Shown here piece by piece: positions 1-32,000 of a stretch of 32,000 nt of DNA (position 1 is the first letter of the stretch; each line of letters starts with the position of its first letter). A model generated the notes under the pieces. It had not been told where the DNA came from. It worked only from the letters and a program-made list of their open reading frames with translations, and did not search any database. This stretch comes from Afipia carboxidovorans OM5 (GTDB lineage Bacteria; Pseudomonadota; Alphaproteobacteria; Rhizobiales; Xanthobacteraceae): NCBI RefSeq assembly GCF_000218565.1, contig NC_015684.1, positions 1,998,829 to 2,030,828 on the forward strand. Reading direction: 5' to 3'. The position numbers and the translations under genes were made by a program.

Positions 1-423
1 GTCTATTTCACCGTGGGCCTCATCACCATCATCGGACTCGCGGCCAAGGACGCGATCCTCATCATCGAGTTCGCGAAGGACCTGCGCGAGAAGGAAGGCA
101 AGTCGCTGCTCACGGCGACGCTGGAAGCCTGCCACCTGCGGTTCCGGCCGATCCTGATGACGGGCTTTGCCTTCGTTTGTGGCGTGCTGCCTATGGTGGT
201 GGCGCATGGCGCCGGCGGCCTCAGCCAGCAGGCGCTCGGCACCGGCGTGATGGGCGGCATGATCGCGGTCGCGATTCTCGCGCTCTTGATGGTGCCGGTC
301 TTCTTCGTCTTCATTCAGGGGCTGTTCGAGAAACCGCCTGAGGAGCCGGAAGCGGTCACCGAAGACCCGTCCCAAGTGCCGGAAGGGCCGGATGCCGCGC
401 CCGCGCCGCAACCCGGTGCCTGA
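1..423 (+). CDS. RND efflux pump inner-membrane permease (AcrB/MexB family), C-terminal fragment; 5' end lies outside the window
   Basis: Frame 1 is open from base 1. The translation GLITIIGLAAKDAILIIEFA...LRFRPILMT...MVPVFF matches the conserved last TM helices of HAE1-type RND pumps, followed by a Pro/Glu-rich tail. Confidence 0.9.
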   Translation, partial: VYFTVGLITIIGLAAKDAILIIEFAKDLREKEGKSLLTATLEACHLRFRPILMTGFAFVCGVLPMVVAHGAGGLSQQALGTGVMGGMIAVAILALLMVPVFFVFIQGLFEKPPEEPEAVTEDPSQVPEGPDAAPAPQPGA

Positions 424-586
424 GGCGATATAATTCCGCTAAAAATATTCCTGTCGACAACTGCGAATATCACAACGGCTTCGTTGCGACGCAGCATACC
501 GAAAAGTCTATTGGTCAGGTTCGGCGGCCAAGCTTACAGTTTTGTGACAAGGCCGGGAGGTCGGACGTTTCGACAGGAGGCACAGC

Positions 587-1924
587 GTGAAGCGCATTCA
601 GTTTGCTCAGATTTTCGCAGCAGTCATGGTGCTTGGGTGGCCGTTAGGGGCTCAGGCACAGGCGATCTCGGGAAAAGTCAGCGTCGTCACCTCCTACTCG
701 AAGGATCTGACCGGCCCGATCAAGAAGGCTTTCGAGAAGGCGAACCCCGGCGTCACGCTCGACGTGCAGAACCGCAATACCCATGCGGGCGTCAAATTCC
801 TGGAAGAGACCAAGTCCAACAATCAGGTCGATCTGTTCTGGGCCTCTGCGCCGGATGCGTTCGAGGCGCTGAAGGCGAAGTCGCTGCTGCAGGTCTATAA
901 GCCCAAGGCGACCGGAATCCCGGAGAAGATCGGGCAATTCCCGATCAACGATCCCGACGGCTACTATTTCGGTTTCGCCGCGTCGGGCTACGGCATCATG
1001 TGGAATGAGCGCTACGTGAAGGCCAACAAGCTGCCCGAGCCGAAGGAGTGGCAGGACCTCGCAGCACCCGCGTATTTCGATCACGTCTCGATCGCGGCTC
1101 CGTCGCGCTCCGGCACCACGCATCTCACCATCGAGACGGTGTTGCAGGGCGAGGGCTGGGCCAAGGGATGGGGCACTATCCGCGAGATGGCCGGCAACTT
1201 CCGTGAAGTCACCGAGCGTTCGTTTGGCGTGCCGGATGGCGTGAACTCCGGTCAGGTCGGCTACGGCATCGTCATCGACTTCTTCGCCTTCTCCTCGCAG
1301 GCGACGGGCTTCCCGGTGAAATTCATCTATCCGAGCGTGACGGCGATCGTCCCGGCCAACATTGCGGTCGTCGCGAATGCGCCGAACAAGGCGGGCGCCG
1401 AAGCCTTTATCGAATTCCTGCTGTCGGAAGCCGGGCAGAACCTGTTGTTCGATCCGGGCATCCGCCGCCTGCCGGTCAACCCGGCGGTCTACAGCAAGGC
1501 TCCGAAGGACTATCCGAACCCCTTCACCGATCCGCGCCTGAACTCGATGGTGAAGTTCGACGTCAAGAAATCGGAATCGCGCAACGACGTGGTCGATGCG
1601 CTGTTCGACCAGACCATTACCTTCCAGATCGCCGATCTGAAACAAACCAAGAAGGCGATCGACACTGCCGCTACGGCGCTTGCGAAAAAGCCGAACCCGC
1701 AGGGCGAGGCGCTTCTGAAGGAGGCGCGCGGCCTGATGGAAGCGATGCCGATCACCGAGGAACAGGCATCGTCCTCCGAGATCGTCGGTGCATTCTCCGG
1801 CGGCAAGAAGAAGGAGAAGGGCGTGCGGCAGGCCGAGCTCGAGCAGCAATGGGCGACCTTTGCAAAGGAGAACAATGCAAAGGCCCGCGCCAAGGCGGAT
1901 GAAGCCCTGAAGCTTGCCAAATAA
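587..1924 (+). CDS. ABC transporter periplasmic substrate-binding protein (family-1 SBP, Fe(III)-like) with a long Lys/Ala/Glu-rich C-terminal extension
   Basis: GTG start 6 nt after AGGAGG. Signal peptide MKRIQFAQIFAAVMVLGWPLGAQAQA. SBP-like body. First gene of an SBP-permease-ATPase operon. Confidence 0.85.
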   Translation: MKRIQFAQIFAAVMVLGWPLGAQAQAISGKVSVVTSYSKDLTGPIKKAFEKANPGVTLDVQNRNTHAGVKFLEETKSNNQVDLFWASAPDAFEALKAKSLLQVYKPKATGIPEKIGQFPINDPDGYYFGFAASGYGIMWNERYVKANKLPEPKEWQDLAAPAYFDHVSIAAPSRSGTTHLTIETVLQGEGWAKGWGTIREMAGNFREVTERSFGVPDGVNSGQVGYGIVIDFFAFSSQATGFPVKFIYPSVTAIVPANIAVVANAPNKAGAEAFIEFLLSEAGQNLLFDPGIRRLPVNPAVYSKAPKDYPNPFTDPRLNSMVKFDVKKSESRNDVVDALFDQTITFQIADLKQTKKAIDTAATALAKKPNPQGEALLKEARGLMEAMPITEEQASSSEIVGAFSGGKKKEKGVRQAELEQQWATFAKENNAKARAKADEALKLAK

Positions 1925-1942
1925 GTTCGGACGACGTCGCGC

Positions 1943-3679
1943 ATGACCGCCGTCGGCTTACAACAGGAACGGCGCGGGACATTCCTGTCCCGTGCCTTCA
2001 GTGGCACGTCGTGGGGTCAGGCCAGCATTGCGCTCCTGATCCTCGCGTTTCTGATCTGCTTCCTGGTCTGGCCGGTCGCAACCGTCATCTGGGTCGCCTT
2101 CACCGAAAAGGGCACCGGCGCGTTCACGCTGGCGAACTTCGTCGATTTCGCGCGGACCGATCTGTTCATCCGCTCGTTCTGGAATTCGTTCTACGTCTCG
2201 GCGATGGCGGTCGTCGGCGCATCGATCCTCGCGCTGCCGCTCGCCTACTTCACCTCGCGCTTCACGTTCCGTGGTGCGGGCGTGATCCAGATCCTCGGTT
2301 TTCTGCCGCTGATCATGCCGCCCTTCGTCGGCGCTGTGGCGCTGCAACTGTTCTTCGGCCGCAACGGCACCGTGAACCTGCTGCTGGACGACTGGCTCGG
2401 CTTCAAGCTCGGCTTCATGGAAGGGCTGAACGGCGTCATCTTCGTTCAGTCGATCCATTATTTCCCGTTCATCCTCATCAATCTCTCCGCGGCGCTGCGA
2501 AACGTCGATCGCTCGATGGAGGAGGCGGCACAGAATCTCGGCTCGCACGGGTTGCGGCTGTTCCGGCGCATCGTGTTTCCGTTGGCGCTGCCGGGTTATG
2601 TCGCCGGCGCCTCGCTCGTGTTCGTGAAAGTGTTCGACGATCTCGCGACGCCGCTTCTTCTCAATGTGAAAGATATGCTTGCGCCGCAGGCCTATCTGCG
2701 CGTCACCTCGATCGGTATCGCCGACCCGATGGGCTATGTGATTTCCGTCGTGCTAATCGTCGCATCGGTCGCCTCGATGTGGGTGTCGTCGCTTGCGACC
2801 CGCAACGTCGATTACGCCACCACCCAGCGTGGCGGCGGTGGCATCGCCAAGCGGAAGCTGCGGCCGCTGGAAATGGCGCTCGCCTATCTGCTGCTGACGG
2901 TGATCATCCTGCTGGTGCTGGCACCGCATTTCGGTCTGGTGTTGTTGTCGTTTGCGACGATCTGGTCGTTCTCGCCGCTGCCCGACGGCTACACCACGGC
3001 GCACTACGCGCGCGTGTTCGGCGAAAGCTCGATCTACATCAAGAACACGCTGCTCTATGCCTCGCTCGCGGGCCTGATCGATATCGTGATCGGCACCGCG
3101 ATCTCCTATCTGGTGTTGCGCTCGAAACTGATGGGTGCGCGGGGGCTCGATCTGCTGGCGATGGCGGCGCTCGCCATTCCCGGCGTCGTGCTCGGCATCG
3201 GCTATCTGCGCGCGTTCTACGGCATTCCGCTATGGGATGGCACGCCGCTCGCCGCGTTCTGGATCGTGATCGTGATCGCATTGGCGATCCGCCGCCTGCC
3301 TTATGCGTTGCGCGCGTGCTACGCGGCGCTCCAGCAGATTTCGGCCTCACTCGAGGAGGCGGCGGAAAACCTCGGCGCGACCAAGGCCTCCACCGTGCGC
3401 CGCATCGTCGTGCCGCTGATGACCGGCGGCATCATGGCGGGCTTCATCACGAGTTTCGCAACAGCGGCGGTCGAGCTCTCCGCCACGCTGATGCTGGTGC
3501 AGGCGAACGAGGATGCGCCGCTCGCCTATGGCCTCTACGTCTTCATGCAGTCGGCCTCGGGTCGCGGGGCAGGCGCGGCGCTTGGCGTCATCGCCGTCGT
3601 CATTGTGGCAATCTCCACGGTCGCGTCGCAATATGTCATCGAGCGCGAGCGCCGCACGAAGACCGGCCACCTTTCGTAA
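1943..3679 (+). CDS. ABC transporter permease, fused double-domain (FbpB/SfuB-like, iron(III)-type)
   Basis: 578-aa polytopic membrane protein with two MetI-type permease halves, the size and layout typical of Fe3+ ABC permeases. Tightly spaced with its neighbours. Confidence 0.88.
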   Translation: MTAVGLQQERRGTFLSRAFSGTSWGQASIALLILAFLICFLVWPVATVIWVAFTEKGTGAFTLANFVDFARTDLFIRSFWNSFYVSAMAVVGASILALPLAYFTSRFTFRGAGVIQILGFLPLIMPPFVGAVALQLFFGRNGTVNLLLDDWLGFKLGFMEGLNGVIFVQSIHYFPFILINLSAALRNVDRSMEEAAQNLGSHGLRLFRRIVFPLALPGYVAGASLVFVKVFDDLATPLLLNVKDMLAPQAYLRVTSIGIADPMGYVISVVLIVASVASMWVSSLATRNVDYATTQRGGGGIAKRKLRPLEMALAYLLLTVIILLVLAPHFGLVLLSFATIWSFSPLPDGYTTAHYARVFGESSIYIKNTLLYASLAGLIDIVIGTAISYLVLRSKLMGARGLDLLAMAALAIPGVVLGIGYLRAFYGIPLWDGTPLAAFWIVIVIALAIRRLPYALRACYAALQQISASLEEAAENLGATKASTVRRIVVPLMTGGIMAGFITSFATAAVELSATLMLVQANEDAPLAYGLYVFMQSASGRGAGAALGVIAVVIVAISTVASQYVIERERRTKTGHLS

Positions 3680-3694
3680 GCGCGGGGGACACTC

Positions 3695-4819
3695 TTGGCA
3701 GATACCATCACCCAGTCCCAGATCGCCGATCCTCAGGCGGGCAAGCCGCAAGGGCTGGCCGTCAAGGCGGTCGATCTCAAGATCGACAATGTCAGCGCGG
3801 CCTATGGCGACAATGTCGTTCTTGACGGCATCAATCTCGACATCCGGCCGGGCGAACTGTTCGCGCTGCTCGGCCCCTCCGGCTGCGGCAAGACCACCTT
3901 GCTGCGACTGATCGCGGGCTTTGCCGATGCGCGGCAGGGCGTCGTTCTGGTGGACGGCAAGGACATCTCGCGGCTGCCGCCATGGAAGCGCGATGTCGGC
4001 ATGGTGTTCCAGTCCTACGCGCTGTGGCCGCATATGACCGTCGGCGACAACGTCGCGTTCGGCCTGCGCGAGCGGCGGTTGCCGCGCGCCGAGATCAAGC
4101 GGCGGGTCGAGGCAGCACTGACCTTCGTCGGGCTGACGAGCCAGATCGACCGCCGCCCGTCGCAACTCTCGGGCGGGCAGCAGCAGCGCGTGGCGCTGGC
4201 GCGGACCATCGCCATCGAGCCGAAGATTCTGTTGCTCGACGAGCCGCTGTCGAATCTGGATGCGAAATTGCGCGTGCAGGTGCGCCGCGAATTGCGTGCG
4301 CTGCAGAAGTCGCTCGGCCTCACCACCGTGATCGTGACGCACGATCAGGAGGAGGCGAATACGATCTGCGATCGCGTCGCTGTGATGAACGAGGGTAAGG
4401 TGCAGCAGGTCGGCACGCCGACCGAGCTCTACGAACACCCGGCCAACCTGTTCGTCGCGCAGTTTCTCGGAACGGCAAACGTCATCGAAGGCAAGTTCAC
4501 CGGTGCCGGATACCAGTCCGACCTCGGCATCATCCTGCCGGTCCCGCGCGGGCTTGCGGTGACGCCGGGCATGAAGCCGGTGTTCCGCCCGCAGGACACG
4601 CAACTTGCGCTGAAGGGGCAATCCGAACCGGGCGGCCCCACAATGCCGGGCGAGATCGTGGAACGGGAATTCCTCGGCAGCACGGTGCGCTACGGCGTGA
4701 AGGCGGGCGCGAGCCACATCTGGATCGACGCGCCATTCCGCTCCGGCGCATCGCTGATGGAGATCGGCTCGGCGGTCGAGGTGACGGTGCCGGTCGACCG
4801 GCTGCTCTGGCTCGCGTGA
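3695..4819 (+). CDS. ABC transporter ATP-binding protein (FbpC/PotA-like)
   Basis: Walker A GPSGCGKTT, signature LSGGQQQRVALAR, Walker B ILLLDEP, H-loop VTHD, and a C-terminal TOBE-like regulatory domain. TTG start 5 nt after GGGGGA. Confidence 0.9.
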   Translation: MADTITQSQIADPQAGKPQGLAVKAVDLKIDNVSAAYGDNVVLDGINLDIRPGELFALLGPSGCGKTTLLRLIAGFADARQGVVLVDGKDISRLPPWKRDVGMVFQSYALWPHMTVGDNVAFGLRERRLPRAEIKRRVEAALTFVGLTSQIDRRPSQLSGGQQQRVALARTIAIEPKILLLDEPLSNLDAKLRVQVRRELRALQKSLGLTTVIVTHDQEEANTICDRVAVMNEGKVQQVGTPTELYEHPANLFVAQFLGTANVIEGKFTGAGYQSDLGIILPVPRGLAVTPGMKPVFRPQDTQLALKGQSEPGGPTMPGEIVEREFLGSTVRYGVKAGASHIWIDAPFRSGASLMEIGSAVEVTVPVDRLLWLA

Positions 4820-4953
4820 TCGCGCTGGCAGGGCTCGTTTAGGGCGCACGCCGGTGCGGCATCGCCTCTATCGGCGGGCAATTGAATACTCTACCCGCGC
4901 CCGGTACGATCCGCGCACCATTGACCGCCATGCCCTCCCGTGAGGACATTTTC

Positions 4954-6387
4954 ATGCCGTTCCGTCACCTGACCACTATGCGCCGCCGCTCGTTCCTCAC
5001 CGGCAGCGCCGCCCTTGCCGCAGCCGCGACGCTGCCGCGCGCGGCGTTCGCGCAGATGCCGGCAGTGAAGGAATTCAAACTGACGGCCGCGCAGGGCAGA
5101 ACCTCATTCGCCGCCGACGTCATCCCGTCAACCGAGGTGTGGGAGTATAACGGGCAGGTGCCGGGGCCTGAGATCCGCGTCAAGCAGGGCGAGCGTGTCC
5201 GCATCGTCGTGAAGAACGGGTTGGCGGAGGAGACCACCGTGCATTGGCATGGGCTGCGGCTGCCGAACGCGATGGACGGCGTTCCGCATCTCACCCAGAA
5301 GCCGATCGCAACCGGCGACAGCTTCACCTACGAGTTCGATTGCGTCGATGCCGGGACGTTCTGGTATCACCCGCATTCGCGCAGCTCGGTGCAGGTCGGC
5401 CGCGGCCTCTCCGGTCCGTTCATCGTCGAGGAGCGTGAGCCGATCGCGGTCGATCGCGATATCACCTGGGCGCTCAACGACTGGCGCCTTCTCAAGGATG
5501 CCTCGATCAGCAACGATTTCGGCAACATGCATGATATGAGTCATGCGGGCCGCATCGGCAATTTCATCACCGTCAACGGCATCTCGCCGGAGACGTTCGA
5601 GGTGCGAAGCGGCGAGCGCATCCGGCTGCGGCTCATCAACACGTCAAACGCGCGCATCTTCGGCCTCACCTTCGAGGGCCATGCGCCGACCATCGTGGCG
5701 ATGGATGGCCATCCGGTTACGCCGCATGCGCCGGAAAAGGGGCAGGTCGTGATCGGGCCGGCGATGCGCGTCGATCTCGTGATCGATATGACCGCCGCGC
5801 CGGGCAGCCGCTTCAAGGTGATGGACTCGTTTTACCAGCAGCAGGAATTCCGGCTGTTTCACATGGTCTACGCCGACAAGCCGCTGCGCGCCGAGCCGCG
5901 CACCGATGCGATCGCGCTTCCACATAACCCGGTGCCCGAGCCGGACCTCGCCACGGCGCAACGCCATGACGTGGTGCTGGGCGGCGGCATGATGGGGCAG
6001 ATGGCTTCGGCACAAGTCGGCGGCGAGACGATGGATATCCGCACCATGCTGCGGCATGGGCTGATCTGGGCAATCAACGGCGTGGCCTCGACCGAGCATG
6101 TGCATGAGCCGATGGCGACGCTGAAGCGCGGCACCTCGCATATCCTTGCCATGGAAAACGAGACGGCGTGGTGGCACCCGATGCACCTTCACGGCCATGC
6201 GTTCCGCGTGCTGAGCCGCAACGGCGTGCCGACTAGGCATCGCGAGTGGCGGGACACGGTGTTGGTCGCGCCGCGCGAGCGTGTCGAGGTGGCGTTCGTC
6301 GCCGATAACCCCGGTGACTGGATGTTTCACTGCCATGTGCTCGAGCATCAGGCCGGCGGTATGATGGGCACGGTGCGCGTCATCTGA
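4954..6387 (+). CDS. Tat-exported three-domain multicopper oxidase
   Basis: Twin-arginine signal MRRRSFLTGSAALAAAATLPRAAFA. Copper-ligand motifs HWHG, WYHPH, HPMHLHGH and HCHVLEHQAGGMM. ATG at 4954 lies 7 nt after GAGGA; the ORF is open from 4882 and 4930 is an alternative start. Confidence 0.85.
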   Translation: MPFRHLTTMRRRSFLTGSAALAAAATLPRAAFAQMPAVKEFKLTAAQGRTSFAADVIPSTEVWEYNGQVPGPEIRVKQGERVRIVVKNGLAEETTVHWHGLRLPNAMDGVPHLTQKPIATGDSFTYEFDCVDAGTFWYHPHSRSSVQVGRGLSGPFIVEEREPIAVDRDITWALNDWRLLKDASISNDFGNMHDMSHAGRIGNFITVNGISPETFEVRSGERIRLRLINTSNARIFGLTFEGHAPTIVAMDGHPVTPHAPEKGQVVIGPAMRVDLVIDMTAAPGSRFKVMDSFYQQQEFRLFHMVYADKPLRAEPRTDAIALPHNPVPEPDLATAQRHDVVLGGGMMGQMASAQVGGETMDIRTMLRHGLIWAINGVASTEHVHEPMATLKRGTSHILAMENETAWWHPMHLHGHAFRVLSRNGVPTRHREWRDTVLVAPRERVEVAFVADNPGDWMFHCHVLEHQAGGMMGTVRVI

Positions 6388-6442
6388 CGTCAGCGCGGAG
6401 ACGGCGCGGGCAGAGCGGAAGAATAAGGGCGGAATAAGAAAT

Positions 6443-6477
6443 GGCCGGGCGGTTCGTCACCCCCCGGCCAATTTTTC
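6443..6477. terminator. Stem-loop with flanking T/A runs between convergent genes (possible bidirectional terminator)
   Basis: GGCCGGG...CCCGGCC stem followed by AATTTTTC. It sits between the multicopper oxidase (+) and the beta-barrel gene (-). Confidence 0.5.
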
Positions 6478-6516
6478 AAAGACCAATGATAGCCCGGTTC
6501 GTCAGGCGTATCGGAC

Positions 6517-7119
6517 TCAGGCGTGTTCGACGCTCGGGTGATAGCGCTTGACGCGACGAAGCGTGTTCTTGTCGGTGTGGTGCATCTCCTCGCCGGTCGC
6601 CGCGAGCTTCAGGAGAAGATCGGACGTGTAGCTGAAGGTGCCGTCATCGTTGATGGTGAAGGTGCTCTTGAAGTCGCGGATTTCCGCGCGCTCCAGCAAA
6701 TATTTATTCTGCAGGATGCCGTAGTGCGGCGCGCCGGGCTTTGCATCGAACGTCAAAACCTTGTCGCCGAGTTTGGCGCTGCTGCCGGCGAGAATTGCGA
6801 TACCGCGGCCGAACACCACGGTGCGCATCACCTCGCAGTTTGTCTTGTCCCACAACAGGAAGCCGAGCTCGTCGTGGAACGGGTCCATCGCTTCCTCGCC
6901 ATGGCGCCATGCGGTCATGCCGTAGTGCAGGCCCCATAGCTCCTGACGGCCGTTTTCCTGCACCGGAATCGGCTTGAACCAGGCCTTCTCGAAATAGGTG
7001 GTCTCGCCCGTGATGTCGTCCTTGTTGTGGTACGACAGATCGACCCCGACATCGCCTTCCCATTCGCCGACAAGCGGCGTCAGCGGCCCCAGTTTCTGGG
7101 GTCCGGTTACTTTCGTCAT
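6517..7119 (-). CDS. Heme-binding beta-barrel domain protein (DUF1794 / nitrobindin-THAP4-like)
   Basis: LVGEWEGDVGVD...FHDELGFLLWD pattern resembles the L..L.G.W.G.G and HDE.G motifs of this family as I remember them. ATG at 7119 follows GAGGGA; the ORF is open to 7137. Confidence 0.6.
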   Translation of the reverse strand: MTKVTGPQKLGPLTPLVGEWEGDVGVDLSYHNKDDITGETTYFEKAWFKPIPVQENGRQELWGLHYGMTAWRHGEEAMDPFHDELGFLLWDKTNCEVMRTVVFGRGIAILAGSSAKLGDKVLTFDAKPGAPHYGILQNKYLLERAEIRDFKSTFTINDDGTFSYTSDLLLKLAATGEEMHHTDKNTLRRVKRYHPSVEHA

Positions 7120-7600
7120 TCTCAAGTCCCTCGTCATATTGCGCCCGAGAGCAGACGTCCCTCGTCTTCAGGGCTCTCGGACATAGATCGTTTTGCGATC
7201 TAATGCTCAAAACATTCATTATGACGCACGGCAATGTTGCAAAATGGATTCGGCTGTTTTCATCCACGCGCTGTGCCAAAAATGCACCACCGATGCATCT
7301 TAAGCTGGCTACCGCGCTACCGTTGTATCGCTGTACGAGACATGATGAGGGTGAACAGCGGACGGCGGCGCAACCGCGCGCTGAGGCGACGGCACGGGCA
7401 TCGCTCGAAACGCGAACGTCGTTACGGAGAGGTCACGAAAAATCGCCGGTAGCGGTGCCATTCACCGGGCGGAAGGTGGTCGCGGATCTGGCGACAGCAT
7501 TCCCCGAAATGCGCGACAGCCCTCAGCCGCGCATGGCCGCCCAGCGAGCGGACTGCTCCTGCCGAACAGCGGAACGTAGAGAAAACTGCCGGCGAGGCTC

Positions 7601-7729
7601 CTATCGCAGGAAGCCGGCCAGCCCCAGCGCCAGATAGACCAGAAGGGCGATCAGAAAAGCGTGCCCAAGCCGCTCTCCGATACGCTCCGGAGTTCCGTAC
7701 TGGGTTTCAGTCGTCGCGCTTCCCGTCAT
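7601..7729 (-). CDS. Possible 42-aa small membrane protein (hypothetical)
   Basis: ATG 5 nt after GGAG. The C-terminal half, FLIALLVYLALGLAGFL, is a single hydrophobic helix. It lies in an otherwise gene-less 730-bp gap. Confidence 0.3.
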   Translation of the reverse strand: MTGSATTETQYGTPERIGERLGHAFLIALLVYLALGLAGFLR

Positions 7730-7868
7730 GATTGCTCCGGCGGTTCTGTTAAGGCCGAAGCAATAACCGGAAAGTTCGGGGCTTCTCGACGTGACAACCT
7801 GCCGCGCGAACACATGTCTCGGGCTGCGTGCAGGCTATTGATTTTACTGGAAATATAGAAACGCTGAG

Positions 7869-8294
7869 TTAGCCCTTGGCCAGTGGGCCATGGTCATGGC
7901 TTCCATCGGCCAGCGTTTCGATGATCCGGCATTCGGCCACCCGGCCGCATGCACATTCCGCGATCATCCGGGATAGCTCCGCCTTCAAACTCGTGAGCGC
8001 CGCGATGCGCTTTTCAACCTCCACCAGACGCGCCTTCGCGATCTCATCGGCCACGGCACAAGGCTGATCCGGATCGTCCTGAAGAAGCAGGAGCGTGCGA
8101 ATGGCGTCGAGGTCAAAGCCCAACTCGCGCGCATGACGAATGAAGGTGAGGCGGGCCACGGCGTCGTTGCCGAAGCGCCGTTGCTGGCCTTGGGTGCGGG
8201 GCGGTTGGGGCAAAAGGCCGATCCGCTCGTAATAGCGGATGGTCGGCACCTTGACGTCAGTCCGCTGCGACAGTTCGCCGATCGAAAGATTCAT
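7869..8294 (-). CDS. MerR-family metal-responsive transcriptional regulator
   Basis: N-terminal HTH MNLSIGELSQRTDVKVPTIRYYERIGLL, a coiled-coil dimerisation helix, and a C-terminal Cys/His cluster (ECACGRVAEC...HDH). Divergent from a metal efflux gene. Confidence 0.9.
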   Translation of the reverse strand: MNLSIGELSQRTDVKVPTIRYYERIGLLPQPPRTQGQQRRFGNDAVARLTFIRHARELGFDLDAIRTLLLLQDDPDQPCAVADEIAKARLVEVEKRIAALTSLKAELSRMIAECACGRVAECRIIETLADGSHDHGPLAKG

Positions 8295-8321
8295 CCCAAG
8301 CCTTTGAGCTTATCAAGCCTC

Positions 8322-8352
8322 TTGAACCTCTAGTGACTATAGGGATTAGCGT
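8322..8352 (+). promoter_or_regulatory. MerR-type promoter/operator for the CDF gene: TTGAAC-N19-TAGCGT with an internal dyad
   Basis: -35 TTGAAC at 8322-8327 and -10 TAGCGT at 8347-8352, with the over-long 19-bp spacer characteristic of MerR-activated promoters. Imperfect palindrome CCTCTAG-TGA-CTATAGG at 8327-8343. RBS AAGGAGA before ATG 8376. Confidence 0.55.
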
Positions 8353-8375
8353 GCCTCTGGAAAAGGAGACACGCG

Positions 8376-9110
8376 ATGGCCGATCACTGCTGCAATGACC
8401 AGGCGAGCGCCTGCTGCGCCCCGCCGCCATTGAACCTTCCGAAGCAGCATGCGGGGCAGCAACATCGCGACACATGCGGGTGCTCCGAAGGCGTGCCGGT
8501 CTTCGACGGCATGGACGCGCGCTACAAACGCGTGCTCTGGATCGTGATTTCCATCAACGGTGCGATGTTCTTCACCGAGATGATCGCGGGCCGGATGGCG
8601 CAGTCACAGGCGCTGCAAGCCGACGCGCTGGATTTTCTCGGCGATACGGTCACCTATGGCCTCAGCCTCGCGGTCATTGGCGCATCGTTGCGCGCGCGTG
8701 CAACGGCCGCGCTGTTCAAGGGACTGTCGCTGAGCGTGATGGGTCTCTGGGTGTTCGGCTCCACGATCTACCGGACACTCGTGGTCGGCATGCCGAGCGC
8801 CGAAGTGATGGGGGCGATCGCGTTCCTGGCGCTTGCCGCCAATCTCGCATCGGTGTTGCTGCTGATGCGCTACAAAGACGGCGACGCCAATGTGCGCTCC
8901 GTCTGGCTTTGCTCGCGCAATGACGCCATCGGCAACGTGGCGGTGATGGGCGCGGCACTCGGCGTGTGGGGAACGGCGACGGCCTGGCCCGATCTCATCG
9001 TTGCCGGGCTCATGGCAGGAATTTTCCTGACCTCATCGGCGCAGATTTTGCGACAGGCGTGGCGCGAATATCGCGAGGGCGGGCAGCCAAGCTCCGTGGC
9101 GGCGGAGTGA
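8376..9110 (+). CDS. Cation diffusion facilitator (CDF) family divalent-metal efflux transporter
   Basis: Cys/His-rich N-terminus (MADHCCNDQASACC...CGCSEG). Six predicted TM segments with CDF-like D/H-containing TM2 and TM5 (ADALDFLGD, SRNDAIGN). Paired with the MerR regulator. Confidence 0.85.
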   Translation: MADHCCNDQASACCAPPPLNLPKQHAGQQHRDTCGCSEGVPVFDGMDARYKRVLWIVISINGAMFFTEMIAGRMAQSQALQADALDFLGDTVTYGLSLAVIGASLRARATAALFKGLSLSVMGLWVFGSTIYRTLVVGMPSAEVMGAIAFLALAANLASVLLLMRYKDGDANVRSVWLCSRNDAIGNVAVMGAALGVWGTATAWPDLIVAGLMAGIFLTSSAQILRQAWREYREGGQPSSVAAE

Positions 9111-9224
9111 TGCGATCAGAGCTCTCGCAGGATTGATTGTGCGTTAGCGATGCGAACGACGTCGACGCTAGCTTCAGCGGCGAGCCGCCCGCGGCTGTCC
9201 GATAAAAGCGAAAGGGACGTTCGC

Positions 9225-9548
9225 TCAGGCCGGTTTGCGGCCTTTCTTCCTCTTCCCATCAATCAAGACGGCCTGCTGCCATCGGCTGGGCGCCTTGTCG
9301 GTGCGATGAATGCAGCCCGCCCAGCAGCAGGGGCGCTTCTTGCCCTCCAGCAATTCCTCACAGGTCCGCTCGATGCGGCGCTGGCGCGTCTTTGCTTGCT
9401 TTGCGTCGTCCACCCAGCAGATGAACTCGTTACGGCCAAGCGGCGTCAGGCTCTCCCACAGCGCAAAGACTTTCTCATCAGTTCGCAAGGCGGCTTGAAG
9501 ATCTTCGCGTGCTCTGTGGACGGTGCCATGTGGAAAAGCATTCGCCAT
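9225..9548 (-). CDS. YdeI/OmpD-associated family protein
   Basis: The segment DLQAAL...ALWESLTPLGRNEFICWVDDAKQAKTRQRRIERTCEELLEGKKRPCCW matches the family's AK..eTR.rRi signature as I remember it. ATG at 9548 follows GGAGG; the ORF is open to 9563. Confidence 0.72.
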   Translation of the reverse strand: MANAFPHGTVHRAREDLQAALRTDEKVFALWESLTPLGRNEFICWVDDAKQAKTRQRRIERTCEELLEGKKRPCCWAGCIHRTDKAPSRWQQAVLIDGKRKKGRKPA

Positions 9549-9703
9549 GCAACCTCCAAACAATGCAGCCGGTAAGCTTGGTTACACCACCCAAGAGAAT
9601 GACGATTTCCGCCATGGGAAGCTATCGGCGGCATACAGCGGGACACACTGGGCCCGAAGGAGTACTATCTACCCTATAGCTTTCTTAAGCAGCAGTTCTC
9701 TGC

Positions 9704-11983
9704 TCAAGTGCAGGCCTTCACCATCTTCTTGTAATGATCCTTTCCGACCTCCTTGATGAAGTTGATACCTGCATCGGCCGCGCGGATGGCTTCTTCCAAC
9801 GTAAGGTCTGGTAGGGTGCTAAGCCCATCAATTGTACCGTGAGACTCAATTTGAACGAGGCGTTCGAGGGCCCGAACGTCGAGCTTATCTTTCACTGCCT
9901 CGTGGTGATCCCCAAGCGCACCAGCAAAATTGGATTGCCCTGGAGAACAGAAGGTGGCGAACATCTCAAGGAGCTTGCGGGTCGCGTTTGGAAGTAGAAA
10001 CATATAGTCGGTCGTCTTCTTCTGCGCCGCGTCCTGAACTATGCTGAAAAGATAGTGATATTCACTATCATAATTCACAAGCAGCTTGTGCATAAGTATG
10101 AGCGAGGTGACGCGGTCATTTCCATCTCCCGAGGCCCGACAATCAAGCGATAGGAGTGCCGCCACCTTTTTGGTTTCATCTCGTTTCTGCAAGTTTTGAA
10201 ACTCACGCTTCACCATGTTCATAAAGCTTGTGTTGTGGGTAAGAACGATGACCTGAGCGCACTTTTTGGTCATGCGTGTCATCAGGCTGTAAGCGAAAGT
10301 CCGAGCCGTGGTATCGAGGCTCGATATCGGATCATCAATAACCAGTACCAGGTCTTCAGCTTCACGGCCCTCGGCGGCCAGCAGAGTCAAAAAATAGCAG
10401 AAGGAAACAGCCGTACGTTCCCCTTCGCTTAGTTCTGTCGCAGGCCTCCCGTTTGGGCGAAAAATTTTGTATCCGCCATCTTCTGCAACAAGGCGAAGTT
10501 CCTTATGCCCAAGGTAAGCCCAAATGAGCTCGTTCATTTTGTCTGCGCCGACACCGTTGTCTTGCAAGTCGTTGCGAAGTGCCAGTTGGTGGTCAAAAAG
10601 GCTTTTCTCTTCTGTTTGCGCGGTTGTCTGCTCCGTCTCAGCACCTTCGACAGCCTTCTGAAGACGGTCCCATTCACTTTGATTAGTCGCCAAGACGTGG
10701 GCTTCGATTTTCGTGAACGCGTCTTTTTGCATTGCTGCAAAGCTTACAAAGGCGTCATTGTGCTTCTGCACGGCCGCCGCCAAGACTGCCTCGATGGTCG
10801 CGTATTCTGTGAGCCAGTTGTCGAAGTCAAAGCTTGCAATTTCCCCCGCAACCACCCCTGCTTTGGTGGGGTTTGCAATTCTCGCTTCCAAGCCTTTGAG
10901 AAGTTCTCCGACATACACACCGATCTGCTTAATGGCCGTCTCCATAAGCGCCCGGCTCTTGGCAAAAAATTTCCGTTCCTCTGCGGTAATCTCAACTTCC
11001 TTGGGGATGGAACGATAAAACTCTCTTAGATCCTGTTGGTGCTCCTGCCCGCGCTTCACGGCATCTTCCAAAGATCTCAGTGCGTCGGTCCACGATTTGT
11101 CGAACAAAACTCGGAGCCGAGCTCTGCGATCCTCCGAAAAAAGATTGCCGCAAAGAAGACAGTCCGACACGCCGTGCTCGTCATGGTAGTGAAGCCCTTC
11201 TTCTACCCACCGAAGAACATTCGAATGCGCTTCAAACTCATTCAGAGCGATTCCTGAAACACTTTGTGTGAGAAGCGACTGACTAGCTTTGAACCAATTG
11301 GCCAGCCCCTCAGGGAGACTTGGGGAAAAAGCAAGGCTTGGGAGCGGTTCCCGTTGAGTAAGAAGCCCTTGATGCATTTTGAGTTTATCTTCGGGCAGCT
11401 TTTTCTCCGGGCCAAAGGATACTTTTGAATAGTGCCCCTGAATCTTCCGCGCGTCGTAGGACTGTGTGTAGCTGCTTGAAGAGGCCACCTCGCGGATATT
11501 ACGGGCCACTCGAGTTTTAAAGTCTGACAAGTCCTTGTCAGCCTTTCTCTTAGCGCTCTCCTTTGCCTTAGTTTTCTGTTTCGCGGCCAAAAGCTTCGGT
11601 GTTATCTCATCATATTCTTTACGAGCACCGACCTTCTTTTCGCTCAGATAGGCAATTCCCTTTGTGCTACTAGCATCCCATTCAAAATTTCTGGATACGA
11701 AGTCCGTATTGAAAACCAGAAGATTATTCCCAAACGGGTTTGAGATAGGGTCTTGCGTAACAATCGTTCCGTCTGACGTTTCGATTTTAAAGGTGGTTTC
11801 TTTTGGTAACCGATCTTCTAAGTTTCCCCGTTCTATCGACGAAAACACTCTAGATAAGGTGGTCTTTCCGGAACCATTAAACCCATAGATCAAAGTGCGG
11901 GGAGCTAATTGCAAATCCTCTGAAGCGCAAAAGTCTTTCCATACTCCCGCTTGTTTAAGCTCTGAAAGCCTCCGGACAATCAT
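9704..11983 (-). CDS. AAA_13-family ABC-type ATPase with CxxC coiled-coil insert and PrrC/RloC-like C-terminal region (candidate anticodon-nuclease-type defence protein)
   Basis: Walker A GFNGSGKTT, a long coiled-coil insert containing DCLLCGNLF, ABC signature LSEGERTA, Walker B LVLVIDDPISSLD, H-loop VLTHN, and C-terminal NATRKLLEMF...VQIESHG (R-x3-E...H). Visibly AT-richer than its flanks. I prefer the start at MIVRRLSEL (11983), with 12028 as an alternative. The 888-aa ORF reaching 12370 is rejected. Confidence 0.75.
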   Translation of the reverse strand: MIVRRLSELKQAGVWKDFCASEDLQLAPRTLIYGFNGSGKTTLSRVFSSIERGNLEDRLPKETTFKIETSDGTIVTQDPISNPFGNNLLVFNTDFVSRNFEWDASSTKGIAYLSEKKVGARKEYDEITPKLLAAKQKTKAKESAKRKADKDLSDFKTRVARNIREVASSSSYTQSYDARKIQGHYSKVSFGPEKKLPEDKLKMHQGLLTQREPLPSLAFSPSLPEGLANWFKASQSLLTQSVSGIALNEFEAHSNVLRWVEEGLHYHDEHGVSDCLLCGNLFSEDRRARLRVLFDKSWTDALRSLEDAVKRGQEHQQDLREFYRSIPKEVEITAEERKFFAKSRALMETAIKQIGVYVGELLKGLEARIANPTKAGVVAGEIASFDFDNWLTEYATIEAVLAAAVQKHNDAFVSFAAMQKDAFTKIEAHVLATNQSEWDRLQKAVEGAETEQTTAQTEEKSLFDHQLALRNDLQDNGVGADKMNELIWAYLGHKELRLVAEDGGYKIFRPNGRPATELSEGERTAVSFCYFLTLLAAEGREAEDLVLVIDDPISSLDTTARTFAYSLMTRMTKKCAQVIVLTHNTSFMNMVKREFQNLQKRDETKKVAALLSLDCRASGDGNDRVTSLILMHKLLVNYDSEYHYLFSIVQDAAQKKTTDYMFLLPNATRKLLEMFATFCSPGQSNFAGALGDHHEAVKDKLDVRALERLVQIESHGTIDGLSTLPDLTLEEAIRAADAGINFIKEVGKDHYKKMVKACT

Positions 11984-12142
11984 ATCCCGCGCGCCCCACA
12001 TCAGAATTGCAACAGTCAACGTACTCATACCAATAGAGGCTAGCAACCATCGGGAGAGCAGGCGCGTTGGAGCAATGAAAAGTAGAAAGGGTGCGTCTGA
12101 CTGCCTCGCAGCACGGCAGCGTCGGAGGGCCTGAGGCCCAAG

Positions 12143-12161
12143 TGGCGGAAGGGGTGTCCGC
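12143..12161. repeat. 19-bp direct repeat TGGCGGAAGGGGTGTCCGC, copy 1 (putative att site of the island)
   Basis: Identical 19-mer at 29438-29456. Each copy lies about 100-140 bp upstream of a homologous P4-type integrase gene. It contains the hairpin GCGGA-AGGGGTG-TCCGC. Confidence 0.7.
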
Positions 12162-12225
12162 TGGAAACCCAACCTTAGTGGTTTTATCGTCCGATTGCCT
12201 TGTAAAAAAGCACTAAAGTCAGTAA

Positions 12226-12254
12226 TGCCGGTATGGTGGTTATGACAACCGGCA
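12226..12254. promoter_or_regulatory. Inverted repeat TGCCGGT-N15-ACCGGCA immediately upstream of int
   Basis: 7-bp perfect arms ending 7 bp before the int ATG. An analogous 8-bp-arm inverted repeat precedes the second int gene. Confidence 0.4.
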
Positions 12255-12260
12255 GAGAAA

Positions 12261-13433
12261 ATGGCCCGTAACAAGCTGAGCGAAACGAAGATCAAGGCGA
12301 TTTCCAAGCCGGGAATATACGGCGACGGTGACGGCCTATTCATTCGAGTCCAAAAGACCGGCAGCCGCAACTGGCTGTTCGTGTATCGCCGCGGTCAACA
12401 GCGTAATGAGATCGGGCTTGGTGGATATGGACAAGGCACCGCACCGGTTTCGCTGCCGCTGGCCCGAGAGAAGGCCGACGCAATCCGGCAGCAACTCGCC
12501 CGAGGTGAGGATCCCCGCGCATCGCGAAACGCGATCAAACCGAAGACGTTTGGCGAGGTGATGGAGCAACTGCTCACGGCCAAGGAATCCGAGTGGACCA
12601 ACCCCAAGCACGCTGAGCAATGGAAGATGACGCTGCGGACGTACGCCAAGCCGCTGCACCGTCTGCCGGTGGCTGATATCGTGATGGGCGACGTTAAAGA
12701 CTGTATCCTGCCACACTGGGCCGAACGGCCCGAGACGGCGGCACGTCTGCGGTCCCGCATTCAAGCGGTGATCGACTACGCAATCGCCCATGAGTGGCGC
12801 TCGGCTGGGAATCCGGCCCGGTGGGGAGGTTTGCTTGAGAAGGTAATGCCCAAGCGCCAAAAGTTATCGCGCGGCCACCATGCCGCGCTGGCCTATGCGG
12901 ACGCGCCCCAGACGATCGAGGCGCTGCGGCATTCTTCGGGTACGGCGGCGCGAGCGGTGGAGTTTATAGCGCTGACGGTGGCTCGGTCGGGCGAGGCCCG
13001 GTACTCGACCTTCGCAGAGGTGGACGTGAAGGCCAAAACATGGACCGTCCCCGCCGAGAGGATGAAGGCGGGTAAGGAGCATATCGTCCCGCTCACAGCC
13101 CGCGCGCTCCAGATCGTCGAGGCCATGAGGCAACGGGCAACCGGCGATTATATCTTCGGCGGTGCACAAGACAGTAAGCCGATCAGCGATACCGCAATGG
13201 TGAAGGCGCTACGGTTGGCATCGCCAGATAAGGCCGCGACTCTCCACGGGCTACGATCGACGTTTCGGGACTGGGCCGGCGACAAGACGAAATTTCCACG
13301 CGACATAGCGGAAATGGCATTGGCGCATGCGGTCGGGGACGAAACCGAGCGCGCCTATCGGCGAAGCACCGCTCTCGCCCAGCGTAGGAAACTGATGGAT
13401 GCGTGGGAAAGGTATCTAAATACCGACAAATAA
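12261..13433 (+). CDS. int: Tyrosine recombinase/integrase, P4/CP4-57 type with N-terminal Arm (DUF4102-like) domain
   Basis: N-terminus MARNKLSETKIKA...GDGDGLFIRV...WLFVYR. Catalytic-region motifs TVARSGEAR, HGLRSTFRDWAG and ERAYRR. Confidence 0.95.
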   Translation: MARNKLSETKIKAISKPGIYGDGDGLFIRVQKTGSRNWLFVYRRGQQRNEIGLGGYGQGTAPVSLPLAREKADAIRQQLARGEDPRASRNAIKPKTFGEVMEQLLTAKESEWTNPKHAEQWKMTLRTYAKPLHRLPVADIVMGDVKDCILPHWAERPETAARLRSRIQAVIDYAIAHEWRSAGNPARWGGLLEKVMPKRQKLSRGHHAALAYADAPQTIEALRHSSGTAARAVEFIALTVARSGEARYSTFAEVDVKAKTWTVPAERMKAGKEHIVPLTARALQIVEAMRQRATGDYIFGGAQDSKPISDTAMVKALRLASPDKAATLHGLRSTFRDWAGDKTKFPRDIAEMALAHAVGDETERAYRRSTALAQRRKLMDAWERYLNTDK

Positions 13434-13447
13434 ATGTGGACTAGATG

Positions 13448-13476
13448 TTGACATTTATGACATTCGAGCGCTATAT
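13448..13476 (+). promoter_or_regulatory. Sigma70-like promoter TTGACA-N17-CTATAT upstream of alpA
   Basis: Near-consensus -35 with a 17-bp spacer. The same architecture (TTGACC-N17-CTATAT) occurs at the equivalent position in the second island. Confidence 0.5.
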
Positions 13477-13578
13477 GTAGGGTATGCATCGGCAATGCCG
13501 ACGCTGTCAGCGTGATTGGCCCTTTTTCCTCGCCGAGCGCTTACGCGGTCGCACCGCAACCCTGACAAGGGTTCCTGA

Positions 13579-13821
13579 ATGTCCCCCCAGCATATTCCTG
13601 TTGCCCAGCCGCGGCTGGTTTCCATCAAGACTGTCTGCGCCATGACGAGTATGTCTCGTTCAATGGTGAATGCCTTGCGCGATGACGGCGTGTTCGTTGA
13701 AGCCGTTGAGCTTGGACCTCGGAGAATCGCGTTTGTCCGAGAGGAAGTCGAAGCGTGGATTGACGCGCGTATCGCGAAACGCGGTGCGAACGATAACAAC
13801 CGTAAGCGGGAGGCTGCATGA
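13579..13821 (+). CDS. alpA: AlpA-family phage regulatory protein / excisionase-like HTH
   Basis: LVSIKTVCAMTSMSRSMVNALRDDGVFVEAVELGPRRIAFVREEVEAWI is a typical AlpA/MerR-superfamily HTH. It lies directly downstream of int. Confidence 0.85.
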   Translation: MSPQHIPVAQPRLVSIKTVCAMTSMSRSMVNALRDDGVFVEAVELGPRRIAFVREEVEAWIDARIAKRGANDNNRKREAA

Positions 13822-14021
13822 TCGAGGTCGGCAAATATAAGAACTCCAAGACGCGCGAGATCGTCGAGGACGCCATCAGCCAACTATGCGCCGTTGGTTT
13901 CGACTCCGATGGCGCTGCATCGCTCTTGGTTATCCAAGGCATGATTCGTATTGAAGACCCGCAAAAGCGGAAGGAAATGGCCGCCTTCGTTACGCGCGAA
14001 GCGGAAGACGATACCGACTGA
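13818..14021 (+). CDS. Hypothetical protein (67 aa)
   Basis: ATGA start/stop overlap with alpA, with GGGAGG 5 nt upstream. Confidence 0.55.
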   Translation: MIEVGKYKNSKTREIVEDAISQLCAVGFDSDGAASLLVIQGMIRIEDPQKRKEMAAFVTREAEDDTD

Positions 14022-14110
14022 TGCATCATCGCCTTGGCTTTGGCCGGGGCGAACTACTGCATGACTGGCCCTCTGCCGGGTGCGCCGAAAAACTCCCCTT
14101 AGAGACCATT

Positions 14111-14335
14111 ATGAGAATTTTGAATTACCGACCGGCACCATCCGGTGGCGGCACAATCGGCTTTGCTGAAATCGAAGCCGCTCCTGGCATCCGCATGTTC
14201 GACGTCAAGATCGTTCGGACACATGACGGCAGCATCCGCGCCTATGCGCGAAACACCGCGTTCGATCGTACCGCGATCGCGGAAATTCAGAAGTCCCTTA
14301 CCGGAGGCGCATGCCTTGAACGCATTGCAAGCTAA
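14111..14335 (+). CDS. Conserved small island protein (74 aa), paralog of 31336..31590
   Basis: MRILNYRPAPSGG... compares with MRILAIRPAPPGS... in the second island. The 3' end overlaps the start of the replication gene in both islands. Confidence 0.6.
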   Translation: MRILNYRPAPSGGGTIGFAEIEAAPGIRMFDVKIVRTHDGSIRAYARNTAFDRTAIAEIQKSLTGGACLERIAS

Positions 14336-16088
14336 ATCTTTCGATCCGGCCGACCTCACTCGATCCGACAAGGTCGACCAGATGGGGGCTATACTCGACG
14401 GCGACATCTATGTGCCGCTCGATCCTGATCTGGATATCGCTAGCCTCACGATGGAAACCATCGGCGAGGCTCTGCGACGTGAACGTGAATCCGACGATAT
14501 TTCGAACGGCGTCGTCTACACTGACGATTGGAAATACAAGGACCGGCGCGTCGGCAATCACAACAACGTCTTCCTGTCATATCTGTCTGAGGACGGCGAA
14601 ACGGTCGTGCATCGCCAACTGCAGGGTGATCCTTCCGACGCTGTATTCATCATCGAGGATCTGCAGCGTGCCGCCGGCGGCGGCGAGGTTCGGTATCGGC
14701 CCGAACCGAAGGCGGTCAATGAACCGGTTGCAGCCAATGACAACGAGCCTTCCGCAGCATCAACACTCGCCAGCACCAAGCCGAAACTGACGGCAGACGA
14801 GGAACGCGAGTATCTCGAAAAATTCCAGCGTGAGCAGCTTTTACCCGGCCAGCGCGGCGAACTTGTCTTTGATGACATCGCGCACCGGGCGCTTTCAACT
14901 GGACCGTTCTGGCGAATCGCGGGCGCGGTGGTTGAAGAAGTTTCCGGCGACGTGTTCATGGGCGTACTAGATGGCGCTCCGAAGTTCGCCCCGGAGGGTG
15001 GCGGCATAATGCCGATAAACCCTCTCGCGCCTTTCCCGTTAGTCGACCCATCAGAGTGGCATGGCACCGTCGCAAAGGGTCGCGAGTGGTTTCTGACCGG
15101 CCTCATTCCGCATCGGCAAGTAACGCTGCTGTCCGGTGACGGTGGTGTAGGCAAATCACTTTTGGGTTTGCAGATTGGCGCGGCGTCTGCTCTGGCGATT
15201 GAGACTCTAGGCTTGCGACCCCGGCCAGGGCGAGTGCTTTACGTCGGCGCCGAAGACGAGGCTGAAGAATTTCACCGTCGTCTGGATGATATCGCCACAG
15301 CACACAGCGCAAAAATGTCCGAGTTGACGGACCTTCGCATTCTTCCGCTGGCTGATATGGACGCACTCCTTTCCGAGCCAGATTCTAAGGGCAACATGAA
15401 AGCGACCTCGCTATGGAGCCGTGTTGACACATTTGTGCAGGATTGGAAGCCCGGCCTTGTCGTTCTCGACACTGCCGCTGACTTGTTTGGTGGTGACGAA
15501 GTAAAGCGAGCGCAAGTCCGCCATTTCGTTGCGATGCTTCGCAAGTTGGCTATTGGCCGCAACTGTGCGGTTCTGTTGCTGGCGCATCCGTCCGTGGCCG
15601 GCATGGCGTCCGGCAGCGGCTACAGCGGCTCGACCGCTTGGAATAACAGTGTCCGTTCGCGCCTCTATCTTACCAGCGGTGAAGGTGACATTCGCGTTTT
15701 GAAAACCGTGAAGAGCAACTACGGCAAAATCGGTGATGAGACGTATCTTGAATGGCAGGACGGCTCGTTCGTTCTGCACGACCCGAGCAAACCGGGGGTT
15801 GCTGACGGATTGATAAACGGTCGCAACGACAAGGTGTTTCTTGCCGTTCTGTCGAAGCTGAACCGGACGGGCCAGCGGCCAAGCCCGAACAAGTCGCCAT
15901 CGTTTGCACCGCGTATGATTCAGAAGCACCCCGACGCAAAGGGTGTGAAGGTCCGCGACATGGAGCTGGCGATGCAGCGGTTGCTGGACTCCGGCGTCAT
16001 CAAGATTGTGCAGGAGGGACCGGCCTCGCGTCGGTTCAGCCGTTTGATTGTTTCGGCGGAAGACTTTGGAGGTGCCGACGACGGCTGA
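14316..16088 (+). CDS. RecA-fold replication ATPase (AAA_25 / RepA-like helicase family) with unknown N-terminal domain
   Basis: Walker A SGDGGVGKS, Walker B LVVLDTAADLFGGDE, and LLLAHPSVAG...GSTAWNNSVRSR, typical of RepA-like helicases. TTG at 14316 lies 8 nt after GGAGG; ATG at 14382 is an alternative start. Confidence 0.78.
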   Translation: MNALQAKSFDPADLTRSDKVDQMGAILDGDIYVPLDPDLDIASLTMETIGEALRRERESDDISNGVVYTDDWKYKDRRVGNHNNVFLSYLSEDGETVVHRQLQGDPSDAVFIIEDLQRAAGGGEVRYRPEPKAVNEPVAANDNEPSAASTLASTKPKLTADEEREYLEKFQREQLLPGQRGELVFDDIAHRALSTGPFWRIAGAVVEEVSGDVFMGVLDGAPKFAPEGGGIMPINPLAPFPLVDPSEWHGTVAKGREWFLTGLIPHRQVTLLSGDGGVGKSLLGLQIGAASALAIETLGLRPRPGRVLYVGAEDEAEEFHRRLDDIATAHSAKMSELTDLRILPLADMDALLSEPDSKGNMKATSLWSRVDTFVQDWKPGLVVLDTAADLFGGDEVKRAQVRHFVAMLRKLAIGRNCAVLLLAHPSVAGMASGSGYSGSTAWNNSVRSRLYLTSGEGDIRVLKTVKSNYGKIGDETYLEWQDGSFVLHDPSKPGVADGLINGRNDKVFLAVLSKLNRTGQRPSPNKSPSFAPRMIQKHPDAKGVKVRDMELAMQRLLDSGVIKIVQEGPASRRFSRLIVSAEDFGGADDG

Positions 16089-16223
16089 TTCCAACCCACC
16101 TTCCAACGCCTTCCAACGGTTTTGTAAGTCGTTGAAATCATTGATGTTCGCACACCAATTACGGTAACTTCCAACGGTGGACTAACTCATTGATTTTATT
16201 CGCTTCCAACGCCTTCCAACGGG
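16088..16223. repeat. Iteron cluster: five CTTCCAACG copies, two of them as TTCCAACGCCTTCCAACGG doublets (putative satellite origin of replication)
   Basis: Copies at 16100-16108, 16110-16118, 16168-16176, 16203-16211 and 16213-16221. The 19-bp doublet repeats at 16101-16119 and 16204-16222. TCATTGAT occurs twice. The cluster is non-coding and lies directly after the replication ATPase gene. Confidence 0.6.
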
Positions 16224-16320
16224 TACTCGCACACACCCCTATAACCCCATAGCGCCCGAAGGCGCGCGCTCCTTTGATGGAGCGGCACCACGGGCAAATA
16301 AAAACAGGAAACGACCTGAC

Positions 16321-16989
16321 ATGAATCACGCCAACGACAACCAGCCGCGCAGTCCGGAAGAGCACCGCAAGCTGGTAGCGGAGCAGGCCACCGCTGGCGA
16401 ACGCGCTTATCAGGGTGGCTCATGGCCGCAGGGACGACGGCTCCATAAGGCCGGCAAACTCGAGCTCGTGACCGGCCTCGTTGGTTGGCAGGTCCGAAAC
16501 ACGATGCCGCGCCTAAGTGCAGCAAACGACAATAGAACGGTGGACTTCGACCATACGGAAACCGTTGAGCGTGATGTTCTGGATGCCGACACTATCGTGG
16601 CGGCGGTTGAGGCTGAGAAGAGAGAGCCCGGCAATCATTACCGGGAAGAGACGCAGGAGGTGTATGTCGTCACCTCTCGCGACGATGACGGTAAGCCCGT
16701 AAAAGGCGAGTGGCGCGCCATCGCGGGCGAGACTGTCTTTGACCGACAGCATTCCTCTGCGGCACCCGATTGGGCGGTTGATGATATGGGCGAAGAGGAA
16801 AAAATAGCTAACGCCATCGACACCAAGCGTATCCGCGCACGGCTCGGACCCGCCGTCTGCACGCTGCTTGATATGGCTGCCGGCGACTCGACGACAGGCG
16901 AAATTGCCGACGCCATCGGCGTTAGTCGCGCCAAGGCCGAAAGCTACGTCGAGATGGCGGTTCAGAAATATTTGCAGATTGCCGCCTGA
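16321..16989 (+). CDS. Hypothetical protein with C-terminal sigma-70-region-4/LuxR-like HTH
   Basis: The C-terminal segment STTGEIADAIGVSRAKAESYVEMAVQKYL looks like an HTH. The mid region is acidic. Confidence 0.65.
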   Translation: MNHANDNQPRSPEEHRKLVAEQATAGERAYQGGSWPQGRRLHKAGKLELVTGLVGWQVRNTMPRLSAANDNRTVDFDHTETVERDVLDADTIVAAVEAEKREPGNHYREETQEVYVVTSRDDDGKPVKGEWRAIAGETVFDRQHSSAAPDWAVDDMGEEEKIANAIDTKRIRARLGPAVCTLLDMAAGDSTTGEIADAIGVSRAKAESYVEMAVQKYLQIAA

Positions 16990-17039
16990 GACTGAAAAAA
17001 TCCTGCCCGTCGCCTCATAAGTACGAGGGCAATAGAAAT

Positions 17040-17067
17040 TCGCGAGATATTGCATCGCGACTTTTTG
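17040..17067 (+). terminator. Rho-independent terminator-like hairpin
   Basis: TCGCGA-N9-TCGCGA followed by CTTTTTG, preceded by a second imperfect hairpin at about 17003-17031. Confidence 0.5.
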
Positions 17068-17121
17068 CCCTAGCCGTCATGCGCAACGCTGGCGGTCTGG
17101 GCGCTATGCCAAGGGAGAGCC

Positions 17122-18099
17122 TTGGGGCGCCCACCTTTTCATGTTCGCAGAACGGTCCCATTGCCAGGTCCAGTCCCGAAGGCTGATAAATGCTTTGCCG
17201 CCATTAAGGCGGCTATCGCGTCCGGCATGTCAGATCGTCAGGCGACACTTACGGTGCCCGGTGCACCCTCCGATGCGGCGTGGTCCCGGTATCTGCAAAA
17301 CCGTCCAGAGCGCGCGGCAGAGATTGCTGCGGTTCGGCACGCCAAGGGCAGGCCAAGTCTCGACCGCATCGCGGCGAACTTCGATGCATTGATTAAGTTG
17401 ATTGCGGAAGGTCACAGTGCAGTCACCGCCGGCAAAGAGTTGGGCATCAATGGCGACCGTCTAACCGAATGGCTTCTCGCGAACCCCAATAAGCGCCCGG
17501 CTTACGTCGCTGCCATGGTGAAGCGCGCCAAGGTGCTTGGTATTCGAAGCACGACGATCAAGGTAAAGCCGAGGCGCAAGGATTTCACCGAGGCTGAGTT
17601 TGACAAGGCAATTGCACTAATTGCACGATCGACCGCCCCAGACCTTGCCACTGCGCTGCGCCGCGCGGATTTGCCGAGGAATGGCTCGCTACAACGACGC
17701 GCGAGGAATGATCCGAAATTTCGAGCACGCCTCGACCGCGCGTATAGTTCGCACAGTGCGAGTACCCATTATCTCCGCTACATTAAAGACCCGACCGAAC
17801 CTCGTATGTTGCTCGCGTCGCTGCTGGCCGATAAGAATTTCGCCGCTGGCTTCAATCGCTTTAAGTCGCAACGATATGATCGCCACGACCTTGCGCAAGA
17901 GTTCGTCTTAGCTGTGCTAGAAGGCCGGCTAACGAAAGCGGACCTGAAGAACAAAAAGGCCAACAACGATATCCGCAAGCGCGCTTTGGGAAACAGCCTT
18001 GCGATCACCTCGCTAGATGCGCCGTCGCACGGTGATGGCGAGTCCAGATATTGCGTAGGCGACACGATCGCCTCTCCCTGCCAAATCCAACACTATTAG
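17122..18099 (+). CDS. Hypothetical protein with multiple HTH-like segments (start uncertain)
   Basis: 325-aa ORF with coding-like composition. Helix-rich segments such as FDALIKLIAEGHSAVTAGKELGINGDRLTEWL. TTG at 17122 has a poorly spaced RBS; ATG at 17227 is an alternative start. Confidence 0.55.
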   Translation: MGRPPFHVRRTVPLPGPVPKADKCFAAIKAAIASGMSDRQATLTVPGAPSDAAWSRYLQNRPERAAEIAAVRHAKGRPSLDRIAANFDALIKLIAEGHSAVTAGKELGINGDRLTEWLLANPNKRPAYVAAMVKRAKVLGIRSTTIKVKPRRKDFTEAEFDKAIALIARSTAPDLATALRRADLPRNGSLQRRARNDPKFRARLDRAYSSHSASTHYLRYIKDPTEPRMLLASLLADKNFAAGFNRFKSQRYDRHDLAQEFVLAVLEGRLTKADLKNKKANNDIRKRALGNSLAITSLDAPSHGDGESRYCVGDTIASPCQIQHY

Positions 18100-18105
18100 G
18101 CCCTG

Positions 18106-18342
18106 ATGACAATTCGCGTGAACGCGCCAGCGGCCTATCGCGGCCGGCTGGTGAAGGTCGCATCCATTAACGGTAGCGACGCCGAGATTGTCTGGATCGG
18201 CCACGACGGAGATATCAATTTGCGATCTGTCCACACTGACGACCTCGTTGATTTTCAAGAGGCAACGTCGTTGCAATCTTCTTGGAGCGCTGCTGGCGCC
18301 ATTGAACACGAGTCGACTATTCGCAGTTGGAGGGCCGCCTAG
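18106..18342 (+). CDS. Hypothetical protein (78 aa)
   Basis: Its stop overlaps the portal start (TAGTG). Confidence 0.5.
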   Translation: MTIRVNAPAAYRGRLVKVASINGSDAEIVWIGHDGDINLRSVHTDDLVDFQEATSLQSSWSAAGAIEHESTIRSWRAA

Positions 18343-19562
18343 TGGGTTGGTTCTCGCGTAAATCGGCTCCGGTGGCGGAGACCAAATCCGAACTGACCGA
18401 TTGCGATTCAACCTCATGGGCAGCGCTCATGGGGTTGTTTTCGTCTTCTGCTAGTGGCGTGACCATTACGGCGGAAACTGCAGCGCACTTTTCCCCGGTG
18501 AATGCTGCCTATTCGCTTATCAGTGAAACCACTCGCATGCTGCCTTGTAAACTTAACAAGGTAGTCGGTGAAGGCAAGCAGCCAGACGACTCGCACCCAG
18601 CCTACGCGCTCGTGCACGACATGGCGAACGATTGGCAATCTGCGGGCCAGGTTCGGCAGCAAATCACGATCGATGCCGTTTTGCACGGTGATGGTTTTGG
18701 TTTCGTTGGCAAGGCCAACGGCAAGCCTACCGAGATACTTCATATTCCCCGACATTCGATGGTTGTTGAGTTCGATAACATCAACAGGCCGTCGTACCGT
18801 ATCGGGACGCAGAACTACACGACCGACGAAATCATTCATCTGCAATCGCCGTCGCTTGACGGAAAACGCGGACTCGGTTTGTTGCAGGCCGGACGCGATG
18901 CAATCGGCTTAGGCATCTTGCTTGAACGTACTGCCGCTCGCCTTTTCAAAAACAATTCCAGGCCCGGTGGTATTCTTTCTTTCAAGGGAACACTAAATGC
19001 AACTGCTGCCGGACGCGTAGCGCAATCGTGGAAATCAGCGCACGGCGGCGACAGTAGCGGTGGCGTTGCGGTTGTCGATAACGAGGCGGAATATACTCCG
19101 ATTGCGTTTACGTCGGTTGAGGCACAACACCAAGAGCAACGCAATTTCGCAATCAATGAGATTGCGCGGCTGACGCGCGTACCGGCAACCATGTTGTCGG
19201 ACTTGTCGCGGGCTACGTGGTCGAACACGGAACAACTCAATCTGCAATTCTTGCAGACTTGCATGCTGCCATGGTTGCGCGGCTGGACGGACGCTTATGC
19301 GCGGACCCTTCTGACGAAGGAAGAACGTTCGCAATATAGCTTTGAATTCATCGTCGATGATTTGCTCCGCGCCGATACCGCGGTGCGCGCTACGGCTTAC
19401 AGCCAATTCCGCAGCATGGGTGTCATGACTGCGAACGACGTTCGCAAACGGGAAAATCTGCCACCGCTCGCTGGCGGTGATGAATTGCAAAACCCGTTTA
19501 CGACATCCGGCAAGCAACCGGCGAACGACAACATTCAACCTCCGAAGGAATCCGCGGCTTGA
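18342..19562 (+). CDS. Phage portal protein, HK97 family
   Basis: Portal-like core (RPGGILSFKG...VAVVDNEAEYTPI...EQRNFAINEIARLTRVP). GTG at 18342 lies 7 nt after GGAGGG. Followed by protease and capsid genes. Confidence 0.9.
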   Translation: MGWFSRKSAPVAETKSELTDCDSTSWAALMGLFSSSASGVTITAETAAHFSPVNAAYSLISETTRMLPCKLNKVVGEGKQPDDSHPAYALVHDMANDWQSAGQVRQQITIDAVLHGDGFGFVGKANGKPTEILHIPRHSMVVEFDNINRPSYRIGTQNYTTDEIIHLQSPSLDGKRGLGLLQAGRDAIGLGILLERTAARLFKNNSRPGGILSFKGTLNATAAGRVAQSWKSAHGGDSSGGVAVVDNEAEYTPIAFTSVEAQHQEQRNFAINEIARLTRVPATMLSDLSRATWSNTEQLNLQFLQTCMLPWLRGWTDAYARTLLTKEERSQYSFEFIVDDLLRADTAVRATAYSQFRSMGVMTANDVRKRENLPPLAGGDELQNPFTTSGKQPANDNIQPPKESAA

Positions 19563-20092
19563 AGAATCTCGAGACTGGCGTCGTCCAGCTAGACGTTAAA
19601 TCTGTTGGCGATGACGGCGTATTCTCCGGCTACGCTTCCTTGTTCGGTATCACCGACCTGGGCCGGGACATTGTTACTCGTGGCGCATTCACCAAGAGCC
19701 TGAAGCAAAAATCTGCTTCGCGGGTGAAGATGCTGAGAGAGCATGACCAAACCGAACCAATTGGAGTCTGGACCGAGATTGTTGAGGACACCAAAGGGCT
19801 GCGCGTTTCCGGCCGGTTGGTACTCGATACCGTCAAGGGGCGTGAAACCCACGCTCTATTGAAGGCGGGTGCGCTCGATGGATTGTCGATCGGATACCGC
19901 ACCAAGTCTGCCCGGTTCGATAAAGCCAAGGGCACTCGAATGCTCGACGAAGTCGAGTTGCACGAAATCAGCGTGGTCACTTTTCCAATGCTGCCTTCAG
20001 CGACGGTTGAGGCCGTCAAATCCAACGGCCCGACAACGTTCCGCGCGCTAGTCGACGCCATCAATTCTGCGCGTACCTCCATCAATAGTTAG
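19559..20092 (+). CDS. HK97-family prohead maturation protease (S78-like)
   Basis: FSGYASLFGITDLGRDIVTRGAF...VKMLREHD...GLSIGY. TTGA overlap with the portal stop. Confidence 0.88.
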   Translation: MKNLETGVVQLDVKSVGDDGVFSGYASLFGITDLGRDIVTRGAFTKSLKQKSASRVKMLREHDQTEPIGVWTEIVEDTKGLRVSGRLVLDTVKGRETHALLKAGALDGLSIGYRTKSARFDKAKGTRMLDEVELHEISVVTFPMLPSATVEAVKSNGPTTFRALVDAINSARTSINS

Positions 20093-20099
20093 GACTACA

Positions 20100-21248
20100 A
20101 TGACCTTTCATTTTCTTGAGACCAAATCTGCGGCTGACGTCGACGAAGGCGATCCGTCCATCGTTGAAGTCAAGTCGGCGCTGACCGCTCTTACGGAAGA
20201 CGTGAAGAAGGCCACCGCACCGGTTGCCGATATTACCAAGCGCCTCGATGAAATCGAGACGAAGATCAATCGTCCCGCCATCCACACTGAGAAAAAGGAC
20301 GAGATCAGCGACGAGCGCAAGGCGTTCACTGGTTATCTTCGCCGCGGCAAGGAAACGCTGCAGCCCGACGAAATCAAGACGCTGCGCGTTGCCGACGATA
20401 CCTCGGGCGGTTATCTGGCGCCTGCCGAATTCAGCGCGGAAGTCGTCAAGGGCATTGTTGAAATGTCCCCGATCCGTCAGGCGGCGCGCGTTGGCTCGAC
20501 GTCGAGCGGCGAGGTTCTGCTGCCAAAGCGTACCGGCCGGCCGACTGGCTCGTGGGTTGGTGAAACCGAAACCCGCACTGGGACCGAGTCCAGCTATGGG
20601 CAGATCGAAGTACCGATCCATGAGATGGCCTGTTACGTTGACGTGTCGCAGCGTCTGCTTGAAGACGCCGCGGTTAACGTGGAGTCGGAAGTTGCGTCGG
20701 ACCTCTCGGAAGAGTTTGGCCGGCTTGAAGGCTCAGGCTTCTCGCAGGGCGACGGCGTAAAGAAACCGGTTGGCATCATGACGGCTGCTGGCGTTGCCTA
20801 TACAGCCACCGGCAATGCTTCGACGCTTGGTTCAGCTCCGGCTGACACCCTGATTGACGCCTTCTATTCGCTGCCGGCTTACTACCGCAATCGCGGTGTC
20901 TGGTTGATGAATTCGAAGACGATCGCAGCGGTTCGCAAGCTCAAGGATGGCTCGACGGGAGCGTATCTCTGGCAGCCCGGCCTCGCGCAGGGAGACCCGG
21001 CGACGATCCTTGGCCGTCCTTTGATTGAGGATCCGACCATGGATGACATCGGCAGTGCAGCCGAGCCCATCTTGTTCGGCTCGGTTTCCGATGCCTACCG
21101 AATCTATGACCGCTTGAACCTCTCGATCATGCGCGACCCGTACAGCCAGGCAACCTCTGGCGTGGTTCGCTTCCATGCCCGTCGTCGTACCGGTGGTGCG
21201 CTGGTGCTTGCCGAGGCGCTCCGCAAGATTAAGTGCGCGACCTCCTAA
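20100..21248 (+). CDS. Phage major capsid protein, HK97 family
   Basis: N-terminal coiled-coil delta-like domain followed by GGYLAPAEFSAEVVKGIVEMSPIRQAARV and an HK97-fold-like C-terminal region. AGGA RBS. Confidence 0.9.
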   Translation: MTFHFLETKSAADVDEGDPSIVEVKSALTALTEDVKKATAPVADITKRLDEIETKINRPAIHTEKKDEISDERKAFTGYLRRGKETLQPDEIKTLRVADDTSGGYLAPAEFSAEVVKGIVEMSPIRQAARVGSTSSGEVLLPKRTGRPTGSWVGETETRTGTESSYGQIEVPIHEMACYVDVSQRLLEDAAVNVESEVASDLSEEFGRLEGSGFSQGDGVKKPVGIMTAAGVAYTATGNASTLGSAPADTLIDAFYSLPAYYRNRGVWLMNSKTIAAVRKLKDGSTGAYLWQPGLAQGDPATILGRPLIEDPTMDDIGSAAEPILFGSVSDAYRIYDRLNLSIMRDPYSQATSGVVRFHARRRTGGALVLAEALRKIKCATS

Positions 21249-21257
21249 GTCATCAAC

Positions 21258-21288
21258 GAGCGGGCTTCGGCCCGCTCACTTCTCTTTC
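21258..21288 (+). terminator. Rho-independent terminator after the capsid gene
   Basis: Perfect 8-bp stem GAGCGGGC-TTCG-GCCCGCTC followed by a T-rich tract (ACTTCTCTTTC). Confidence 0.65.
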
Positions 21289-21305
21289 AATAAGGATAAA
21301 CAGTA

Positions 21306-21692
21306 ATGCGCGATATCGCGAATAACATTGGCGTCGACCAGACGCTTGCTCCCGTTGACTATGCTGCGACCACCAAGGGAACTGCAGTCGATCTGTTCGG
21401 TTTCAACAGCGCGGCGGTTGTCGTCAATACCGGTGCGATTACCAGTGCCGGCCTATACGTGGTGAAGGTTCAGGAGTCGGACACGACCACCGATGGCGAC
21501 TTCACTGACGTTGTGGCCGACGACCTAACCGGCACGCTGCCTACCAGCCTTGCCGCCACGTCCGTCTATAAGGCCGGATATATCGGTAACAAGCGCTATA
21601 TCCGAGCCGTGATCACCAAGACCTCTGGCACCTCGATTGTTGCTGGTGCCCTCGTGGTGAAGGGCAACGCCGCGGACAAGCCGGTAGCGTAA
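21306..21692 (+). CDS. Hypothetical phage head-associated protein (possible decoration/accessory protein)
   Basis: 128-aa Thr/Val/Ala-rich beta-type sequence immediately after the capsid gene. No family recognised. Confidence 0.6.
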   Translation: MRDIANNIGVDQTLAPVDYAATTKGTAVDLFGFNSAAVVVNTGAITSAGLYVVKVQESDTTTDGDFTDVVADDLTGTLPTSLAATSVYKAGYIGNKRYIRAVITKTSGTSIVAGALVVKGNAADKPVA

Positions 21693-21738
21693 CCGTTATG
21701 GCTGCGCGTGACGTGATGTGCTGAACGCGCGCAACCAA

Positions 21739-21766
21739 GGGGGAATCCGCGATGGTGGATTCCCCC
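21739..21766 (+). terminator. GC-rich 10-bp hairpin (terminator-like)
   Basis: GGGGGAATCC-N8-GGATTCCCCC followed by GCCGTTTCT, which is a weak U-tract. Confidence 0.4.
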
Positions 21767-21786
21767 GCCGTTTCTGAGGGGTTCGC

Positions 21787-21918
21787 ATGACTATCCGAAA
21801 GCCGATCGAGATTATCAAGATGCTGCTGGCGTCACGCGGTGCTGACGACAGCTTAGCAGAGCAATTGATAGACGCGCTTGAGTCCTCTGGCTGGTACTTC
21901 TGCCATCGTGCTCGCTAG
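21787..21918 (+). CDS. Possible 43-aa ORF upstream of HNH (hypothetical)
   Basis: ATG 5 nt after GAGGGG. Its stop overlaps the HNH GTG start (TAGTG). Below the ORF-track size cut-off. Confidence 0.35.
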   Translation: MTIRKPIEIIKMLLASRGADDSLAEQLIDALESSGWYFCHRAR

Positions 21919-22286
21919 TGCCTTACGCAGCGCCACGCCTTTGCTCATGTGGTCGCGTGGTGGCAGCCGGCAAGCGGTGCCAATGTGCACAACTGAGGAA
22001 GGCCAATGCTGACAAGCTCAGGCCAACAGCACCACAGCGTGGATACGATGCAGCATGGAGAGAGTTACGTGATGCGTGGTTGGCTGAGCATCCAAGCTGT
22101 GTTGGTTGCGGTGACGATGCAACACTGGTGGATCACATTGAGTCCATTCGTCGCGCTCCGCACCGCAGGCTGGACGTAACCAACCTTCAGAGCATGTGCG
22201 CCGTATGCCATGGCCGCAAGACAGCGCGCTTTGATGGCAGCTTCGGTAGAGCCATTAGCAAGGCCACTGATAAGCCCTCTGATTGA
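21918..22286 (+). CDS. Phage-associated HNH endonuclease
   Basis: Cys-rich zinc-finger segments (CSCGRVV...CQC, CVGCG) and VDHI...NLQSMCAVCHGRKT, the H-N-H core. Confidence 0.85.
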   Translation: MPYAAPRLCSCGRVVAAGKRCQCAQLRKANADKLRPTAPQRGYDAAWRELRDAWLAEHPSCVGCGDDATLVDHIESIRRAPHRRLDVTNLQSMCAVCHGRKTARFDGSFGRAISKATDKPSD

Positions 22287-22457
22287 TGGCAGCGCGTTGC
22301 ATCCACGAAATACTAACGCACCACGCGCCGCGACGTTCGCAGCATCATGCCGCCGGGGCGTGGGTCTCGTTTTGCCATCGACCGGCTAGTACCGACGTCC
22401 CAGCATCGCTCGCGAAAACGTTGAATTGGGCCAGTCCCTAAAATGGACTTTTAAACA

Positions 22458-22757
22458 ATGAGTTACGCAACACTTGAAGAATTCAAAGCCCATGCACGCA
22501 TCGGGTTTGATGACGATGATGACCTTATTGAAGGGTATCTCGACTCCGCAACGGACTTCATTCGTCCGTTCCTTGTCGACGATCCCGAAGGTGATAGTCC
22601 GCCCTCCGAACCATCGCGCGACCTGAAACAGGCGACCTTGCTAATTGCGTCGTCTTGGTATGAGCGCCGGGAAACCTCGATTGACGTAACTCTGCGCGAG
22701 ATTCCGTATGGTGCGCGGGACATCATCAACCAGATTCGCAGTTGGAATTTCGGATGA
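22458..22757 (+). CDS. Head-tail connector protein (gp6-like)
   Basis: LEEFKAHARIGFDDDDDLIEGYLDSATDFI is the typical N-terminus of gp6-like connector proteins. Confidence 0.78.
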   Translation: MSYATLEEFKAHARIGFDDDDDLIEGYLDSATDFIRPFLVDDPEGDSPPSEPSRDLKQATLLIASSWYERRETSIDVTLREIPYGARDIINQIRSWNFG

Positions 22758-23161
22758 GTCATCATACGCGAGGGCGCAAGGCCGAACCACAGCCCATCTC
22801 GGACGCCATCCGCACTGTACCGCAACCGCCTAAAGCAATGTCTACCGACGCCAAGATTGAATGGCGGCGCGTTCTGCCGGTGCTTGTTGAGCGGCGTGTC
22901 TTGTCTCCGGCCGATATGCACGCCGTTGAGCGCTTCTGCGAGGCCGCGTCCGACATCAAGGATGCGCGTGCTGCCATCGCGAAGGATGGCGCCTATGTCG
23001 AAAACCGGCTGGGCGAAATCAAACGTCATCCTGCTTTCGCAACGTTGCGCGAGGCCACCGCGGAGTCCCGCCGTTGGTCCGCTGAATTAGGATTGACGCC
23101 AGCCAGTCGCAGCCGTGCCGGAACGCATGACGATGACGAAGACAATGCGATGGATTTGTAA
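22754..23161 (+). CDS. terS: Terminase small subunit, P27 family
   Basis: KIEWRRVLPVLVERRVLSPADMHAVERFCEA...ELGLTPASRSR is a P27-type TerS signature. ATGA overlap with the upstream gene. Confidence 0.8.
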   Translation: MSHHTRGRKAEPQPISDAIRTVPQPPKAMSTDAKIEWRRVLPVLVERRVLSPADMHAVERFCEAASDIKDARAAIAKDGAYVENRLGEIKRHPAFATLREATAESRRWSAELGLTPASRSRAGTHDDDEDNAMDL

Positions 23162-23496
23162 TGACCACAGCCGGCGACTTACGCGAGAACGTTGAACTGC
23201 TAAAACAGGTTTCCGTCAGTGACGGTGCCGGCGGTTCAACGACGGAATGGGTTGCACAGTTCCAGGCGCGTGCCGCCATCAAGGTTTTGAAGGCTGGCGA
23301 AACCGTCTTGGCTGGCCGCTTGCAGGGCACGCAGACCCTTGTGATTACCGTGCGCTGGCAATCTGCGCTCGCTGAAGTAGAGGGCACATGGCGCTTGCGG
23401 AATGTCCGCACCGATAGCGAGTACAACATTCGCGCCGTTACGCCGGACACGCGCAAGGCATTTGCCGATATCCTATGTGAGACTGACGAGCTTTAA
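23161..23496 (+). CDS. Phage head closure / head-tail adaptor protein (Phage_H_T_join-like)
   Basis: GDLRENVELLKQ...DGAGGSTTEWV...ARAAIKVLKAGE...ITVRW...YNIRAV pattern. TAATG overlaps at both ends. Confidence 0.75.
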   Translation: MTTAGDLRENVELLKQVSVSDGAGGSTTEWVAQFQARAAIKVLKAGETVLAGRLQGTQTLVITVRWQSALAEVEGTWRLRNVRTDSEYNIRAVTPDTRKAFADILCETDEL

Positions 23497-25100
23497 TGCG
23501 TCCCGCCTGGCTCTTTGATGACAGCGAAATAGCAGACCCGCTTGGCTACGGCCAACGTGCGGTGGATTTTCTGCGCGCACTTAAGCATCCGAAGTCGCGG
23601 CTTGCAGGCCGAGCGTTCCAACTCGACCCATGGGTTGAGCGGCTGGTGCGGCGCATTTATGGCCCGCGCGATGCTGATGGCCAACGTCAGGTCCGAACCG
23701 TTTTCGCCATGGTGCCACGCGGCGCGCGCAAAACCTCGATCGGTGCTGCGCTCGTTTGTCTGCATACCTTCGGCGCGGAACGCGTACCGAACGGCCAGAC
23801 CGTATCCGCAGCAGCCGACGCCAAACAGGCTCGCATTGCGTATGACGAAGCGACCGGCATCATTCACGCCGACCCGATCATTGCAAAAAAGCTAAAGCTC
23901 CGGCCCGGCACCTACAAGATTCAACACGTCCGCAAGGGCGCGACATACGAGGCCATCTCCAGCGACGGCGCGACACAACACGGCAGGACGGTAAACTTCC
24001 TGTTGTCGGATGAAATCCATGCGTGGAAGAAACGCGACCTATGGGAGGCGCTGCGAACCTCTCTGGCAAAGACCTCAGAGTCATTGCACGTCATCACGAC
24101 CACGGCGGGCCGCGGCCAAGAGAATCTGGCGTTCGATATTTACGAATACGCCAAACGTGTTGCGTCTGGCGAGATAGAGGATCCGACATTCCTCCCGGTG
24201 TTGTTCGAACCGGATAAGGGCGCGGATTGGAAAGATGAGGCGGTCTGGCACGAAGTCAATCCCGGTCTGGCGCTTGGCTATCCTGACATCAAGGGCTTGC
24301 GTGCGATGGCGCGTGAGGCTGAGAGCCGCCCCTCAGATCAAGACGCCTTCAAACAGTATCATTTGAACTTCTGGCCGGACCACTCGTCGAGTCCGTTTGT
24401 CGACATGGCGACCTATGATGAAGGCGCCGAACCGATCGATCTAACCGCCCTTGAAGGTGGGGAATGCTGGCTGGCGGCGGACTTGTCGAGCAGTACCGAC
24501 TTGACGGTTATCATTGCGGCGTTCCGTGAGGGCGACGGCTACGTTGCCGTGCCGTGGTTTTTTTGTCCGCGCGACAATCTGCGGCAGCGACAGGAATCAA
24601 CCGGCGCACCTTACATCCGTTGGGCTGAGGAAGGCTTGATTACTGCCACACCCGGCAACGTGATCGACTTTCGCACCGTCGAAAACAAGGTTCGCGAACT
24701 CTGCGAAACCTACAGCGTCCAGGAAATCGCTTTCGATCCCGCGATGGCGCGCAACATCATGAACAACCTGCTTGAGGATGGCTACCCAGCGATCGAACAC
24801 CGGCAAGGTAGCCTATCGATGATGCCCGCCATTGCAGAACTTGAGCGGGCGATCGTTGCGAAACGCTTCCGGCATGGAGGCCATCCGGTGTTGAGATTCT
24901 GTTTTGCCAACGTCCAGGCTGAAACCAATCCGGCTGGGCATATCGTTCGCTTCACCAAGCAAAAGAAATGGCTTTCCATCGATGGCGCACAAGCGTCGGC
25001 CATGGCGGTCAACCGGGCGTCGTCTGGCGGCAGCGCTTCGGTGACATCGCTTTACGACGATCCTGAGTGGGAGAAGGCGTTGGAGGGACTTAACTCTTGA
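23496..25100 (+). CDS. terL: Terminase large subunit
   Basis: 534 aa. N-terminal FQLDPWVERLVRRIYG. ATPase region (VPRGARKTS, LLSDEIH) and a C-terminal nuclease-like region, typical of Terminase_1-type TerL. Confidence 0.9.
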   Translation: MRPAWLFDDSEIADPLGYGQRAVDFLRALKHPKSRLAGRAFQLDPWVERLVRRIYGPRDADGQRQVRTVFAMVPRGARKTSIGAALVCLHTFGAERVPNGQTVSAAADAKQARIAYDEATGIIHADPIIAKKLKLRPGTYKIQHVRKGATYEAISSDGATQHGRTVNFLLSDEIHAWKKRDLWEALRTSLAKTSESLHVITTTAGRGQENLAFDIYEYAKRVASGEIEDPTFLPVLFEPDKGADWKDEAVWHEVNPGLALGYPDIKGLRAMAREAESRPSDQDAFKQYHLNFWPDHSSSPFVDMATYDEGAEPIDLTALEGGECWLAADLSSSTDLTVIIAAFREGDGYVAVPWFFCPRDNLRQRQESTGAPYIRWAEEGLITATPGNVIDFRTVENKVRELCETYSVQEIAFDPAMARNIMNNLLEDGYPAIEHRQGSLSMMPAIAELERAIVAKRFRHGGHPVLRFCFANVQAETNPAGHIVRFTKQKKWLSIDGAQASAMAVNRASSGGSASVTSLYDDPEWEKALEGLNS

Positions 25101-25157
25101 TCAGCCTAAATGCCGAGGTTTGACGATAGAGCGTCTGGACGTATGATGCGTTATTGA

Positions 25158-25706
25158 ATGAGGGCGCGCATGCAGATTGAATTGACACAGAAAGAGCAGG
25201 AATGGCTATCTAACCTTGAGCTAGACCAGTCGAAGGTAACGGACCACGACGATTGGAAGCGGAATAGTGAGATCGCCGCTGCATTGACAAAATCACTTCT
25301 GGATAGAAAAGCGGTTCCAGCGCAGAGACTCAAATATTTTCTCGATCCCAACTATAGAACAGGAAGAATGAAAGGGTCGCGGTTCGATATCTTTAAACGT
25401 AACGGTCGTGATTTCGAAGAAACGATACGCCACAACAATTTTTTAAAGCACCTGCGCTACTTCCTGTTCGGCGCGAATCTTCCAGAACCGATCGTCTCTT
25501 CGTTTAGCCAAGCGATCAAAGACTGTGGGGAATATGTCTCTTCCGGCGATGCTTACGACTTATCACGGAAAGCGCGCACGCTGTATCGGCAATCGGGTTT
25601 GGAGCGCGAATTCGCCGCTGACGAATTCTTTAAGCTCTCGATCGATCTCGGTGTCTCAGCATCGGAAGCCATGTCAATACGCAAGGCCGTTATAGACGCT
25701 CGATAG
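25158..25706 (+). CDS. Hypothetical protein (182 aa), AT-rich cargo gene
   Basis: First gene after terL. Visibly lower GC. No family recognised. ATG at 25170 is an alternative start. Confidence 0.55.
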   Translation: MRARMQIELTQKEQEWLSNLELDQSKVTDHDDWKRNSEIAAALTKSLLDRKAVPAQRLKYFLDPNYRTGRMKGSRFDIFKRNGRDFEETIRHNNFLKHLRYFLFGANLPEPIVSSFSQAIKDCGEYVSSGDAYDLSRKARTLYRQSGLEREFAADEFFKLSIDLGVSASEAMSIRKAVIDAR

Positions 25707-25718
25707 TCATTTATCGCC

Positions 25719-26621
25719 TCAAATTGCTGGCCAGTGTTTTGTGCTGAGGTACCGTTCGTGAGCGTCGATCAGTTCGACTACTCGACTTCGGAGGTCATCC
25801 AATAGCGGGGTAAAATGGTCGCTTAATTCGTCTTCACCGATAAACTGAAAGTAAATTTTAAGCGTCTCGTTGATGACTAGCGCCAACGTGGTGACCATCT
25901 GCGGTCTCGGAGTGCGCCAGTTCAGTTTAGGTTCGAAGTTAGCTTCGCCATCCCACTCAACGTGGTTCGCATAGATTTCCTGCCAATTCCCGTGGATGCT
26001 ATGAGAGCCGCCGCCGAATGCTGCCAGATACAATTCTTCGAGATCAACATCCCGCGCTTTGTCAAAAGTGTTTTTCCCGCCCCATGGCCGTTTGTCTTTC
26101 AAGTCGATCTCGTCTAGCGCAATCCGAGCGCTTTTGGCGGCACGCTCGATAGACTGAAGCATTCGGTCTTCGATCGGAAGGACAACTCCGTTGCGTGCGT
26201 GAATGGCTTTGCGGATTTTGTCTCTCAGCTTCCGCTCATGTCGCAGGGAATATGCAACGTAAGAATCAATCAATGACTTGGAAAAATTCTTTATTAGAAA
26301 TCGAATATTGACAGTTGTCTCGAAAACAAGCCTCGCCAGTATCATGCTGGTTTCGTCTCGACGTTGGCAAACCTGATCGAGAAAGGAGTCGAGTAGCTTA
26401 TATTGGCGGACCATGTTGCCACCAACCGCTGCCTTGTCTCGATCCCATGTCGGTTCGGCCCCCATGGTTCCTGCAGCAACGCAACAATAGCTTGCGGTTT
26501 CAACCATCAGGGAGACGGCAAGCGAGGTAAATTCGGATTCAGACTTGAAGGATAGGACAGTTTCCTGGCGCACTTCGACGCGCTCAATTTTGGGGACAGA
26601 GTGTCCGAGCATACAAATCAA
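25719..26621 (-). CDS. Hypothetical 300-aa all-alpha protein, partner of the upstream nuclease-like gene (possibly DUF5677-like; unverified)
   Basis: TTG at 26621 overlaps the upstream stop (TTGA); ATG at 26612 is an alternative start. Helix-rich sequence with the GGGSHSIHGNWQEI motif. AT-rich. Confidence 0.65.
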   Translation of the reverse strand: MICMLGHSVPKIERVEVRQETVLSFKSESEFTSLAVSLMVETASYCCVAAGTMGAEPTWDRDKAAVGGNMVRQYKLLDSFLDQVCQRRDETSMILARLVFETTVNIRFLIKNFSKSLIDSYVAYSLRHERKLRDKIRKAIHARNGVVLPIEDRMLQSIERAAKSARIALDEIDLKDKRPWGGKNTFDKARDVDLEELYLAAFGGGSHSIHGNWQEIYANHVEWDGEANFEPKLNWRTPRPQMVTTLALVINETLKIYFQFIGEDELSDHFTPLLDDLRSRVVELIDAHERYLSTKHWPAI

Positions 26622-28090
26622 GCCTTAGAGCCCGATGGTTTGTTGTCGTCGCGCGCATCGATAAGCACGATATCCTTACTGTCTGTCAGTTTAAGTTTCT
26701 TCAAAATTGCATTGACCTTACGAAGTTCAGCAATACTGAAATAGATAATCACCTTAATCGCGTTTTTCGCATCGCTCGCGGCTTGGTAAATCGGTACTTG
26801 CTTCTCAAGGTTTCGTTCTAGCTGTGTATTCTTTGCCAGCTTCATTTCGACAAGTGTTTTGTCGTCGGCACCTCGTGAGATTTTGAAGTCAACTGGCCCT
26901 CTGCCATCGTTCGCCTCGGTGCCAACATCTGAAGGCGTCCCGAACCAGACTAGGCGATAAAGGATTTGAAGGTCCTTTTCCCGCTGAATTGGTTTTCCGT
27001 CGTGATAAAATAGCCGGTGTCCGCCCTTGCTCTCGATGGCATCCTTCAGATAGCGGACACGGGCATGCGCCTCTTCATAGGTGCCGCCGCCGGTTCCGTA
27101 GAAGGCGGTCTTATGAAGCAGGGTGTTTTGAATTTCGGCGATCTGCCGGATGAATATGTATTCGGTTGCAAGTACCTTCTCGGCGCTGAGGTCTGCAGCT
27201 TCGTCTCCGCGCTGTTCCTTCAACTTGATGTAGTAATCGATGAGCTGCGGGAATTCTAACAAAGTTCTTCTGGCAGCTTCCGAACGCTCTTTCGCGCTGG
27301 GACGGCGTCGACGACCGGGTCTATCAAGGATCTTGTGGAAATAATTCTCAACCTGCGCCCGTAGCTGTGAATCTGGAATGGCTGTCGGAATTTCCTGAAA
27401 GTCGCCAACCAAATCGCCTTTGTTGATCCAGTTTTCATCTCTGGTCAGGATATCCTTCGGAGTCAGGATGACGAAATCACCATTAACCCACGGCAGTGCA
27501 TATGTGGTTCGCTCCCATGTCTCGGTCTCGTAATTGAATCGAGTCTTCTCTACAGCCACCTGCCGCACGTCGTTAGGCTTCAGGTGCTGCGCAGCGAACT
27601 TTTCAGTATATCGACACAGATAATCCTTAATTAGATTAGTCGTGAAATCGCTGATGTTGTCGCGTCCGACACCATCGGAGATCAAGCACACCTTTTCCAA
27701 GTGGCTTCCCTCGGTGATTCCTTCCTCGCCGAAGTCTGAGAACAAGCTGTGCAGATTACTGTGTAAGGCCCGAGCGAAATCCATCCCGAGTCCGGTCCCG
27801 CCGTTGCCGCTAATCGAGAAACCGAGCCAGTTCTGCTTCACCTCACTGAAGCAGTACCAGCTCGATAGCAGCGCATCGCTGATCGCCCCCTTCGCAGATC
27901 GATCGCGGAGGAATACTAGGTAATCGATCATCGAGTCGTGAAGGGTGCGGTACTCATCCTTCTCGCTGTTAAACAGCAGGAAGGGATCGATAAATAAGGG
28001 AAGGTCATTAACGATCGAAATGTTCAGGGCACCGCAACTATCTAGCGTTCCCGCATCGATTCCGAAATACTCATTAAAAAAGGTGGCCAC
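26618..28090 (-). CDS. Hypothetical 490-aa protein: unknown N-terminal domain plus C-terminal RecB/PD-(D/E)xK-like nuclease motifs
   Basis: GTG start 7 nt after GAGG. The C-terminus carries E371, D401 (GPVDF), E415-x-K417 (VEMK) and Q431-x3-Y435 (QVPIY) in the order and spacing of RecB-family nucleases. AT-rich. Confidence 0.72.
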   Translation of the reverse strand: MATFFNEYFGIDAGTLDSCGALNISIVNDLPLFIDPFLLFNSEKDEYRTLHDSMIDYLVFLRDRSAKGAISDALLSSWYCFSEVKQNWLGFSISGNGGTGLGMDFARALHSNLHSLFSDFGEEGITEGSHLEKVCLISDGVGRDNISDFTTNLIKDYLCRYTEKFAAQHLKPNDVRQVAVEKTRFNYETETWERTTYALPWVNGDFVILTPKDILTRDENWINKGDLVGDFQEIPTAIPDSQLRAQVENYFHKILDRPGRRRRPSAKERSEAARRTLLEFPQLIDYYIKLKEQRGDEAADLSAEKVLATEYIFIRQIAEIQNTLLHKTAFYGTGGGTYEEAHARVRYLKDAIESKGGHRLFYHDGKPIQREKDLQILYRLVWFGTPSDVGTEANDGRGPVDFKISRGADDKTLVEMKLAKNTQLERNLEKQVPIYQAASDAKNAIKVIIYFSIAELRKVNAILKKLKLTDSKDIVLIDARDDNKPSGSKA

Positions 28091-28229
28091 GGAAACGCCT
28101 CTCGTTCAAACGCAATCAATCCGTCCGACACGCGGCGAGGGCCGCAGAAATAGCAGCAACAAACTTGATTTTCACGATGGTTTTCTCCCAGCCTGCATAG
28201 CCTACCTCAGGTTGAAGGGAGACTGGAAA

Positions 28230-28322
28230 CTAACCTTTTGGCAAGAGGCCGATTTCCACAAGCCTGCGGATGGACTCTGACCGTGATGGTTTGTCGGGCT
28301 GAAGCGCAGCCCATTCGTCTAG
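28230..28322 (-). pseudogene. 3' remnant of a second RHH-family gene (no start codon, about 30 codons)
   Basis: Translates to LDEWAALQPDKPSRSESIRRLVEIGLLPKG*. It aligns with the C-terminus of the intact RHH protein (VDSWIAKHDDAPTRPEAIRTLLRKGL, about 12 of 26 identical by eye). The frame is closed by TAA at 28344-28346. Confidence 0.45.
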
Positions 28323-28329
28323 GCGCGCC

Positions 28330-28824
28330 TCAGGCTTTGGGTTTTATCGGCCCGATCCGTTTTCTGTACGGCCGGTTTTTGAAACTCGTTTGCACCAATG
28401 CGTAATAATCGCCATTCCGTAAATTCGGCAGAATATCCGGCCTCGATCGGATAACGCCAGTCCATTGGTGCGCCGGCTCTAGAAGCTGCGGAATGTTGCG
28501 CGGATAGCCCTTCAGTTGAGGGTTAGTCACCACATAACTGCTGATCGCTCTTCGCCTCCAGAAATAATAGAAGGGGTAACGCTCTTCGATGGCGAGGTTG
28601 GTAATCATGGTGGCTGACGTGCCAACGTTTGTAGCGTTCACGATGACAAGGTCGCGCTCGTCAAACTCCGGATCACCGCCGACTACTAGGCCATCCGATA
28701 TGACGGACATTCGCAAGCGCGGTCCACTCGTCAGCCAGTTTCGGAATTGAATCAGTAATGCGCCGGTTGAAACGCAGGCCGCATAGATTGCGATCCAAAT
28801 GCCTATGGTGCCGGGTTCTGTCAC
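28330..28824 (-). CDS. Hypothetical N-terminally membrane-anchored protein (164 aa)
   Basis: GTG at 28824 overlaps the RHH stop (GTGA). One TM helix (IGIWIAIYAACVSTGALLIQF), then a beta-rich domain. The longer 191-aa ORF would overlap the RHH gene by 85 nt. Confidence 0.6.
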   Translation of the reverse strand: MTEPGTIGIWIAIYAACVSTGALLIQFRNWLTSGPRLRMSVISDGLVVGGDPEFDERDLVIVNATNVGTSATMITNLAIEERYPFYYFWRRRAISSYVVTNPQLKGYPRNIPQLLEPAHQWTGVIRSRPDILPNLRNGDYYALVQTSFKNRPYRKRIGPIKPKA

Positions 28825-29015
28825 TTGCCCTTGGCTAGCCCTTTGCGCAGCAGCGTGCGGATGGCCTCCGGCCTTGTCGGCGCGTCGTCGTGTTTTGCAA
28901 TCCACGAGTCAACCGCTTCCAGATCGTCAGGCTGAAGCCGAACGCCTACGAGCGTACCCTTGCCGGTGGCGGGAGGCCCGCGCCTTTTCTGTGTTATCAC
29001 GGTTTGACGTTTCAT
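28821..29015 (-). CDS. Ribbon-helix-helix (Arc/MetJ/CopG-type) DNA-binding protein
   Basis: GPPATGKGTLVGVRLQPDDLEAVDSWIA...RPEAIRTLLRKGL shows a beta-strand followed by two helices. ATG at 29015 is preferred; the ORF is open to 29078. Confidence 0.68.
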   Translation of the reverse strand: MKRQTVITQKRRGPPATGKGTLVGVRLQPDDLEAVDSWIAKHDDAPTRPEAIRTLLRKGLAKGK

Positions 29016-29038
29016 TGAAATCTGTGTTATCACGGTTT
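28988..29038. repeat. Two perfect 18-bp direct repeats TCTGTGTTATCACGGTTT spaced 33 bp apart, flanking the RHH start codon (putative operator)
   Basis: Copies at 28988-29005 and 29021-29038. Each contains the near-palindrome GTGTTATCAC. Confidence 0.6.
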
Positions 29039-29080
29039 TCGGCTGGCGAATAGTCCCAGCCGGAAATGGGGATTGCATTT

Positions 29081-29326
29081 ATGTCAGAAACTAACACCGA
29101 AACCAAAACACCGTTTGTCCGTGAGAAAATCCGGCAGGTTGTCGTGGAGCATGAAATCGTGAAGCTGAACGAGCTTCTAAAACTGCAGCAGACCCTCTTG
29201 AGCGATGGCCGAATTGAAGGGATGGGCGAACGCAATGCTCAGTCGGAAATATTGCAGGAGAGCATCTTACACCGCGCGAACGAACTGCTGGTCTTGGTCC
29301 AGGACAGTGACATCGTTAAGCACTGA
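29081..29326 (+). CDS. Hypothetical small helical protein (81 aa), divergent from the RHH gene
   Basis: ATG at 29081 lies 8 nt after GGGGA; 29066 is an alternative start. Heptad-like sequence (VKLNELLKLQQTLL). Followed by a terminator. Confidence 0.5.
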   Translation: MSETNTETKTPFVREKIRQVVVEHEIVKLNELLKLQQTLLSDGRIEGMGERNAQSEILQESILHRANELLVLVQDSDIVKH

Positions 29327-29340
29327 AGCCGCGAAGATGG

Positions 29341-29370
29341 CCCGTGCTTTAACCGGCGCGGGTCTTTTCC
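29341..29370 (+). terminator. Rho-independent terminator
   Basis: CCCGTGC-N8-GCGCGGG stem (6 of 7 pairs) followed by TCTTTTCC. Confidence 0.55.
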
Positions 29371-29437
29371 ACCGTTATGCGATTGGTTATGTTAGACCGA
29401 CAAAAACGGCACTTTATTCAATGATTTCAATGGCTGA

Positions 29438-29456
29438 TGGCGGAAGGGGTGTCCGC
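29438..29456. repeat. 19-bp direct repeat TGGCGGAAGGGGTGTCCGC, copy 2 (junction between the two tandem islands)
   Basis: Identical to 12143-12161. It lies 139 bp upstream of the second integrase gene. Confidence 0.7.
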
Positions 29457-29531
29457 CCATCCCATGTTTTTACTGTCCATAGCGACAACCGGAAATCTCA
29501 AAAACTCTTGTTTTCCTAGCCTTTCCGCTTA

Positions 29532-29563
29532 GGTTGCCAATATGGTCGCCCATGCTGGCAACC
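29532..29563. promoter_or_regulatory. Inverted repeat GGTTGCCA-N16-TGGCAACC upstream of the second int
   Basis: 8-bp perfect arms. Positional analogue of 12226-12254. Confidence 0.4.
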
Positions 29564-29594
29564 GCCTAGATTAGGAAAGAGATTAGGAACGGCT

Positions 29595-30812
29595 ATGGCG
29601 CGCAACAGGCTCACCACCACTCAATGCAATGCGCGCCGCAAGGCCGGAAAGCTGGCAGACGGTGACGGTCTCTATCTGCAGACGAGCCCCAACGGAAATA
29701 AGAGCTTCGTTTTCGTTTTCATCCGTAGCGGTCGGCGGCGGGAGATGGGACTCGGCCCATTCGGGACCGGTACGGGGCAAGTTTCGCTCGCTGCTGCACG
29801 CGACAAGGCGGACGAAGTCCGTGCCATCCTTGGGCGCGGCGGCGATCCCTTCACGGAGCTATCCTCCCGCCGCGCAACCAGCCGGACGTTCGGCGCTTTC
29901 GCCGCCGAGTGGGTTGAGGGCATGGCGGAGGGCTGGCGCAACGAGAAGCACCGGGATCAATGGCGCATGACGTTGCTGGGCGTAACCAGCAAGATCGACA
30001 AGGATGGTAAGCCGATCAAGGCCAAGCACGACTACTGTGCGTCGCTGCGCAAGATTCCCGTTGCCGACGTGGCCACCGATGACGTGCTGAAGGTGATACG
30101 CCCCATCTGGAAGACCAAGCCCGAAACCGCCCGTCGCATCCGTGGCCGGATTGAGCGCGTCCTAGATGCCGCTAAGGCGGCTGGTGAGCGCACTGGCGAA
30201 AACCCCGCACGATGGCGCGGCCATTTATCAGAGTTGTTGTCCAAGCCCGAGAAGCTCCAGCGGGGTCATCACAAGGCCTTGCCCTACAAAGAGGTGCCAG
30301 CCTTTATGAAGCGGCTGAGGGCGATGAGTTCGATTTCCGCTCTATCTGTCGAATTCACGATTCTAACGGCGGCCCGATCGGGCGAGACGCGCGGCGCAAC
30401 ATGGTCTGAGATTTGGGACGACGTTTGGATTATCCCCGCCGAGCGCATGAAAGGGGGCAGGGAGCACCGAGTCCCGTTAGTCTCGCGCGCGCTGGAAATC
30501 CTTGAGGCCGTGAAAAAAGTGCGCACCTCTGACTTTATCTTTCCGGGCTTCCGAGACGATCGGCCGCTTTCCGACATGTCCCTATCAGCGGTGCTGCGGC
30601 GGCTGGAGGTGGACGCCACCGTCCATGGCTTCCGGTCCTCGTTTCGAGACTGGGCCGGCGATGCCACGGATTTTCCAAGAGAATTGGCCGAGGCGGCGCT
30701 GGCGCATCTGGTTGGCGACGAGACGGAGAGAGCGTACAGGCGAGGGGATGCCCTTAAGCGGCGGCGGGAACTTATGGCGGCCTGGGCACAATATTTAGTA
30801 AGTGGAAAATAA
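29595..30812 (+). CDS. int: Tyrosine recombinase/integrase, P4/CP4-57 type (paralog of 12261..13433)
   Basis: MARNRLTTTQ...GDGDGLYLQ..., TAARSGETR, HGFRSSFRDWAG and ERAYRR. Roughly half of its positions are identical to the first integrase by eye. Confidence 0.95.
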   Translation: MARNRLTTTQCNARRKAGKLADGDGLYLQTSPNGNKSFVFVFIRSGRRREMGLGPFGTGTGQVSLAAARDKADEVRAILGRGGDPFTELSSRRATSRTFGAFAAEWVEGMAEGWRNEKHRDQWRMTLLGVTSKIDKDGKPIKAKHDYCASLRKIPVADVATDDVLKVIRPIWKTKPETARRIRGRIERVLDAAKAAGERTGENPARWRGHLSELLSKPEKLQRGHHKALPYKEVPAFMKRLRAMSSISALSVEFTILTAARSGETRGATWSEIWDDVWIIPAERMKGGREHRVPLVSRALEILEAVKKVRTSDFIFPGFRDDRPLSDMSLSAVLRRLEVDATVHGFRSSFRDWAGDATDFPRELAEAALAHLVGDETERAYRRGDALKRRRELMAAWAQYLVSGK

Positions 30813-30826
30813 TTTCACCATAGTCC

Positions 30827-30855
30827 TTGACCATGGCGGCTATGTTGTCCTATAT
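30827..30855 (+). promoter_or_regulatory. Sigma70-like promoter TTGACC-N17-CTATAT upstream of the second alpA
   Basis: Same hexamers and spacing as 13448-13476. Confidence 0.5.
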
Positions 30856-30984
30856 TACTGGAGCCTAGGGGCGTTAGCCCCCAAGCGTGACGGCCTTAAA
30901 TTCGCTTCCGTGCGTGCACTGGGGAGCGGGCGGCGCTATCGGTCAATTGGCTGACAACAGCCTCATCCCTGACCACAAAAATCC

Positions 30985-31224
30985 ATGACTCTGAATCCGT
31001 CCTCGGACGAGCCTGCGCTCGTCTCGATGAAGAGCGTCGTCGCCATGACGTCGCTCTCCCGCACAATGATCAATCGATATCGCGTCGACGGGAAATTCCC
31101 CGCCGCCGTGCCTTTGGGTGACCGAAGGGTCGCCTTTGTTCGTAACGAAATCAATGACTGGATCGCCGCCCGCATCGCTGCGCGTGCGGCGAACGACAAC
31201 GTCAAGATGCGGGAGGTGGCGTGA
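30985..31224 (+). CDS. alpA: AlpA-family phage regulatory protein / excisionase-like HTH
   Basis: LVSMKSVVAMTSLSRTMINRYRVDGKFPAAVPLGDRRVAFVRNEINDWI is homologous to 13579..13821. Confidence 0.85.
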   Translation: MTLNPSSDEPALVSMKSVVAMTSLSRTMINRYRVDGKFPAAVPLGDRRVAFVRNEINDWIAARIAARAANDNVKMREVA

Positions 31225-31335
31225 TGGAGCACCTCCCGCTGGCCGCCAACGACAATAATCGAAGCGGCACCCCAGCCGCCGAATCGTACCACTGGCTTTA
31301 GCCATGTGCACCCGTAGTCAACTAGGACCAGACCA

Positions 31336-31590
31336 TTGCGAATATTAGCAATCCGTCCGGCGCCACCGGGCTCGGCAACGCTTGCGCGTTTCGATCTTCA
31401 GCTAAACGGTCACCTTCGTCTCTATAACTTGGCGCTTCGTCAGCGTGGCGAAGAGCCAGCGCATGTCTGTGCACCGAACGCGTTCAATGAACGTGTCGCC
31501 GGATTCAGCGCGCCATTCAACAAGGCGCTTGCCGAACTCGCCCTTAAATCCCTAGTGGAGCTTCAGACCCAGAATGAACTCGCTTCATAA
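31336..31590 (+). CDS. Conserved small island protein (84 aa), paralog of 14111..14335
   Basis: The TTG start gives MRILAIRPAPPGS, matching MRILNYRPAPSGG in island 1. The 3' end overlaps the next gene. Confidence 0.55.
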   Translation: MRILAIRPAPPGSATLARFDLQLNGHLRLYNLALRQRGEEPAHVCAPNAFNERVAGFSAPFNKALAELALKSLVELQTQNELAS

Positions 31591-32000
31591 TCTCGCCGAC
31601 GCCCTCGGCGGCGACGTCATCAGTAATCGGTGCATCCTCTGCCCTGGTCCCGCTCACAGCCGTAAGGATCGCAGCCTCAAGGTCAAGTTCAGGCCAGACG
31701 GCACCTTCAGCGTCACCAGCTTCGCGGGTGATGATTGGCGGGAATGTAAGGACTTCATCCGCGAACGCCTCGGACTTCCGAGCGATTGGAAGCGCCAGCC
31801 AGCCAACGACGATAAGCCCATCATCCGACTGCGCGAACGCGATGACGACGAGCCTGCGCGCATCCGCTCCGCGCTGATGCGATGGGAGCACGCCATCCCG
31901 ATCGCCGGAACGCTTGCCGAGCGATATCTCGCGTCGCGCGGCCTGACCTATAACGGCGACGCAATCCGCTACCGCGTGAACGACCGGAGCATGGTGGCGT
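31574..32000 (+). CDS. Zinc-ribbon primase-like replication protein (P4-alpha/Toprim-associated N-terminal domain), 3' end outside the window
   Basis: I translated it by hand from ATG 31574 and it stays open to the window end. It is absent from the ORF track, presumably because no stop falls inside the window. CILCPGPAHSRKDRSLKVKF..DGTFSVTSFAGDDWRECKDFI is the zinc-binding motif seen at the N-terminus of P4-type and island primases. Confidence 0.7.
   Translation, partial: MNSLHNLADALGGDVISNRCILCPGPAHSRKDRSLKVKFRPDGTFSVTSFAGDDWRECKDFIRERLGLPSDWKRQPANDDKPIIRLRERDDDEPARIRSALMRWEHAIPIAGTLAERYLASRGLTYNGDAIRYRVNDRSMVA

Follow-up and report, generated by a model that had tools for sequence, protein, structure and literature searches.

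The window (the 32,000-nt stretch of DNA that was analysed) carries a gene, rloC, which very probably encodes a stand-alone anticodon nuclease of the RloC family, with sensor and effector in one polypeptide, by analogy with characterized members. As far as its sequence tells, the gene is an ordinary, intact member of this already known family, and confirmation of its mechanism would add nothing beyond the one already described. The main value of the assignment lies in annotation: database entries describe the gene generically as 'AAA family ATPase' and place its start codon at four different positions, which yield proteins of 765 to 863 amino acids. The name RloC, with a product of 759 aa, can now take the place of these entries.

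The minus-strand open reading frame and its stop end at 9704 were found where the first-pass annotation had placed them, but the start given there, at 12028, probably lies 45 nt too far upstream. We prefer the ATG at 11983 as the most likely start because the homologues (approximately 120 of 757–768 aa) are close to 759 aa in length and open with MI(I/V)xR; PADLOC alignments begin only at residues 16–18 of the longer 774-aa form. A scan for promoters and terminators gave results at chance level.

Table 1. Features of rloC and of its surroundings, in window coordinates.
Feature	Position	Strand	Remarks
rloC CDS	9704..11983	minus	759 aa + stop; intact, no internal stops
Probable 5' leader, 45 nt	11984..12028	minus	Would encode MSTLTVAILMWGARD; absent from homologues
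Walker A / P-loop GFNGSGKTT (K40)	11858..11884	minus	Ends in T, not R as in PrrC GTGKTR
Largely helical insert, residues 117–491, splitting the ABC-ATPase head	10511..11635	minus	Predicted coiled-coil arm (AlphaFold2)
CLLC (C275, C278), putative zinc hook	11150..11161	minus	In the model, loop between helices 242–270 and 284–324
ABC signature LSEGE, residues 518–522	10418..10432	minus	
Walker B and D-loop LVLVIDDPISSLD (D550, D551, D557)	10313..10351	minus	
H-loop / switch THN (H583)	10232..10240	minus	
Predicted anticodon-nuclease (HEPN-class) domain, residues 604–759	9707..10174	minus	Beta-hairpin, then all-alpha domain
RKLLE, with the triad residues R669 and E673	9965..9979	minus	Align to PrrC invariant R281 and E285
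RLVQIESH, R708-x6-H715 (HEPN Rx4-6H)	9839..9862	minus	Triad His from S714-H715; align to PrrC invariant R314 and H321
Low-GC islet, homologous at the DNA level to the nearest foreign copy	9689..12081	.	84 % identity; gene + ~98 nt upstream + 15 nt downstream
Distal att copy TGGCGGAAGGGGTGTCCGC, tRNA-Ser(UGA) island array	12143-12161	+	First 14 nt = tRNA 3' end; rloC start 160 nt to the left
Second att copy TGGCGGAAGGGGTGTCCGC	29438-29456	+	Junction of island A and island B

The RloC/PrrC-like AAA_13 identity that the first-pass annotation proposed is supported by Pfam, PADLOC, the motif layout and profile alignment to PrrC. In a Pfam search, AAA_13 matched the product over its full length (397 bits, profile positions 14–703 of 713). 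The best PADLOC model, PDC-S06, also matched over the full length (453 bits); it is a 'candidate' label for single-gene AAA_13 proteins rather than a characterized system, and appears to overlap with what others call RloC. The PADLOC PrrC model matched residues 532–733 with 63 bits. An NCBIfam search returned no specific model and only weak ABC-transporter matches, and homologues at 76–83 % identity carry the JGI product name 'wobble nucleotide-excising tRNase'. RloC proteins have been defined by a length of 658–897 aa (about twice that of PrrC), a split ABC head with a CX2C in its central loop, and a C-terminal R-X3-E-X36-52-H, often with Ser before the His (PMC2610378), together with a Walker A that lacks the terminal Arg of PrrC (PMC3458546). 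At 759 aa, the protein falls within this size range, and it displays every other published sequence feature as well.

The motifs quoted in the first-pass annotation (GSGKTT, LSEGER, VIDDPISSLD, LTHN, DCLLCG, NATRKLLEMF and IESHG) were all located. GSGKTT, LSEGE, VIDDPISSLD and THN are invariant across 38 close and 54 distant homologues. The full AlphaFold2 model (mean pLDDT 83.3) places helices 117–166 through 476–491 in an insert of approximately 375 residues, with the CxxC in a loop that joins two long helices, which agrees with the Rad50-like layout suggested previously. The CxxC is itself invariant, both in the close homologues (38/38) and in the distant set (55/55 aligned sequences, that is, the reference and its 54 homologues).

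The C-terminal domain, modelled alone with AlphaFold2, is predicted to be all-alpha (pLDDT 90.1). Alignment of the family profile with 11 PrrC proteins using hhalign gave a probability of 96.9 % (E 1.9e-10) and placed R669, E673, R708 and H715 on invariant PrrC columns (R281 and E285 in Table 1 are numbered as in PrrC sequence 1 of alignment A3). The R-x3-E and downstream His noted at first pass thus coincide with the catalytic columns of PrrC, and the triad is conserved family-wide. The motif reads R669-x3-E673-x41-S714-H715, its X41 spacer lying within the published X36-52. In the close and the distant homologues alike, R669 and H715 are invariant and position 673 always holds E or D; S714 is found in 54/55 sequences of the distant set. 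The R708 column, which belongs to the HEPN Rx4-6H motif as defined previously (PMC3710099), has R in 38/55 and K in 12/55 aligned sequences. These 54 distant full-length homologues come from many phyla, including archaea (Methanocorpusculaceae), and keep the CxxC, N666, R669, E/D673 and S-H715. Foldseek of the domain model against the PDB returned a best E of 0.46, with a match to Csm6' at E 3.3; a PDB search with the domain profile gave no match, and Pfam on the domain returned AAA_13 only. As none of these PDB matches to the model is significant, the predicted HEPN fold is based on motifs and literature.

Within the PrrC/RloC group of anticodon nucleases, these features support an RloC-type rather than a PrrC-type protein. 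PrrC, the anticodon nuclease that is encoded by the Escherichia coli prr locus and targets tRNA-Lys, has homologous ABC motifs and a homologous C-terminal nuclease domain, in which R, E, H and the second R align. However, PrrC proteins are only 341–416 aa in length and have no coiled coil or zinc hook, whereas the protein described here has 759 residues and the insert of about 375 aa; the PrrC Walker A is GTGKTR (GKTR in 11/11 PrrC proteins) as opposed to GSGKTT (GKTT) here; and prrC always lies within a type I restriction–modification (R-M) operon that silences PrrC, whereas rloC lies outside any R-M operon. PrrC also nicks the anticodon loop without excising the wobble base, unlike RloC. The likeness to RloC extends to the common domain order: Walker A, a helical insert with an apical CxxC, signature, Walker B and D-loop, H-loop, and R-x3-E...S-H. 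Residues that were mutated in the Geobacillus enzyme (K44, C291, D572, R692, E696 and H737) are collinear, by published residue numbers, with K40, C275, D550, R669, E673 and H715 here, and the protein is 45 residues shorter than this closest RloC (the one numbered by K44 and C291). An OCR'd supplementary alignment also has the motifs H-x7-C-x-(F/L)-C-G and KHN in common with it. Unlike the experimentally studied enzymes, the protein belongs to a clade of alphaproteobacteria. The founding RloC paper lists an RloC from Labrenzia aggregata, but a cluster look-up gave no names by which the present clade could be tied to it.

We infer the steps of its activity from two distant orthologues, the enzymes of Geobacillus kaustophilus and Acinetobacter baylyi. 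By this analogy, the nuclease would be silent by default, and its ATPase would be stimulated by free DNA ends, such as double-strand breaks that result from genotoxic stress or phage attack. ATP hydrolysis and the state of the zinc-hook joint may then switch the nuclease on, after which the anticodon loop of a tRNA would be cut first on the 3' side of the wobble base and then on its 5' side. The excision of this base would be a lesion that phage tRNA-repair enzymes can hardly reverse, and the ensuing stall in translation could leave an infected cell unable to support phage growth. Because the switch would be internal to the protein, no partner would be needed and the gene could move alone.

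The protein could instead be a member of the wider group of ABC-ATPase and HEPN proteins that works differently, cutting other RNAs (mRNA, rRNA or different tRNAs) without wobble excision, or sensing something else than DNA ends. Its identity to distant family members is only 22–30 %. Substrates differ even between the two studied RloC enzymes, as the natural substrates of A. baylyi RloC are tRNA-Glu and tRNA-Gln and Geobacillus RloC cleaves a broad set in E. coli, and the tRNA-recognition region of PrrC is not common to RloC. The protein nonetheless retains the complete set of regulatory and catalytic RloC motifs at equal relative positions, and we consider a different mode of action unlikely.

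Next to rloC lie ydeI, which Pfam assigns to the OmdA family, an efflux gene of the CDF type and an integrase. No R-M genes flank rloC and no HsdS-family match was found anywhere in the genome, so that the first-pass view of a gene outside the classical prr context holds. As only 8 of the 72 founding RloC members are R-M-linked (PMC2610378), this is no departure from the family; an R-M partner acting in trans is also unlikely, because no type I specificity subunit is detectable in the host genome. A conserved partner gene was not found at homologous loci either, and we rejected the partner-gene hypothesis given that neighbours vary at every locus examined.

Might rloC be an inactive relic that persists by chance beside the island array? 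According to the founding RloC paper, some orthologues may be inactive where the strain has no R-M system, which would suit a genome in which no HsdS-family gene was found, and rloC has neither a mobility gene of its own nor an att copy on its left. Against this, the reading frame is intact and every family-invariant residue is kept, an identical protein is present on 18 contigs, and RNA-seq contigs from four runs and two samples (assembled, with neither strand nor local depth) cover the whole gene. A relic is thus very improbable.

The best fold matches of the full model are Rad50, SMC, LmuB and AriA; the retron I-A ATPase also matched in fold, and weak PADLOC matches were obtained to LmuB, AriA and PtuA. 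Such matches would be expected if the protein served as sensor ATPase in a two-gene defence system (of the Lamassu LmuB, PARIS AriA or Septu PtuA type) with its effector elsewhere or lost. We give this hardly any credence: the matches are limited to the ABC head, the protein carries a predicted nuclease domain of its own, no gene is conserved beside the homologues, and ydeI is a core gene that is also present in a relative without rloC. Equally far-fetched is a DNA-repair ATPase of the Rad50/SbcC type with no RNase role, for although Rad50 heads are the best PDB matches in both sequence and fold, and in Rad50/SbcC, too, an antiparallel coiled coil divides the ABC head and bears a CxxC zinc hook at its apex, those proteins have much longer arms, an Mre11/SbcD nuclease partner and no C-terminal RNase domain, whereas rloC adjoins no Mre11/SbcD-type nuclease gene here or at homologous loci and its product ends in an extra domain homologous to the PrrC nuclease, with the catalytic residues kept.

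Composition and distribution mark rloC, the presumed RloC nuclease gene, as a horizontally acquired, low-GC cassette of 2.4 kb. Its GC content is 0.497, compared with 0.628 to the left (window positions 1–9500) and 0.56 in the neighbouring island, which bears out the impression of an AT-richer gene, and homologues have GC contents of 0.50–0.53 in hosts of about 0.60. No close orthologue is present in any of the 24 species genomes that were sampled within the genus, and one genome from another family has a copy at 80 %. Other alphaproteobacterial families have copies at 77–84 % nucleotide identity, and the closest foreign copy is in the record behind protein P0004, which is named Pelagibacterium halotolerans. 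In every locus compared, DNA homology ends at or just past the open reading frame, and a search for conserved ends or repeats of the cassette, which could have accounted for its mobility, found none at these loci. Like most RloC genes, rloC stands alone, is low in GC and bears signs of lateral transfer, and it provides a clean natural example of a prediction of the RloC literature, a self-silencing tRNase that travels alone.

The cassette sits in a variable region downstream of tRNA-Ser(UGA), with ydeI on one side and, on the other, the outermost of the three att copies that derive from this tRNA gene. The att repeat given in Table 1 occurs exactly twice in the genome and was absent from 100 shuffles. 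ARAGORN and Rfam identified no tRNA or other RNA gene inside the window as an att target; the tRNA-Ser(UGA) gene lies 15 kb past the right end of the window. Left of rloC, no fourth att copy was found, as matches with up to three mismatches were at chance level.

Species-level relatives proved uninformative for an empty site, with only merR–CDF syntenic, and informative contigs came from look-ups of the exact rloC and ydeI proteins. In one public contig, window position 12161 is joined to 29438 at 100 % identity, such that the 17.3-kb island A is precisely missing and rloC is kept. The gene lies directly outside the left att repeat, as first described, and belongs to neither of the two tandem integrase islands. 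A close relative has neither rloC nor islands, and in it a different small gene with att-like flanking repeats lies between ydeI and tRNA-Ser. This att-flanked gene makes plausible the earlier suggestion that rloC stems from a previous insertion or forms a defence islet at this hotspot; that suggestion is only partly borne out, since the left side of rloC has no att copy.

It is conceivable, if highly speculative, that the alphaproteobacterial rloC clade circulates as a naked single-gene cassette of ~2.4 kb, lacking a mobility gene and conserved ends, which in this genome came to lie at a tRNA-Ser hotspot where tail-less phage satellites also gather. Its DNA-end sensor might then respond, or even be adapted, to the way in which these satellites or their helper phages replicate and are packaged. 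If true, this would link rloC and satellites functionally, beyond co-location. The contigs compared form a natural series at the tRNA-Ser hotspot: both islands with rloC, one island with rloC, and neither.

The rloC product is carried on a single long minus-strand open reading frame whose stop end lies at position 9704 of the window. Translated from 12028, the start chosen in the first-pass annotation, it yields 774 amino acids and contains all of the motifs quoted there. Because approximately 120 homologues (757–768 amino acids, N terminus MI(I/V)xR) align to residue 16 of this translation, and PADLOC profile matches to it begin at residues 16–18, the coding sequence most likely starts at 11983 and encodes the 759-amino-acid form numbered here. 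Public gene calls give this open reading frame four starts (765, 774, 829 and 863 amino acids; window 9704–12370); the longest runs into the integrase gene of the opposite strand, and the homologues favour 759 amino acids.

Pfam AAA_13 matches the product end to end (397 bits; cut-off, 36) and the PADLOC PrrC model reaches 63 bits on its C-terminal third, which supports the original RloC/PrrC-like AAA_13 call. The top PADLOC model was PDC-S06 (453 bits), a single-gene candidate class, and an NCBIfam search returned no specific model. A large protein search recovered full-length relatives at 60–85% identity, from sources that include Pelagibacterium, Stappia, Yoonia, Celeribacter, Hyphomonas and Thalassospira; many carry the JGI product name ‘wobble nucleotide-excising tRNase’, the JGI term for RloC. 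Close homologues are thus already labelled as RloC in one annotation pipeline and, judged from its sequence, the window gene is an ordinary, previously uncharacterized member of a family known since 2008. No other AAA_13 gene passed the Pfam cut-off in a profile search of the whole genome. One 1,121-amino-acid metagenomic protein (P0089) joins superfamily-1 helicase domains (PF13086 and PF13087) to a part 79% identical to the window RloC; a fusion or a mis-assembly may explain this arrangement.

Davidov and Kaufmann (PMC2610378) defined RloC by a size of 658–897 amino acids, ABC motifs like those of PrrC, a CX2C in the central loop of a helical insert and a C-proximal Arg-X3-Glu-X36–52-His in which Ser often precedes His. 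All four features are present in the window protein, the last as R669-x3-E673-x41-S714-H715. In an alignment of 38 sequences (31–85% identity), Walker A, C275, C278, SEGE, DDPxSSLD, THN, R669, R708, S714 and H715 are invariant and position 673 is E or D. The motifs, CxxC and triad picked out in the first pass are similarly conserved in a further alignment of 54 full-length homologues (22–82% identity) from many phyla, a Methanocorpusculaceae archaeon among them: every sequence has CxxC, N666, R669, E/D673 and H715, and S714, with the reference counted, occurs in 54 of 55. Compared by residue number, the mutated residues of Geobacillus RloC (K44, C291, D572, R692, E696 and H737) are collinear with K40, C275, D550, R669, E673 and H715. 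The terminal Arg of Walker A is present in PrrC and absent from RloC (PMC3458546); the window protein has GKTT, whereas all 11 retrieved PrrC proteins have GKTR.

These 11 bona fide PrrC genes (430–500 bits to the PADLOC PrrC model) were aligned into a profile, which matched that of the RloC family over 188 columns (96.9% probability, E = 1.9e-10). R669, E673, R708 and H715 land on the invariant PrrC residues R281, E285, R314 and H321 (numbering of the first PrrC sequence in the alignment), so that the proposed catalytic triad falls on invariant PrrC columns. [quoted passage not shown] Modelled separately, the C-terminal domain is confidently predicted as a beta-hairpin followed by an all-alpha region (pLDDT 90.1); it had no significant PDB match by fold or by profile, and the HEPN fold therefore lacks independent confirmation.

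In the full-length AlphaFold2 model (mean pLDDT 83.3), the ABC head is broken by long helices and CxxC occupies the loop that joins helices 242–270 and 284–324, the predicted geometry of a zinc-hook apex and consistent with the Rad50-like layout first proposed. The top PDB fold matches were Rad50, SMC heads, Lamassu LmuB, PARIS AriA and the retron I-A ATPase, and the top sequence matches there were to Rad50.

Genes next to rloC encode a YdeI/OmdA-family protein, a CDF efflux protein, the MerR regulator of the latter and an integrase; no restriction–modification genes were found among the flanking genes, in line with the first-pass report of no type I genes there. Standing alone is normal for the family, given that only 8 of the 72 founding RloC genes were linked to restriction–modification (PMC2610378); the RloC authors argued that an internal zinc-hook/ATPase switch lets the gene spread laterally with no need of an external silencer. 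It is unlikely that the protein has a type I partner in trans, because a genome-wide search found no HsdS-family (PF01420) match and N6_Mtase matches were weak (31–38 bits); the strain seems to have no type I restriction–modification system. The neighbours are unrelated from one homologous locus to the next: two loci have housekeeping genes alongside, a third a divergent type I hsdRSM cluster, and no conserved partner gene was found among them.

Features of the rloC locus and tRNA-Ser(UGA) hotspot, from left to right (window coordinates unless stated)
Feature	Position	Strand	Remarks
ydeI
rloC segment	9558–12142
rloC coding sequence	9704–11983	minus
att repeat	12143 (start)
Island A			390-aa integrase
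490-aa protein	26618–28090	minus	low-GC cargo end of island A
att repeat	29438 (start)
Island B			405-aa integrase
att			within tRNA-Ser
tRNA-Ser(UGA)	15016–15105 of DNA record L009; extended coordinate 47016–47105	minus	15 kb right of window end

The 19-nt att repeat has as its core the 3′ end of tRNA-Ser(UGA), TGGCGGAAGGGGTG, which supplies its first 14 nt; the two integrase islands are therefore a tandem array at this tRNA gene. In the whole genome the full 19-nt repeat has just the two copies at 12143 and 29438, and GC content climbs to 0.64–0.67 directly past the tRNA gene. The same arrangement occurs in CP001196.1, which we take to be Oligotropha carboxidovorans OM5. A Logan contig (L118; SRR26088199) is 100% identical to window 3869–12161 joined straight to 29438 onward: the repeat marks the exact point at which the 17.3-kb island A is missing, and rloC is retained, reflecting either an island-free strain or an excision product. 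In a close relative (Logan contig L126; SRR22956012; 94.7% identity across CDF–ydeI), ydeI is followed by an att-like TGGCGGAAGGGGCCGCC, a 319-aa repeat-rich gene and the tRNA-Ser 3′ end, with neither rloC nor islands between ydeI and tRNA-Ser. Together, these contigs place rloC in the variable tract of the hotspot, outside both integrase islands. This location agrees with the earlier suggestion of a remnant insertion, but no att copy was found left of rloC, and we therefore regard descent from an older island as plausible rather than established. The 319-aa gene, TPR-like by eye, is another small gene lodged at the hotspot. In island A, the N-terminal half of the 490-aa protein matches the PADLOC candidate PDC-M36A (73 bits), and its 300-aa neighbour is DUF5677.

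rloC was acquired horizontally. It is AT-richer than the core genes to its left, as first noted (GC 0.497 versus 0.628), and four foreign copies have GC contents of 0.52–0.53 in flanks of approximately 0.60. A close orthologue was found in none of 24 sampled species genomes of the same genus (best, 33%), and one genome of another family has an orthologue at 80%. DNA similarity to the foreign copies (77–84%) is confined to at most window 9689–12081, and their comparison revealed no conserved termini.

The sequence shows the domain architecture, intact catalytic and regulatory residues, the lack of a partner gene and horizontal acquisition. Both the first-pass observation and its interpretation hold overall. 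By analogy with published work (PMC2610378, PMC3458546 and PMC3874168), the nuclease would be held latent until DNA ends stimulate a DNA-dependent ATPase that activates it, with the zinc hook as its control element. Successive cuts, 3′ then 5′, would excise the wobble nucleotide, and the transient loss of particular tRNAs may arrest translation and so limit phage growth.

RNA sequencing (four runs from two samples) assembled one contig from approximately 9.06–9.19 kb to 14.1–14.2 kb (window 9061–14200), which extends over ydeI and rloC and, past the att repeat, over the island A integrase and alpA. Its mean word depth of 55–66, compared with 0–7 for the fragmentary adjacent CDF gene, argues that the region is transcribed, the contigs being strandless and without local depth, and the integrase and alpA sharing the contig with rloC. 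Coverage of this kind points to appreciable transcription through the junction with the island.

Follow-up and report, generated by a model that had tools for sequence, protein, structure and literature searches.

Capsid-forming PICIs (cf-PICIs) have been described in Enterobacteriaceae and Pasteurellaceae, with the 15.4-kb EcCIEDL933 as the prototype and KpCIDSM30104 and EcCIGN02175 as further examples. The chromosomal 17,295-bp (~17.3 kb) unit of the soil bacterium Afipia (Oligotropha) carboxidovorans OM5, located within the 32,000-nucleotide stretch analyzed here (the window), resembles them in its size class (10–18 kb), in its int-alpA-rep/ori front end, and in carrying its own portal, S78-type protease, HK97 capsid, head-tail adaptor, connector, HNH, small terminase (TerS), and large terminase (TerL) genes. 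Head morphogenesis genes precede HNH-TerS-TerL and accessory genes follow the packaging module, tail and lysis genes are absent, and similarity to any phage is low. Unlike the described cf-PICIs, the OM5 element resides in an alphaproteobacterial host (Nitrobacteraceae). Its gene content agrees in every point with the published operational definition of cf-PICIs (He et al.; de Sousa et al.), and from this comparison the unit is likely to be an integrative phage satellite of the capsid-forming type. The cf-PICI-like nature put forward in a preliminary description of the locus is therefore supported, and the computational tests proposed with it all came out in its favor.

The unit lies between exact 19-bp direct repeats, TGGCGGAAGGGGTGTCCGC (attL core, 12143–12161; attR core, 29438–29456), of which none is expected by chance, and no third copy with three or fewer mismatches was found. 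Two contigs from public assemblies (L259 and L260), present in 11 public sequencing samples, join window positions 3869–12161 to 29438–32000 via a single core and are 100% identical to these flanks; this junction is the precise empty site. The exact single-core junction in identical flanks shows that the unit is a discrete site-specific insertion, which confirms the repeat-bounded 17.3-kb integrative element described earlier. On the left, the neighbors are a defense-candidate gene (PDC-S06/AAA_13) and then host genes. On the right, the attR core doubles as the left core of a second int-alpA island, placed in tandem and containing its own capsid gene. No tail genes were found just beyond either boundary, as might have been the case had one of the boundaries been false.

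The gene order reported previously is borne out, with the named genes matched by Pfam at or above curated cut-offs. From int and alpA it runs through small genes, an AAA_25 Rep gene, five iterons, and the genes of two HTH proteins to portal, S78 protease, HK97 capsid, and a jellyroll protein, and then through HNH, gp6 adaptor, P27-type TerS, head closure, and TerL to the cargo. The head and packaging genes are all encoded on the plus strand. The portal protein (18342–19562; Phage_portal, E 7e-84, full length) is followed by the S78 prohead serine protease (19559–20092; Peptidase_S78, E 9e-34; dN/dS 0.02) and the HK97-fold major capsid protein (20100–21248; Phage_capsid, E 4e-87; dN/dS 0.045). 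Over 1,100 homologues of the capsid protein exist; among the best 120, every one with a name comes from Alphaproteobacteria. Directly 3′ of the capsid gene, as is always the case in relatives, a 128-aa beta-jellyroll protein is encoded (21306–21692; phrog_5707, function unknown; AlphaFold2 pLDDT 88). Its model was matched by Foldseek (TM ~0.5) to chains of 129–140 residues in the capsid structures of Carin1 (8cjz_A), BPP-1 (3j4u_H), and Agrobacterium 7-7-1 (9hz8), which suggests a probable capsid decoration or cement protein, an extra component in comparison with cf-PICIs.

The packaging genes begin with an HNH endonuclease, a packaging accessory protein (21918–22286; Pfam HNH, E 3e-7). HNH-dependent terminases cut at a cos site adjoining HNH and TerS, and for this reason the 171-bp non-coding gap between the HNH and adaptor genes (22287–22457) is, by its position, a candidate cos region. 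The gp6-like head-tail adaptor (22458–22757; Phage_connect_1, E 8e-24), P27-family TerS (22754–23161; Terminase_4, E 6e-28), head closure or head completion protein, that is, the connector (23161–23496; Phage_HCP, E 2e-20; NCBIfam gp16_SPP1 equivalog above cut-off), and TerL (23496–25100; TerL_ATPase and TerL_nuclease) follow. In contrast to E. coli cf-PICIs, the connector genes are thus interleaved with the terminase genes (HNH-adaptor-TerS-closure-TerL); the positions of adaptor and head-closure genes also shuffle among close relatives of the OM5 element. Each of the 11 core genes is full length, and dN/dS against a Nitrobacter hamburgensis-type relative (L046) ranges from 0.02 to 0.13. The genes of the element are intact and under strong purifying selection, and the frameshifts and decay of structural genes considered in the preliminary description were not found.

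The reported lack of tail and lysis genes was upheld by profile searches. Apart from the 11 core genes, the six reading frames contain 97 ORFs of 50 aa or longer; none of them matched a PHROG tail or lysis family, and only six families were matched at all. PHROGs and Pfam also revealed no tail or lysis gene among the genes of unknown function. A tblastn search of the window with the tape-measure, terminator, neck, and fibre proteins that relatives encode found nothing (best E 0.09). It might be argued that the element is a complete but very small temperate phage with tail and lysis proteins too divergent to be recognized, as very small siphoviruses exist and no function is assigned to some 2,100 of the residues that the element encodes. 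However, these residues belong to two HTH proteins 5′ of the portal gene, the jellyroll protein, small genes adjoining alpA, and the minus-strand cargo of lower G+C. Only one of these products, a 490-aa cargo protein, is long enough for a tape measure, and its homologues, which number in the thousands, occur alone in chromosomes. Taken with the PHROG result, this makes a small complete phage very improbable.

Known phages are distant from the element. Among 50,697 phage records, the best capsid match is 39.8% identical and the best TerL match 33.9%. HK97-like temperate siphoviruses with HNH-dependent cos packaging (e.g., Rhizobium phage RHph_X2_25 and phiP27) draw on the same protein families for packaging (HNH, P27-type TerS, TerL), for the head (portal, S78 protease, HK97 capsid), and for the gp6 adaptor and head closure, at identities of 40% or less. 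Unlike the OM5 element, they are 40–70 kb in length, have full tail and lysis modules, and follow the canonical order HNH-TerS-TerL-portal-protease-capsid-connectors-tail, which is the order of the closest phage.

Relatives of the element occur in Alphaproteobacteria. The head and packaging block was found in the same permuted order at 42 loci in ~40 alphaproteobacterial species, and the order portal-protease-capsid-decoration-HNH-...-TerS-TerL is common to the OM5 element and 90-odd relatives. IMG/VR gave 127 matches, and many of the 80 kept sit on contigs of 14–18 kb. The search for the same element at other loci, proposed earlier, revealed relatives of similar size in other genera, including three bounded by tRNA-derived direct repeats, which sit at tRNA-Met, tRNA-Val, and tRNA-Asn and are 16.6, 16.7, and 17.07 kb long; in relatives, the tRNA-type target is at one end and the integrase gene at the other, which differs from cf-PICIs. 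The tail-less layout recurs in circular “plasmids” of 16.9 and 17.5 kb from Roseomonas and Paracoccus. These comparisons place the OM5 element in a large, undescribed alphaproteobacterial family. The preliminary description was right about the alphaproteobacterial host, but the element is one of many and not an isolated case. In most relatives, TerL is followed by a gene for a tape measure, neck, or fibre protein; the OM5 element has none.

A tape-measure-like gene lies right 3′ of TerL in 40 of 71 relatives, many of which also have a neck (Neck1) or tail-terminator gene. Tail-related genes are therefore part of the repertoire of the wider family, and a tail-free member could be a derivative that arose after their loss. 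It is consequently worth considering whether the OM5 element is a decayed HK97-like temperate siphovirus, with tail and lysis genes deleted, cargo in their place, and head genes in the process of being lost. The minus-strand cargo indeed fills exactly the post-TerL position, and no circular form, that is, no contig with an attP junction, was found in the public runs carrying the element. However, the full-length core genes and their low dN/dS, the lack of any detectable trace of tail genes, and the two intact boundaries with a precise empty site in a 100% identical background speak against decay, as do a gene order unlike that of real phages and the low identity of the nearest phage proteins. 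Moreover, relatives bearing the tape-measure gene are only 16.7–18 kb in size and have no tube, baseplate, or lysis genes, which means that no “complete” parent of the lineage was found. Decay of a siphovirus is thus quite unlikely, and an intact satellite explains the locus better.

The front end of the element, encoded on the plus strand, can also be compared with classical Gram-negative PICIs (EcCICFT073 type), which likewise combine an integrase and an AlpA activator with a replication module containing an iteron origin, integrate at a specific att site, and encode a packaging protein of the TerS-like or HTH type. The 390-aa tyrosine integrase (12261–13433; Arm-DNA-bind_3, Phage_int_M, and Phage_integrase; exact match to ACI93288.1 of OM5) is separated from the 80-aa AlpA-family regulator (13579–13821; Phage_AlpA, E 5e-10) by an intergenic region (13434–13578) with a sigma-70-like promoter and an inverted repeat. 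The “strong promoter” noted there earlier is less firm than stated: TTGACA (13448–13453) and TATATG (13472–13477), with an 18-nt spacer, can be read by eye, but the site is absent from the list of a consensus promoter scanner. An 8-bp inverted repeat (13430–13437/13451–13458) overlaps the -35 box. Two small genes (67 and 104 aa; 13818–14335; gene calls in the OM5 record) have no Pfam or PHROG match; the 67-aa protein shows 74–75% identity in a Hoeflea relative (L017) and in L054 and L075.

The replication protein (14316–16088; 590 aa as called in OM5; dN/dS 0.12 against L046) contains a RepA/DnaB-like ATPase domain (AAA_25, E 1e-29), to which primase and helicase families of PHROGs also match. 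A primase domain was not detected in it, a difference from cf-PICIs and from the Pri-Rep of classical PICIs. Directly 3′ of rep, a putative origin (16100–16221) contains five CTTCCAACG iterons, which flank A+T-rich stretches; five copies occur in 122 bp versus 0.28 expected across the whole window. A 222-aa putative regulator (16321–16989), with a C-terminal HTH-like segment read from the sequence, has no family match in Pfam, PHROGs, PADLOC, or NCBIfam and is kept at the same position in L001, L048, and L214. The 290-aa protein encoded next (17227–18099; dN/dS 0.13) has HTH motifs like those of TerS and may be a regulator or bind DNA; it gave weak matches to Sf6_terminase (below cut-off) and phrog_1482 and is 63–83% identical in L046, L047, L048, and L214. 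The 74-aa gene upstream of portal (18118–18342) has no Pfam or PHROG match, and its identity in relatives is 41–70%. Classical PICIs, unlike the OM5 element, depend on helper capsids and terminase, and portal, connector, and adaptor, all present in OM5, are “forbidden” in the SatelliteFinder PICI model.

The cargo begins on the plus strand with a 178-aa gene (25170–25706), preceded by the best promoter-like site of the element (25120–25147); searches against Pfam, PHROGs, PADLOC, and NCBIfam gave no family for it, and a 48% identical homologue is located upstream of the head module in a Mesorhizobium relative. On the minus strand, a DUF5677 protein (25719–26612; E 2e-27; no PADLOC or PHROG match) is followed by the 490-aa DUF8370/DUF8371 protein (26618–28090; phrog_30194), which has over 6,600 homologues, stand-alone in varied contexts. 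A fold search with a poor structure model of this protein gave no match. Its N-terminal half corresponds to the PADLOC candidate PDC-M36A (E 4e-21 over residues 6–231, about half the length). The cargo was previously called defense-like; one gene does have this half-length match, but the candidate is unvalidated, and a role in defense is weakly suggested. Further minus-strand genes encode a 191-aa protein (28330–28905; likewise unmatched in Pfam, PHROGs, PADLOC, and NCBIfam) and a small repressor-like protein (64 aa; 28821–29015; phrog_4738 “transcriptional repressor,” E 4e-8). Between the latter and a divergent plus-strand 81-aa gene, the last before attR (29081–29326; called in OM5 and Logan contigs; no Pfam, PHROG, or PADLOC match), the 18-bp sequence TCTGTGTTATCACGGTTT is present as two exact direct repeats, 33 bp apart (28988–29038), which are possibly operators.

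The presence of a full gene set for building and filling heads, together with the lack of tail and lysis genes, argues that the element is likely to spread via the tails of another phage. The alternative is a self-sufficient capsid element independent of phages, that is, a phage-plasmid-like replicon moving as tail-less capsids or vesicle-like particles, or using the tails of a resident gene transfer agent (GTA). The ~17-kb circular replicons of Roseomonas and Paracoccus, tail-less in layout, deposited as plasmids, and provided with a plasmid-type replication initiator, are consistent with it; one of them encodes a “gene transfer agent family protein.” Release of tail-less capsids by cf-PICIs is also reported by He et al. 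The adaptor and head-closure families are common to GTA-like clusters, and one GTA-like record has 36% capsid identity with the OM5 element. RcGTA-type GTAs occur in alphaproteobacterial hosts and, like the element, have head genes of HK97 type and room for little DNA. However, they occupy a fixed, vertically inherited locus that lacks an integrase, AlpA, and a replication module, make tails of their own, and package DNA of the host, whereas int, alpA, rep, and ori are all present in the OM5 element, its presence and integration site vary, and it is devoid of tail genes. The adaptor and head-closure genes are kept under selection, which argues for tail docking; there is no lysis gene for release, and tail-less capsids are non-infective in characterized systems, as published. 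A capsid element of this kind is therefore unlikely, and the most likely means of spread, by analogy, would be a satellite using tails borrowed from another phage.

By analogy with EcCIEDL933 and KpCIDSM30104, from which helper dependence, induction, and small capsids of the OM5 element may be inferred, the following life cycle can be proposed. A signal (helper phage or SOS) would turn on alpA and the downstream operon, the integrase would cut the element out at the 19-bp core, and Rep would fire the iteron origin. Small proheads would be assembled from the element’s own proteins, and the HNH-TerS-TerL complex would cut an element-specific cos, probably in the 22287–22457 gap, so that only element DNA is packaged. 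The adaptor and head-closure proteins would complete a neck accepting preformed siphovirus-type tails of a co-resident or co-infecting phage, and the lysis functions of this tail donor would also free the particles. The right-end genes (DUF5677, DUF8370/8371, two genes of unknown function, and the small repressor) would be carried as passengers. The satellite kind to which the OM5 element probably belongs is already known from E. coli; the alphaproteobacterial family, as it appears from these comparisons, was previously undescribed.

The 17.3-kb element of Afipia (formerly Oligotropha) carboxidovorans OM5 (chromosome CP001196), correctly assigned to an alphaproteobacterial host in the preliminary description, is bounded as proposed there by two copies of an exact 19-bp direct repeat, TGGCGGAAGGGGTGTCCGC, at window positions 12143-12161 (attL) and 29438-29456 (attR). 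No third copy with up to three mismatches was found in the window, and none is expected by chance. The core-to-core unit is 17,295 bp long, inside the range of about 10-18 kb published for capsid-forming PICIs (cf-PICIs; He et al.). The empty att site, which had been suggested as a check, is present in public data. In one contig (L259, 17.1 kb, 2 samples), window 3869-12161 is joined via one core to 29438-32000 at 100% identity, and a second contig (L260, 9 samples) has the same single-core junction, again with identical flanks. The intergenic distance at the empty site is 271 bp (114 + 19 + 138 bp), which is what exact loss or absence of the unit would leave. Because single-core junctions with 100% identical flanks occur in public assemblies, the 17,295 bp between the cores constitute a discrete site-specific insertion, present or absent in otherwise identical backgrounds. 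The contigs of public runs carrying the element show attL and attR contexts only, with no circular attP junction.

The gene list from int to TerL was confirmed by Pfam matches at or above curated cut-offs. The tyrosine integrase has the Arm-DNA-bind_3, Phage_int_M and Phage_integrase architecture, and alpA (Phage_AlpA, E 5e-10) lies immediately 3′ of its gene. The Rep protein is an AAA_25 ATPase; its PHROG primase/helicase matches are confined to the ATPase domain, and neither Pfam nor PHROGs detected a primase domain. The iterons noticed after rep are real repeats: five copies of CTTCCAACG lie in 122 bp right after the rep stop codon, around A+T-rich stretches, when 0.28 copies are expected across the whole window. 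Both proteins encoded between this putative origin and the portal gene have HTH-like segments, and small-terminase HTH models match one of them weakly (Pfam, PHROGs). The head and packaging genes are arranged in the order portal-protease-capsid-decoration-HNH-adaptor-TerS-closure-TerL. Full-length matches were obtained for the portal (PF04860, E 7e-84), the S78 prohead protease (PF04586) and the HK97-type capsid protein (PF05065, E 4e-87). The module also comprises HNH (PF01844), a gp6-like adaptor (PF05135), a P27-family small terminase (PF05119), a head-completion protein (PF05521; TIGR01563 of NCBIfam, the SPP1 gp16 head-closure equivalog) and a large terminase with both ATPase and nuclease domains (PF03354 and PF20441). 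The 128-aa protein encoded after the capsid (21306..21692, + strand) is read as a head decoration protein rather than a tail tube, based on its predicted beta-jellyroll structure (pLDDT 88). Its Foldseek matches include 129-140-residue chains from capsid structures of Carin1, BPP-1 and Agrobacterium 7-7-1 (TM about 0.5), and also unrelated jellyroll proteins.

As for the strong promoter proposed between int and alpA, a TTGACA, an 18-nt spacing and a TATATG can be read in the spacer; however, this site is absent from the list of a consensus scanner. The int-alpA RNA motif RF02996 was also considered and was set aside, as no match to it was found in the int-alpA spacer of the window with E-values allowed up to 1. 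On a metagenome contig with the 19-mer (L135), RF02996 scores just above the gathering threshold beside an integrase, at 1036-1105. At the right end of the element (28821-29326), a gene for a 64-aa protein matching a PHROG ‘transcriptional repressor’ (28821-29015, - strand) is divergent from an 81-aa gene, and two exact 18-bp repeats, TCTGTGTTATCACGGTTT, are located at 28988 and 29021, between the two genes. In a circular form this segment would fall just 5′ of int. More speculatively, the repressor-like gene and the repeats may constitute an additional small genetic switch.

The cargo was previously described as defence-like. The 490-aa DUF8370/DUF8371 protein (26618..28090, - strand) does match a PADLOC candidate, but only over half its length, in the N-terminal part, and the candidate is unvalidated. 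Its homologues elsewhere stand alone in varied contexts, DUF5677 is not their constant neighbour in other genomes, and its AlphaFold2 model is of low confidence (pLDDT 62), with no fold match for the model and no match among solved structures. The ‘defence’ label is thus weak. Outside the element and adjoining attL, an AAA_13 ATPase gene (9704-12028, - strand) matches PDC-S06, a single-gene defence candidate of PADLOC, from end to end (E 9e-136) and, more weakly, PrrC, LmuB and AbiL-type ATPases. It lies in a stretch of low G+C content at about 9600-12100 (about 0.50 vs. 0.60-0.65 in host genes), and it is kept in the contig without the element.

A complete or defective HK97-like prophage would need a tail (tube, tape measure, tip) and lysis genes, or their remnants, and all of these were sought. 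No tail or lysis family was found in the unknown genes of the element with PHROGs and Pfam. When all 97 six-frame ORFs with a length of 50 aa or more, the 11 core genes excluded, were compared with PHROGs, only six families were matched, none of them tail or lysis: two on the 490-aa cargo protein, one on the 128-aa protein, a TerS-like HTH, the small transcriptional repressor at 28821-29015 and one family of unknown function. The tape-measure, terminator, neck, fibre and associated proteins of relatives also gave nothing in tblastn against the window (best E 0.09). A false boundary with tail genes just beyond it was considered as well; the left neighbours are the PDC-S06 gene and then host genes, the right neighbour is an int-alpA island, and no tail-like gene lies past either end. 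The earlier claim that tail and lysis genes are absent withstood all of these searches, and it holds for intact and decayed copies alike. Decay of the remaining genes was assessed separately. All core domains are matched over their whole length, and dN/dS was calculated against the closest relative compared (L046, a 17.6-kb provirus call in IMG genome 637000192, indicated as Nitrobacter hamburgensis X14), giving 0.02 for the protease, 0.045 for the capsid, 0.08 for the decoration protein, 0.09 for TerL, 0.12 for rep and 0.13 for the 290-aa HTH protein. The element is not a decaying prophage; its head and packaging gene set is complete and under selection.

Similarity to known phages is low. 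In a comparison with 50,697 phage records, no capsid came closer than 39.8% (Rhizobium phage RHph_X2_25), and for TerL the best match was 33.9%. No DNA similarity to phages was found, and E. coli genomes searched at the DNA level with the region from portal through HNH gave no match. RHph_X2_25 has the canonical order HNH-TerS-TerL-portal-protease-capsid-connectors-tail, from which the order in the element differs. Two small ‘phage’ records with related capsids were examined as possible satellites and rejected; they are partial phage or GTA-like genomes in the canonical order, tail genes included.

Besides size, the published cf-PICI criteria comprise an integrase, a specific att site, AlpA or an equivalent, a primase-replicase with an origin, and the element’s own capsid, protease, portal, HNH, TerS and TerL, while holin/lysis genes and a complete tail are ‘forbidden’. 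The OM5 element has the size, integrase, att site, AlpA, capsid, protease, portal, connectors, HNH, TerS and TerL, and has neither lysis genes nor a complete tail. Its replication module consists of the AAA_25 ATPase with five iterons immediately 3′, and the lack of a detectable primase domain distinguishes its Rep from that of the described proteobacterial cf-PICIs. Judged from its sequence and with replication set aside, the cf-PICI-like class given in the preliminary description fits these operational criteria as published. The model of classical PICIs forbids portal, connector and adaptor; the element has all three, and it fails this model because the portal and connectors are present. Gene transfer agents of the RcGTA type are without integrase and replication genes, have their own tail and occupy a fixed locus, whereas the element has int, alpA, rep and an origin, has no tail and is polymorphic in presence, with relatives at different att sites. 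In the proteobacterial cf-PICIs, morphogenesis genes are followed by hnh-terS-terL, and this order is shared by the element. However, its connector genes are interleaved with the terminase genes, while theirs precede HNH, and the element also differs in its alphaproteobacterial host and its extra decoration protein. The proteobacterial cf-PICIs form a single lineage, that of EcCIEDL933, with packaging-module proteins 50-90% similar; experiments on cf-PICIs have been confined to Enterobacteriaceae, and the catalogue consists mostly of Gammaproteobacteria and Firmicutes. Because cf-PICIs are already considered polyphyletic, the element is classed as a cf-PICI, probably a further lineage of them.

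By analogy with the described cf-PICIs, we consider it likely that the element is a functional capsid-forming satellite dependent on helper tails. AlpA would mediate induction, the element would be excised at the 19-bp core, and replication would start at the iterons. Small proheads would be built from the element’s capsid, protease, portal and decoration protein, and HNH-TerS-TerL would carry out cos cleavage and exclusive self-packaging, with the 171-bp gap between the HNH and adaptor genes as the candidate cos. The adaptor and head-closure proteins would complete the neck, and the filled heads would then receive siphovirus tails made by a helper, whose lysis functions would release the particles. 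The smaller remaining probability is shared by three other readings: a derivative that has recently been stripped of its tail genes, an element independent of a helper or using GTA tails, and an unrecognised mini-phage.

An alphaproteobacterial example was called noteworthy in the preliminary description; the element is not an isolated one, but belongs to a family in about 40 species. A scan of one genome per species gave 42 related loci, among others in Nitrobacter, Mesorhizobium, Aminobacter, Rhizobium, Allorhizobium, Hoeflea, Stappia, Paracoccus, Novosphingobium and Geminicoccus, and the family also includes Sinorhizobium and Sphingomonadales. More than 1,100 capsid homologues were found, and the named ones within the best 120 are all alphaproteobacterial. 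The permuted head/packaging order is common to nearly all relatives. The search of IMG/VR gave 127 matches, and many of the 80 retained are on contigs of 14-18 kb; no terminal repeats were found on these contigs, hence no circular or packaged genomes are demonstrated that way. The search for the element at other loci, which had been suggested as a check, led to three relatives with both ends visible, bounded by a 46-bp repeat at tRNA-Met (unit of 16.6 kb), a 45-bp repeat at tRNA-Val (16.7 kb) and an 18-bp repeat at tRNA-Asn (17.07 kb), with the integrase at the tRNA-distal end in all three. Two circular ‘plasmids’, pTT14-8 of Roseomonas mucosa (L272, CP099479.1, 16,883 bp) and unnamed5 of Paracoccus marcusii (L273, NZ_CP157016.1, 17,494 bp), may be episomal or excised capsid-forming satellites. 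Both have the same tail-less head/packaging layout, with portal, protease/capsid, HNH or connectors, TerL and replication genes (TerS is annotated in the Paracoccus record only), neither record contains tail or lysis genes, and their capsids are 40-43% identical to that of the window. Nitrobacter hamburgensis X14 appears to hold three related elements (L045, L046 and L050; IMG genome 637000192), with two capsids 97% and the third 76% identical to that of the OM5 element (P0122, P0133 and P0242).

Among the closest relatives, the head-closure gene is located before TerS, between TerS and TerL, or after TerL, and because of these different positions the connector genes are considered to be shuffled as modules. 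This recalls the enterobacterial cf-PICIs, in which adaptor/connector variability sets tail specificity. The region after TerL was surveyed in 71 loci related to the element, each with 2.5 kb or more available there. A tape-measure-homologous ORF was found in 40 of them, a tail-fibre-like gene (PHROG) in 4 and a large ORF without a family match in 2, while 25 have no such gene, as in the OM5 element. The tape-measure assignment is based on TMP_3 (Pfam, E 1e-51 to 1e-54) in 4 of the 10 proteins tested and on weak PhageMin_Tail matches in 3 more; several of these proteins carry fused lysozyme or VanY peptidase domains. Examples of the large post-TerL genes are found in L128 (15736-20293), L007 (15540-18497), L019 (15458-18355) and L129 (8843-10603). 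Neck1 occurs in many of the loci bearing tape-measure or fibre genes and tail-terminator genes in a few, and the one relative of the tape-measure type with both ends visible is 16.7 kb long. In the tail-gene-bearing relatives examined, genes for tube, baseplate or lysis were not detected. Since the post-TerL tail genes differ across the 71 loci without forming a full tail, the family seems to carry a variable tail-interface module. It may be suggested, tentatively, that capsid-forming satellites of Alphaproteobacteria form a lineage of their own, to which the element belongs and in which this module is interchangeable. Some members, such as the OM5 element, would then have the adaptor and head-closure proteins only, and others would add Neck1, a terminator, a tape measure fused to lysozyme or peptidase, or a fibre.

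The exact 19-mer core is present in at least 120 metagenome contigs (L131-L250) with unrelated flanks, as well as in IMG/VR (L251-L257). In 27 among the matches listed, an integrase homologue starts about 140-230 bp from the core, the same geometry as in OM5. The integrase-side flank contains TTGTGGG-like repeats, and the opposite flank is variable. The unrelated flanks in at least 120 contigs and the nearby integrase in 27 indicate that this sequence is an att core for many different islands. The same kind of capsid module was found on two core-bearing contigs among the matches listed, L214 and L241. On L241 (the contig of L256), a 524-aa ORF for a large serine recombinase (1567-3141; Resolvase and Zn_ribbon_recom) spans the 19-mer and stops 40 bp past it; AlpA, an AAA_25 protein and the head module follow, with no tyrosine integrase. 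Either the recombinase was swapped or the ORF marks the end of a neighbouring element.

With regard to the target gene, the core read on the opposite strand ends in CCA and resembles the 3′ end of an acceptor and T-stem; its last nine bases are identical to the 3′ end of E. coli tRNA-Sec. A tRNA-Sec-like 3′ end was therefore considered, but neither an intact tRNA nor another conserved gene was found beside the core among the at least 120 metagenome contigs. ARAGORN and Rfam detected no tRNA or tmRNA in the window, and a T-loop-extended core pattern gave nothing in IMG/VR. A tRNA origin of the core may be supposed by analogy with the three tRNA-bounded relatives.

Directly right of attR, a second island shares the same 19-bp core (window 29457-32000, continuing into L258, 10001-21218). 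Its integrase, int2, is 47% identical to int1, and its other genes encode AlpA, a Toprim primase, an AAA_25 protein, three unknown proteins, a major head protein of 371 aa (phrog_10, E 3e-65) and four further products; portal, protease and terminase were not detected. It extends for more than 11 kb, and no third core or tRNA was found within 11 kb right of attR. This is a different capsid-gene-bearing island with the same core. On the metagenome contig L214, an int2-like integrase (84% identical) is linked to a full portal-protease-capsid-HNH module.

In the literature searched, there is no description of an alphaproteobacterial cf-PICI, and the only mention in the OM5 genome paper is of two ‘prophages’ predicted by Prophinder. 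Because the related IMG/VR contigs are catalogued as viral and the OM5 paper reports only the two prophages, prophage counts in the alphaproteobacteria of this family are probably inflated and satellites overlooked. The OM5 element is a clean, intact cf-PICI case in a culturable chemolithoautotroph, with a precise empty site in public data. The host class, the natural plus/minus backgrounds and the relatives bearing tail genes make it a useful entry point. If the proposal of an interchangeable tail-interface module is true, these satellites would re-specify the length, entry machinery or host range of the tails they steal, which might come from gene transfer agents besides phages, and OM5 would serve as a tractable model, offering natural backgrounds with and without the element as well as the tandem second island with its capsid gene. 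The partial tail genes of the relatives, if confirmed, would widen the known input of satellites to the chimeric particle.

Follow-up and report, generated by a model that had tools for sequence, protein, structure and literature searches.

Shedu (SduA) unites, in one polypeptide, a non-catalytic N-terminal module and a C-terminal PD-(D/E)xK domain; its conserved part is the nuclease domain (DUF4263/SduA_C), and the N-termini vary. PDDEXK_9 domains, also PD-(D/E)xK nucleases, usually come after a domain of the AAA-ATPase type. Kaur, Burroughs, Iyer and Aravind reportedly described in 2020 modular conflict proteins in which effector-associated domains (EADs) accompany NTPase cores of the STAND type. 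The PDC-x entries of PADLOC are candidates, unpublished and untested (PMC11811056). Defence genes are known cargo of satellites, among which the capsid-forming PICIs (cfPICIs) have been defined by their gene content (PMC10085698). We analyzed a stretch of 32,000 nt from Afipia carboxidovorans OM5 (here called the window; all coordinates refer to it), in which a sequence-only reading had proposed a coupled two-gene anti-phage system, composed of a nuclease-like protein and an all-alpha partner, in the cargo slot of a satellite. Our results argue that the large protein is a candidate defence protein on its own and that the gene of its neighbor, a DUF5677 protein, was acquired independently.

The element is delimited by two exact copies of a 19-nt direct repeat, TGGCGGAAGGGGTGTCCGC, a putative att core. 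The left copy (12143..12161) is found approximately 100 nt upstream of the integrase gene (12261-13433) and the right copy at 29438..29456, for a repeat-to-repeat span of 17.3 kb; about 0.001 such exact repeats are expected by chance within 24 kb, and the flanks of the two copies do not align. The element shares with cfPICIs the core genes for integrase, primase/helicase, HNH protein, S78 protease, capsid, portal, head-tail connector/adaptor and closure proteins, TerS and TerL. Between the repeats, no tail, holin or lysis family was detected in a scan that covered the ORFs of 110 aa or more with the exception of two small ones, and the gene table of the source genome showed no tail or lysis family between 16.6 and 32 kb of the window. 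No AlpA-type regulator was recognized among its genes. We refer to the element as a capsid-forming-PICI-like satellite. Its host is an alphaproteobacterium, whereas most cfPICIs have been described from Enterobacteriaceae or Firmicutes. The final backbone gene ahead of the cargo slot codes for TerL (23496..25100, plus strand; Pfam TerL_ATPase and TerL_nuclease). The region that follows it is variable across sister elements, in which 113 post-TerL ORFs formed 90 clusters, of which 80 had a single member. The two genes of interest are both located between terL and the right repeat, and the proposal that they occupy the accessory slot of a satellite was thus borne out.

The large gene (26618..28090, minus strand, GTG start) codes for a protein of 490 aa and is followed on the same strand by the DUF5677 gene. 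If the longest ORF is taken, the latter starts at TTG 26621 and yields 300 aa, which creates the 4-nt TTGA stop/start overlap reported initially. This overlap appears to be an artefact of that choice, ATG 26612 being the likelier start (25719..26612, minus strand, 297 aa). The start of a 93%-identical homolog in sister satellite L089 is the equivalent ATG, the gene call of the source genome gives 297 aa with a start 5 nt past the upstream stop, and most homologs are 296 to 299 aa long. On these grounds a gap of 5 nt, rather than an overlap, very probably lies between the two genes. Both are richer in AT than the host and phage-like genes, as had been noted, with GC contents of 0.505 for the large gene and 0.503 for the DUF5677 gene and GC3 values of 0.59 and 0.55, respectively, compared with GC contents of 0.55-0.61 for the structural genes of the satellite and 0.63-0.65 (GC3 ~0.84) for host genes. 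The slot also contains an ORF of 182 aa (25158..25706, plus strand; GC 0.488), which was inherited with the DUF5677 and TerL genes and is 88% identical to its counterpart in L089; an ORF of at most 191 aa with a hydrophobic helix (28330..28905, minus strand), called as 126, 164 or 191 aa because its start is uncertain; and, at the right end of the satellite, an 85-aa ribbon-helix-helix-like repressor ORF (28821..29078, minus strand; PHROG 4738, transcriptional repressor, E 4e-8). Neither the 182-aa ORF nor the ORF at 28330..28905 matched any family in Pfam, PADLOC, NCBIfam or PHROG. A scan for promoters and terminators gave results at chance level.

The sequence-only reading had found no family for the N-terminal 360 residues or so of the large protein. 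An exact-sequence look-up now assigns the protein to Pfam DUF8370 (PF28123) and DUF8371 (PF28130), two entries newer than, and absent from, the Pfam release used for our direct search, and it is also a member of PHROG 30194, matched over its full length (E 4e-35); none of these catalogue entries carries a functional annotation. Local searches of Pfam, NCBIfam and PDB sequences with the protein gave no match, and neither DUF8370, DUF8371 nor PDC-M36 was mentioned in the literature that we searched. The family comprises more than 6,600 homologs, or 2,417 representatives after clustering at 50% identity, with at least 515 matches among species-representative genomes. A tblastn search of 50,697 phage records with the large protein returned no match. 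Members from different phyla, from Firmicutes to Proteobacteria, are 53-70% identical, a level of conservation that is unusual for an immune sensor and could suggest an enzymatic or housekeeping-like role.

The N-terminal module (residues 1 to ~360, 27011..28090, minus strand) consists of the DUF8370 core and a helical linker and is presumed to be a sensor or regulator. Helices make up most of it, and it also contains a long beta-hairpin, invariant Asp residues and a GNGGxGxG loop rich in Gly; residues D35-P36, N96, G98, D144, D148 and W221 are invariant across representatives. The motifs FIDPFLLF and GNGGTGLGMDFARAL are both present in the large protein, as described earlier. The AlphaFold2 (AF2) model of the whole protein is of moderate quality (pLDDT 74), and Foldseek and PDB-sequence searches found no solved structural relative of the module. 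It is retained in fusion proteins in which TIR, CHAT or EAD7 takes the place of the nuclease; in other members SIR2, TIR/SEFIR, caspase, PNP or CHAT domains are appended, and the catalytic residues of their nucleases decay.

Conserved residues and predicted topology agree on the nature of the C-terminal block, which had been read as PD-(D/E)xK-like. This domain (residues ~361-490, 26621..27010, minus strand) corresponds to the DUF8371 part. Its putative catalytic codons span 26786..26980 on the minus strand and specify E371 (26978-26980), D401 (26888-26890), E415 (26846-26848), K417 (26840-26842), Q431 (26798-26800) and Y435 (26786-26788). All six residues, which had been picked out as a motif (E371, D401, E415-x-K417, Q431-x3-Y435), are invariant in an alignment of 45 homologs; the complete set occurs in 59 of 83 diverse representatives and is degenerate where another effector is appended. 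The AF2 model shows the alpha-beta-beta-beta-alpha-beta order of the PD-(D/E)xK core fold (helix 371-382, strands 388-390, 402-406 and 410-418, helix 424-439, strand 443-450), with pLDDT values mostly between 70 and 94 and a minimum of ~50 near residues 391-400. Among 29 diverse C-terminal domains, 17 weakly matched PDDEXK_9 (PF08011; best E 2.6e-5), although the domain of the window protein itself had no match to this profile at E<=1. Foldseek matches of the domain were weak and enriched in nucleases, including the top ones, and a precomputed match to DpnII-MboI was available for one homolog. Sequence conservation and modeling thus support a PD-(D/E)xK nuclease-like domain, from which we infer nuclease activity of the large protein. 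The more precise RecB/Cas4-type label found support in the order of the motifs only. That order, including the invariant Q431 and Y435, fits it, but the best profiles are those of PDDEXK_9, neither PDDEXK_1 nor Cas_Cas4 is among the matches listed for the 29 domains, and the alignment of C-terminal domains contains no invariant Cys and no four-cysteine cluster of the Cas4 type. Membership in the RecB/Cas4 group was rejected.

The comparison with described systems places the large protein beside several of them and inside none, in agreement with the initial statement that no named defence system is matched. The only PADLOC match was partial: residues 6-231 aligned with positions 9-225 of the 457 positions of candidate PDC-M36A (E 3.8e-21). 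The two proteins have an N-terminal subdomain in common, but half of the profile is covered and the C-terminal halves differ. The DUF5677 protein and the neighboring ORFs matched no PADLOC model, and membership in PDC-M36 was rejected. With Shedu the large protein shares its single-polypeptide organization, a non-catalytic N-terminal module preceding a PD-(D/E)xK domain, and its family shares the sporadic, mobile distribution. The pattern of variation is the opposite, however, with a conserved N-terminal module and a variable C-terminal effector. SduA_C weakly matched only 1 of the 29 C-terminal domains (E 0.072) and PADLOC returned no Shedu match, so that we also discarded this assignment. 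The domain has the D...ExK core of PDDEXK_9, but it follows DUF8370 and not an AAA-ATPase-like domain. As in EAD conflict proteins, EAD7, caspase, CHAT, TIR or SIR2 may be found at the effector position of its relatives; unlike in the EAD/STAND systems, no NTPase domain was recognized in its N-terminal module.

We examined whether the two genes belong together. The sequence-only reading had proposed conserved gene order and co-occurrence as one check of its coupled system, and lack of co-occurrence as one refutation; the genes do not co-occur. Searches with an HMM of the subfamily, with a broad HMM and by four rounds of jackhmmer detected no DUF5677 gene at any of the 84 loci that carry a large-protein homolog (80 species, >10 phyla). 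Conversely, none of the 85 loci of the DUF5677 subfamily has a member of the large-protein family, 63 of these loci extending at least 300 nt, and 42 at least 1,500 nt, upstream. Neither gene follows TerL in any of 28 sister satellites, and gene tables from look-ups of individual homolog loci likewise lack the pairing. No recurrent neighbor of the large gene of any kind was observed among the examined loci. ORFs of 175-182 aa tightly downstream of it at four loci (L003, L014, L057 and L087) were considered as a fixed partner and rejected, as they are mutually unrelated.

Nucleotide comparisons revealed where the two parts meet. A 1.53-kb cassette (26613..28147), in which the large gene is preceded by 57 nt and followed by 5 nt of flanking DNA, recurs in unrelated contexts in other genomes, including those of Bradyrhizobium, with blastn identities of 87% (L001 and L002), 85% (L050) and 78% (L009), each match being confined to this interval. 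On the other side, a block comprising the 3' end of the head-closure gene, terL, the 182-aa ORF and the DUF5677 gene (23388..26613) is 80% identical to sister satellite L089, and this homology ends one base ahead of the ATG of the DUF5677 gene. The boundaries of cassette and block coincide at 26613. These alignments indicate that the two genes have different evolutionary histories and are joined at this position. The claim of a coupled system is contradicted by this mosaic junction and by the co-occurrence counts (0/84, 0/63 and 0/28), and we consider it probable that these are independently acquired cargo genes rather than the two halves of one dedicated system.

The identity of the smaller protein is firmer than the faint resemblance to DUF5677 first noted: it matched Pfam DUF5677 (PF18928) at E 2.4e-27, with 96.5 bits for a cut-off of 27.1, over profile positions 2-165 of 166. 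Its AF2 model is all-alpha (pLDDT 93.6), as had been proposed for a protein of 300 aa, the length likely being 297. A search for its subfamily gave 112 matches, far fewer than the more than 6,600 of the large-protein family, and the protein was not found in IMG/VR. A HEPN-like identity was not supported because PDB-sequence and Foldseek searches yielded generic helical bundles only. Its genes adjoin terL in L089 and L092 and HEPN_AbiU2 in L136; those in L090 and L005 have ThsB_TIR and a serine recombinase, respectively, in their vicinity. About 10 of 42 are located 20 nt or less downstream of another gene, including those for HEPN_AbiU2, DUF4145 and AAA_14/DUF4143 proteins. As the upstream genes are mutually unrelated and one codes for the housekeeping protein ClpB, we did not adopt the idea of a generic downstream partner of variable effectors and keep it only as part of a low-probability alternative. 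We view the DUF5677 protein as an accessory protein in its own right, all-alpha in fold, whose gene moves alone between prophage and satellite cargo sites. This might be an independent defence gene or an Abi-like one, in which case the slot would hold two separate defence genes. Its cargo positions in prophages and satellites (L089, L092, L090, L005 and L136), its invariant Arg, Glu and His residues, and the enrichment of DUF5677 near defence-linked serine recombinases (PMC12632615) are in line with this idea. We nevertheless find it rather unlikely, as no relative of known function was found by structure or sequence, PADLOC gave no match, and the single DUF5677 ORF assayed, which came from a Firmicute and was challenged with six phages in E. 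faecalis, was not one of those that conferred protection.

Relatives of the large protein swap the nuclease for TIR, SIR2, CHAT, caspase, PNP or EAD7, which makes a defence role for it plausible. Copies of its gene are carried by integrase islands and by plasmids, on which they lie between transposases of the Tn3 and IS256 types. Among the genes that flank it in other species are those for integrases, resolvases, type I R-M specificity subunits, McrBC, Schlafen-type helicases and MADS mad5. Housekeeping genes are also frequent in the flanks, and as the survey had no background control we do not use it as proof of enrichment in defence islands. The presence of the gene on plasmids and in islands, often beside housekeeping genes, the very high conservation across phyla, and a Gly-rich loop and acidic motifs that could form an enzyme site in the N-terminal module would also fit a nuclease that serves mobile elements, selfishly or for their maintenance, in competition between elements, in addiction or in the processing and recombination of DNA, or else a conserved enzyme of the DNA-repair type, rather than anti-phage immunity. 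We regard this explanation as improbable, since exchanges with TIR, SIR2, caspase, CHAT, PNP or EAD7 typify immune or conflict proteins and not repair or maintenance enzymes, members occur sporadically and some copies are pseudogenised or truncated, and the N-terminal region matches PDC-M36A. On balance, the sequence evidence favors a stand-alone sensor-effector defence candidate, a reading in which we have reasonable confidence.

We consider it very unlikely that the genes make up a true two-component system specific to this lineage, with the DUF5677 protein as regulator, immunity/antitoxin partner or co-sensor made from the same transcript. They lie on the same strand without a terminator-like site between them, they could be functionally coupled in this strain given the spacing of 5 nt, the arrangement is kept in all contigs with the exact protein, though these are of the same organism, and the close spacing behind other genes of about 10 of 42 DUF5677 genes would fit a generic downstream-partner role, but the absence of co-occurrence at the 84, 63 and 28 places inspected, a 92%-identical homolog of the large protein that stands alone, the unrelated sequence upstream of the 93%-identical DUF5677 gene in the sister satellite, and the mutually unrelated upstream neighbors, ClpB among them, speak against it.

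With the large protein as a stand-alone candidate, the locus would consist of two independently acquired cargo genes arranged head-to-tail in the variable region past terL. The N-terminal module may act as a sensor or switch that holds the nuclease off until a cue from infection or foreign DNA is received. The nuclease would then cut DNA, either that of the invader or the cell's own in an abortive infection, and the host of the satellite, hence the satellite, would be shielded from competing phages. The DUF5677 gene is probably co-transcribed with the large gene in the window, solely in view of its position 5 nt downstream. A broader proposal, which we advance tentatively and with somewhat less than even confidence, is that DUF8370 is a previously unrecognized, phylum-spanning immune sensor with a new fold that defines a large family of single-protein defences, the outputs being PD-(D/E)xK, the common form and that of the window protein, TIR, SIR2, caspase/CHAT, a PNP nucleosidase or the EAD7 adaptor. 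The 53-70% identity across phyla would then imply that the sensor responds to a universal infection cue, for example a nucleic-acid structure or a nucleotide-derived signal, and not to a variable phage protein.

Genes in a cargo slot do not become a system by lying side by side or by an overlap of start and stop codons; here the relatives separate the two cleanly. If the large protein does serve in defence, the locus would be an alphaproteobacterial example of a capsid-forming satellite to which defence cargo has been added. If DUF8370-DUF8371 proteins are immune proteins, they would be among the larger uncharacterized single-gene defence families, with ~2,400 clusters at 50% identity in many phyla, and the combination of a sensor that has no known structural relative with a natural series of effector swaps makes the family tractable for asking what its conserved sensor detects.

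The two minus-strand ORFs described in the sequence-only reading are present in the window, the larger at 26618 to 28090 (490 aa, GTG start) and the smaller at 25719 to 26621 (300 aa when counted from the first TTG). They lie, as proposed there, between the gene for TerL (23496 to 25100), the upstream border of the cargo slot, and the right copy (29438 to 29456) of an exact 19-nt direct repeat whose left copy is at 12143 to 12161. The repeats align in their core only and not in their flanks, and about 0.001 exact repeats of such length would be expected by chance in 24 kb. The genes between them code for an integrase, primase/helicase, portal, S78 protease, capsid, HNH protein, TerS, head-closure protein, connector and TerL, with no tail genes, and these are the genes by which capsid-forming PICI satellites are defined (PMC10085698). 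Downstream of TerL, 28 sister satellites found through this protein (47 to 82% identity) are highly variable, their 113 ORFs forming 90 clusters, of which 80 are singletons. In 11 more distant sister elements (L184, L185, L189, L193 to L195, L198, L199 and L202 to L204), a homologous protein of approximately 640 to 1,240 aa directly follows TerL; it is absent from the window. Upstream of the large gene, a ribbon-helix-helix-type gene remnant (approximately 28230 to 28340, minus strand, ending in LDEWAALQPDKPSRSESIRRLVEIGLLPKG and a stop codon) lacks a start codon and comes after an in-frame stop, pointing to earlier gene turnover in the slot.

Several other features of the region were observed. 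Near the satellite's right end, inside or next to an ORF for an 85-aa repressor-like protein, an exact 18-nt direct repeat, TCTGTGTTATCACGGTTT, occupies 28988 to 29005 and 29021 to 29038 (33 nt apart); it might serve as an operator or as an arm site for the integrase. Just past the primase/helicase gene, an exact 20-nt repeat, CTTCCAACGCCTTCCAACGG, composed of two CTTCCAACG units, occurs at 16100 to 16119 and 16203 to 16222; these copies may be iterons of the satellite replication origin. Directly past the right 19-nt repeat, a second capsid-forming-PICI-like satellite stands in tandem (29595 to 32000 and beyond; positions 1 to 8500 of the extended locus L175), with an integrase gene at 29595 to 30812 followed, in the source genome, by AlpA, Toprim_3/DUF7146, AAA_25 and capsid genes. 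Outside the satellite, in a stretch of 50% GC immediately before the left 19-nt repeat, an 888-aa AAA_13 ATPase ORF (9704 to 12370, minus strand; Pfam E 4e-118, with weak AAA_21/AbiEii-like and SMC_N matches) is a further candidate defence-type cargo gene.

Both ORFs are approximately 50% GC (0.505 for the large gene, 0.503 for its partner; GC3 of 0.59 and 0.55), i.e., AT-richer, as had been noted, than the satellite structural genes (0.55 to 0.61) and the flanking host genes (0.63 to 0.65; GC3 of approximately 0.84). The 4-nt stop/start overlap read between them is an effect of choosing the longest ORF, since a partner homolog with 93% identity begins at an ATG equivalent to window position 26612 and the gene call of the source genome gives a 297-aa protein starting 5 nt past the upstream stop. 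After this correction the genes are still just 5 nt apart, and they are probably co-transcribed.

The large protein has no match in local Pfam and NCBIfam copies, and its N-terminal region had been called family-less; its exact sequence, however, contains two Pfam families of more recent date, DUF8370 (PF28123) and DUF8371 (PF28130), and gives a full-length match to PHROG 30194. Its first 231 residues also align with one half of PDC-M36A (E 3.8e-21), a candidate profile of PADLOC, PDC-x entries being unpublished candidates (PMC11811056). The family is thus already catalogued, without a name, and no mention of DUF8370, DUF8371 or PDC-M36 was found in the literature searched. It comprises more than 6,600 matches among the candidates scored and 2,417 representatives after clustering at 50%; species-representative genomes contain at least 515 loci. 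The family is found in Alpha- and Gammaproteobacteria, Firmicutes, Cyanobacteria, Acidobacteriota, Chloroflexi, Bacteroidota, Planctomycetota and CPR bacteria with 53 to 90% full-length identity. Between distant phyla (e.g., Paenibacillus, Cyanobacteria, Acidobacteriota, Alphaproteobacteria; loci L009 to L088), DUF8370/71 proteins share 53 to 70% full-length identity, conservation far above that of typical phage-sensing defence proteins. The C-terminal tail, D-N-K-P-S-G-S-K-A (within residues 481 to 490; 26621 to 26650, minus strand), is nearly invariant family-wide, with K484 and S488 invariant even among diverse members, which is unusual at a protein terminus. Some Bradyrhizobium copies look decayed (L050, 6001 to 7472, best intact ORF only 265 aa), and four plasmid copies (H10 to H13) cover residues 241/264 to 490 only, in two pieces. 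In Rhizobium ruizarguesonis (L003, 7479 to 9700), an unrelated 180-aa ORF lies 9 nt behind the homolog, and next comes a gene for a KAP-family NTPase, a type of protein recently shown to be anti-phage (PMC12632615).

The catalytic residues proposed for the C-terminal domain (E371, D401, E415-x-K417 and Q431-x3-Y435) are borne out by the alignments, being invariant in 45 homologs and retained together in 59 of the 83 diverse representatives with a complete domain. The AF2 model has an overall pLDDT of 74, with higher values across much of this domain, where the elements run alpha-beta-beta-beta-alpha-beta, as expected for PD-(D/E)xK enzymes. When isolated C-terminal domains were scanned, 17 of 29 diverse members matched Pfam PDDEXK_9 (best E 2.6e-5), and there were isolated matches to DpnII-MboI, SduA_C and PDDEXK_3; the window protein's own domain fell below threshold for PDDEXK_9. 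Foldseek returned no significant match for the model, its non-significant top lists being rich in PD-(D/E)xK nucleases, including PspGI, Cdn1, NucS/EndoMS, SfsA, Can2 and Mus81 from the PDB and Mrr-type and other restriction endonucleases from BFVD. We accept the domain as a member of the PD-(D/E)xK superfamily, with a predicted nuclease activity. The narrower RecB/Cas4-type label was rejected, as neither PDDEXK_1 nor Cas4 is among the matches listed for the 29 domains and a conserved cysteine cluster is absent.

Longer relatives retain an N-terminal module of approximately 300 to 390 residues, and the sequence after it varies. The nuclease is replaced by TIR (P0275, P0276, P0281, P0321 and P0335), CHAT (P0286) or EAD7 (P0257); elsewhere SIR2 (P0258), TIR/SEFIR (P0263), PNP (P0328), CHAT (P0241 and P0301) or caspase (P0277 and P0247, the latter also with EAD7) is appended to the nuclease-like domain, whose catalytic residues are then decayed. 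As the TIR fusions contain DUF8370 and lack DUF8371, the former is the constant module and the latter the exchangeable nuclease part. A constant module joined to interchangeable cell-killing or NAD/nucleotide-depleting effectors is the hallmark of immune or conflict proteins in prokaryotes. It is mainly because of this pattern that we take the nuclease for a putative effector in defence or abortive infection, with the N-terminal module as its putative sensor or switch.

The partner, which had been said only faintly to recall DUF5677 proteins, matches this family unambiguously by its sequence (PF18928, E 2.4e-27), and the all-alpha fold predicted for it appears in a confident AF2 model (pLDDT 93.6); no meaningful relative came out of the PDB, either by Foldseek or by a profile search of its sequences. 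A defence role of its own is possible, if rather doubtful. DUF5677 recurs at mobile-element cargo positions, adjoining TerL (loci L089 and L092), near ThsB_TIR (L090) or a serine recombinase (L005), or beside HEPN_AbiU2 or DUF4145 genes (L136 and L140), and a preprint reports its enrichment near defence-linked serine recombinases (PMC12632615). The only DUF5677 ORF assayed there, however, was not among the five ORFs protective in Enterococcus faecalis against six phages (PMC12632615).

The large protein and DUF5677 do not form a two-gene system. None of 84 loci with a large-protein homolog has a DUF5677 relative within approximately 6 kb (subfamily HMM, broader HMM and four-round jackhmmer) or a recurrent neighbour of any kind, and a Bradyrhizobium homolog 92% identical to the large protein stands alone in an integrase island. 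Conversely, the large family is absent from all 85 DUF5677-subfamily loci (63 with at least 300 nt upstream, 42 with at least 1,500 nt), in agreement with the look-up gene tables, and neither gene occurs in the 28 sister satellites. Co-occurrence of homologs across genomes, a check named beforehand, was thus not found in either direction. DNA homology also splits at 26613: the sister satellite L089 matches 23388 to 26613 (TerL, a 182-aa ORF and DUF5677) at 80% and diverges beyond, and four other loci (L001, L002, L050 and L009) match, at 78 to 87%, only 26613 to 28147, i.e., the large gene together with the 57 nt before it and the 5 nt after it. Together, these observations indicate that the two genes arrived separately and abut at 26613; a functional link between them in this strain is very improbable.

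We favour, with moderate confidence, a reading as two cargo genes independent of each other, of which the larger codes for a stand-alone protein in which a putative DUF8370 sensor would control a PD-(D/E)xK nuclease effector for defence or abortive infection. Counted against this reading are the unusual conservation of the family for an immune sensor, the weak support from structure comparison, the plasmid copies, all annotated "hypothetical protein" and placed among transposases, and the lack of a match among the phage GenBank records searched. A flank survey of large-gene loci, made without a background control, found many housekeeping genes alongside integrases, resolvases, type I specificity subunits, McrBC, Schlafen-type helicases and MADS mad5. 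Many comparable candidate defence families exist, and the logic of combining a sensor and a swappable effector in one protein is already known. The DUF8370 sensor module appears to be new, and the family stands out by its size, breadth, conservation and clear effector-swap series.
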